Source: Amoebidium appalachense (Eukaryota; Protista; Ichthyosporea). Taken from it: a DNA stretch of 59,449 nucleotides. The stretch lies in assembly GCA_963693365.1 (NCBI GenBank), contig CAVNZM010000010.1:9381326-9440774 (forward strand), read 5' to 3'. Both the position numbers and the translations under genes were made by a program. Below, in pieces: positions 1-59,449 of this stretch. The notes below the pieces were generated by a model. That model saw only the letters and a list, made by a program, of their open reading frames with translations, made no database searches and was not told where the DNA came from. Numbering within the stretch: position 1 is the first letter of the stretch; every line of letters starts with the position of its first letter.

Positions 1-2817
1 TTTTGATTGGTACGAGTGCCAGTGTTTAAAACGTATGATCTTCTGTGGTTCCCCAGCTAGGATTTGATCTACGTTTTTGTTGTGGTAGGTGCAAATGAGT
101 CCGTATGGTGTGCATTCCAAGTCCACTTCGAGCATCTTGTATGAATTCGCTTCGGGTTCGCTCTCAAGTGTGAGGTCAGGGGGGTAGCACTCATTATAGA
201 ACATACGTTTCAGGGGGCGTACCAAATCCTCGTGGTCTGTGATGGTGTCGGGAGTGAAGAACGCAATGTATGCATCATCCATGTATCGTGCCCCTACCGC
301 TACTATCCTGAGGAAAGTGATGTGGGTGCGTAGGCTTTTTATCAATGCATTTTCCCCGTGCGAGCATACTATGATAGCATTGGGTGCACTGGTGGGGGAA
401 CCCATAGGGATGCCGACAAATTGCTTTACGATCTGTGCTACACCTACCAGGAAGAAGGCATTTTCTAAGTCGAAGCGCACAATATCCCGGATCTGTACTA
501 GGCTTAAGCGAATGTACTGCTTGTTTGGGTGGGGGCCTACCTTGCCGTCAGCTTTTCTACCGATTGATACCGACACATATGCGTTATGAGAGAACTTTTG
601 TGCTGCTATGTCTAGTAACCACTCGATTGCAGCTAGGATGTCGCTGTGTTTTAAGTTGGTGAACATATTTTTCACGTCGACTGCTACTTGTGTGCATTTG
701 ACGGTTTCACCCGGGAACTGTTTGGAGAGGAGGTTGTTCGTCATGTGCACGAAGTCCCTAATATCATGCGTGCGGTTAATGGTGAAGGATTCGACGGAGC
801 ATGCAAGGAGTAGGGTGTTGAGAGCGCGTGCAGCAGCGCGTAGGTGGAGCTTAAGGGGGTGAGCGGTGTAGGAGACTATGGGACGGATTTTTTGGAGGTC
901 TTTGTTTTTGTGGAGGCAGTAAGAGGAGGGGAGGGATGCATTTTTCTGTATGCGAGCTACTTTCATCCATTCTTTGCGTGTGGGTTCATCGGGGCGGATG
1001 TAAGAGAAGAGGAGGTGTTGCGGTGTGAGGGAGGAGGGGAGGTAGTGATCGGGGTCGTGCAGGAAGGTGTTTGTGTATACTTCGTACGCGTGCTGGGGGC
1101 AAGCGATCACAAATTCATTGCCATTTTTATCGCATGGGCCGACTACGAGATTTTTAAGACGTGTTTTCGTGTATTGAAGGTGGGGGAGAGGGGGGAATTG
1201 GTTATCGTTGCTTAGGGATTGTGTTGTGATGCGGGTGGCAAGTGTGCGGGTTAGTTGGTAGCACGCAGGGAAGTGGGGAGGGTCACGGGAGTGTAGGATT
1301 TGGGTTGCAACGAACTCATGGCAGTCTCGTGCAAATTGGAGCAAATCTAAGCGTGCTTGTTCCGGTGTGGGCGGTGGTGTGTGTTGCGCACCGTATGCGA
1401 GGGTGTGTTGTATTTTTGGGTCGGGGAAAACTGCACCTTTGTATAGTATGTGCGGGTTGCTGTTACATGTGCATGCCGGTGGGTTGTTGGTGTCGAGGGT
1501 ACGGTGGAACTTTGTGTGTGTGTGTAGCATATCGGCAAGGGAGGGGCGAGCTGTTTCTATAATGCGGGTGCGGCGGGTGAGGAGGGCAAGGGTGCTGGGC
1601 GGGATGTTTGCATCTGTGAGGCAGGCCCGTAGCATGGCACGCAGGTCGGATTTGCTGATGCAGTGGGTGAAGGGGATTCGGAGCATATGGTGCAGAGGGT
1701 ATTGGTGTATGCGCTTATAGATCCAAGAGGTTTGTCGAAGCATGCGTGCTTGTGCTTTGGTGGGGTTGGGGAGATCGAGGAGGGTGAGGGTGACTGCACT
1801 AAGGTCGTCCAGAGGGAGTTGGAGGAGAATTCGGAAAGCAAGGCCTGGGGAGTGAGCGGCGGCTAGGCCTACGCGTGCGAGTAGAGGGAGTGTGGGTTGG
1901 GAGGAGGGGGAAGGGAGGTTGGGGGTTACGTGTAATGTGATAGTGTTAGAGTCCGGAGCTTTCTCGATTTGTACCGTGCAGTTGAGTAGCTGTAGGTGTT
2001 TTTGTAGGGCAAGGTGTGCATAGCGTTGGGAGGGTTGGAGCGTGCCTGGGGTGTATTGGAGGGATATGGAGGTAGGTTGGGGTGGGGTTGTGGTGATGTG
2101 GTGTTGAACGAAGGTGTGTAGTGAGAGGAAATGCATGCCACCGTAGGTGTATTGGGTAATGGGTGGTGGTGGTGGGGAGGGGTGTGGATGTTGTGGGCGT
2201 GGTGGGAGGGTGCGGTATCGGGGGGGTTCTCGTTTCCTTCTATGATTGGTTTCCCGTGATTGGTGTATGAGTGGGGGGTTTAGGATGCGCACGAGGGGTG
2301 GGGGTACGTGTTGCAGGTGGTTGAGAGGGGGGTGGAGTTGTTTTATGAGCAGGTGTTCTGCTTCCCGTAGATCCCATGGTTGTGCGGCGTATATAGGGAG
2401 GAAGAAGTATTTGTGTGTGCCTATACGCCAGATGTGTGCATATTTTGCCTCTGTTTTAGGGAGATGCCCTTTTCGTGCAGCAGCTATGTGTTGGTGTGCG
2501 CGGGTAAGCAGGGAGGTGGTTGAGCCGATGTAAAACTTGTTGTTTTCGAGGGAGAGTAGTGCATACACAACATTTGGGGTGGCATATGCTTGTTCTGTGC
2601 CGGCATGCGGGAAATTCCGTGCGAGTGCGTGTATGTGGCGTAGGTAGGCAGGGCATGATTCATTCAGGTATGCTAGGGCATCGTTTGCGGTACGTACGAG
2701 GGTAGGCCAATATAGGCGTTTGAAGGGGATAGGGGTATTCTGTGCAGAGCATTGCTCAAGTATGTGGAGCAGTGTGCGTGTGTGTGCTAACGCTGCTTGG
2801 CGTGCTGATGCGTCCAT
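1..2817 (-). CDS. GIY-YIG endonuclease - CxC linker - Penelope-type reverse transcriptase (3'-partial)
   Basis: Manual translation from ATG 2817 finds no stop to base 1. Motifs: VVYALLSLENNKFYIGSTTSLLTRAHQH...EAEHLLIKQLHPPLN (GIY-YIG), PPACTC (CxC, ~1465-1473), DKNGNEFVIAC, HKNKDLQKIRPIVS, DVKNMFTNL, KQFVGIPMGSPTSAP, RYMDD. Confidence 0.92.
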   Translation of the reverse strand, partial: MDASARQAALAHTRTLLHILEQCSAQNTPIPFKRLYWPTLVRTANDALAYLNESCPAYLRHIHALARNFPHAGTEQAYATPNVVYALLSLENNKFYIGSTTSLLTRAHQHIAAARKGHLPKTEAKYAHIWRIGTHKYFFLPIYAAQPWDLREAEHLLIKQLHPPLNHLQHVPPPLVRILNPPLIHQSRETNHRRKREPPRYRTLPPRPQHPHPSPPPPPITQYTYGGMHFLSLHTFVQHHITTTPPQPTSISLQYTPGTLQPSQRYAHLALQKHLQLLNCTVQIEKAPDSNTITLHVTPNLPSPSSQPTLPLLARVGLAAAHSPGLAFRILLQLPLDDLSAVTLTLLDLPNPTKAQARMLRQTSWIYKRIHQYPLHHMLRIPFTHCISKSDLRAMLRACLTDANIPPSTLALLTRRTRIIETARPSLADMLHTHTKFHRTLDTNNPPACTCNSNPHILYKGAVFPDPKIQHTLAYGAQHTPPPTPEQARLDLLQFARDCHEFVATQILHSRDPPHFPACYQLTRTLATRITTQSLSNDNQFPPLPHLQYTKTRLKNLVVGPCDKNGNEFVIACPQHAYEVYTNTFLHDPDHYLPSSLTPQHLLFSYIRPDEPTRKEWMKVARIQKNASLPSSYCLHKNKDLQKIRPIVSYTAHPLKLHLRAAARALNTLLLACSVESFTINRTHDIRDFVHMTNNLLSKQFPGETVKCTQVAVDVKNMFTNLKHSDILAAIEWLLDIAAQKFSHNAYVSVSIGRKADGKVGPHPNKQYIRLSLVQIRDIVRFDLENAFFLVGVAQIVKQFVGIPMGSPTSAPNAIIVCSHGENALIKSLRTHITFLRIVAVGARYMDDAYIAFFTPDTITDHEDLVRPLKRMFYNECYPPDLTLESEPEANSYKMLEVDLECTPYGLICTYHNKNVDQILAGEPQKIIRFKHWHSYQSK

Positions 2818-2893
2818 GGTGCACCGTCTGAGCTATGTAGGCTGTAGGGTTCGGTTTGTGTGTGTGCGTGGCTGTGTGCATGTGTGTGTGTAT

Positions 2894-2937
<44 letters not shown>

Positions 2938-3049
2938 AAACAAGAGAATTTTTGGTATGAGTGTACTCTGTTGTTTGGGAGGTAGGGTAGCCGGTACCCA
3001 CCTGTGAGTAGTTCCTAGCCAGTCCTAGCCAGCTCCAGTGCGGTCGGGC

Positions 3050-4087
3050 TCACTTGTCCAGTGCTTTAGCTATAGCCTCAATGTTGGGGCCCTGGTTCTT
3101 TCTAGTTTTCACCCCGTATGCTGCTCCAATGCTAGTCTGCCTATCCTCTCTGAGTGCCTTAGTGTATGCGGCTACGAGAAAATCTTTTCCTTTCCCTTTC
3201 CAGTAAGCTACGTCACGCTTGTTGGGGGTATCAGGTGGATTATTCAACGTCCCGACTTCACCTACGGGGGCCACCAGTGCTTGGGGTGGTGGGGACTGGT
3301 GGGGCAAGGGATGGTTTCTTCTGTGCTGGGGGTTCAGGGAGTGGGGAGGGGGAGGACGCTTCTGGGAATCAGCTGGAGGGGGGTAGGGGGAGGGGAGGAG
3401 GAGGAGGGGGGCGTAGTGGTAGGGTGGGTAGTAGTAGGGGTAGGGGGTGGGGGGTGGGGTGGTTGTAGGTGCGGTGGTGGTGGGTGCAGTGTGTGTATTT
3501 GTGGGTGTTGTGTTGGTGGTGGGTGTGGTGTTGTGCCTGGTTATGTTTCCTAGTTGTTCTTTCAGAAAGGCTATATCCTCCGATAGTTTTTCGAACTTTT
3601 CCGTGGTCTTGCTGTGTCCCAAAACTTCCACTGCACTCTCCTTTGCCGCTCCTTGGATACCTATGACTTTTTGTATACTGGCGTTGACGATAGTTTGCAG
3701 CTCCTCTTGCCGTTTCTTTTCTTCCGCTTCCTTTTTCCGTTTTTCCTCCTCTATACGCCGTTTGTTGTCTTCCTTTTCCTTTTCGAGCTGGTTAAAGGCG
3801 TTTCGGATAAAACCGAGTGGGTCGGGGGTTTGGTGTAGGTCCGTACCGGGTGGTGGGGTGGGTTGAGGTTGGAGTTGGTTGGGTTGCGGGTTAAAGATCG
3901 GTTGTTGGGGGAAAGGGGTGGGTGGTGGAGGTAGAAGGGCCGGAGGCCCTACCGGGGGTTGTGCGTGGTTGCCGTAGGTGCCGTAGGTGCCGTAGCCGTT
4001 CGGGTTGAGACCGGGAAGTGGTGGTTGGGGTACTGGTGGGCGGGGGTAGTTGTTGGGGAAGTTGGGGTTGGCGTGCCAGTGTGCCAT
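3050..4087 (-). CDS. Pro/Gln-rich coiled-coil protein, putative ORF1 of the PLE
   Basis: 345-aa ATG-initiated ORF with a charged coiled-coil block (EKEKEDNKRRIEEEKRKKEAEEKKRQEEL). It ends ~230 bp upstream of the EN-RT ATG on the same strand. Confidence 0.65.
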   Translation of the reverse strand: MAHWHANPNFPNNYPRPPVPQPPLPGLNPNGYGTYGTYGNHAQPPVGPPALLPPPPTPFPQQPIFNPQPNQLQPQPTPPPGTDLHQTPDPLGFIRNAFNQLEKEKEDNKRRIEEEKRKKEAEEKKRQEELQTIVNASIQKVIGIQGAAKESAVEVLGHSKTTEKFEKLSEDIAFLKEQLGNITRHNTTPTTNTTPTNTHTAPTTTAPTTTPPPTPYPYYYPPYHYAPLLLLPSPYPPPADSQKRPPPPHSLNPQHRRNHPLPHQSPPPQALVAPVGEVGTLNNPPDTPNKRDVAYWKGKGKDFLVAAYTKALREDRQTSIGAAYGVKTRKNQGPNIEAIAKALDK

Positions 4088-4488
4088 TCCGTGGCTCCGA
4101 AGTGTTGGTGTGCGTATATGTGTGACGTCGTGTGGTTTATATATAGGCTTAGTTCACTTGTGTGCGGTTACGTGTGGGGCGGGTTTATCTTAGGGTGTGT
4201 GGAGTACGCTAAGGTAAGTTTGGATAGTGGTATGCTCGTTTGTTGTGTGGGGTGTGTGTTTTTGTTTTGTAAGGTGGTGTGGTACAAGTATAGAGAAACG
4301 AAAACGAAGAGGGGAGGAACGAAACGGACACGAAACACGAAACATAAAACACGAAACACGAAACAACGAAACATCCCTAACGCGCCGAAGCTGCTTCAGT
4401 CCGGCATTAGGTGAAAAATGACAGGTGGTGTATTTTGTATTGTATTCACTGTATTTTCGTATACTTATGTGTGTGTCGGTGTGTGTAG

Positions 4489-4749
4489 GTGTACAAAAGC
4501 AGACCGTGTAAACCAGCTATGCTATAAGGTGCTCAGCCAACAGTAGTTACACCAAAGAGGGGTGAGGCCTGGGGAGGCCGTCACCACACCCCCCTATCTA
4601 CTGTGTGGTCTAGAATGGATCTAGTGGACTAGCGCCAAAGTCCCTGCCCCAGGCGTCCTTATAGCAAAGCGTGCTGGTGTTGCCGGTGTATGGCATGTGT
4701 GCTAACCCCCTAAGCACAGACGAGAAACTTTACGGGAACTGCTGTACAC
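4489..4749. ncRNA. candidate structured RNA (nested multi-stem fold with possible pseudoknot)
   Basis: At least 9 complementary segment pairs seen by eye, e.g. TGCTATAAGG 4520-4529/CCTTATAGCA 4657-4666, ACAGTAG 4540-4546/CTACTGT 4598-4604, GTGTACA 4489-4495/TGTACAC 4743-4749. Confidence 0.55.
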
Positions 4750-5199
4750 TGCAAAGAAGTTGTGTGTGTGTGTGGTGTGGTGAGGTCGGGATACAGTTTT
4801 TTCAATAGCGGGCTATCAGGTCAAGATCTATTCCTATTGGTCGAAAGTTAAATGTGGATATATGGGTGTATTTCTGATATCTCATTGGTGACTAACACTA
4901 TGCATTTATCCAATCCGATAATAGCAATTGTTCAACCGTGTTCATCTATGGTACGTGGGTTCATTTTACATTAGGAACTATCTAATAACGTAAAACATCA
5001 ACAAATAATAAATTATAAGAATACTATTGAATCAGAAACCGAACTAGTTTAGGGATGAATCAACATTTTACATGCAACCAAAATTCAAATTATATCTACA
5101 AGTTAAATTTTGAGATACGTACATACCCTTTCCCTAGTCATGTTTATGTCCTACTAATATGGATGTGATATGGGTAGGATATGATCTACATAATGTCAG

Positions 5200-6038
5200 T
5201 ATATGTCCACCCTAATACCACGGTATTAGCAATGTACTGCGCATACAAGGACTACACTCCGAACATGTTTGTTGAACATGTGTTGGCAATACATTCACAA
5301 TATTGCAACTACATAGGTAAAGTGACCTGTTCTTTCATCCCCAATATTGTACCAATATATTGGCAATAAAATACACGCCCCATATTTTCGGTTGCTTTTA
5401 CCTATTGATTTGAATAGGTGCATAATAGTCTTGATATTGTGACGGATACATTGGCAATACATTTGGACCGTATTGAGACCCTATTATAAGCATATCACAA
5501 CCCTATAACCAATAGCGACGTTATGTTTGTATCGGCCATATGGGACATATGTGTTGGGTATATTGCCAATAACCCAAAATGGTCAGGAATAATACATTCA
5601 TAATATATTGGCAATAGTCTTGCCACGTTGGACAATACCATAATTTGACACAAAATTATCCTACATTTTATATATTCATAACTTATTGACAATACTCCGC
5701 AAGCAATAGTATAATACCGAATAAATACATTGACAATATCGAAATTGTATTGTTAATAGGCACACGTACACGCGTTTTGAGATATTGCCAGTACATTACT
5801 CATACGGTATATAGTTATTGGTGGTAGACCCGGCATGGTATGACAATAATATCAAAATATGTTGCCGATATTACGTCAATATTACAGTTCTATTACACTT
5901 CTATAGCGTCTCTACCACAGAAAATCTCTACTCGCAATACATTGGCAATGGATAATTGATATTACTTCAGTATTAATCTGGTATTTTTACGATATTGGCA
6001 ATAGATAATAGCCTCACAATATTGGCAATACCGCCGGG
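5200..6038. repeat. AT-rich tract with many degenerate ATATTG/GGCAATA motifs in both orientations (possible DNA transposon/MITE remnant)
   Basis: Recurrent TATTGGCAATA-like words; imperfect inverted ends CCCGGC..GGTAT at 5829 and ATACCGCCGGG ending 6038. Confidence 0.35.
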
Positions 6039-6051
6039 AAGTTTGCTGATG

Positions 6052-11271
<5,220 letters not shown>

Positions 11272-12261
11272 CACCCGCGTTTCGTCATCAGAGACCTAAA
11301 GAATGGTTCCGTCACAAAGACCTCAGATGCCATTGCGAGCTACTTCATCTGGCCATCGTATTTGCAAAGGTTGCTTATGCTAGCAAGAACTGTAGGTGGA
11401 TGTTTGGACTGAAGGAGGGGCCTTGGCATACAGATGCCAACGGGAATTCCTCCCTATAAGCCATCTGTGTGCTTTTCCTATCTCCAGCATATGACGTAAG
11501 GTCGAGAACGTCCTGGACATCAATAGCCGTGCTTGAATGTCTCCAAGTAAGTGAAGGTCAAAGCCATGCCTAATGTGATTGTACTCTTCCACGGGTATGG
11601 TTAACACGTGACTGAAAGGACAGCGAAAAGAAGTGGCACATCATGCAGGTGCTGTGGGGGTGCAAGTCGTAAACATACACAAAACGCATTTATTCTCACA
11701 TAAGGATTTACTGTACTGGCAAGACTTTCTCTGTCACAGTGGCAGTGTGCAAGGAGTTCACTGGTTTAAAGCAACCTACGTTCCAGCTGTATTGACAATG
11801 TGCACCCTTGTACATTTTGACAGCTAGCCATGCAAACCAGCCCAAACAAAATCCTCCTCTAGGTCATCTTGCAGAAGGCCACCTGTGCCATCGGAAAGGA
11901 AAACAGCACCAGCATGCATGAAAAAAAAAAAAAAATGCTAGCCATCCAATCCTGCAGCCCAAACGAGCCAATAGAAAGAAGCTGGTCAGGCAGTGAAACG
12001 TTATTAGAGGCGAGGTATCTAGCTGTGAAACAATCTGACAGGTACGTCGGAACTGCGAGCACGTGCACAAGGTACCCACAACCAGTCACAGCGTGTCTCT
12101 GACAAGAGCCCCGAGCACCGAAAGGGCACAGTAACCAACAGGGACTTGAGCACAACCAACATCTCGATCACTGTATGGGTAGACACCATCACCAGGCCCT
12201 GCCAGTCCACCTCAACACCCCCCATGCATCCCTATTCACCACGCTACCTATTGCTCAACCG

Positions 12262-13073
12262 CTAGACATCCTTCGGCACGACGTCGTCAACAAGTTGCTG
12301 GTTGATCCCTGCAGCTCGGCAAGCGCATTCAAAGCTGATGCGTTGCTCTTCAGTGTGAAACACGCCGTCGGGATCGGGAATTGCTAAAACTTCAAGGAAC
12401 TGGTGATGGTGCATGGACGAAAACGCCATAAGGTTCTTGAAAGCGCTGATGACAATCTTGCGTCTCTCTTCGGTAGGGATAGCTTTGGCAACCTCGCCCA
12501 GAAATTCCCGACTACGGGCGAAGTCGGTTAGTGCCTCGGTTGTTGTAATTTTTTTTGCGCTGCAGATTCTCCCTGGGTTGTCCGCATTCTCGCCCTCTGT
12601 TCATCAGCAATGACCTCGAGCACAAAACGCACCGAGAGCTTCTGTTCTTGCAACTTGGAGTTTCTCAGCTGGTTCTCGAGGGTGTTGACTCTGTCCTTCG
12701 CAGCCCCAACTTCATCCTTCGCAGCCACAACTTCATCCTTCGCAGCCACAACTTCATCCTTCGCAGCCACTGTAATAGCCACAACTTCAGCCTTCGCAGC
12801 CACAACTTCAGCCTTCGCAGCCACTGTAATAGCCACAACTTCAGCCTTCGCAGCCAACGCCTGGCTAAGAGCTGCGTCCTTCCCAGCCAACGCCTGGCTA
12901 ACAGCTGCGTCCTTCTCGAAATACAACCGCCGCCAGAACTCAACTGATGAAGGATCAAAGGTAGTCAGGGTACTAAGGGCACGTGTGCGCCATGAGGCCA
13001 CACTCACACTACTGATCGTGCATGCGGCGTGGCGCAAAAGAATGCGCGGTCGCATAAGCAAGGAGACAGCCAT
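12262..13073 (-). pseudogene. heptad-repeat coiled-coil protein of unknown family (frameshift in T-run ~12550)
   Basis: KDAAVSQALA and AAKDEVV repeats; C-terminus reconstructed from the second copy (58211-59081). Confidence 0.6.
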
Positions 13074-13344
13074 ACTTCCAAAGATGTAGTTAGTGCTTTG
13101 AAACGACTACCGTCGATCAGTTACACACTACTGTGCAATGGGCGGGTCAACGTTAGCACTAAATGTGGCTGCGTCATCGGATTCGAGGCAATCCGATCTT
13201 ATTACCAATAAAAGCCGATGCGATCGCGGTTGTCAAATCAAGAAGTCCCAATCCCGTAATTTTGGACTGCTCCCCCTAGTTGAACAGTTTGGGGGGACTG
13301 GTGTAAGGGTTTTTCGGGTTGGGCCGAAAGCCCTATTGGGCCGC

Positions 13345-13590
13345 CAGGCCCGGGGGCCCCGGGGACCGGGGGCCCCCCCACCCAGGGAGGCCCGGGGGCC
13401 CCGGGGACCGGGGGGCCCCCCACCCACGGAGGCCCGGGGGGCCACGGGGGCCCAGCGTTAGTTTACCGGGGGGCCACGGGGGCCCGGCGTTAGTTTACCA
13501 GGGGGCCACGGGGGCCTGGCGTTAGTTTACCGGGGGGGCCACGGGGGCCCGGCGTTCAAGTTAGTTTACTACTAACGCCGGGCCCCCGTG
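13345..13590. repeat. GC-rich tandem repeats (~35-bp x2 and ~32-bp x4) ending in an inverted unit
   Basis: GGGGGCCACGGGGGCCCGGCGTTAGTTTACC units followed by ACTAACGCCGGGCCCCCGTG. Confidence 0.9.
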
Positions 13591-14368
13591 CTTTTGACGG
13601 CAGGCACCAGCCTGGCCACCACCTCTGCGTCCATGCCACTCACTAACCCTACCATTTTCACCAGTAGGAAGGGGTACCCCACAAAGTTCTTCCTTGCCTC
13701 GTCCTTGTACCGGCGGTGCCACGACAAGGAAAACTTAAACATGCCCGTCAGCAACTCCAACTGCTCGCACGTGAACCTAGGGAGGGGATGCCCGTACACT
13801 GTCTGTTCATGATATAAGGTACGTGCACGTAGTGCCGTGTGAGCTTGTTCTGCCTCAACACCCTCCTTGCCTGGTCTGCACTCTCTCTGTGTTGCACGCC
13901 CCTGAATGCTGCCACCACCCCCTCCTGCATGTCCCCCATAGACGCATTCAGCCCTTGCACCGACTGCAGCAGCTGCTTGAAGTGGTTAATGTGCCTGTAC
14001 GGCTGAGACCTCTTTCTGTCCCAGAAGGCCGTGCATCCCTCGTACGTCTTCCTCCCCTCACCGTCACTCCCCTCCCACCCCCTCCCGTCGTACACCCAGT
14101 CCTCCTCCTCCTCCTCCCCCTCCCCCCTCCCTCCCCCCTCCTCGTACACGTACTCCTGGTCCCCTCCGTCGTGCTCGTATTCGTCGTGTTCCCCCGTGCA
14201 CGTCTCCCTCTCCTTGCAGGATGCCCACCAACATGCACACGGTGGCTGTGGTTTTGGTTGTGTGGTGGTGGTGTTGCAGTACATGTCATAGAGGAAGGGG
14301 CACAAGTCTAGCAGCTTCTCAGGGTCTGTGGTGTCGGCCACCATACTTAGCAGTGTGTCCTCGTCCAT
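13572..14368 (-). pseudogene. VLTF3-like (poxvirus A2-type) viral late transcription factor, frameshifted near 13800
   Basis: PYRHINHFKQLLQSVQG ... VLRQNKLTRHYVHVPYIMNR / YGHPLPRF...LTGMF...RKNFVGYPFLLVKM...VPAVKS match the recalled VLTF3 pattern Y-x-R-x-NHF...QG...L-x-x-YYEH-x-PYI...RKNFLSY-x-YVL-x-K...PLLKS. Confidence 0.8.
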
Positions 14369-14375
14369 TTTAATT

Positions 14376-14383
14376 TCAATTTT
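14376..14383 (-). promoter_or_regulatory. AAAATTGA motif (Mimivirus early-promoter consensus) just upstream of the VLTF3-like ATG
   Basis: Minus strand reads AAAAAATTGAAATTAAAATG, an AT island in GC-rich DNA. Confidence 0.5.
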
Positions 14384-14831
14384 TTACGTGTGTGTGTGTG
14401 TGTGTGTGTGTGTGGTCTACGGGTGTTGCAAAAAGTGAAGTGTTTGTGTACATGTGTGTGCGCCTTTTATATGTTTTGGTGCCTGCTCTTTCTGGCAAGC
14501 CTCCCACCCTTGTATGCATGTACGGTGGTGGTGTTGGTGTTGTTTCTACCTGTGCCTGCATGTGGTGGTCTGCTGAACGACACGTTTGTGTTTGTGTTTG
14601 CATTAAGTCCTGATTTTAATGGCTGTTGCCCCTCGTGCACACGGTGCACATGGTGTATACCTAAAAACACACTCTTTTTCTTTAAGTTCTTCTTCTGACC
14701 CCCCTGCCCGTGCACATGGTACCCCATTTTTCTATCTTTCAAAGCTAAGTTAACAGACACGTCATATAATTTTCAAATTTACTCTAATGTAACTTCAGGT
14801 GCTTAGACTACGTATGGTCCGCATGCTCTAA

Positions 14832-15215
14832 CTAACCCCCTCCCCTAATCAAAACTGCAGCCACAGTGCCCTCCGGTGCAGCCCACCCAATGGGATAGCT
14901 GCGTACAATACCGTCTGCCGCCTCAAACACCCCCCTCTTGTCGAAGGCACCCGACTGTGTCTTGCGCTGGTCCTTGCTGGCCAGGTGGTAGTTGTGGGGG
15001 ACCCCGGGCACGGGTTCACGGAGCAGCCGGTGGTTGGTGACGCTCACACTCGGCAGCTCGCCGTGCACCAGCCTACAGAGGTTGGGCATGTTGACGGTGT
15101 CGGCTGCACGGCGGGAGAGGGTGATGCCCTTGACCTTGACGTCGGTCTTGCCGTCCGGGGTGCGGTAGGCATACGTCTTGGGGGCCACCCCCACGAACTC
15201 GACGATGGGGGTGGT
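14832..15215 (-). pseudogene. protein-primed family B DNA polymerase, C-terminal fragment
   Basis: PIVEFVGVAPKTYAY (KxY motif), KVKGITL, FDKR; rejoins the 35294-37810 part when the Gypsy element and one GTGGT copy are removed. Confidence 0.9.
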
Positions 15216-15992
15216 TGTAAAGTATCCTCACGGACACTTCAGTGTAAAATGTATGTGTATGAGTGTAAACGGGGTTCACTCTGAACTGGATTTCAGAAGA
15301 TCGATGCGTGCGTTTATATACGGATGGTCGACCCGGACAAGATTACTTGACCAATCACACAACTCCCTAGCCGACCAATCATATTACAGATTAGTACAGG
15401 GCTAGTAATTACTGTGTGTGACTACTTGGTCTCTTGCCGGTTCTAACACTCATATATAATCTTTACTGCTGCATGACTTATGACTTACACAGCCCCGAAA
15501 TATACTCCAAATAAACAGGTACCAGTACTTTTCCTGTTTGTGACTTTGGTTACCAGTTACCTTTCGGAGTGCTGTCTCTCTCACATGTGTAACTGCAGGT
15601 TTACAACGACCACTCATTGCAGCTGGACTTTACCGGGATACCCTCGACATGACTGGTCGAATATGAGACTCCCCAATCACTCACAACCTGCTTGTTAGTT
15701 ATTCGTTCTCTATGGCCGCAGCATTTACGTGTTCCAATCAACACAGAAGAGGCCATAAGTGTCCACTCACGCGAGTCTCACCGTAGTTCGTTTCCAAGTA
15801 ACCGAACATATGTAATTGTATTCGATCATCCGATTGGAAAAGCAGATATCACATTTATGATTGGCTCATTCGTCAGCAAACGCCGACATCTGACTGGATG
15901 AGCCGGCACCGACGAAATGTAAACAAAACAAATAGATCTGAATAGATCTGAATCGATCGATTGACACGAATGCTCGCCGCGGAGACATAACA
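15216..15992 (-). repeat. Gypsy 3' LTR
   Basis: TGTAAAG...ATAACA; no difference from 34517-35293 seen by eye. Confidence 0.96.
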
Positions 15993-16041
15993 ATCCCCCC
16001 CTCAGCAGGAAATCTGAGCTCCGACGAAGAAGAGACAAAGT

Positions 16042-18950
16042 TTAACACATCGATTCAAGTTTCTTTTCCCGCCGTGGGAACAGAACATCGCGCAACTGCC
16101 GTCGTCGTAAAAGACGAGCCGTGCGTGCATCTGTAGCATTTGGTGTCGAGTTAACACTTACCGACTGAGTGACGTCGACCTGTTTGTCTACCCGTGGTGT
16201 TTTTGGATTTCTAGGAACAACAACCTTAGGATGAGAAGGTTGTCTAACTACCCGACGTTCGTATGCTTGGATTAACTCTGGGCACCATAATAAAGACTCT
16301 GGACGCCACTGATTGAAAGCCGTGTCGTAGCCTGCAAATTTGACTCGATAATAAGTGGTTGCATGGCCGTTGACTGTAACTACTTTCTTATCCAAAATTT
16401 TCTCTACCGTGGTGTCCATGCCACCTAACTCTGGAATACCGTTATGCTGGGTGTTAGGACACTGAGAAAACGTCGAAAGAGCACGGAAGGCAAATTCGTG
16501 GTAAGCCTTAATGTCGTCGACGTTATACTGGCGAATATCGTGCTCATTCACCGTATGCCGGAGTTTGTATTCAGTACTACCTATCCGGGCTAACACTATA
16601 TATGGACCCAAGAACCGTGGTCTCCATTTCTTCACGGGGCCACCCTTAGCACGGGTGAAATTCCTAACCAACACCTTACTGCCCACTTTAAAAGTACGGA
16701 GAGGAATGTTAGTGTTAGTGCTGTTAGTAAGAGATTCATGTGCTTGCTCTGTACGTTGCCGTGCCACTTCACGGGCAATGCCATGCAAAACTCGAGCCAA
16801 CACCTCCTCCCTATACTTAGTCCACTCTTCCATACGGAGAGGACCAGAGAAGGCAGGAAGCATACTCACATCTAAGAACTCGGTACACTCCTGACCATGC
16901 ACAAGAAAATACGGAGAAAAACCAGTGATAGCATTAGGTGTGGTACGATAAGCATGCACCACAAAAGGAAGTACACTATCCCAGTCAGCGTGCTCCATAT
17001 CCACATATTTTGCTAAACACGATTGAAACACTGCATGTGCACGTTCAGCAACGCCATTAGCTTGAGGGTGGTAAGCAGACGTATGCAACAATGACACACC
17101 CAACAGTTTACACACCTCACTCATTATTTCAGACAAAAATGAGCTACCCCTATCACTTAACACAGAACGGGGGGGCCAAAACGAAGACAAACATGATGCA
17201 AAAACACACGTGCCAACGTCACTGCATCACTTGAACGAATAGGGACAGTTTCAGTCCAACGTGTAGCTAAATCAGTGAGAGTAACAATATAATGATTACC
17301 CTGCACTGTTTCGGGGAAAGGCCCCATCACATCCATAGCTACCCGTTCAAAAGCCTTAATAAAAGTACCATGATACTGGGGGACCCGACTTCGCATGTGT
17401 GTGGATTGATTGTGAAATGCACATGCATGACATCCCAACACCTTTCTCTCCACATCCTTACTCATGCCAGGCCAATAATAATTCACTTGCACACGTTGAT
17501 ATGTACGGGACACACCTAAATGACCCGCCCACGGAGCATCATGCATGTGTTCAAGCACCATATCAACCAAACGAGGGGGAACCCACAAACGTTGACCTTG
17601 TGGCCCACTTAAATGATAAAGAACACCATCTTGCAACACACATTGGAGAGCACACCTTTTTGTACGATTTTCCCATGTCCGACGTTGGCCTTTGGTGGGT
17701 TTATCCACCGAAAAAACCATATCCCCTGGACGTTGCTCCACTTGACATATCACGTCGTGCAAAAACCTGTCACTGCGTTGTGACGACACCACCTGTTCCT
17801 GAAAAACAGGTGTAGAAAACTGGGAAGGAGAGGTGAACGAATTCGGGGTCCCACTGTGTACCGGGGCCCCTACCTTCACCATACTATCCTTAAGAGAGAC
17901 GATGTCTACTTCAGCAGCCCACACATGCTGATTTGACACGTTGATTGAATCTACTTCAACATTTACTCCATCAAAAGGGTGTGTTTGGGTGAATTTATCA
18001 TACTCGATGTATGCATTTCTACTGAGTGCATCACAATCTTTCATACTTTCACCTTTTGCATAAAAAGCCTTGTAATCAAACGAAGCTAACTCTGCAGCCC
18101 ACCGTTGCATGCGTTCGTTGGTTAGCTTAGTAAGACCTTTCATGGCTAAAGTAGGTTTGTGATCAGAATACACCTCAAACGTCCTACCTACCAAAATATG
18201 TCTCCACTCTTTGGTAATGAAATGATAGATAGCATGACTTTCCCGTTCTGGATTACTGTAACGTCGTTCCGTGGGGGAAAATACTCGACTGCCATATGCA
18301 ACTACTCTATCTACTTTATCCTGTTCTTGATACAGTATGCCACCCTCACTGACTAAACTGGCATCTACCCGAACTCGGAAAATACCTTGTGTGGGGGAGA
18401 AATCGGGGTGAACGAGAACATTATCACTTACCAATACTTCTTTTAACCGTTCAAAAGCTTCTAAAGCTTCAGAGTCCCACAACACGGGGGCTTTTCTGTC
18501 ACCACCTGTCTGCTTAGTAAGAGGGTGAGCAATTTCGGCATACCTCCGTATAAAACGACGGAGGTAATTGGTTAGTCCTAGAAACTGCCTGAGCTGAGTG
18601 ACCGTTTTAGGGTGAGGCCATTCTGTAATAGCCTTGATTTTACTAGGATCAGGAATAACACCATCCTTCGTGATCCTATGACCCAGGAATTTAACATCTT
18701 GCACCCCCACTATGGTCTTTTTACCACTCACTTTCATACCAGCAGCTTCCAACACAGAGAACACTTTTTCACAATTAGAAACTAATTCTTCAAACGTTCT
18801 CCCTTTGACACATGCGTCATCCATATAACACGCCGTATACGATAAACACGGACGCAAGATATCGCGCATAATACGACACAAATTTGCAGGTGCATGCACA
18901 AGACCTTGGGGCATCACAGTAAACTGCCACAACTCACCATCGAATGCAGG
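16042..18950 (-). CDS. Gypsy pol, 3' part: RT - RNase H - integrase - chromodomain (frameshift at G-run ~17170)
   Basis: VMPQGL, CYMDD, FLGLTNY, VDAS, YSDHKP, HDAPWAGHLG, MDVMGP, SDRGSSF, YHPQANG, GPY, VEKILDKK...YRVKFAGY...NQWRPESLL..CPELIQAY. Confidence 0.93.
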
Positions 18951-18957
18951 TTTTTTT

Positions 18958-19047
18958 TCTATGAAAAACTACTCCGGGACGTGTGTTGCCTCTAGGGGGA
19001 CATCCCCTTGGACGAAAGTGAACCTGCAATGGTTGTAAACCACGGCA
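18958..19047. repeat. split direct repeat B2 (90 bp)
   Basis: Matches 19527-19616. Confidence 0.93.
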
Positions 19048-19176
19048 AGCCCCCAGTCATCAATTTATTGATCCGTGAGGTCCATGTGCCCAAAAAACGG
19101 GGGAAGGCTTCGCCCCGTGAAAAAACAGCACGTATGTGTGGATGAATGGGGGTTGTGTGTGGGTGTAGGTGGGTGG

Positions 19177-19526
19177 GTGAAAAGGAATATATAGCTGTAA
19201 GGCTGTGGATGCTAAACACAGAAGATGTGTTTGTAGCTTGCTGATCTGCTAAAAACTGTCGTGCTTATATACCTAAGCCTACCGATCTGAACCAATCAAA
19301 AATCGATCTAGTGATATGTGAAATCTGATCCGAGCCAATCATAACTCGGTCTAGTGATCTGTGGTATCTGATGTTTTGACTGGCTAATAGGTGCCCGTGT
19401 GCGGGCAGCCAACCGCTAACTGCTAAAACACGAAATGAAGCCTACATGGTTATGTTGGTATCGAACACCCATCCTACGTGTTTACCCAGAAAAATATTTA
19501 TGTCAATAATTTCCACAAATAAAACC
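19177..19526. repeat. split direct repeat A2 (350 bp)
   Basis: Matches 30822-31171. Confidence 0.93.
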
Positions 19527-19616
19527 TCTATGAAAAACTACTCCGGGACGTGTGTTGCCTCTAGGGGGACATCCCCTTGGACGAAAGTGAACCTGCAATG
19601 GTTGTAAACCACGGCA
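19527..19616. repeat. split direct repeat B1 (90 bp)
   Basis: Matches 18958-19047; abuts A2. Confidence 0.93.
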
Positions 19617-19644
19617 CGAGAGCAGTATGCTTGCTCCAAAGGTT

Positions 19645-20676
19645 TCACTTAAGAATAGAGGCGAATACACGTGTGGTGGTGGCAGCAATGGAGGCCGGAC
19701 GAAGTCGGGTATAGATCAGGAAGCAGTCGGAGGACCACCGGCCGAGTTGTTTGATCCGGGAGTCGTCGACCCCGGCCTCAGCCAGTGCTGTGGCCCCCCC
19801 GATGCGGAGGCTGTGTCCGGCAAACCGGGAGGGTGAGAGGCCTGCCCGGGAGAGGAGGGCACGGAAATCGGCAGAGAAAGCACTCTTGGTGTAGGGGATG
19901 CCACCGAGACTGAAGAGGGGGTCGTCGGGTTGACCGGACGTTGTATCCAGGAACTGCCGGAGGAGATGGGCTGGGGAGAAGTGGGTGAGGGGCAGGGCAG
20001 CTAGGGTGACGTTGACACCTCGGGCCTGTACATCCGTCTTAGAGGTTGGCAGGTGGAGGGTGGCATGGGACAAAGTACCGGTGGGGGTGTAGCTGAAGGT
20101 CACGTCCTTCCGTTTAACGTGACGGGACGGGTCGAAAGAAGTCAGGGTCTTGGAGGTAAATTCCCCTGAACGGAGGAGACCACAGAAACCGACGATGAGG
20201 GCCGTCCATAGCCGGAGATTGGCCGAGGAGGCCTTGGTGGGGCACTGGCCGTGGAGTAGTTGGAGGTGGGAGGGGAGGAGGGGTTCCCTGGTGGATGAGC
20301 GGGGTCGGATGTTGTGAGAAAGCTGCCATCGGCCTACCCCCCGTAGGAACCAGGCCAGAGACTTGTCGTGGGGGTAGGGAGCAGGGAGGCCCATGTCGAG
20401 GTGGAGCCTGGTGATGGCCGAATTGTAGCCGGTTAAGGAAGAGGCCTGTACCCCTCGTTGGGCACACCAGGCGAGAAAAAGTTGCACGGTGTGTGGGGAG
20501 GCCGGGAGGGAGGACCCGGAGGAGGATTGCAGCCGAGATGCCACACAGAAATCGATGAACACTTTTTGCACCCGGGAGTAAAAGGCCCGAGAGTCGAGGT
20601 TGAGACTCAGGGCCTGGCATTCCTGCAGGGTAGTGGTGGCTCGAAGCAGCTCGGCCGGAGCAAAGTGGGGGGCCAA
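19645..20676 (-). CDS. tyrosine recombinase
   Basis: LLRSGEF, SKTD, GHSLRIGGAT, LGRWSSDCFLIY: R-K-HxxR-W-Y catalytic set. True start uncertain (homopolymer upstream). Confidence 0.95.
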   Translation of the reverse strand: MAPHFAPAELLRATTTLQECQALSLNLDSRAFYSRVQKVFIDFCVASRLQSSSGSSLPASPHTVQLFLAWCAQRGVQASSLTGYNSAITRLHLDMGLPAPYPHDKSLAWFLRGVGRWQLSHNIRPRSSTREPLLPSHLQLLHGQCPTKASSANLRLWTALIVGFCGLLRSGEFTSKTLTSFDPSRHVKRKDVTFSYTPTGTLSHATLHLPTSKTDVQARGVNVTLAALPLTHFSPAHLLRQFLDTTSGQPDDPLFSLGGIPYTKSAFSADFRALLSRAGLSPSRFAGHSLRIGGATALAEAGVDDSRIKQLGRWSSDCFLIYTRLRPASIAATTTRVFASILK

Positions 20677-20707
20677 TCTGCCAGTGTTGCTCCGGAACGG
20701 GAGATCT

Positions 20708-20735
<28 letters not shown>

Positions 20736-20738
<3 letters not shown>

Positions 20739-22330
20739 GCCCAAGGGAAGGGATAGGAACTCGTGGACCCAGGAGGGGAAGGGGCAGGGCTCCGGTTGCA
20801 GGGAAGGTCGGAGTCGTCGGGCCCGGGGAAGTTGGTTACGAGAAATGGCATCGGCCAGATGGTTGAGGGGTCCTGGTAGGTAGGATGCCTGTAACGTAAA
20901 TTGGTATTGCATTTCCATGCGGGTGATGAACCGAATAAGTTTGGCCATCACGGGGTGGGGGGAAGACCGGGAGTGCAGGTCAGACACAGCACCCGTGTTG
21001 TCGCATAAAATACGGACATGGTGGGTGGACCAGGAGGGGGCCCAGAGGGCCACGGCGGCTGCGATGGCCAGGAGTTCGATGACGGAAGAACCGAGTTTAC
21101 CCTCATGAGCATAGAGGGCTTGGGTGGAGGGGGACCAGGGCATGAAGAACCATTGGTCGAGCCAGTGGCCACCTAGACCCACCGATCCGGCAGCATCAGT
21201 GGCCAGGGTGGTGTATGTGGGGGGTGTGATGAGGTGCACCCCATTCCATGATGTGAGGAACTGGTGCCATTCGGCTATGTCGGCCCGGGCGGCAGCAGTC
21301 AGTCGTATGTGGTGGTGGCCGGCAAGGTGTGGGTGGGTCCGGAGAAGGGCCCATAGGCGCTGGGAGAAGGCCCTCCCGGGGGGAACCAGCTGGGCACACC
21401 AGGTGAGTTTGCCGAGGAGGGACTGGAGGTCCCGAATGGTGATGGTGGGCTTTGGGTGGGAAGTGAGGTCGAGTAGGTCCGAGAGCTTGGAAGCCGGGAT
21501 TCGTGCCTCCATGGCGATGGAGTCGAATTCGATACCGATGAAGACGACACGGGTAGCCGGGCCCTGCATCTTGTCTTCGGAGATGGCAATGTGCAGCTCT
21601 CGGCAGAGTTGCAGAAAGGTGGATAGGTGACGTTGGCACTGCTGTTGTGTGGGGGCGACTATAATCCAGTCGTCTACGTAGTGGCGGATGAGGGTAATAC
21701 CGTGCTGGTGTGCCAGCCACTGTTGGGTGGCCGCGATCCGTTCCCAGATGGCTGGGCTAGATTTCAGGCCGAAGGGCAGTCTGGTTTCAACGTAAAAATG
21801 CCCTTGCCATTTGAATGCCATTAAGTGGTGGTCTTCCGGTTGGATGGGCATGTGCCGGAAGGCAGCCAGCACATCTGCCACGGCCATGTAGCAGCCGGGG
21901 CCTGCGTCGAGAATGAGTTGGGTGACATCCCGGGCGCGAATGTACTGAAGTTCGTCGGGGTAGGTGATGCTGTCATTGACACTGCTACCCCGGGGCCAGG
22001 AGAGGTGGTGGATTCGACGGTACTTGGGGGGGTTCCCTTTCTTGGTAACGGCGCCGATGGGGGAGGAACGGTGGACGGGAAATTCGTCAAAGAATTGGGC
22101 CGGGGAGAGGGGGCCGCGCAGGTGGCCGAGGGCGACTTCTTTGGCAATATCCACCGTGATAGCGGCAGCTGCCTCCGGGGTGGTGGGTAGGTTGGGGCCC
22201 ACCCGAGAGGTGGAGGGGCCGCGATAGCCGATGTCGACGCCGAATTCGACATCGTGGAGGAGTTGTGCGGCGAATGGTTGGTCCGGGTAGGAGGCCAGCA
22301 GTTCCCGGAGGCGGGAGGTGTCAATGTGGT
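20736..22330 (-). CDS. DIRS/Ngaro-type reverse transcriptase - RNase H
   Basis: RRIHHLSWP..SVND, ADVLAAFRH, LPFGLKSSP, HYVDDW, TDAAGSVGLGG, ELLAI, CDNTG, NHLADAISR. The frame stays open upstream of 22202; start uncertain. Confidence 0.93.
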
Positions 22331-22420
22331 GCTGGGGCAGCGGGGCGGGCCTCCGGGTCTGAGCCTCGGGGGAAGGGGGTGGTTAGCAAGGGTGGTGTAC
22401 CCTTGGGGAGATCCCGGCAG

Positions 22421-22463
<43 letters not shown>

Positions 22464-22870
22464 CAGGGCCCCGGGGGGTTAGAGTAGGGCAGCTTGGCCC
22501 AAGTGAGGGTTGGCAGGGAGGGCAGCGGGGCCCTGTGCAGGGGAATGTGCCCGAGCACGCGGGGCTGTGGGCGGACACAGCGGTAGAAGAAAGGGGGGGG
22601 GGAGGGAGTGCTAGGTGAGTGTAAGGGGGGGAGGCTCGTGGGATGGGGGGGGGGGGGGGAGTAAAATTATGTGCAGTGGCCAGAATAAACGTCTTTGTAT
22701 AGGGACATTTATTCTTGACGCGCGCGGGCGCCGTAGTTGGCCTGCGAAATTTTGTACTCAGCCCTATTGGCCCGTTCTCCCGAGCTCCGTTTCCCTGTAC
22801 TCGTGTGTCCTAGCTCCGAACCCCTATGTTCTAGCTGTGTGTGTGGGTGTGCGCGTAGACTAGGCATTGT

Positions 22871-23796
22871 TGTTGTAATACGTAGTATTTACATATGGTA
22901 AGATCTTCTCAGTTTGTGTTATGTTTCAGTTCATATGCTTAGTGTAAATGCCACACTCCTATTATGTAAAGTGTAGCATCGATCTCCGATATGCTTGTAT
23001 ACTTGTAATCGTGTTGTATCGGCTTTAATCGTGTATTGTAATATCGATTAGAATATTTATATGTGTGTACACGGATCCACCCACTCAGGGAGAGACGTGT
23101 ACATGTTCGTGTGTACATAAATATCTCTGGTTATAGTTATGCTATTACTATCTTGTTTGTTGATCTGTGCTCTCTTTTCCTTCCTCTTTCTCCTTCCTTA
23201 TTTTCTTTTCTTTCTCTCCTTGTCTTCATGTGTATAATCGTATTTCTTTTCTACTAATATATGTTAGGTAGATTTGTGTTACTTAATACGTGTTCATTGG
23301 ACGGTAACACACTTAGGCTACACTTAGAATAGCATGTGTGTTTAGACTTCATTAATTCACTTTAGTTTTCATGTGTTGCCGGGCTTTAACCAATCATCAA
23401 GGTTAAGTGTGATATGTCTGAGTCTTTGCAGTATGTCATAGGTTAGAACTTCCTTGATGATGACACGAGTTGATCTTAACTGGTGTCTGTGTCCTATCGT
23501 GTACGCCTCCGCGTACCGGATCTCTCTCAAAGCAATTGGTTCTTAGTGATTGGTTTCTATTAGAGATGGATCTGATTTCCGACTGGTCGGAAATCATGTA
23601 TGGATTGGACTTAGAGGAATTTCAGGTATTTATTCGAAGATCAGAATAAATTCAGTTCAGTCGTGTCTAAACATTGATGTCTGTTGTGTACACTGCTCCG
23701 ATCGTTCCGTGTTTTGTTGTTGTGTGTGTCTGTGGTGTTTTCACACTGCACCACTGTGTCTCTGCTTACATCCTAAATACTTATAGAAATTTAACA
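22871..23796 (+). repeat. Copia-1 5' LTR
   Basis: TGTTG...TAACA; one substitution seen versus the 3' LTR (near 23528). Confidence 0.95.
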
Positions 23797-23858
23797 GGTT
23801 ATGCAGCCCTTTTGCACGCTCCCTACACACATCTAGAACTCGCGCTCGTTTTTCAATC

Positions 23859-26800
23859 ATGGATCCAAACAAAACTGGCGTAAACAAAATCACCATGTGG
23901 AAAGGTGAAGGGAAGACTGGTCCCGATAGCAAAACTACCTATTTTCAATGGGAAATCATTTTTCTCGGCATGATGACCGGCACTAAAGGTGTCCGACTCG
24001 TGGATGTTGTCCTTGCTGACAACTACGTCCCCCCTACCACCGTCGCGGTTGACGGTGAACCCCCCTTCTATGGCTACGGCACTACCGCGGAACTCAAAGA
24101 GGCCCGCAATTGCCTCCTGCTCCATATGATACAGAACATCGACCCTTCCGTCCTCACCACCGTTGCCCAGTACCGTATTGGCATGGACCCTGAACGGGCC
24201 ATGTGGAAATTCCGTCAACACTATCTCCAAGGCAAACCCGATCAGATCCGCATCCTTCACCGTCAGTGGGATGCCTGTGCCCTTCAGCCCGGTGAATCAT
24301 TCACCACCTACCTGAGCCGTCTGCAGACCATCGTGAACCAGCTCCAGTCTCTCCAAGATGAGTCCATTCACTTCACTCGTCTAGCTGAGAAGTTCTTCAA
24401 TGAACTCACCACCAGAGACGACCTCACCCCTGAGTTCAATCGTCTTATCGAAGACTATCACTTCGGTGATAAGCTATTCCCCGACTTCGAGTCCCTCCAT
24501 AACCACGTCAAGGGCATCGAGTTACGTCAAGACCTCAAGATGCAACTCCGGAACAACCGTGCCCACCGTGCCTCCAAGTCCAGCATGGCATTAAATGCCA
24601 GTGCTCCCCCCCGTGATCTTCCTCGCCGTGACTTACGCACCCGACTTGACCGTACCTCTGGCACGGACCTCCGAACTCGTCTCTCCCGTCAGCACACCCG
24701 ATCCCGTTCCCCCCACCGGCCTGCCTTCCGGTCCACGTCTCGTTCCCCCAGTCGTTCCCGTTTCTCGGGTTCCCGTCGTTCTGATTCCCCCGGCTCGTTC
24801 TAACACCCCGTCCGTGAAAGAATGCTCCTACTGCCACGAGCCTGATCACACGATCATCGATTGCCCTGAGCCGAAATGCCGTATGTCCAGACACAACCGT
24901 TCCCGTCAAGGCAGTGAGAAATCTGTCTCCTTTGCTTTCTCGGCATACAATGCTAGCTCCGTCCCCGTGTCCTCCGACCCTGCCTGGGATTCCGGGTGCA
25001 ACATGACTGTTTGCCCCACCCGTGAGTTCTTCCATGACCTCACTCCCCTTCCGACACCGACTCCCGTTGCTGCCTTCAATGGCACCCCCGTCTTGGCCAC
25101 TCACACCGGCCATATCGTCATCAACACCACCACCGACCATGGCACTACCACCCTAACCATTGAAGCCTACTACACCCCGTCTGGCCAAGCCTTCCTCATT
25201 TCAACATCCCAAGCTGCTGCCGAATACATCAAGGGTGATTTGAACGATGCCTCCACTCCGTCATTCCTCTTCGACCGACTCACCGGCCGTCATCTCGTCA
25301 ACCTCCGTCTACACAACGGTCTGTATTACTTCAAGGACTACACCATTCAACCACCCACTCGTCCTGTGGCTCTGGCTGCCACTACCAGTGTTAACCCATC
25401 CATCTGGCACCATCGTCTGGGGCACCGAGCTATGACCAGCATCAAGGACATGGTGAAACACGACCTTGTTATTGGTCTCCCCTCCTCTGTCCTCGACTGT
25501 GATGTTCCTGATTGTCATGGCTGCATTATGGGTAAGACCACCAAGGCTCCGTTCAGGGGTGACCGTCCTCACTCCAACATCCCCGGTCATGAATGGCATT
25601 GGGATTTTTTTGAGCCTACCACAACATCGTACGGAGGTTCCAAGGTTGCTCTCGTCACTGTCTGCCGTGCCTCTGGCCTCGTCAAGATCTACCCGATGGC
25701 CGACCGTACCACCACCCTGGATATTCTCACAGCTCACACCAACCTCGTTGCCACCCATGCCCCCTCCAAAGTTGGTGTTTACCACTTCGACTCCGGCTCT
25801 GAGTTCACCTCCAAGGATACCCGTGCTTTTTGCCTCTCCCAGGGCATCAAGGCCAGCTATGCTCCGGTGGACTGCCCTCAACTGAACGGCTATGTTGAAC
25901 GACGTATGCGGTTCCTCCAAGAGATTGTCCGTTGCCTCCTCCATCAAGTCCAAGATCAGTCTCTGTCTCCCAAACTGTGGGCTGAGGCCCTCCAACATGC
26001 CGCCTACATCATCAACGTCACCCCGTCCACGACTGCCAATGGTCGTACACCATTCGAGGTTTTCTACGGTGTCAAGCCCGACATCTCCGAGCTCAAAGTG
26101 TTCGGTTGCCCTGCCTACACTCACGTGCCAGCCTCTAAACGGAACAAGCTGGCCCCCACCGTCAAACTCGGCATGTATATCGGCTATGATCTTCAATCAC
26201 ACTGCCACCGGATCTTCAATGCCACCACCCATCGTGTCGGCCTCTTCCGTGATGTGATTTTCGACGAATCAGCTTATCTCCCGTCCGACATTCCATCAAC
26301 CCTTCCGACCCCCGACACCACTGCTACCTCGACCACCCCACCCCCCACAGTTGACACTGAAGATGATGTTTGTCTGGTGTACTCTGGCCCCCCTCCTGCC
26401 ATCGTCGTTCCCCCGACACCCCCCCCCCCACCGGCCCCCCTGCCCCCGTGCCCGTCCAGCCTGCCGACCCTCATCCTGGCCCTGGCAACGTCACACCCAT
26501 CCGACCCGGCTCCCCCGACAACTTCCACTCGGCCCCGTCCAGCCCGGAGGTTGCCCCCCCTGCACTTCCGAACTTCCAAGTTCCCCCCCCCACCGTCTCC
26601 ACCTACCCCGGTTCCTGCACCCCGTCGTTCTGCCCGTCTCCAGGGCAAGGTTGGACTTCAAGCCACCACCACCCTGCCAGTCCCCCCCGGTCCCCCCATC
26701 AACATCGACCAACTACCCAAACTTGTCCGTCAACTCTGTTCCGGACCCAATGGTGATCAGGTCAAGTCAGCCCTGACTGCTGAGTATCAAGCCTTCGTCG

Positions 26801-28270
26801 ACAAAGACATCTTTGAACTTGTTGACCCTCCCCCTGGTGCTAACATCGTCGGCTTCAAGTGGATTGTCTCCGAGAAAACTCTCAACTCGGCTGGTGACAC
26901 CAAGATCAAGGCACGTGGTGTTGCTCAAGGCTTCAGTCAGCAATACGGTGTTGACTATGAGTTGATTGAGAGCCCTGTCATCCGTCCGGCTGCTCTCCGT
27001 GCCATCCTAGCTCTGGCCGTTGTTGAAGGTCATGACATACATCAACTCGACGTGTCTACGGCCTTTCTCAACAGCCCACTCACCGAGACCATCTACATGA
27101 AACAACCCCCGGGATTCATCACCATGGCCACACTTGGCAAGGTCTGGAGACTCAAGAAAGCCCTGTACGGCCTCAAGCAAGCCTCCAAGGCTTGGTACGA
27201 CTTCCTCGACGGCATTCTTCTTGCCCATGGCCTGACCCGTACTAAGACCGACCCGTGCATCTACCTCCGGTTCTTCCCCAACAACGATGTGGTACGGGCT
27301 GGTAACTACGTCGATGACTCCACCATCACCAACACCCGGGGTTCTACTGCTGCCAGTGACCTGGCTGCCCACATCAGCAAGATGGCCAGCTGTCGTATGA
27401 GTCCATTTGACCGTATGCTCGGTGTTGATTTTAATCACTCTGATCCCCATCACCTCCACATGCACCAGAGGTCTTACATCATGGATATCATCCACGACTT
27501 CAACCTCACCGATGCCAAGTCCAAGTCTACCCCCATCCCTGCAGGCACCACCGTCTCCCTGGCTGATTGCCCCCCCCCAACCGTTCACCGTGCCCTACCG
27601 TGAGTTACTCGGCCGTCTCCTCTGGGTGGCACGGTGCACACGTCCCGACATTGCCTATGCCATCGGCTTCCTTGGTCGGTTCAGCACCAACCCCGGCAAG
27701 ACTCACTGGGACCTTCTCCGTCGTGTGGCCCGGTACCTGCTCGGCACCATTGACCTTGGCATTGACTACAAGTACTCGGCCACCCAGTCCCCCATACTCG
27801 AATGCTACACGGATGCTGACTTTGCTGGTTGTGCCGACAGCAAGAAGTCTACCACCGGCTACATTATCGTGTTTGCTGGTATGCCCGTCATCTGGTACTC
27901 CAAGCTCCAGCCCATCACGGCCACCAGCACCACTGAAGCTGAGCTGATTGCTCTCAATGCTGGCACCCAAGAAGTTGCTTGGGTCCGTGACCTCTTCAAG
28001 GAACTCGGCTGTCCCATGCTTGCTCCGACTCCGGTGTACTGTGACAACCAGTCGACCATTGCCATCGTCAACTCCACCGGCATCAAGCACCGTACCAAAC
28101 ACATTGCCGTCCGGTATCACAACACCAAGGACTACATTGCCAGTGGGGACGTGGTTGTCCACTACGTTGAGTCAGCCCACAACTTAGCTGACATACTCAC
28201 CAAACCCCTCCCCGGCCCGAGTCATGTCCACCATCGTGCTCGACTTTGTTTACCGGATATTGTGGATTGA
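23859..28270 (+). CDS. Copia gag-pol polyprotein (frameshifts near 24790 and 27575, at or near C-runs)
   Basis: CSYCHEPDHTIIDC knuckle, WDSGCN protease, WHHRLGH, FDSGSEF/PQLNG integrase, QLDVSTAFLN/ALYGLKQ/YVDD RT, YTDADFA/CDNQS/NLADILTK RNase H. Confidence 0.93.
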
Positions 28271-28692
28271 CCCGACCTACTTCAAGAGTGATTTTCTCAT
28301 GTGTACTACTTACTTTATCAACATCATTATATCATATGTATTGCCTTTGTGGGTATGCCCACTTAGGGTTTATATATAAGGTTTGACCTGTACCATCACT
28401 CTACTCTATCTTTCACTGGTTTAAAACCCAGTTAATCAAACACCGCCTATACACGTTATATATATTCGTTGTTTTTGCCCCGGTTCCTTCCCCCCTCCCC
28501 CCCCCTTCCCCCCCCCTTCCCCCCCCCCCTTCCCCCCCCCCCCCCTCCCCCCCCCCTCCCCCCCTCTCCCCCCCCCCCCCCCGGGAAAAGTACACACTTT
28601 AATTTTTTTTTTCCGTTTCTGTTCTCAAGTGGGGAGATTTCACTAGTTCAGTGGGGATATGATAACACAAACTTCAAAGTCTTAAGTGGGGA

Positions 28693-29618
28693 TGTTGTAA
28701 TACGTAGTATTTACATATGGTAAGATCTTCTCAGTTTGTGTTATGTTTCAGTTCATATGCTTAGTGTAAATGCCACACTCCTATTATGTAAAGTGTAGCA
28801 TCGATCTCCGATATGCTTGTATACTTGTAATCGTGTTGTATCGGCTTTAATCGTGTATTGTAATATCGATTAGAATATTTATATGTGTGTACACGGATCC
28901 ACCCACTCAGGGAGAGACGTGTACATGTTCGTGTGTACATAAATATCTCTGGTTATAGTTATGCTATTACTATCTTGTTTGTTGATCTGTGCTCTCTTTT
29001 CCTTCCTCTTTCTCCTTCCTTATTTTCTTTTCTTTCTCTCCTTGTCTTCATGTGTATAATCGTATTTCTTTTCTACTAATATATGTTAGGTAGATTTGTG
29101 TTACTTAATACGTGTTCATTGGACGGTAACACACTTAGGCTACACTTAGAATAGCATGTGTGTTTAGACTTCATTAATTCACTTTAGTTTTCATGTGTTG
29201 CCGGGCTTTAACCAATCATCAAGGTTAAGTGTGATATGTCTGAGTCTTTGCAGTATGTCATAGGTTAGAACTTCCTTGATGATGACACGAGTTGATCTTA
29301 ACTGGTGTCTGTGTCCTATCGTGTACGCCTCCGCGTACCGGATCTCTCTGAAAGCAATTGGTTCTTAGTGATTGGTTTCTATTAGAGATGGATCTGATTT
29401 CCGACTGGTCGGAAATCATGTATGGATTGGACTTAGAGGAATTTCAGGTATTTATTCGAAGATCAGAATAAATTCAGTTCAGTCGTGTCTAAACATTGAT
29501 GTCTGTTGTGTACACTGCTCCGATCGTTCCGTGTTTTGTTGTTGTGTGTGTCTGTGGTGTTTTCACACTGCACCACTGTGTCTCTGCTTACATCCTAAAT
29601 ACTTATAGAAATTTAACA
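28693..29618 (+). repeat. Copia-1 3' LTR
   Basis: Copy of 22871-23796. Confidence 0.95.
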
Positions 29619-30782
29619 ATTGTGCTTGCAGTCTTTGCGGGGGTGTGTGCCAGAGCAGAGCGGGCACACGTGGGAGAAGGGGCAGGGCTGCTTAGCGCAG
29701 GACCGACCGTTAATGTGGAAATTCCTGCAGTGCGTCGCGGGTAGATCCACGGGTCGGGCCGGTTTGGCCGGGCCGGGTTGCGGGCCAGGGCGGTTAGGGG
29801 TGTGACCCCCGCCGGGCTTGTGGGGCGGCTTAAAGCCGTCAAGACCACAGCCGGGCTTGGGGTACATGGGGCAGGCCGCGCTGGGGTGGTCGGGGAAGCC
29901 ACAGCGCTGACATGCGTCCTGGATGAGCAGGGTGGGTGGCAGGAGGAGATCCTGGTGGAGTTGGGCGAGCAGGTTGGGGCACTCGATCGGAGCCCGACCC
30001 TGCTGGTGGGCCACGGTGCGGGCGTATACGTCATAGTTGTGGATCTGGGCCCACGGGTATCGGGTGCTGAGGCGAGTGATGTGCTGAGTCCAAAGTACGT
30101 CTTTGTCCGTGGGGAGGCCGAGGTGGTGCTTGGCGGCCATGTAATGGGTCCAAGCTTGGATCCAAATGACGAGTGAACGCAGGGGAACGGGTTTGTCTTG
30201 GCGAAAAGTCTCGATGCTGCCGTCGTCGGCCATGCGCAGATGCTGACCTTTCTTGGATGGGGCCAGGAGGGCGGCGGGGGTGAACTTATACAGGTCGACG
30301 AAACGATTGGCGCGCAAATCTGCCAGCACATCCGCGGGGGGAAGCGGGAGTGTGCCCGGCTGAATGTCGCCAGTGTTCTCACCTGTGATGGGGGGCGCGG
30401 GCAGGGCAGGCAGGTCAAGGTCAGGGCCGAGATGCAGCCCCGGGGAAACCTCCCCGGGTGTGGAGGGCGCGGCGGGGGGCGCGGGAGGGTCGTGGTTGGT
30501 GAGAGCAGCCAGGACGCCAGCCATCTGGGTGCTGATGGCGGTGAGGGCGGCCAGGACGGCGTCTTGAGAAGTCATCTGCGGGGACGGCGGGGCCTGAGGG
30601 GGGACTTCAGGGGTGGAGGGGAGAGTAGCCGGCGGGTCCGGGTCCGTGGTGGTATGGGCCGCTGGAGGCGCGTCAGTGTCCGCGGGAGCGTTGGTCAGCC
30701 TGTGGCGGAGGTCGCTGCGGGTCAGGCGCTTAGGTGCCGCGGCAGGGGCGGCGGCTGAGGCCTGGCGCTTTTTCGGCGGCAT
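29619..30782 (-). CDS. Ngaro gag-like ORF1 with zinc fingers; last codons (HNA-stop) lie across the Copia insertion at ~22860-22865
   Basis: CQRCGFPDHPSAAC knuckle and CRNFHINGRSCAKQPCPFSHVCPLCSGTHPRKDC. Confidence 0.88.
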
Positions 30783-30821
30783 GCTGACCGGCGTAGGGAA
30801 AGATAGGGAGAATGAAAAGGA

Positions 30822-31171
30822 GTGAAAAGGAATATATAGCTGTAAGGCTGTGGATGCTAAACACAGAAGATGTGTTTGTAGCTTGCTGATCTGCTAAAAA
30901 CTGTCGTGCTTATATACCTAAGCCTACCGATCTGAACCAATCAAAAATCGATCTAGTGATATGTGAAATCTGATCCGAGCCAATCATAACTCGGTCTAGT
31001 GATCTGTGGTATCTGATGTTTTGACTGGCTAATAGGTGCCCGTGTGCGGGCAGCCAACCGCTAACTGCTAAAACACGAAATGAAGCCTACATGGTTATGT
31101 TGGTATCGAACACCCATCCTACGTGTTTACCCAGAAAAATATTTATGTCAATAATTTCCACAAATAAAACC
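30822..31171. repeat. split direct repeat A1
   Basis: Matches 19177-19526. Confidence 0.93.
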
Positions 31172-33054
31172 AAAGCAGTCTTCTCCTTATCCTCTTCCCT
31201 AAGCCGACACTGAAAAAATGCATTTTTCAAATCGAGGACACAGAACCACTTATAGCCATGAAAACTATCAAGTAATTCATCAATACGGGGAAGGGGAAAG
31301 AGATCCTTTTTAGTGACAGAGTTAAGGCCGCGTAGGTCTGTGCACATCCTGTAGGACCTGTCTGGTTTTTTAATTAAAAGTACCGGTGACCGCCACTGAC
31401 TTTTACTAGGCTCTAAAATCTGCATTTCTCGAAATTCACTAATCATTTGCCTTCCTGACTCTAATTTCGATTGCTCCATTCGATACTGAGGCATCACCAC
31501 AGGACTGGCATCACCTGTATCAATTGCCACTGTATATCCCTTCACAAAACCGTGATCTTTTGGATGCCTAAGAAATACATTTTTGACTCGATTTAACATG
31601 GGAAGAATTAATGCACGTTGCTGATCCGTCCAACCTGGATCTACCATACCCCAGGGGAGACTCACTTCACCGGAATCACCCTCCCTGTTACAGTTACTAC
31701 TTGCACCTTCACCTGCACACACTCCGTCTGCTTTACCAATATCATCACTAGAAGGGCCCTTTTCTGTGGATGAGGGATTGACACCTACTGCATCGGACTG
31801 ATGACCAGACACCGTGGTAACCGCAGACACTGAAACACCATCAACCGTAGGCGAGCGACTTCCTGTTGGTGTTGATGTCTCGGGCTGGCCACAAGTTTCC
31901 GGATTACTAGGTTTATCTGAAGGTAGCTCGGGGGTGGGGATAACTATTTCTGCAACAACTGTATCGAAAGGCAGCTGCCCTTCGATATATCCCAATCGCG
32001 TGCCAGCAGGTATTACTAATTCTGAATCAAGATTTCGATTTTCTACTTCGATCATGATTGTTTTATCAGCCGCCACTTTACTATATGAAGGACTCACAAA
32101 TGGAAGTAACCTAGCTGCCGGAACAAAGACACCTATATCTGCCACGACAGCAAATTTGTCTAAGTTCACCCGGACGAATGCACGACTGTGGGGAGGTACA
32201 CAAATTTCGCTGACAGTGTGTGCAGTACTTTGATACCCCTCCGTACCCGTGTGCAAACGTACACTACCACCCTTCTTCAAATGCAACTTATTAGATTCTT
32301 CATCTAACAATTTAACATGTGCCTTTGAAAATGGACGGCCTAAAATCATACTCTGACCCATGTTTGCACAAACAGCAAACGTGACAAATAATGTGTGGGA
32401 ACCAATGGTACATGGGAGAGTGACCCGGCCCACCACATTCAACGATGCATCAGGATTGGCAGTCTTCACACCACTCACTAAGTTATTTGAAAACATTGTA
32501 ACACGTGCACCCATCTTCATTAAATTACAAATAACTTTTTCATGCACACAATTAATGTTTGCACCACCATCTAAAAGAGCATCATGAATTTGAACATCAC
32601 CCAATACCACAGGAACATATAACCGTGCTTCTGGCTGAATTAAAGATGCAAACACTTCCTGTAACACAGAAATTTCCACTTCACTAGTTTCCACACTAGT
32701 CTCTATCACCGACACAGAAATATTGGAAGGGGGGGAGGGGGAGGGGGGTGGGAGGGGGTGGGGGAAGGGGAAAAGGGGGGGGACGGGAGGAAGGGGGGGT
32801 GGGGGTTGTGGGGAAAGGGGGGAAAGGGGGGAACGGGGGGAAGACTTAGCTTCATGCTGATTCTCAACGAGAGAGGGGGTAAATTGCACCACAGCAGTTT
32901 TAACTGACTGTTTTACGGCACCAGGCCGTGAGTGATTTATTGTCTTATTTACTTCAACAGTATCTGTATAACAAGACACGTTGATTTCAGACATTTCACT
33001 ATCACTGCACATAGCCTCAACTGCAATATACTCTACCCCACTCTCAGCGCCCCG
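31172..33054 (-). CDS. Gypsy pol, 5' part: aspartic protease and RT N-terminus
   Basis: LLDGGANINCV, SQWRSPVLLIKKPD, RMCTDLRGLN, PLPRIDELL, LDLKNAFFQ; cut at KTA by the Ngaro element. Confidence 0.92.
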
Positions 33055-34500
33055 TCAACGCCGACGCTCGGCCAAAATTTTAGCCGACGCCTGCTGAGCA
33101 TGATCTTTCCACCTAATACCTTTGGGGGCTGAGGGAAAGGTCTTAGGCAATTTTCGGTTGGGACAATCCCGTTTCTGATGCCCTATCCCAGTACAATGGA
33201 AACAAACTCGTTCTGAAATAGGCACGACTGGTCTCTCACTACCCTGCTGGCTACCGTGCTTGCCGTTTTTCTGATAGGGTGCCGGGCGACGGGGTTGACG
33301 GTCATTTTTGGCCTTACCACCGGCAGCCTGGAAGGCAGCCACCTGAGCCGATAAGCTAGCTATCTGAGCCTGCAGGGCAGCAATCTCCGGAGCACCAATA
33401 CCACTACCGTTGTTACCTGGGGTGGAAACACTATTGACCTGCGCTTTCTTGGCCGCCTGCCGACTAGCGAAACGACCCTCGAGCTTGTTAGTAATTTTCG
33501 ACTGAGCCTCATCAAGCTTGCTATTTGCCTGAGCTATTTCCCACAACTGCGCATCGGCCTCAAACGTATTCCTGTATAAACTACGTTGCATTTGACCGCT
33601 GACGTCGGTGTTCAAACCAGCTAACTCCAGCAGACGGCGAAACGTGTTGGTGTGTGCCGTCACTTGGCCACCAATACTGGCAGCCGTGGCATCCGACGTG
33701 GGAGTGAAACGGAGGGCCCGGATCTGTGTCTCATATGATTCACGCCGAATGTTGGTCAGCCAGTAGTTCTCGATGAAACGCAGCAGCCACTCAGACGCCG
33801 TCAATTCGACTTCGACCTGCAGAATCTCACCCTTGCCCTTGTGCATAGGGCGAGTCGTCTTCAGTGGTGTCCGAGAGGCCAGGTGAAGAAGAGAATCCTC
33901 CGAGCGCACCTCGCCGTCAATGCCGAGGGCACGAACCGGCACCGTCTTGTTGTCGTTTTCAGGATCCATGTAGTCGTCAAGGAGGGTAGCCATCTCCAAC
34001 ACACGAGGATCACCACTTGCCCGGTTCACACTCTGCAGAATCATAACTTGCCACTGGGCCAGGGGAGTGTCGGGGGACAGCTTGGCGATGCGATCGATGA
34101 GACGGTACCATTCAAACACGTTATCAGCCTTGGAGAGCTGAGGAATCTTAAGCTTCTCCATCATAGCCGCAGCCGCAGCACACACTTCAGGAACCTGAAA
34201 AGCCTTGGCCGCAGGGGCGTCGTAGAACACTTCATCCATCACAATGGGATCTTGCCACTCCATCAAACTGGGGGGCAGAGCGTCGAGAAACTCCGGGTCT
34301 ATTTCATCCTGCGGGTCCATAACTTGGCCGCGCCACTGGGTGAACTTGCCGACGGTGACATCCTTGAGCTTGCCGAGGGGGCCAAAAACAAGAGCTTGGG
34401 CGAAGGTTGCACTAAGCCCCGCGACCGGCGAAAAGGGGGGTTCCGGCTTTATGTTGGGGGCGAAAGCAACAGCCGAGACGGAAGTTTTGCAATATAGCAA
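33055..34500 (-). CDS. Gypsy gag (first ATG ~34320)
   Basis: Position after the 5' LTR; CFHCTGIGHQKRDC knuckle. Confidence 0.88.
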   Translation of the reverse strand: MLYCKTSVSAVAFAPNIKPEPPFSPVAGLSATFAQALVFGPLGKLKDVTVGKFTQWRGQVMDPQDEIDPEFLDALPPSLMEWQDPIVMDEVFYDAPAAKAFQVPEVCAAAAAMMEKLKIPQLSKADNVFEWYRLIDRIAKLSPDTPLAQWQVMILQSVNRASGDPRVLEMATLLDDYMDPENDNKTVPVRALGIDGEVRSEDSLLHLASRTPLKTTRPMHKGKGEILQVEVELTASEWLLRFIENYWLTNIRRESYETQIRALRFTPTSDATAASIGGQVTAHTNTFRRLLELAGLNTDVSGQMQRSLYRNTFEADAQLWEIAQANSKLDEAQSKITNKLEGRFASRQAAKKAQVNSVSTPGNNGSGIGAPEIAALQAQIASLSAQVAAFQAAGGKAKNDRQPRRPAPYQKNGKHGSQQGSERPVVPISERVCFHCTGIGHQKRDCPNRKLPKTFPSAPKGIRWKDHAQQASAKILAERRR

Positions 34501-34516
34501 TTGGATTGGTGTAGCT

Positions 34517-35293
34517 TGTAAAGTATCCTCACGGACACTTCAGTGTAAAATGTATGTGTATGAGTGTAAACGGGGTTCACTCTGAACTGGATTTCAGAAG
34601 ATCGATGCGTGCGTTTATATACGGATGGTCGACCCGGACAAGATTACTTGACCAATCACACAACTCCCTAGCCGACCAATCATATTACAGATTAGTACAG
34701 GGCTAGTAATTACTGTGTGTGACTACTTGGTCTCTTGCCGGTTCTAACACTCATATATAATCTTTACTGCTGCATGACTTATGACTTACACAGCCCCGAA
34801 ATATACTCCAAATAAACAGGTACCAGTACTTTTCCTGTTTGTGACTTTGGTTACCAGTTACCTTTCGGAGTGCTGTCTCTCTCACATGTGTAACTGCAGG
34901 TTTACAACGACCACTCATTGCAGCTGGACTTTACCGGGATACCCTCGACATGACTGGTCGAATATGAGACTCCCCAATCACTCACAACCTGCTTGTTAGT
35001 TATTCGTTCTCTATGGCCGCAGCATTTACGTGTTCCAATCAACACAGAAGAGGCCATAAGTGTCCACTCACGCGAGTCTCACCGTAGTTCGTTTCCAAGT
35101 AACCGAACATATGTAATTGTATTCGATCATCCGATTGGAAAAGCAGATATCACATTTATGATTGGCTCATTCGTCAGCAAACGCCGACATCTGACTGGAT
35201 GAGCCGGCACCGACGAAATGTAAACAAAACAAATAGATCTGAATAGATCTGAATCGATCGATTGACACGAATGCTCGCCGCGGAGACATAACA
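34517..35293 (-). repeat. Gypsy 5' LTR
   Basis: Copy of 15216-15992. Confidence 0.96.
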
Positions 35294-37810
35294 GTGGTGG
35301 TCTCGTTCTTCCAGTTGCCCAGCAGGTCGCCGTTGGTGGAGTCGATGTTGTGGCGGAGGTGGGGCACCCTGCTGTCGTAGTGGTACACGATGGAGTCGGT
35401 GTCCATGTACACCACCTGCTGGGGGGACAGGGACCGGAGGGCCCCGTAGAGGTGCAGCCGGGCATGTGCCGTGACGTACGTGCCAATGGCAATGTTGGCA
35501 TAGGAGGGGGGTGGGGCCGTCTCCTTCTTGGGCCGGTACTTGATGGCCACCCTCTGCTCGCCGATGGGCTCGACGTCGAGCACCAGGAGGTTGGGGTTGG
35601 TCACCAGCAGCCTCAGCCGGTCGACGTCGTCGACAAACTCGATGGTGTCCAGCCCAGCCCTCTGCACCAACTTGCCCCAGAGGCTGTTCAGAAACAGCTT
35701 GCTGATGGTACGCAGGGCCGGGTTGGGGTCAAACTCGTCGGCGGTCACCGTAATGCCGTAGTGCTCCTTGAACAGGTGCACGAGGGCAGGAATGTCGGCC
35801 GGGTCGACGGTGGTGCTGGTGAGCTTCACCTTCAGGAACGTCTGCACGTACTTCCGGAAGAGGTTCTTGGTGCGTTTCTTGAAGACTTAGTGCACCACGT
35901 CGTACACGTCGAGTATGGTGTACCCGTCCCGCACGGCCACCTTCAACTTCTCCGTCGTCCACGTGCCCACCAGCGCCCTCTCCTCGTCCGTGTGTGTGCA
36001 CAGTGTGTGCTCACGTACCCTGGGGTTGCCGTCCTCGTCCATGCAGGTGGCCCGGGCCTCCTCCTTGCTGCTGCAGGCCCTGCACAGCACAAAGCCCAGC
36101 TTGTCGTACCCCTGGGCACCCGTCATTCGCACCGGCAGCACCGGAATGAAGAGGTCCTTGGGGGCAGCACCCTCACACGTGCAACACCAAAGTACCCCTT
36201 GGTCCTGGCCTGGGGGGAGCCGGGGGCCATACGGCACGTCTTGTCGAGCCTCTCCTTGAGCACCTGGGGGTCGGTGACGATGGCCGATGGGTGGTCCTCC
36301 GGCTTGATGGGCAGGCAGGTGAACCACTGTGACTTGCCCACCGGCATGTACTTGTCAATCATGACGTACGGGTAGAGGGAGGTGACGTCGACGTACTTGA
36401 GCCCGGCCGCCGGCTGGTCCTCCTCCTTGACCTCGATGTGACGGGTGATCACCTCGGTGCGACCACCAAAGAAGGCATCACGGAACTGCACGGGGCCCGT
36501 GGGCACGGGGGCCACCCTGCCGGTGCCCTCCCTCCGTGCTGCCTGGGTTGCAAGTGCAGCCTTGACCTCGGGGCTCTGCCTCAGCCTGTCCCACCTGCAC
36601 TCCCACATGCTCTGCACCTTGTGCCCCTGGGCACGGATGTAACGCTCGTGGGCCATGGTGCTGTCGTAGGCCAGTCCCTGGCCGGCCTCTTCACCACCCT
36701 CATCGTCAGATCCTCGTGCCTGTTGCAGTCGGGGCACCCATGGAACACACACCCGTGGAAGAAGTAGTAGGTGCACGTGCCGTCGTCGTGGGTGGCCTTG
36801 GCATCGGCCGTGGCCCTGCCGTGGGGGCCGTACCCGGTGGCCACGTGCCGTGCAGCGTCGTCTGGCCCCACCCCCAGGCTGTGGGTGATGTAGTCGATGT
36901 ACTCCTGCTCCTTCTTGCTGCTGTTCACGTTGCCCATGGTCTGGTCACGCATCACGGCCACGTCCTTGGGCATGGCCTGCGTGATCCAGAAGTGCATGGC
37001 GAGGGAAGCAAGGGTGACGCACGTGAAGGGGTCGATGCCCGTCAGCTCCACCAGCTTGGACATGAAGGCCTTGACCACCTGCTGCAGCAGCACCACGTCC
37101 TTGACGCAGTAGTCCTCGCACTGCTGCACAATGTCGTAGCATGTGGCCGCCGGTGCCCCCTCGTGCAGACGTGCCTGCTCCTCGTGCCACCACTGCATGA
37201 AGGCAGTATGCTGCCTGGGCTTCATGTCCTGGGCCCCAAAGTCCTCGGGCCCGGGGAAGGCAATGCGGCCGGCCTTGAAGTTGGCAAACGTGGCTGCACG
37301 GTGGGGGAAGTGGCCCTTGGTCTCCTGGCAGCCCATGGCCTTGCCTGCATCCGACAGTGACATGGTGAGAAAGTTGAGGGTGTCCACGAACGCCAGCTCC
37401 ACCACCGTCGTGCGGCTGCCGTCCCCCCTCTGCCCCCCGTGCCTCCTCTTGTGCCCGGTGCCTGCTGCTGCTTCGCCATGGCCATCACCATGGCCATCAC
37501 CATGGCCATGGCCATCGCCGTCCACGTGCATGGGCTCGGGGCCGGGGGGTGCCGGTGCACCGGCATTCTTGATGTAGTGACGGATACGGCAGGACTTGAT
37601 CTTGCTGTTGGCCATGATGGGGACGTACACATAGTCCTGGCAGCCCACCACCCTCTTGGTCACAAAGTGGAAGTCGAAACCACTACCGTTGTGGCAAAAC
37701 ACCCGGCCGCCGGCATGTGGCGGTGTGTCAAACAGCCACTTCACCACCTTGTCAATAACATGGTGGTGGTCTTCCATCAACACATCCCAGCCGTTCTTGC
37801 CGTCGGCAGA
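35294..37810 (-). pseudogene. Polinton/adintovirus-type protein-primed DNA polymerase B with inserted Vsr-like nuclease; several frameshifts and a stop; N-terminus lost at the Copia-2 LTR
   Basis: HNGSGFDF (ExoII), KGHFPH, YCVKDV (ExoIII), FHGCVFHGCPDC...MWECRW (Vsr-like insert), FFGGRTE, YVDVTSLYPYVM (A), KLFLNSLWGK (B), YMDTDS (C). Confidence 0.92.
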
Positions 37811-37902
37811 TGTTGGAATACGTCGCCATGTATGACAGCAAGAGCCTTGAAGTATGTATGTGTCCTAGCTTGTTTGTATTCGTGTCTGCTTTCCTCCTTT
37901 GT

Positions 37903-37960
<58 letters not shown>

Positions 37961-38705
37961 CCCCCCCCCCCCCCGTATCTCTCTCTCCCTTGTTTCTGTG
38001 GGCACAGATATCGGTAGATCTGTGCACACCTGGCTCTCTTGCCTGATAAGAAAATATTGTGTTTTTATTTCTGTTTGCTCTCCTCTGTTTATCTGAGAGG
38101 TAGCGTGATTGGCTAGCCTCACTCGTTGTCTTTCCTTTATTTCAAAATGGCTTAGTTTTGTTCTCAAAAGGATGGCTCGCCAATAGTCGCGAGCGAGTAC
38201 ATCTGTAGATTGTGTTGTGCATTCCTGTCTGTTAATATATGTGTGTTGTGATTGGACAATAGATATATATGGAATTCGGTTTATTGCAAAGTGTCTTCAC
38301 TTTGAGAGTGTCGACTGTTAGGAAATATATGTATTTAAATAAGTTTCTTTATAGAGACGAACATAAATATATATGTGAATTAATAGTGACTAGATGTATA
38401 ATTACTTAATTTATTTAAGTAAGAGTTTCTACACTTTAGTTTAATCGGAAGTTGGAATGCGTATGCTCTGTCGGAATGTGTTTTTCTATCTTCTGATAGA
38501 ACCGATTGGTTCTCCCTCTTTAATTGTGATAAGGTGATAAGTCGCAAGTACAAAAGGAACCGAGAGCACAATAAAGATTCAGTTGTTGTTTGAAATCTTT
38601 TCAATGTCTCGTGAACAACTCCGATTGCCCTCTCATTAATGTGTTAGTCGTGTTTTACATGACACCTCTGTGCACTCTGCTCCCTTAGACCCGTACAAAA
38701 CAACA
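37811..38705 (+). repeat. Copia-2 5' LTR
   Basis: TGTTGG...CAACA; internal (CT)n and C-run. Confidence 0.94.
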
Positions 38706-38823
38706 GGTTAAAGGCCCATTTTCGCACGCTCTCGCAACACATACTCTCGCTGCAATCAAAAATATTCAAATTTGAATACCGATCTGATTCCTCTCTCACG
38801 CATCATCTGACTGATTGATCACC

Positions 38824-41800
38824 ATGTCGGAGAAACCTGCGTATCTCAACCTCACCCCCTGGAAAGGGGATGACACCACGGACAAGAAGTCCGGCAAACG
38901 TCTCACCTATTATGAGTGGGAACCCGTCATCTTCCGGTACCTACGTACCACCACCGCGGCCAAGTTAGTGCCCGTCATCAAGGCCCCCGAGTGGGTCGAC
39001 CCTTCCGACGAGAATGAGTGGCACGGCTACGACACTGAGGAGGCCTACACCGAGGCTTCCAACCTCCTTGAACAGATGTTTACTCAACTCGTCTCCAATG
39101 ATGAAATGTATAACTCTGGTCGAATCCACGATGATGTGTCACCTGCCCAAGCTTTCCACAACCTCCGTATGACCTATGCGGCTGAACGTGAAGATCGTGC
39201 TCGTCAAATCCTCCTCGACTACCATGAGCTTGAACTCAAAGACTTCAAGACCGTCACGGCCTACCTCACCATGGCACGCCGTCTGTGCACTACCCTGCAC
39301 ATCCTCGAAGAGCCCATTCCTCACAAGACTATGGTTGATAACTTCTTCATCCACCTCAAGAAGAACCGTAAGTTAGTTTGTACCGACATCCAGGCCATGA
39401 TTGCCGACTACTTCCGTCGTACCATTAACTACGAGACCTACAACCGTCTAATCAGTGACATCAGAGCTGCAGAGATCCGTGAAGGTCTCATCGACTCTGG
39501 GTCCGGGTCCTCCTCCACCGTCCGAACAGCACGTGCCCTGCAAAGCCGTGTACTCACCAAGGACGACCTCAGACACCGGATCCCCCGACGTGACAGCTCC
39601 GTCTCCCGTCACCCCCGCGGTCGTCCCACCGATCGATCCCCCTCAGTTGACCGTGATTACTCACGGTCCCGTTCCCCCGGCTATCGTTCCCGGTCACCTT
39701 ACCCCCCACGTAAAGGGGGTAACCGTCATTCCCAGCCACCCCGAGCCAAGACCACTGGCTCCCTCGACTGTGCCTACTGTCACGAAGACCATCATGTCAC
39801 ACAGTGTGACAAACCTGGCTGCTCAATTGCCCGTCGTCACCGTGCCAACACCAAGTCTGGAAAAGAGGTGCATTTTGCCCTCGTGTCCACCACGGCCTCC
39901 CTACCCATGGACCCCTGCTGGGACTCGGCTTCAAACGTCCACGTGTGCCCAGTAAAGGAGTACTTCTCTACTCTTGAGCCCTGCCCCCCGACTGACGTCC
40001 ACGGCCTCGGCATCGTCACTGCACATCACCGTGGTGTCATCAACCTGGCCGTCACCTACAACGGAGTAACATCAGTACTGAGCCTCAACACCCTCTATGT
40101 ACCCGACTCCCCAGCCTTCCTGATATCACCCTCAATGGCCTCCAAGTCGGGTCTCCTTGCCCACCTCGATGATGAGGATGCATTCCCATCATACCTCTAC
40201 ACTCGTGGTGGCAACATCGTGTGTTCACTCACAGGCACAGATGGACTGTACTTCATCACTGACTATGAGATACGTCCCTCCACCCCTCGGACCGTCACTG
40301 CTCTAGTAGCCAACGTCAAGGTCAACAATGATCCTCAGCTCTGGCACCACCGTCTCGGCCATCGTGCCCTGTCCACCCTCACCAAGATGGTGAGAGGTGA
40401 CCTCGTGACAGGCCTCCCCTCATCCCTCTCAGTGGCTGACACCACTGACTGCTTCGGTTGTGTCTCCGGCAAGACCACCAAGGCCCCATTCTCCGGCACC
40501 AGAACCCAGTGCCCCTTCCCCGGTGCCAAGTGGCACATGGACTTCTTCGAGCCTCCCTGTGCCTCCTATGGTGGCTACAAGGTGGCCCTCGTGTGTACCT
40601 GTGATGCATCCGGCTACACCATCGTGTACCTCCTCCGTGATCGATCCGAAACTCTCGAATACGTCAAGGCCCTGGTTGAGACTACTGACAAGCAACCCGA
40701 CAAGGTGGTGACCCACTTCCGTTCAGACTCTGGGTCCGAGTTCACCTCCCACGCTATGGAGCAGTACTGCCAGTCCAAGGGCATCATTCAGGAATTTGCC
40801 CCGGTTGACTGCCCCCAACTCAACGGCTTCGTTGAACGTAAGATGAGGGATCTGCAGGAGATCGTTCGGTGCTTCCTTCATCAGGACAAGGCCGACTCCC
40901 TTTCCCCCAAGCTGTGGGGAGCTGCTCTCAAGCATGCTGCCTACATCATCAACGTGACCCCGGCCAGAGCTGCCAATGGCCGTACACCGTTTGACATTTT
41001 CTACGGTGTCAAGCCTGACATCTCCCACCTGCACGTGTTCGGCTGCCCAGCCTATGTACACGTCCCTGCATCCAAACGAGACAAGTTGGCCTCTACCGTC
41101 AAACTCGGCACCTACGTGGGCTGGGATATCACCAACAAAGCCCACAAGATCATGAATCTACGTGGCAACACGGTCAACCTCTACCGCGATGTCGTCTTCG
41201 ACGAATCACAATTCACCACGGCATCCAATCAGATTTCTGTGCAGGCCACCAATCAGACGACCTCAATCGATTCATCTCTGCATTCCGGAAATTCCAATTC
41301 CGATGACGATGAAATTCCGTCGGTGATTATCCGTCGTTCCCCCCGTCGTGTACCTGCCCCCGTGGCTCCACCCACCCCCCCCCCCCCACCGGCCAGCAAC
41401 CCCTGCTGCCGGCCCCTGCCGTCAATGACCACGTACCTGGTCATCTCACCCCGGTTCGTCCTGGGTCTCCGGAGTTCCACTCGGCCCCGTCCAGCCCCGT
41501 GTTATCCGACTCCCCCCTCAACACGGCACCCATCCCTGGCTTCCAGGCCCCCATCCCCGACCACCGAGTGTCTGTCCCAGACACCCCCCCGGCCCCTGAG
41601 CCACTCCGTACCGTCCCCCGTCGTTCCTCCCGTCTCTCCTCCCGGCCTGCCATGGCTATGGTGAGCATCTCCCTGTTGGAGTGCAGACTTACGCTCACTC
41701 CACAATATGTGTATGTTAGCTTTACAATTGGTTCCGTGTACACAGACACACGCTGACACTCGATCACCACATGCACATCTGCATAGTTGAGGAATGTTGC

Positions 41801-44214
41801 CAATTGTGTTTTGACTGCAAACGATTGGTTCACTGGTCCCAGAGACATGGAGTGGTCAGCGCCCAAGCGCGCCACGACGACCCTAGTCACAGCGGACTCT
41901 ACTTCCAACAGGGTTATGGGCCCAGACACGACACCGCGGCCTCTAACTTCACGTCCCCTACGACGCCTTGAACGGAGGAGCCAGAAACCGACTTCTAGGC
42001 TGTACCCTACACCCGCGAGCGTATTTCCGTGAAGTAGAGACTTTCGCTTCCACAAACTCCATCCGCAGCAGCCTGCGACATCAATGTGAACGTCAAGTAT
42101 TCCACTTCATTGGCGGGGCACGCACCACAGTGGAATGCACACCCCGGTCTACCCTGCAAGCAGCCACACTCACTCTCTCTTCTCTAGTGGTGTGTACACT
42201 TCTCCAATTGGGTAGGGGTGTTGGAGTGCAGACTTACGCTCACTCCACAATATGTGTATGTTAGCTTTACAATTGGTTCCGTGTACACAGACACACGCTG
42301 ACACTCGATCACCACATGCACATCTGCATAGTTGAGGAATGTTGCCAATTGTGTTTTGACTGCAAACGATTGGTTCACTGGTCCCAGAGATCTCTAAATG
42401 AAAGTAACCAATCCGATTAGCGCCTGGCATCCGGATTACATTCCAGACTGCTGCCCCACGGGTATATAAGCCACGGCTCTGCCAGGTGCAGAAATGGAGT
42501 TCAGTAATGGAGTTCAGTCATGGAGTTCAGTCATGGAGTTCAGTCATGGAGTTAACACACTGAAAGCAGTAAAAAACGGGTCAGCGCCCAAGCGCGCCAC
42601 GACGACCCTAGTCACAGCGGACTCTACTTCCAACACTCCCGACCCAGCCTTGATGTGTCTCAGCTGCCCCGGTCAATTCAGAAGCTGTGCTCTGGCACCA
42701 AGGGTGATGAAGTGGTGACTGCCCTCACTGCCGAGTACAAGGCTTTCATCGACAAGGACATCTTCGACGTAGTTGAGCCCCCCTCCGATGCCAACATCAT
42801 CCGATTCAAGTGGATTGTCACGGAGAAGGTCCTCAACTCTGCTGGTGACACCAAGATCAAGGGTCGTGGTGTGGCCAAGGGTTTCACCCAAGTCTACGGT
42901 GTTGACTACGGTGAAGACTCTTCCCCCGTCGTCATGTCCTCCTCCGTCCGTGCCCTGCTTGCCCTCGGTGTGCAACAGGACCACGAGATCCATCAACTCG
43001 ACATCAGCACGGCCTTCCTCAACAGCCCCCTCGACGAGACTTTGTACATGGAGCAACCTCCTGGTTTTATCCTCCCTGGCAATGAACACAAAGTCTGGAA
43101 ACTCAAGAAGGCCCTCTACGGACTCAAGCAGGCATCCCTGGCATGGTACGAGTTCTTCAACTCCATTCTCATTGCCCACGGCCTCACCCGTCTCCGTTCC
43201 GATCCGTGTGTCTACTTCCGTCAGTTCCCCAACGGGCACATCATCCGTTCGGGCAACTACGTTGATGATGCCATCATCACCTGCACACGGAACTCCACCA
43301 TCATGCAGGGGCTTGTTCGTCACATCACGAAGTCTGCCGAGTGCAAGGTCGGTCTGCCAGACATCTTCCTCGGCACCCAACTGCTGTACACCCGTGACTC
43401 ACTCAAGCTGCTGCAGTCCTCCTACATCAAGGACATCATCACCGACTTCAACCTGGTCGATGCCAAGCCTAAGGCCACCCCTATTCCCGTGGGCACCATC
43501 ATCAACGAGACCTCCCTCTCATCCCTGCCCACCACCGTCCCCTACCGTGAACTCCTCGGCCGTCTGCTGTGGGTTGCTCGGTGCTCCCGGCCTGACATAT
43601 CGTATGCCTTTGGCTACCTCGGCCGATTCAGCTCCAAGCCCACCAAGACTGCCTGGGAGCTTCTCCTCCGTGTCGTTCGTTACCTGCTCGGCACCATCAA
43701 CCTCGGCCTCTACTACAAGAAGAAGGCCCCCAACAGCAAGGTGCCCATCCTTGAGTGCTACTCGGATTCTGACTTTGCTGGTTGCCCCACCACCGGTCGT
43801 TCCACGTCTGGGTACGTCATCCTCCTCGAAGGCTCCCCCGTCACCTACCACTCCAAGCTGCAGACGATCACTGCAACTTCCACGTGTGAGGCCGAGCTCC
43901 TGGCCCTCAATGCTGCAGTGCAAGATGTTGTCTGGCACCGTGATCTACTCAAGGAGCTAGGCTACCCCATGACCGAGCCCACCCCCGTGTACTGTGACAA
44001 TCAGTCCACCATTGCTCTGGTCCACTCCAACACCATCAAGCACCGGACCAAGCACATTGCCGTTCGTTACTTCAACACCAAGGACTACATCAACAGTGGG
44101 GACGTCACTGTCACCTACGTCGACACCAAGAAGAACCTGGCCGACATCTTCACCAAGCCTCTGGCTGGTCCGGCCCACGACACACACCGTGCCAACCTCA
44201 GTCTCCGTGACTGA
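38824..44214 (+). CDS. Copia gag-pol polyprotein interrupted by TRIM at 41674-42635
   Basis: CAYCHEDHHVTQC, WDSASN, WHHRLGH, RSDSGSEF, YVDD, YSDSDFA, NLADIFTK; clearly paralogous to Copia-1. Confidence 0.92.
41674..42635 (+). mobile_element. non-autonomous miniature LTR element (TRIM), Copia-type priming site
   Basis: TSD CTCCC (41669-41673, 42636-42640), LTRs 41674-41910 and 42219-42635 (TGTTGGA..TCCAACA), PBS GGTTATGGGCCCAG, PPT GGGTAGGGG, 308-bp interior with no retroelement motifs. Confidence 0.92.
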
Positions 44215-44930
44215 CCCGTGCACTGGTATTAATCATCGAGTGGTTTCTGAGTAGGTTGGGGCCCTGGACAGCAGTTGACACACCTACGGTGATCAAGATG
44301 CCTCCCAACGAAAGTCTACTACTCCTCATCGTTTCTCTTCATCAGTGGGGACTCAGCCTTACATCGTCATATGTGTGCATCTTCAGTGGGGATTATTCTC
44401 CACCATCCGTCGTTTATTTATATTCATATCCCACCATATATATTGGTTTTCTTCTATATTCGACTTATATATATGTCGAACTGGGATGGCATCCCAGTAT
44501 AAATAATTATCTATAGCCATGGCGTGCTGGTTGACTGCCAGTCTAAACCTAGTCCACGGGATGCACCTTCCCCGTGTCTTAACTGGTTGACCACCAGTCT
44601 ATAAATCAGTCCACAAGATGTTCATGCCTTGTGTTTACCTGGGTGGTCCCCAGTATAAACCATTAGCCACCAACACGTCACACATACACTAGTGTTTCCT
44701 CTATATATATATATCGACGATAACCACCATGATTTATTGTTCCGAGTCTTCAGAGGCAACCGTCGTTGTGTGCCTCTTCAGTTTTGATTCTCTCCTTCCC
44801 ACCTCAAGGATCTTCGGTTTGCATCCTCGAGTGGGGAAACTTGAGTGTGACGGGCCCTCCTGTGTTTGGACCTCATCTACCGTCACATCAACAGACACGA
44901 GAACACAAACTTCAACCCCTTGAGTGGGGA

Positions 44931-45022
44931 TGTTGGAATACGTCACCATGTATGACAGCAAGAGCCTTGAAGTATGTATGTGTCCTAGCTTGTTTGTATT
45001 CGTGTCTGCTTTCCTCCTTTGT

Positions 45023-45086
<64 letters not shown>

Positions 45087-45832
45087 CCCCCCCCCCCCCC
45101 CGTATCTCTCTCTCCCTTGTTTCTGTGGGCACAGATATCGGTAGATCTGTGCACACCTGGCTCTCTTGCCTGATAAGAACTTATTGTGTTTTTATTTCTG
45201 TTTGCTCTCCTCTGTTTATCTGAGAGGTAGCGTGATTGGCTAGCCTCACTCGTTGTCTTTCCTTTATTTCAAAATGGCTTAGTTTTGTTCTCAAAAGGAT
45301 GGCTCGCCAATAGTCGCGAGCGAGTACATCTGTAGATTGTGTTGTGCATTCCTGTCTGTTAATATATGTGTGTTGTGATTGGACAATAGATATATATGGA
45401 ATTCGGTTTATTGCAAAGTGTCTTCACTTTGAGAGTGTCGACTGTTAGGAAATATATGTATTTAAATAAGTTTCTTTATAGAGACGAACATAAATATATA
45501 TGTGAATTAATAGTGAATAGATGTATAATTACTTAATTTATTTAAGTAAGAGTTTCTACACTTTAGTTTAATCGGAAGTTGGAATGCGTATGCTCTGTCG
45601 GAATGTGTTTTTCTATCTTCTGATAGAACCGATTGGTTCTCCCTCTTTAATTGTGATAAGGTGATAAGTCGCAAGTACAAAAGGAACCGAGAGCACAATA
45701 AAGATTCAGTTGTTGTTTGAAATCTTTTCAATGTCTCGTGAACAACTCCGATTGCCCTCTCATTAATGTGTTAGTCGTGTTTTACATGACACCTCTGTGC
45801 ACTCTGCTCCCTTAGACCCGTACAAAACAACA
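44931..45832 (+). repeat. Copia-2 3' LTR
   Basis: Copy of 37811-38705 with a few substitutions and repeat-length changes. Confidence 0.94.
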
Positions 45833-46335
45833 GCAAGAGTGCGCCTTCAACATGCTGGTGTTTCGGTGGGTGTGCTCGAAGGTGGGTGTTACGCTTGCCG
45901 ACGACAAAGTGCAGCTGCCCTCACACACGCTCATCTACTCTGGGCTCGAGTGGGACACTCTGCGCATGGAGGCCCGCTTACCTGCCGTCAAGCTGACCGA
46001 GCTCTGGGCCCTGCTAGCCGATTGGCGGGGTCGCACCAAGGCCACTGTTCGAGACCTACGGTCCCTGTGCGGCAAGCTCATGTGGTGTGCTCAGGTTGTG
46101 GCGCTGGGGCGTGCCCGTGCCTTTCTTCAACGCTTGCTTCATCTGCTGGCGGAGGCTGAGAGGGCCGGCCTAGGGCCCCACCACCACATCCGTGTCTGCG
46201 CCGACGCACGAGCCGACGTTGTGCTGTGGTCGGAGTTCCTCCCCGAGTGGAACGGCATACGTGTGCTTACCCCCCCCGTGCATCACATGTTCACCACAGA
46301 TGCGGCCGGCAGCATAGGATGCGGTGGCTACTGGG
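45833..46335 (+). pseudogene. fragment of a second DIRS/Ngaro-type RT-RNase H
   Basis: GLEWDTLRMEARLP...VRDLRSLCGKLMWCAQVV...FLPEWNG...TDAAGSIGCGGYW is homologous to 20736-22202 but diverged; truncated at a G-run. Confidence 0.85.
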
Positions 46336-46350
46336 GGGGGGGGGGGGGGT

Positions 46351-46785
46351 TTGAATGCGTCAAAAAGTACGAAGTACACAAGAACAAACGGATAACACGA
46401 TGCAGAATGCAAGCCATACATAAAGAGTATGCATAATAAGCAGAGCCCATCCTCAGGGGGGGCCCACGTCATCCACAGTACCCGAGTTTCGACCTATTCC
46501 CCTCGTTAACAAAACCCAACTCAGATACTGTTTCACTTGAACATGAGTAGGTCACCCGTCTTGATCAGAGACGAGCAGGGTTGCTTATGCAGGCAAGGGC
46601 AGTGGGAAAGGCCGGGGAGGGGGAGAGGGAGAGGGAGAGGGAAAGAGAGAGAGAGAAAGAGGGAGAGAGAGAGAGAAAGAGGGGGGTTTTGAATGCGTCA
46701 TAAAGTACGAAGTACACATAAACGAAGGGCAACACGATGCAGAGAACAAACCATACATAAAAGAGTATGCATAATAAGCAGAGCC
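46351..46785. repeat. diverged ~97-bp direct repeat pair (46351-46447, 46689-46785)
   Basis: TTGAATGCGTCA.AAAGTACGAAGTACACA...AGAGTATGCATAATAAGCAGAGCC occurs twice, each after a G-run. Confidence 0.8.
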
Positions 46786-46789
46786 AGAG

Positions 46790-46828
<39 letters not shown>

Positions 46829-47299
46829 GAAGAGAGAGAGACGAACAACACACGCTTCCAGTTGGAGGTAGAGTGAAAAAGGATGGGAGATGTGAGAGAC
46901 GTACGGAGAGAGAAAAAGGGATTGATAAAGATAGGGGAAAGGGGAAATGAGTTTACATGTATAAAGAGTAAGCGAAAAGAGACGAAGGTGAGATGGAGGG
47001 GGCTACAGGGTCAAAAAAGCAATAAAGATGTGAAGGGGATGTGTGTGTGTGTGTCGCAGTGTGTTTGTGCCTGCAACAACAATGAAGATACGGGAGGGAG
47101 GAGGCAGAGGAAGTGTACGAATGGGGGGGGGGGGGGGGAAGAGGCGGGCAATACGACTTGATACATGTTCACCTGGAGTTAGTGTGGAAAAAAGGAGTGA
47201 CGGGGGGCTCAGGGAAATGGTTGAAAAAGACGGGGAGTAGCAGGCAAATGCTCCTACGGAAATAGAGAGGGGAAAACGGAGGATGAAGGGGGAGGGAGG

Positions 47300-49580
<2,281 letters not shown>

Positions 49581-51061
49581 AACAGAACCCCTGGGTACTG
49601 TTGTGCAAGTGATGCCCATAATGTAGGTTTGAAAACATCAAGATGATGCTGGTGATGCTTAAATCACAACAGCGTGATAAGCTCCACAGAAAGTGGTGGT
49701 GGGTTGGAACCAGGGTTTCAAGCTCCTGAAACAAATCGTGTGACACTTGGGAACATAGTTGCGAACAAAAAGCAAATTTCCTAAACACTGCAGCTGACCC
49801 CACGACTACTTATAAGCAAAGCCAAATGAAAACATCCGGTAACTGTGGACAGCTACAGTACTGTACGTTCTCTTTCAAAAAACCTCCTAACCTCCCTCGT
49901 TTATTCTTCTACGCACCCCTCTCTTTCTCCGTTCTTTTTTGTTTTGTTATCGACGTACGTGTTAACTGTAAGACAGGAAACCTATATAAGCACATACCAG
50001 CCACCAGATCCAGACAGGCGTGGTGTACTAATAGGTCGTGTCGAAGAGAGACCCAGGCCCCACGTAGCACTAGTCCAAGCACCTGCATTTCAGGCTGGCA
50101 AAAAAGAAGATAGCCTTAACAGTTCAAAGTAACGATGATTCTGTTCCCCAAAACAAAGTTTGCCGCGAGAGTACGTCAACGGTTTGTGTTCTGCGGCCGC
50201 AGGACTACGGCACCCCGTAAGAATGGTGACATAATAACATCCAATCACATCACATGGTGATCTCTCACTTTCTCATTCTGACCACTTGCAAAAAACGATT
50301 GGCTAGATAATTATTATGCGGATAAAATGTAAGCCTGAAAGTTCGTATTTCGGCGCTTACTTCCGAAAAGCATAGCAAACGGAAGCCAGATTTGTTGGCA
50401 TGGATCAGACGGAATTTATACCCTGGCGGCTAGCCGAGTTTTGCAGATTTACCACGACTGAACATGCCCAGGGTGGTGCAACTTTTTGGGGGCTTTTCTG
50501 TTTTTGCCACTGAAGTTTTCCGTACATTTTTCGAGACGCCCCATGGTGACCTCCAAAGCCTCAGTCATCGGATCCGAATAGGAAAAAGCAACATCATAGC
50601 TGAAAGAGGGTTCGCCAGGAAAACTTTCAGGTAACAGTCAATAGAAACTGTTGTAAAACTGACAAAGCAGAAAAACTGAGGCCCAAGGGTGGCCGTTTTC
50701 CTAAACGCTACAGGAGGGGTATGAACTTCTTCGGAATTCCGCGCGGGCTTTTCCGTTTTGGGGGAATGCTTCGAAATTTCAGTATTTTTCAGCAAATACG
50801 GCCATGAGCCCAGCCCTGTCAGTGACTAAAAAAAAAAAAAACGTAAAAAATAAAAAAGAAGAACTTTCAAAAGAGAAACTAAAAAAATATATAGTACTGC
50901 GCAGCTAGCGCACTGACCTTGCGACCCGGCAGCCCTGGTGGTGACCTAGGCCCGCACAAAATTATATAACCGGGCGCCGAGCGCGCTCGACTCGGAGTAA
51001 TACACAGATGTACACCCCTCCTCCCCCCCCCCCCCCCCCCCCCCCCCCCCTCTCCCTCCCC

Positions 51062-56382
<5,321 letters not shown>

Positions 56383-56462
56383 GTAGTGTACGCAGCTACC
56401 CCATTGGGTGGGCTGCACCGGAGGGCACTGTGGCTGCAGTTTTGATTAGGGGAGGGGGTTAG
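56383..56462 (+). pseudogene. last ~26 codons of pPolB (inverted copy)
   Basis: VRSYPIGWAAPEGTVAAVLIRGGG-stop; matches 14832-14911. Confidence 0.85.
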
Positions 56463-56922
56463 TTAGAGCATGCGGACCATACGTAGTCTAAGCACCTGAA
56501 GTTACATTAGAGTAAATTTGAAAATTATATGAGGTGTCTGTTAACTTAGCTTTGAAAGATAGAAAGATGGGGTACCATGTGCACGGGCAGGGGGGTCAGA
56601 AGATGAACTTGAAGAAAAAGAGTGTGTTTTTAGGTATACACCATGTGCACCGTGTGCACGAGGGGAACAGCCATTAAAATCAGGACTTAATGCAAACACA
56701 AACACAAACGTGTCGTTCAGCAGACCACCACATGCAGGCACAGGTAGAAACAACACCAACACCACCACCGTACATGCATACAAGGGTGGGAGGCTTGCCA
56801 GAAAGAGCAGGCACCAAAACATATAAAAGGCGCACACACATGTACACAAACACTTCACTTTTTGCAACACCCGTAGACCACACACACACACACACACACA
56901 CACGTAAAAAATTAAAATTAAA

Positions 56923-57719
56923 ATGGACGAGGACACACTGCTAAGTATGGTGGCCGACACCACAGACCCTGAGAAGCTGCTAGACTTGTGCCCCTTCCTC
57001 TATGACATGTACTGCAACACCACCACCACACAACCAAAACCACAGCCACCGTGTGCATGTTGGTGGGCATCCTGCAAGGAGAGGGAGACGTGCACGGGGG
57101 AACACGACGAATACGAGCACGACGGAGGGGACCAGGAGTACGTGTACGAGGAGGGGGGGAGGGAGGGGGAGGGGGAGGAGGAGGAGGAGGACTGGGTGTA
57201 CGACGGGAGGGGGTGGGAGGGGAGTGACGGTGAGGGGAGGAAGACGTACGAGGGATGCACGGCCTTCTGGGACAGAAAGAGGTCTCAGCCGTACAGGCAC
57301 ATTAACCACTTCAAGCAGCTGCTGCAGTCGGTGCAAGGGCTGAATGCGTCTATGGGGGACATGCAGGAGGGGGTGGTGGCAGCATTCAGGGGCGTGCAAC
57401 ACAGAGAGAGTGCAGACCAGGCAAGGAGGGTGTTGAGGCAGAACAAGCTCACACGGCACTACGTGCACGTACCTTATATCATGAACAGACAGTGTACGGG
57501 CACCCCCTCCCTAGGTTCACGTGCGAGCAGTTGGAGTTGCTGACGGGCATGTTTAAGTTTTCCTTGTCGTGGCACCGCCGGTACAAGGACGAGGCAAGGA
57601 AGAACTTTGTGGGGTACCCCTTCCTACTGGTGAAAATGGTAGGGTTAGTGAGTGGCATGGACGCAGAGGTGGTGGCCAGGCTGGTGCCTGCCGTCAAAAG
57701 CACGGGGGCCCGGCGTTAG
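56923..57719 (+). pseudogene. VLTF3-like gene, second copy with the same frameshift
   Basis: Near-identical to 13572-14368. Confidence 0.8.
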
Positions 57720-57745
57720 TAGTAAACTAACGCCGGGCCCCCGTG
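57701..57745 (+). other. perfect 20-bp hairpin overlapping the VLTF3-like stop codon
   Basis: CACGGGGGCCCGGCGTTAGT-AGTAA-ACTAACGCCGGGCCCCCGTG. Confidence 0.85.
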
Positions 57746-58210
57746 GCCCCCCGGTAAACTAACGCCGGGCCCCCGTGGCCCCCTGGTAAACTAACGCCGG
57801 GCCCCCGTGGCCCCCCGGTAAACTAACGCCGGGCCCCCGTGGCCCCCCGGGCCTCCGTGGGTGGGGGGGCCCCCGGTCCCCGGGGCCCCCGGGCCTCCCT
57901 GGGTGGGGGGGCCCCCGGTCTCCGGGGCCCCCGGGCCTGGCGGCCCAATAGGGCCTTCGGCCCGACCCGAAAAACCCTTACACCAGTCCCCCCAAACTGT
58001 TCAACTAGGGGGAGCAGTCCAAAATTACGGGATTGGGACTTCTTGATTGGACAACCGCGATCGCATCGGCTTTTATTGGTAATAAGATCGGATTGCCTCG
58101 AATCCGATGACGCAGCCACATTTAGTGCTAACGTTGACCCGCCCATTGCACAGTAGTGTGTAACTGATCGACGGTAGTCTTTTCAAAGCACTAACTACAT
58201 CTTTGGAAGA

Positions 58211-59081
58211 ATGGCTGTCTCCTTGCTTATGCGACCGCGCATTCTTTTTGCGCCACGCCGCATGCACGATCAGTAGTGTGAGTACTGTGGCCTCATGGCG
58301 CACACGTGCCCTTAGTACCCTGACTACCTCTGATCCTTCATCAGTTGAGTTCTGGCGGCGGTTGTATTTCGAGAAGGACGCAGCTGTTAGCCAGGCGTTG
58401 GCTGCGAAGGACGCAGCTGTTAGCCAGGCGTTGGCTGCGAAGGACGCGAAGGACGCAGCTGTTAGCCAGGCGTTGGCTGCGAAGGACGCAGCTCTTAGCC
58501 AGGCGTTGGCTGCGAAGGCTGAAGTTGTGGCTATTACAGAGGCTGCGAAGGCTGAAGTTGTGGCTATTACAGTGGCTGCGAAGGATGAAGTTGTGGCTGC
58601 GAAGGATGAAGTTGTGGCTGCGAAGGATGAAGTTGGGGCTGCGAAGGACAGAGTCAACACCCTCGAGAACCAGCTGAGAAACTCCAAGTTGCAAGAACAG
58701 AAGCTCTCGGTGCGTTTTGTGCTCGAGGTCATTGCTGATGAACAGAGGGCGAGAATGCGGATAACCCAGGGAGAATCTGCAGCGCAAAAAAAAATTACAA
58801 CAACCGAGGCACTAAACGACTTCGCCCGTAGTCGGGAATTTCTGAGCGAGGTTGCCAAAGCTATCCCTACCGAAGAGAAACGCAAGATTGTCATCAGCGC
58901 TTTCAAGAACCTTATGGCGTTTTCGTCCATGCACCATCACCAGTTCCTTGAAGTTTTAGCAATTCCCGATCCCGACGGCGTGTTTCACACTGAAGAGCAA
59001 CGCATCAGCTTTGAATGCGCTTGCCGAGCTGCAGGGATCAACCAGCAACTTGTTGACGACGTCGTGCCGAAGGATGTCTAG
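58211..59081 (+). pseudogene. heptad-repeat coiled-coil protein, second copy (frameshift in T-run ~58245; more repeat units)
   Basis: Paralog of 12262-13073. Confidence 0.6.
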
Positions 59082-59449
59082 CTGTTGAGCAATAGGTAGC
59101 GTGGTGAATAGGGATGCATGGGGGGTGTTGAGGTGGACTGGCAGGGCCTGGTGATGGTGTCTACCCATACAGTGATCGTGATGTTGGTTGTGCTCAAGTC
59201 CCTGTTGGTTACTGTGCCCTTTCGGTGCTCGGGGCTCTTGTCAGAGACACGCTGTGACTGGTTGTGGGTACCTTGTGCACGTGCTCGCAGTTCCGACGTA
59301 CCTGTCAGATTGTTTCACAGCTAGATACCTCGCCTCTAATAACGTTTCACTGCCTGACCAGCTGCTTTCTATTGGCTCGTTTGGGCTGCAGGATTGGATG
59401 GCTAGCATTTTTTTTTTTTTTTTCATGCATGCTGGTGCTGTTTTCCTTT

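What the first reader, a model, noticed from the sequence alone, without database searches (positions are those of the whole stretch)
4489..4749. ~260-nt densely base-paired candidate RNA with possible pseudoknot at the PLE 5' end
Seen pairings: GTGTACA..GCAG (4489-4502)/CTGCTGTACAC (4739-4749) as closing stem; ACCAGC 4512-4517/GCTGGT 4673-4678; TGCTATAAGG/CCTTATAGCA; ACAGTAG/CTACTGT; hairpin GGTGAGGCCT-GGGG-AGGCCGTCACC (4561-4585); GGACT/AGTCC (4626-4643); TGCCG/TGGCA (4681-4695, G-U on + strand); TGTGCT/AGCACA (4698-4718). GCCTGGGG 4567-4574 can alternatively pair with CCCCAGGC 4647-4654 (pseudoknot or switch). The last loop reads CTAACCCCCTAA, reminiscent of a telomerase template. Known: canonical PLEs carry hammerhead ribozymes, N-terminal-EN PLEs lack canonical ones, and PLE RTs are sister to TERT. 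Inference: an undescribed ribozyme or RT-partner RNA. The strand and the template idea are speculative.
Basis: partly seen in the sequence, partly recalled or inferred. Interest (0 to 1): 0.78.

Follow-up and report, generated by a model that had tools for sequence, protein, structure and literature searches.

The report
Folded terminal-repeat RNA of Penelope retrotransposon
This 260-base stretch is predicted to fold into a branched shape and likely belongs to the repeated end-piece of a Penelope-type jumping gene, where it would serve as a signal recognised by the element's own proteins at the spot where relatives carry a self-cutting RNA; it matches no known ribozyme, and the telomerase-template idea is not supported.

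Summary
The named pairings are in the sequence. Folding beats shuffles only modestly as RNA (z -2.4 plus, -2.05 minus; -0.7 and -1.0 with 20-base flanks) and more strongly as DNA (z -4.3 plus). The neighbour is a two-ORF Penelope-like element with an N-terminal GIY-YIG and Chlamys-type motifs, on the minus strand. Contigs from public runs show the RNA lies in a module (about 4419-5137) that is deeper than the element body, about 6-fold in the two deepest runs. It has one sharp end beside ORF1 and a ragged far end, which fits a pseudo-LTR, the copy of the 3' UTR. A paralog family shows two compensatory pair changes, read by eye; one stem does not clearly hold. The 8-bp 'pseudoknot' excludes the hairpin it overlaps, so it is an alternative fold. 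No hammerhead, HDV-like, twister, pistol, hatchet or Rfam match was found. The 'template' is partly paired, varies in one contig, and is G-rich on the element's sense strand. The strand is unresolved and no homolog outside the host's runs was found. Best reading: a cis-acting pseudo-LTR RNA domain; catalysis untested. In passing, related elements carry a different, strongly covarying double-kissing RNA at that position.

The parts
4489..4749 (.). Branched structured domain: closing stems 4489-4508/4731-4749, long arm 4512-4678, small hairpins 4681-4695 and 4698-4718; functional strand unresolved
4559..4592 (.). Most conserved core: hairpin 4561-4585 with a 4-nt G/C loop; shared by a contig that is otherwise unlike the module
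   Evidence: X4 record 29 (529 nt) fits only 4559-4592 with 1 other letter; records in X1, X4 and X11 begin at 4559 or end at 4588/4592
4537..4624 (.). Pairs 4539-4606 and 4610-4624 that change on both sides in a paralog family (A-U to U-A; C-G to U-A), read by eye from loose ends
   Evidence: tables 3, 7, 8; pair probabilities
4567..4654 (.). Alternative 8-bp helix 4567-4574/4647-4654, exclusive with the 4566-4579 hairpin
   Evidence: P 0.01 as RNA; -93.6 vs -95.5 kcal/mol; P 0.87 as plus-strand single-stranded DNA
4702..4713 (+). Template-like word; 9 nt lie in a hairpin loop, the ends are paired; not supported as a telomerase template
   Evidence: variant at 4710
4419..5137 (-). Likely pseudo-LTR (copy of the element's 3' UTR): sharp end at 4417-4424, ragged far end, non-coding
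   Evidence: depth, loose ends; no long ORF
4761..4774 (-). (CA)n tract beside the folded domain, inside the module
   Evidence: bridged by contigs
3050..4087 (-). ORF1, 345 aa, proline-rich with a charged segment; no family or homolog found
1..2817 (-). ORF2, more than 939 aa, cut by the window start: N-terminal GIY-YIG without cysteines, CxC (449), DK (563), RT motifs to YMDD (845)
   Evidence: (GIY-YIG E 8.4e-06; RVT_1 E 0.0093, below cut-off)

Best explanation
The stretch is a predicted branched fold inside what is likely the pseudo-LTR (a duplicated 3' UTR) of a two-ORF Chlamys-type Penelope-like retrotransposon, and it would act in cis on the element's own minus-strand transcript as a binding and end-defining signal for the element's proteins rather than as a separate RNA. 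Steps: (1) shown: the element has ORF1 and a GIY-YIG/CxC/RT ORF on the minus strand, and the module is joined to the ORF1 side in several runs. (2) Inferred: the module is the element's 3' end, because it is deeper than the body, has one sharp end with differing flanks and thins out on the far side, as 5'-truncated copies would. (3) Inferred: the domain sits about 70-330 nt from that 3' end, where hammerheads lie in Chlamys-2 and -5 of Chara. (4) Inferred and untested: the ORF2 (or ORF1) protein binds the fold, probably at the conserved 4559-4592 hairpin, which selects the element's RNA and places the start of reverse transcription in the C/A-rich tail next to it.
For: Summed contig depth beside ORF1 against single module contigs: X1 463.5 vs 2597-2809, X3 110.5 vs 599-621, X4 39.4 vs 53.5-66.9. 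Total depth at 4785, 4810, 4853 and 4996: X1 2696, 2119, 1210, 475; X3 686, 465, 390, 191. Loose ends at 4421/4424 appear in 4 of 4 runs, with three different flanks listed. Two both-side pair changes in a paralog family fall on predicted pairs (4539-4606, P 0.83 plus and 0.74 minus; 4610-4624, P 0.34 and 0.72). Related elements carry structured RNA at the same position: a canonical hammerhead in the L031 3' UTR and hammerhead-like cores in L041, L042 and L044, and a covarying kissing motif in 23 of 57 loci. In L033 that motif overlaps an upstream direct repeat of the 3' end. Hammerheads lie at 4985 of 5314 and 5635 of 5848 in Chlamys-2 and -5_cBra (PMC8557442 supplement). A PLE initiates reverse transcription in an AC-rich stem-loop (PMC11167929 passages).
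Against: The element's own 3' end is outside the window and no genome is held, so the pseudo-LTR identity was not shown directly. The tool warns that contig depth is not copy number and that tables were cut. The RNA z-score drops to about -1 with flanks. Of 19 listed substitutions inside the domain, 7 hit named helices: 4 keep a pair on plus only, 1 on minus only, 2 break both; 12 of 19 unpaired is about what chance gives. The 10-bp stem is not clearly kept in paralogs: the two visible strands, from different runs, leave two A-A mismatches (by eye). The DNA-parameter z-score favours plus. In the anole PLE the full pLTR was not needed for insertion and the proposed binding motif lay in the ORF (PMC11167929). 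No run on record as RNA holds the stretch.
Confidence: 0.4

Rival explanations
1. The fold is a self-cleaving ribozyme of an undescribed class that replaces the hammerhead and cuts tandem transcripts to unit length.
For: Its position matches that of PLE hammerheads. Chlamys elements mostly lack canonical hammerheads (PMC8557442). It has a conserved core hairpin with a possible 4-bp loop contact and a purine-rich junction strand at 4719-4728.
Against: No CUGANGA on either strand of 4300-5200 and 0 hits for a rough HDV-like descriptor or for pistol, hatchet and hairpin words; one loose twister word lies outside the domain. Rfam gave one chance-level hit in each of two scans at E up to 10. At 260 nt it is far larger than the 50-80 nt expected for small ribozymes (PMC10085705).
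Confidence: 0.15
2. The module is a separate non-autonomous element, or an inverted piece read on the plus strand with a fixed RNA start near 4419 and ragged run-off ends, that became fixed beside this PLE family.
For: It is deeper than the body. 4 of 7 stem substitutions keep a G-U pair on plus only. The 4800-5137 part is AT-rich, unlike the ORFs. Non-autonomous pLTR derivatives are described (bioRxiv 10.64898/2026.07.22.740005 passages).
Against: The junction is carried at the full depth of the body in X1, X3, X4 and X11. No tRNA or B-box. No inverted repeat with the body. A stem at 4554-60/4589-95 forms only on minus (P about 0.4 vs 0.0), and the 4591 variant turns one of its G-U pairs into A-U.
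Confidence: 0.17
3. The fold acts in the first-strand cDNA (plus strand, single-stranded DNA), for example to pause the RT or prime the second strand.
For: z -4.34 as plus-strand DNA (0 of 200). Pairs are nearly all Watson-Crick (6 G-U of 83). The 8-bp alternative helix dominates only in plus-strand DNA (P 0.87).
Against: The inner hairpin of that DNA fold uses 4603-4608, which the paralog family changes. cDNA is normally paired with its template (general knowledge). DNA parameters penalise G-T in shuffles and so raise z for any perfect stems.
Confidence: 0.1
4. The pairings are largely incidental in a GC-richer patch of a 3' UTR and have no selected function.
For: RNA z is about -2.2 at hand-picked ends and near -1 or weaker with flanks. 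Stem counts are matched by 33 to 142 of 1000 shuffles and by many other windows. Two common or strain-level variants break the longest stem.
Against: Two both-side changes, a replaced but still paired side hairpin, and a 34-nt core kept in an otherwise unlike contig.
Confidence: 0.16
5. The domain is a telomerase-RNA-like partner whose last loop templates telomeric repeats for the PLE RT.
For: The word CTAACCCCCTAA has a 4-nt terminal repeat, like a 1.5-repeat template (template anatomy: PMC4993307 passages). PLE RTs are sister to TERT (PMC8557442).
Against: The template ends are paired in a 6-bp hairpin. One X4 contig changes 4710. No TTAGGGGG or tandem TTAGGG occurs in the window. The element has an endonuclease and lies among internal repeats. 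The sense strand reads G-rich there.
Confidence: 0.02

Closest known systems
Chlamys clade of N-terminal EN+ Penelope-like elements, especially the two-ORF types Chlamys-2/-5_cBra and Chlamys-1_bBra (Craig et al. 2021, PMC8557442)
   Same: N-terminal GIY-YIG without cysteines, CxC, DK, RT; an upstream ORF (345 aa here, 362 aa without domains in Chlamys-1_bBra); partial tandem with a likely pLTR; CA- and C-rich tracts.
   Different: No zinc knuckle was found in ORF1 and no hammerhead in the likely pLTR. None of the exact nucleotide or peptide words searched occurs in the paper's supplement (line breaks could hide a word). The best relatives found are 24-38% identical.
Hammerhead ribozymes in PLE pLTRs (PMC6765202 passages; Craig supplement File S2; non-circular permutations in PMC10085705)
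   Same: Same likely position near the 3' end and upstream of the next ORF.
   Different: No CUGANGA on either strand; about three times larger; multi-branched; cleavage untested.
Protein-binding UTR structures of non-LTR retrotransposons such as R2 (PMC6765202 figure legend passage; details recalled)
   Same: A structured UTR proposed to be recognised in cis by the element's protein.
   Different: Different RT clade and endonuclease; no Rfam match; binding untested here.
Telomerase RNA (PMC4993307 passages)
   Same: A word resembling 1.5 repeats; RT clade sister to TERT.
   Different: The word sits in a hairpin with paired ends, after rather than before the candidate pseudoknot (order recalled), is multi-copy inside a transposon repeat, and varies.

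Membership tests
Chlamys PLE | GIY-YIG endonuclease N-terminal to RT in one ORF | tested here: met
   Pfam GIY-YIG at 83-122 (E 8.4e-06, above cut-off), RVT_1 at 638-869 (E 0.0093, below cut-off); profile hits to RT and GIY-YIG structures
Chlamys PLE | CxC motif between EN and RT, and DK motif | tested here: met
   CTC at 449 and CDK at 562; D and N of the DKN stretch invariant in A1
Chlamys PLE | EN lacks the CCHH and CX2-5CxxC zinc fingers of Naiads | tested here: met
   0 cysteines in residues 81-175
Chlamys PLE | Insertion-in-fingers domain between RT motifs A and B | tested here: inconclusive
   About 88 residues from motif A (714) to motif B (802); not aligned with canonical PLEs
Chlamys PLE | Placement in the Chlamys clade with named references | not tested
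   The quick tree (45 rows, 13 of 57 loci left out for short or absent matches) held no named references and placed the window in no supported set
Chlamys PLE | Partial tandem forming a pLTR | tested here: inconclusive
   Depth step, sharp end and gradient fit; the 3' copy is outside the window
Hammerhead ribozyme (any permutation) | CUGANGA core between stems I and II | tested here: not met
   0 on either strand of 4300-5200; Rfam none
HDV-like ribozyme | Nested double pseudoknot with P3/L3 and a catalytic C in J4/2 | tested here: not met
   0 hits with a home-made descriptor from recalled consensus, which could miss divergent forms; Rfam none
Twister, twister-sister, pistol, hatchet, hairpin ribozymes; group I intron; RNase P/MRP; SRP | Covariance-model match or core words | tested here: not met
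   (only mir-2024 E 7.1 and a lentiviral frameshift element E 9)
Self-cleaving ribozyme (any class) | Site-specific self-cleavage | not testable with these tools
   Needs an in vitro assay
Telomerase RNA | Accessible single-stranded template of 1.5-2 repeats | tested here: not met
   Ends paired, 9-nt loop; variant at 4710
Telomerase RNA | Template matches the host telomere repeat | not testable with these tools
   Host and telomeres not available; no such repeat in the window
Double-kissing motif of related elements (found here) | Match to model R1 or its core words | tested here: not met
   Best hit in window 1-12000 is 6.6 bits, E 9.8, elsewhere; core words absent from the domain

The most novel reading that the evidence does not exclude
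Hammerhead-less Chlamys/Naiad-side PLEs fill the hammerhead's slot in the pseudo-LTR with other structured RNAs, and this 260-nt fold is one of at least two undescribed classes (the other being the covarying double-kissing motif in related metagenomic elements), one or both of which are new self-cleaving ribozymes or RT-docking domains.
Probability: 0.25. Interest if true: 0.8.

Novelty: new variant of a known kind. Interest (0 to 1): 0.5.

Why it matters
How PLEs pick and process their RNA is open, and N-terminal-endonuclease PLEs thrive without the hammerhead that other PLEs carry (PMC8557442). A defined RNA domain in the hammerhead's position gives a direct substrate for cleavage, SHAPE and RT-binding tests in the RT clade closest to telomerase. 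For this window's RNA the comparative support is thin. The kissing motif found in relatives has much stronger covariation and is the better first test.

Tried and rejected
No whole genome is held. No second copy of the module in the window. DNA pattern scans found 0 matches in viral contigs, 0 in metagenome contigs and 0 in genome contigs with the exact core. A relaxed pattern gave 2 matches in genome contigs (L058, L059) with no likeness beyond the pattern, rejected as chance. Plasmids: no match. blastn and nhmmer of the module against 57 RT-related loci: nothing significant. The protein-based scan of viral contigs found 25 candidates, none confirmed. Word-index protein searches found no relative of ORF2 or ORF1. 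A search with a neighbouring copia protein gave only 23-38% identity hits, so the host was not identified; a slime-mould host was my guess from the poly-C and CA tracts and was not confirmed. No RNA holder listed; X11 is only guessed to be RNA. tRNA/SINE head: ARAGORN 0, no B-box. SECIS: no pattern in the domain and no in-frame TGA in the 939 codons seen. A resemblance of 4674-4697 to a Hydra hammerhead stem II was noticed by eye and rejected because the core is absent. One helix (P2) was mis-indexed and another; they were recomputed. Literature: six full-text searches listed no paper describing this RNA or the kissing motif; only listings were seen for most, and subscription papers are not covered. 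Four words were absent from the one supplement file held for PMC10085705.

Full report
Observation. ViennaRNA folds 4489-4749 into a closed, branched structure on either strand: -95.5 kcal/mol, z -2.40, 4 of 200 shuffles as good on plus; -96.4, z -2.05, 6 of 200 on minus. The signal depends on the ends. With about 20 more bases each side z is -0.74 and -1.03, while the inner arm 4512-4678 alone gives -2.44 and -2.81 (60 shuffles each). With DNA parameters z is -4.34 on plus (0 of 200) and -2.83 on minus (2 of 200). Counts of perfect stems are only mildly high: 6-bp stems are matched by 142 of 1000 shuffles, 7-bp by 41, 8-bp by 93, 10-bp by 33. The fold is more than average, but energy alone does not prove selection.

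Pseudoknot and template. The 8-bp helix 4567-74/4647-54 uses bases of the 4566-4579 hairpin, so the two exclude each other. As RNA it has probability 0.01 on both strands and costs 1.9 kcal/mol when forced. As plus-strand single-stranded DNA it dominates (0.87). Only a 4-bp contact of the hairpin loop could form a true pseudoknot, and nothing here tests that. The template-like word 4702-4713 has its first two bases paired (unpaired probability 0.00 and 0.05) and its last mostly paired (0.12). One contig of run X4 changes 4710. The window has no TTAGGGGG and no tandem TTAGGG. On the element's sense strand the loop is G-rich. I reject the template idea, with the caveat that the host's telomere repeat is unknown.

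The neighbouring element. On the minus strand lie a 345-aa ORF1 (4087-3050) and an ORF of more than 939 aa (2817 to the window start). ORF2 has an N-terminal GIY-YIG (Pfam E 8.4e-06) and a weak RVT_1 match (E 0.0093, below cut-off), no cysteine in the endonuclease, CxC at 449, DK at 563 and YMDD at 845. A full scan found 748 relatives at E up to 0.001, the 150 listed at 24-38% identity. These features fit the Chlamys description in PMC8557442 (passages, section 9 and supplement parts seen), where two-ORF families are known from Chara and Botryococcus. A tree with named references was not built, and the host was not identified.

Where the RNA sits. The window cuts off the element's 3' end and no genome is held, so I used contigs of public runs: 5 of the 24 listed were laid. 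Depth beside ORF1 is 463.5 in X1, 110.5 in X3 and 39.4 in X4. Single contigs over the module have 2597-2809, 599-621 and 53.5-66.9. One contig in each of X1, X3, X4 and X11 bridges the ORF1-side junction at the body's depth; X13 had no cover there. Other contigs leave the window at 4421-4424 into three different listed flanks, in 4 of 4 runs. On the far side total depth falls stepwise (X1 2696, 2119, 1210, 475; X3 686, 465, 390, 191 at 4785, 4810, 4853, 4996) until a far deeper repeat starts at 5138. One sharp end and one ragged end is what 5'-truncated copies give, so 4419-5137 is likely the pseudo-LTR, a copy of the 3' UTR. The fold then lies about 70-330 nt from the 3' end, the place of the hammerheads in Chlamys-2 and -5_cBra. 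The tool warns that depth is not copy number, and its tables were cut. A fixed-start, ragged-end reading on the plus strand is not excluded.

Comparative evidence. Of 23 substitutions listed, 19 lie in the domain and 7 in the helices I named. Four keep a pair only on plus (4610, 4621, 4694, 4695), one only on minus (4613), and two break both (4664, 4666); 12 of 19 unpaired is near chance. Against plus, a stem at 4554-60/4589-95 forms only on minus (about 0.4 vs 0.0), and variant 4591 turns one of its G-U pairs into A-U. The strand is therefore open; I prefer minus only because it is the element's sense. A diverged paralog family, read by eye from loose ends, changes both sides of 4539-4606 (same contig, X1 record 5) and of 4610-4624 (different contigs), and replaces the 4610-4624 hairpin with a longer one. 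The hairpin 4559-4592 is kept in a contig that is otherwise unlike the module. Against this, the visible strands of the 10-bp stem in paralogs come from different runs and leave two A-A mismatches. No full paralog sequence could be fetched, so no covariation statistic exists for this RNA. No homolog was found in viral, metagenome, prokaryote or plasmid collections.

Known RNA classes. Rfam gives no hit at gathering score in the whole window and only one chance hit in each of two local scans at E up to 10. CUGANGA is absent from both strands of 4300-5200; the non-circular hammerhead permutations keep the conserved core too (PMC10085705 passages). A rough HDV-like descriptor and recalled words for other ribozymes found nothing in the domain.

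What relatives carry. A metagenome scan with an RT alignment gave 57 loci; none resembles the module in sequence. L031 has a canonical hammerhead in its 3' UTR, and L041, L042 and L044 have hammerhead-like cores. Many others have a different sense-strand motif of about 95 nt between the RT stop and the next upstream ORF: two hairpins whose loops pair through two crossing helices. On 15 aligned sequences, 96.1% of cells pair, 11 of 17 pairs change on both sides, the covariation score is 0.587 against 0.194 in shuffles (0 of 500), and slid controls pair 35-44% (the shuffles ignore relatedness, and I derived the structure from these sequences). A model of it hits 23 of 57 loci at E up to 1, among them L010, L018 and, weakly, L033, which were not in the training set. 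It has no Rfam match and does not match the window. The slot is thus filled by different structured RNAs in different lineages, which raises the prior that the window's fold is functional but does not show homology.

Mechanism. I commit to a cis-acting pseudo-LTR domain that the element's proteins would bind to select the RNA and set the start of reverse transcription in the adjacent C/A-rich tail (0.4). The anole PLE starts in an AC-rich stem-loop, but there the full pLTR was dispensable and the binding motif was placed in the ORF (PMC11167929 passages), which weighs against. Rivals: separate or plus-strand module 0.17, incidental pairing 0.16, new ribozyme 0.15, cDNA structure 0.10, telomerase-like template 0.02.

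Novelty and verdict. The element is a new member of a described clade, and the RNA domain is an undescribed variant occupant of a known position. Six literature searches listed nothing describing it. I also read passages of PMC6765202, PMC4993307, bioRxiv 10.64898/2026.07.22.740005 (its supplements were not seen) and PMC13159263 (no bearing). Interest 0.5: the window's RNA alone would merit about 0.4, and the covarying motif in relatives makes the question of what replaces the hammerhead directly testable.

Noticed in passing
L012:2458-2554 and 22 further loci (L001, L002, L006, L009-L011, L014, L015, L017-L021, L024, L026, L029, L030, L032, L033, L035, L047, L048): A sense-strand RNA motif of about 95 nt between the RT stop and the next upstream ORF of related N-terminal-EN-type PLEs: two hairpins joined by two crossing loop-loop helices, invariant GUGAG and GAAGAAGC words, and an AAUAAA-like word between the helices. 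Strong covariation, no Rfam match. A candidate new ribozyme or 3'-end signal, better supported than the window's RNA.
   Followed up: partly
L002, L006, L009, L012, L014, L017, L019, L024, L029, L030, L035, L047; L032: Contigs of 4.0-4.4 kb, 33-38% GC, with near-exact terminal direct repeats of about 110-190 nt (assembler circles or tandem arrays); L032 is a near-perfect 2x tandem. Could be pure tandem arrays or circular DNA forms of two-ORF PLEs; host unknown.
   Followed up: no
L031:4980-5060; L041:2000-2090, L042, L044: A canonical type I hammerhead in the L031 3' UTR, and hammerhead-like cores in repeated ends of L041, L042 and L044, so hammerheads occur in more N-terminal-EN-type relatives than the Chara and spike-moss cases.
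   Followed up: partly
window 5138-6000: An AT-rich repeat with many internal inverted words, summed depth about 90,000 in X1 against 463 for the PLE body, folding z about -2.4 at 5071-5461. The module's far end abuts it.
   Followed up: no
window 2818-3049: The ORF1-ORF2 spacer holds a 38-nt C run (2897-2934, minus strand) and a CA tract, with GT and AG words that could mark an intron.
   Followed up: no
window 6102-11271 / 51155-56382 and 11895-14911 / 56383-59449: Large direct (94-98%) and inverted (96%) duplications within the window.
   Followed up: no
window 15215-35293, 19177-31171, 22871-29618, 37809-45833, 35170-37864: Nested young retroelements with near-identical terminal repeats (778, 350, 926 and 905 nt): gypsy-type, DIRS-like RT and copia-type ORFs, plus family-B DNA polymerase fragments.
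   Followed up: no

What the first reader, a model, noticed from the sequence alone, without database searches (positions are those of the whole stretch)
13345..37810. Endogenous element pairing a Polinton-type protein-primed PolB with a giant-virus hallmark gene (VLTF3-like)
Seen: removing the Gypsy insertion at its GTGGT TSD rejoins one pPolB gene, followed ~460 bp later on the same strand by a VLTF3-like gene and a GC repeat array. Known: VLTF3 is a core Nucleocytoviricota gene, and those viruses typically use nucleic-acid-primed PolB; pPolB is typical of Polintons, adintoviruses and linear plasmids. Inference: relic of a small virus or Polinton-like element mixing both gene pools. Capsid, ATPase and integrase genes are not in this window, so the element type is unresolved.
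Basis: partly seen in the sequence, partly recalled or inferred. Interest (0 to 1): 0.8.

Follow-up and report, generated by a model that had tools for sequence, protein, structure and literature searches.

The report
Broken adintovirus-type relic carrying VLTF3
A broken, transposon-riddled copy of a repeated virus-like DNA element has a protein-primed DNA polymerase gene next to a giant-virus-type transcription factor gene; the pairing is real but was already described for the integrated 'adintoviruses' of the protist Amoebidium, which is the likely host.

Summary
A Gypsy element (identical 777-bp LTRs, GTGGT duplication) splits a protein-primed PolB gene, and contigs from other runs show the empty site. 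A VLTF3-like gene starts 463 bp downstream on the same strand; an intact relative (P0005, 47-48% identical, Pfam Pox_VLTF3 E 2e-13) confirms it.

Corrections: both genes are pseudogenes. The polymerase has three further breaks and has lost its 5' end at a Copia LTR. VLTF3 is frameshifted and cut at its 3' end. The GC array is fused at that cut and is not shown to belong to the element.

The pairing is not new. Sarre et al. 2024 describe Amoebidium 'adintoviruses' with VLTF3, PolB, Dam and capsid genes. The window's strong CGC/GCG depletion fits Amoebidium's methylation pattern, so the host is inferred, not proven. Capsid, ATPase, integrase and terminal repeats are absent from the window, so family membership is untested.

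One detail not found in my searches: this VLTF3 and P0005 lack the four-cysteine motif seen in 13 of 13 giant-virus-type VLTF3s aligned. Five look-ups found no earlier scan finding with this gene pair.

The parts
36673..37810 (-). pPolB piece A: exonuclease II/III region and VSR-like insertion (FHGCxxHGC); 5' end of the gene missing
   Evidence: Pfam PF03175 E 3.5e-16; motifs; cut by Copia LTR at 37811
36160..36672 (-). pPolB piece B with polymerase motif A; frame changes at both ends
   Evidence: Pfam PF03175 E 1.6e-7; tblastn frames
35299..36159 (-). pPolB pieces C and D with motifs B and C; a stop near 35887
   Evidence: Pfam PF03175 E 3.6e-6; motifs and stop
35294..35298 (+). Target-site duplication GTGGT, right copy
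15216..35293 (-). Chromodomain Gypsy element inserted in pPolB, itself holding a DIRS/Ngaro-type element and a Copia element
   Evidence: identical LTRs; Pfam RT, RNase H, integrase, chromo, tyrosine recombinase, RVT_2
15211..15215 (+). Target-site duplication GTGGT, left copy
14832..15215 (-). pPolB C-terminal piece with KxY motif and stop codon
   Evidence: local pPolB profile E 5.9e-10; blastp 37-44% to relatives
14369..14831 (.). 463-bp spacer between pPolB and VLTF3
   Evidence: crossed in part by contigs of other runs (table 8)
13590..14368 (-). VLTF3-like pseudogene: frame break near 13800, 3' end cut near 13590, four-cysteine motif absent
   Evidence: collinear match to P0005; independent giant-virus profile; Atlas 0.93 to Pox_VLTF3 clusters; alignment A4
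13346..13590 (.). GC-rich array (about 2.5 x 42 bp, then about 3.8 x 32 bp) ending in an inverted copy of its unit, fused to the cut VLTF3 end; link to the element not shown
   Evidence: other copies diverge at 13589
37811..38704 (+). Copia LTR at which the element is truncated; no matching target-site duplication at the partner LTR (44931-45832)
   Evidence: flanks GCAGA vs GCAAG; a DIRS-type RT fragment, not pPolB, follows 45833
56383..59449 (+). Inverted local duplicate of 11895-14911 (last ~80 bp of pPolB, spacer, VLTF3 with the same break, array); not an independent insertion
   Evidence: 96.5% identity; 5 differences in 780 bp of VLTF3

Best explanation
This is a dead, truncated copy of a repeated Polinton-type DNA element, likely one of the VLTF3-carrying 'adintoviruses' described in the ichthyosporean protist Amoebidium. 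Shown: the pPolB and VLTF3 genes are adjacent and co-oriented, both are broken here, and related copies at about 85-99% identity exist. Inferred: the intact element (about 30 kb in the paper) replicates a linear genome with the protein-primed polymerase, integrates into host chromosomes, and encodes capsid proteins. VLTF3 was likely taken once from a giant virus and likely serves as a late-gene activator. This copy then decayed: small indels, a Gypsy insertion that itself took a DIRS-type and a Copia insertion, loss of everything upstream at a Copia LTR (likely recombination between two different Copia copies), a fold-back junction cutting VLTF3, and a local inverted duplication.
For: pPolB domains and motifs. 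VLTF3 identity by P0005, by a profile built without P0005, by the Atlas and by fold search of the P0005 model. Empty Gypsy site, indels at the window's breaks, and continuation past both truncation points in contigs of other runs. CGC/GCG is depleted in the pPolB (27 seen vs 82 expected, z -9.7) and in 7 of 9 regions tested; ratio 0.29 vs median 1.15, minimum 0.63, in 37 of 65 metagenomic pPolB ORFs with enough sites. Amoebidium preferentially methylates CGC/GCG and is about 50% transposons (PMC11244446 section 6). That paper describes elements with VLTF3, Dam, minor and major capsid and PolB, some complete and some degenerating. Distant polymerase relatives sit near an A32 ATPase in 9 of 12 loci sampled.
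Against: No capsid, ATPase, integrase or terminal repeat was found in the window (the queries were distant relatives), and no Dam hit appeared among the window ORFs scanned. No Amoebidium adintovirus sequence was available to compare. The host rests on composition alone; 8 of 8 window proteins were not in the collection by exact look-up. No single listed contig spans from the pPolB stop to the VLTF3 start. The polymerase tree left the window's piece unplaced on a long branch. Two of nine regions (the Penelope-like ORF and the coiled-coil gene) show no CGC/GCG depletion.
Confidence: 0.78

Rival explanations
1. A capsid-less, self-synthesizing element (pPolB plus VLTF3 and few other genes) that spreads as a transposon or linear plasmid and borrows capsids, if any, from another virus.
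For: No virion gene in the window. Adintovirus-like PolBs occur in elements without obvious virion proteins in non-animal eukaryotes (PMC8502044 passage).
Against: The copy is cut at both ends, and other copies continue past both cuts, so the absence is uninformative. A capsid-bearing family with this pair is published.
Confidence: 0.08
2. The same kind of element but in another host, or a separate VLTF3-bearing Polinton/PLV lineage such as the Zephyr clusters VC123/VC126 or coral polintoviruses.
For: VLTF3 is reported in those groups. The host is not proven. The tree is unresolved.
Against: The CGC/GCG-specific depletion matches the context published for Amoebidium. The preprint found no endogenous Zephyr examples.
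Confidence: 0.1
3. Chance neighbours: a VLTF3 scrap from an integrated giant virus lying beside an unrelated Polinton polymerase.
For: The region is heavily rearranged. None of 92 pPolB loci carried a VLTF3 and none of 22 VLTF3 loci a pPolB, so the pair is uncommon among distant relatives.
Against: Same strand, 463 bp apart, similar GC3 (0.78-0.92) and the same CGC depletion. Contigs cross the pPolB stop into the spacer and the spacer into VLTF3. This VLTF3 is about 47% identical to P0005 but only 24-39% to giant-virus VLTF3s and lacks their cysteine motif.
Confidence: 0.04

Closest known systems
Amoebidium adintoviruses (Sarre et al. 2024, PMC11244446)
   Same: Endogenous, multi-copy, PolB plus VLTF3, some truncated and degenerating; host with CGC/GCG-biased methylation and many transposons.
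   Different: This copy shows no Dam, capsid genes or terminal repeats (cut at both ends). Sequence-level membership could not be tested, and their figure of gene order could not be viewed.
Polintons/Mavericks (Polintoviricetes) with VSR-bearing pPolB, e.g. mollusc and marine nematode pPolB2 (10.1101/2023.08.22.554363)
   Same: Protein-primed PolB with an HGC-motif insertion at the position shared with P0001-P0003, one of them from Mytilus.
   Different: Only 26-38% identity. Most Polintons lack VLTF3. The 'VSR' label for this motif is recalled; Pfam did not confirm it on the window's piece.
VLTF3-bearing PLVs (Zephyr VC123/VC126) and coral polintoviruses
   Same: A small Polinton-like genome with VLTF3; the Zephyr group includes pPolB-bearing members.
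   Different: The Zephyr group has no known endogenous members. Whether VLTF3 and pPolB occur in the same genomes was not stated in the passages read.
Mriyaviricetes (PMC11253617)
   Same: Small viruses with VLTF3.
   Different: Their conserved set is MCP, ATPase, VLTF2, VLTF3 and RuvC; a pPolB is not in the passages read, and none of the other genes was seen here.
Nucleocytoviricota VLTF3 (poxvirus A2L family)
   Same: Same conserved helical core; fold search returns VLTF3s from Megaviridae, Tetraselmis virus 1 and Clandestinovirus.
   Different: The four-cysteine motif before the core is absent in the window's gene and in P0005.

Membership tests
Amoebidium adintovirus | Family B DNA polymerase of adintovirus/Polinton type | tested here: met
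   PF03175 hits and motifs; closest named relative is a Mytilus pPolB
Amoebidium adintovirus | VLTF3 gene in the same element | tested here: met
   463 bp downstream, same strand; identity
Amoebidium adintovirus | Major and minor capsid genes, Dam methyltransferase | not testable with these tools
   The copy is truncated at both ends; no genome is held; no capsid-like hit among 1,296 ORFs of distant relatives
Amoebidium adintovirus | Terminal repeats, about 30 kb length | not testable with these tools
   Ends lost; the GC array is not shown to be a terminus
Amoebidium adintovirus | Host is Amoebidium | tested here: inconclusive
   CGC/GCG depletion fits; no host gene or named homologue
Amoebidium adintovirus | Clusters with the published PolB and VLTF3 sequences | not testable with these tools
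Polinton/Maverick (Polintoviricetes) | Protein-primed PolB | tested here: met
Polinton/Maverick (Polintoviricetes) | RVE integrase, A32 ATPase, protease, capsid proteins, TIRs | tested here: inconclusive
   Not in the window, but the copy is truncated; the integrase hits in the window belong to the retrotransposons
Nucleocytoviricota giant endogenous viral element | Nucleic-acid-primed PolB, D5 primase, NCLDV capsid, long gene-dense tract | tested here: not met
   The polymerase is of the protein-primed family; the 1,296 ORFs, which include those of 22 giant-virus-type VLTF3 loci, hit only pPolB, VLTF3 and retroelement stretches
Mriyaviricetes | VLTF2, RuvC, NCLDV-like MCP and ATPase | tested here: inconclusive
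   None seen in a truncated copy; no Mriyavirus queries were run; a pPolB argues against
VLTF3 family (PF04947) | Profile match above Pfam cut-off | tested here: met
   Met by the intact relative P0005 (50.9 bits vs cut-off 25); the window's separate halves fall below it but align to P0005 at 47-48%
VLTF3 family (PF04947) | Four-cysteine motif before the core (shared by giant-virus rows; outside the Pfam profile) | tested here: not met
   Present in 13 of 13 giant-virus-type rows, absent in the window's gene and P0005

The most novel reading that the evidence does not exclude
This Polinton-type lineage has rebuilt a captured giant-virus late factor by deleting its zinc-ribbon-like motif. The cyclin/TFIIB-like core that remains either drives the element's own late genes with host RNA polymerase II, or acts as a decoy that jams late transcription of a co-infecting giant virus, making the element a virophage-like defender with a stolen, disarmed transcription factor.
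Probability: 0.15. Interest if true: 0.6.

Novelty: already known. Interest (0 to 1): 0.22.

Why it matters
As a gene pair it matters little, because pPolB with VLTF3 is published for Amoebidium adintoviruses and VLTF3 is reported in other Polinton-like groups. It is a reminder that VLTF3 alone does not mark a giant-virus insertion, although one 2024 paper calls it undetected outside that phylum. The locus is a clean example of an endogenous virus destroyed by three nested, very recent retrotransposon insertions. The missing cysteine motif gives a testable question about what a Polinton does with a giant-virus late factor.

Tried and rejected
No genome is held for the window.

Close-relative scans found nothing: viral contigs with the pPolB piece, alignment A1 and P0005; metagenomes with the pPolB piece; phages with P0005. 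The word-based protein search with the VLTF3 5' half gave no hit, P0005 found only itself, and the Atlas gave no usable hit for the 5' half. Three of the four hits (P0004, P0006, P0007) are repeat proteins without a VLTF3 match and were dropped. No RNA holder was listed. PDB sequence search with P0005: nothing under E 0.1. VIA-align gave only Z 5-7 matches, many of them cyclin-box proteins (Orc6, Rb pocket, cyclins, TFIIB), too weak to name a function. The pPolB tree (61 rows, piece D only) did not place the window's sequence.

Rejected or left unsupported: (1) The GC array as the element's terminal repeat: other copies diverge there, and its 20-mer has no match in viral contigs. (2) The 3-kb inverted repeat 11895-14911 / 56383-59449 as terminal inverted repeats: it begins inside the pPolB coding end and adjoins a 5-kb direct duplicate. 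(3) The coiled-coil gene at 12262-13106 as part of the element: no CGC depletion, no Pfam match. (4) The AAAATTGA just upstream of VLTF3 as a giant-virus early promoter (motif recalled): 1 match vs 1.8 expected, and it is altered in the duplicate. (5) The joint 13816-14859 in one X14 contig has only 30 letters on its short side and is a weak hint of linkage at best. Summed contig depths were not used as copy numbers.
Full report
Observation. The window is eukaryotic-looking, rich in simple repeats and retrotransposons. Two identical 777-bp LTRs at 15216-15992 and 34517-35293 are flanked by GTGGT on both outer sides. Between them lie Gypsy gag, RT, RNase H, integrase and chromodomain on the minus strand, interrupted by a tyrosine-recombinase retroelement, which is itself interrupted by a Copia element. 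On both sides of the Gypsy lie pieces of one protein-primed family B polymerase. Pfam PF03175 hits 36584-37810, 36126-36944 and 35290-35883, and a local profile hits 14835-15227. ExoII, ExoIII, motifs A, B, C and KxY occur in order, and the frames flanking the insertion are in register. Contigs of public runs show the empty site: loose ends run from one side to the other in X1, X14 and X15 and in X9 and X14. A 593-letter X14 contig is listed on both sides, overlapping by the five duplicated letters.

State of the polymerase. It is a pseudogene even without the Gypsy: the frame changes near 36.67 kb and 36.16 kb, and there is a stop near 35.89 kb. Contigs of other copies differ by small indels at these same places in 3 of 4, 3 of 4 and 4 of 4 runs, so the breaks are not shared by the whole family. 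The gene's 5' part is missing. A Copia LTR begins at 37811, its partner LTR ends at 45832, the flanks do not match, and what follows is a DIRS-type RT fragment. Contigs in X1 and X9 continue past 37807 into other sequence. Recombination between two different Copia copies is the likely cause (inferred); an assembly error is not excluded.

VLTF3. The ORF starting 463 bp after the polymerase stop is broken near 13.80 kb. Alone, the 3' half gives Pfam Pox_VLTF3 only at E 0.012, but Atlas hits at 0.93 are VLTF3 clusters. The full-library search returned four proteins. One, P0005 (281 aa), is a VLTF3 above Pfam's cut-off and matches both halves collinearly at 47% and 48%. A profile built only from 22 giant-virus-type loci hits the halves at adjacent profile positions 208-285 and 285-339. 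The model of P0005 (mean pLDDT 71.5) retrieves viral VLTF3s first. The window's gene also lacks roughly the last 30 residues of P0005. At about 13590 it is fused to an inverted copy of the GC array's unit, while contigs in X1 and X2 run on into other sequence there. The array is therefore a rearrangement junction in this copy, not a demonstrated terminus. In alignment A4, 13 of 13 giant-virus-type rows carry two cysteine pairs just before the conserved core; the window's gene and P0005 have one cysteine and a gap. Against over-reading this: only two sequences show it, that region is low-confidence in the model, and the window's N-terminal part has other cysteines. One search (listing only) showed no paper on this point; the supplement figures of Sarre et al. 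could not be viewed and may bear on it.

Linkage and copy number. Hundreds to thousands of short variant contigs at 85-99+% identity lie on these stretches in X1 and X2 (the stretches include LTRs), so the family is repeated. Listed contigs cross from the pPolB stop into the spacer (X2 14579-14861; X14 14608-14888) and from the spacer into VLTF3 (X14 14267-14544), but none listed spans both genes. The second VLTF3 in the window (56.9-57.7 kb) is part of a local inverted duplication with the same break and is not independent. Among distant relatives the pair is uncommon: 0 of 92 pPolB loci had a VLTF3 hit (best E 0.047, no Pfam match) and 0 of 22 VLTF3 loci had a pPolB. Many of these loci are short and some are duplicates. 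Of 12 of the 92 pPolB loci annotated (81 of 90 long ORFs plus one short one), 9 had an A32 ATPase and 2 an RVE integrase.

Host. No genome is held. CG sites in CGC/GCG context are strongly under-represented in the pPolB (27 vs 82, z -9.7), in the pPolB-end/VLTF3 stretch (z -4.0) and in the five retrotransposon regions (z -3.4 to -12.5), but not in the Penelope-like ORF or the coiled-coil gene. CGC/GCG is by far the rarest trinucleotide (0.38; next 0.88). In 37 of 65 metagenomic pPolB ORFs with enough sites, the median ratio is 1.15 and the lowest 0.63, against 0.29 here. Amoebidium appalachense methylates CGC/GCG at about 70% against about 20% for other CGs and is half transposons (PMC11244446, section 6 read whole). 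Loss of methylated sites by deamination or selection would give this pattern (inferred). I take an Amoebidium-like host as likely, not proven.

Comparison with what is known. Sarre et al. 2024 (passages; supplement legends) describe compact methylated regions with VLTF3, Dam, minor and major capsid and PolB closest to adintoviruses. [quoted passage not shown] A 2026 preprint (10.64898/2026.06.19.733378; passages) reports VLTF3 in about 30% of two PLV clusters. PMC11131425 (passage) reports it in coral polintoviruses, citing Krupovic and Koonin 2016 (not read). PMC8502044 (passages) lists a VLTF3-like gene in a figure key for non-animal MELD viruses. Also seen as passages only: 10.1101/2023.08.22.554363, 10.64898/2026.05.21.726589, PMC8715426, PMC12344493, PMC5294986.

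How it likely works. Shown: the two genes, their order, their breaks and the nested insertions. Inferred from the family: protein-primed replication of a linear genome, integration, capsid formation, and silencing by methylation. Inferred more weakly: VLTF3 activates late genes. Its core resembles cyclin-box folds such as TFIIB only at Z 5-7, and the role of a zinc ribbon in docking on RNA polymerase is recalled from TFIIB, not tested here. This copy itself can do nothing.

Verdict. The feature is real and correctly identified, but it is most likely a degenerate member of a described family. Membership features beyond the two genes could not be tested. Novelty: already known. Interest 0.22.

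Noticed in passing
window 15216-35293: Three-level nest: Gypsy (LTRs 100% identical) holds a tyrosine-recombinase retroelement with split direct repeats (350 bp at 19177/30822 and 90 bp at 18958/19527; Ngaro-type layout, label recalled), which holds a Copia (LTRs 99.9% identical). All look very recent.
   Followed up: partly
window 51155-59449: Direct duplicate of 6102-11271 followed immediately by an inverted duplicate of 11895-14911; real segmental duplication with inversion or a haplotype/assembly effect.
   Followed up: partly
window 58164-59081 and 12262-13106: Gene with coiled-coil A-K-D-E-V-V-A-type repeats, open in the second copy and frameshifted in the first; repeated in other runs, no Pfam match, no CGC depletion.
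   Followed up: partly
window 57701-57745: Perfect 20-bp-arm, 5-base-loop inverted repeat at the array/VLTF3 junction; the first copy has 6 extra bases in it. Direct plus inverted subterminal units recall CACTA/Plavaka-type ends (recalled, untested); a junction beginning CAC also lies at 11272.
   Followed up: partly
window 1-4153: Penelope-like element with an N-terminal GIY-YIG nuclease before the reverse transcriptase and an upstream proline-rich coiled-coil ORF; lacks the CGC depletion of the other elements, which may mean recent arrival.
   Followed up: no
window 13330 and 22761: The same 10-letter CCAAT-containing word occurs just before the GC array and near the inner repeat of the DIRS-type element.
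   Followed up: no
L047, L071, L073: pPolB-bearing PLV-like contigs with Tet/JBP dioxygenase and glycosyltransferase genes right after the polymerase, suggesting DNA base modification.
   Followed up: no
P0005: Intact VLTF3 lacking the four-cysteine motif, on a 17.8-kb contig that could not be read; a singleton among 5.8 billion clusters by word search.
   Followed up: partly
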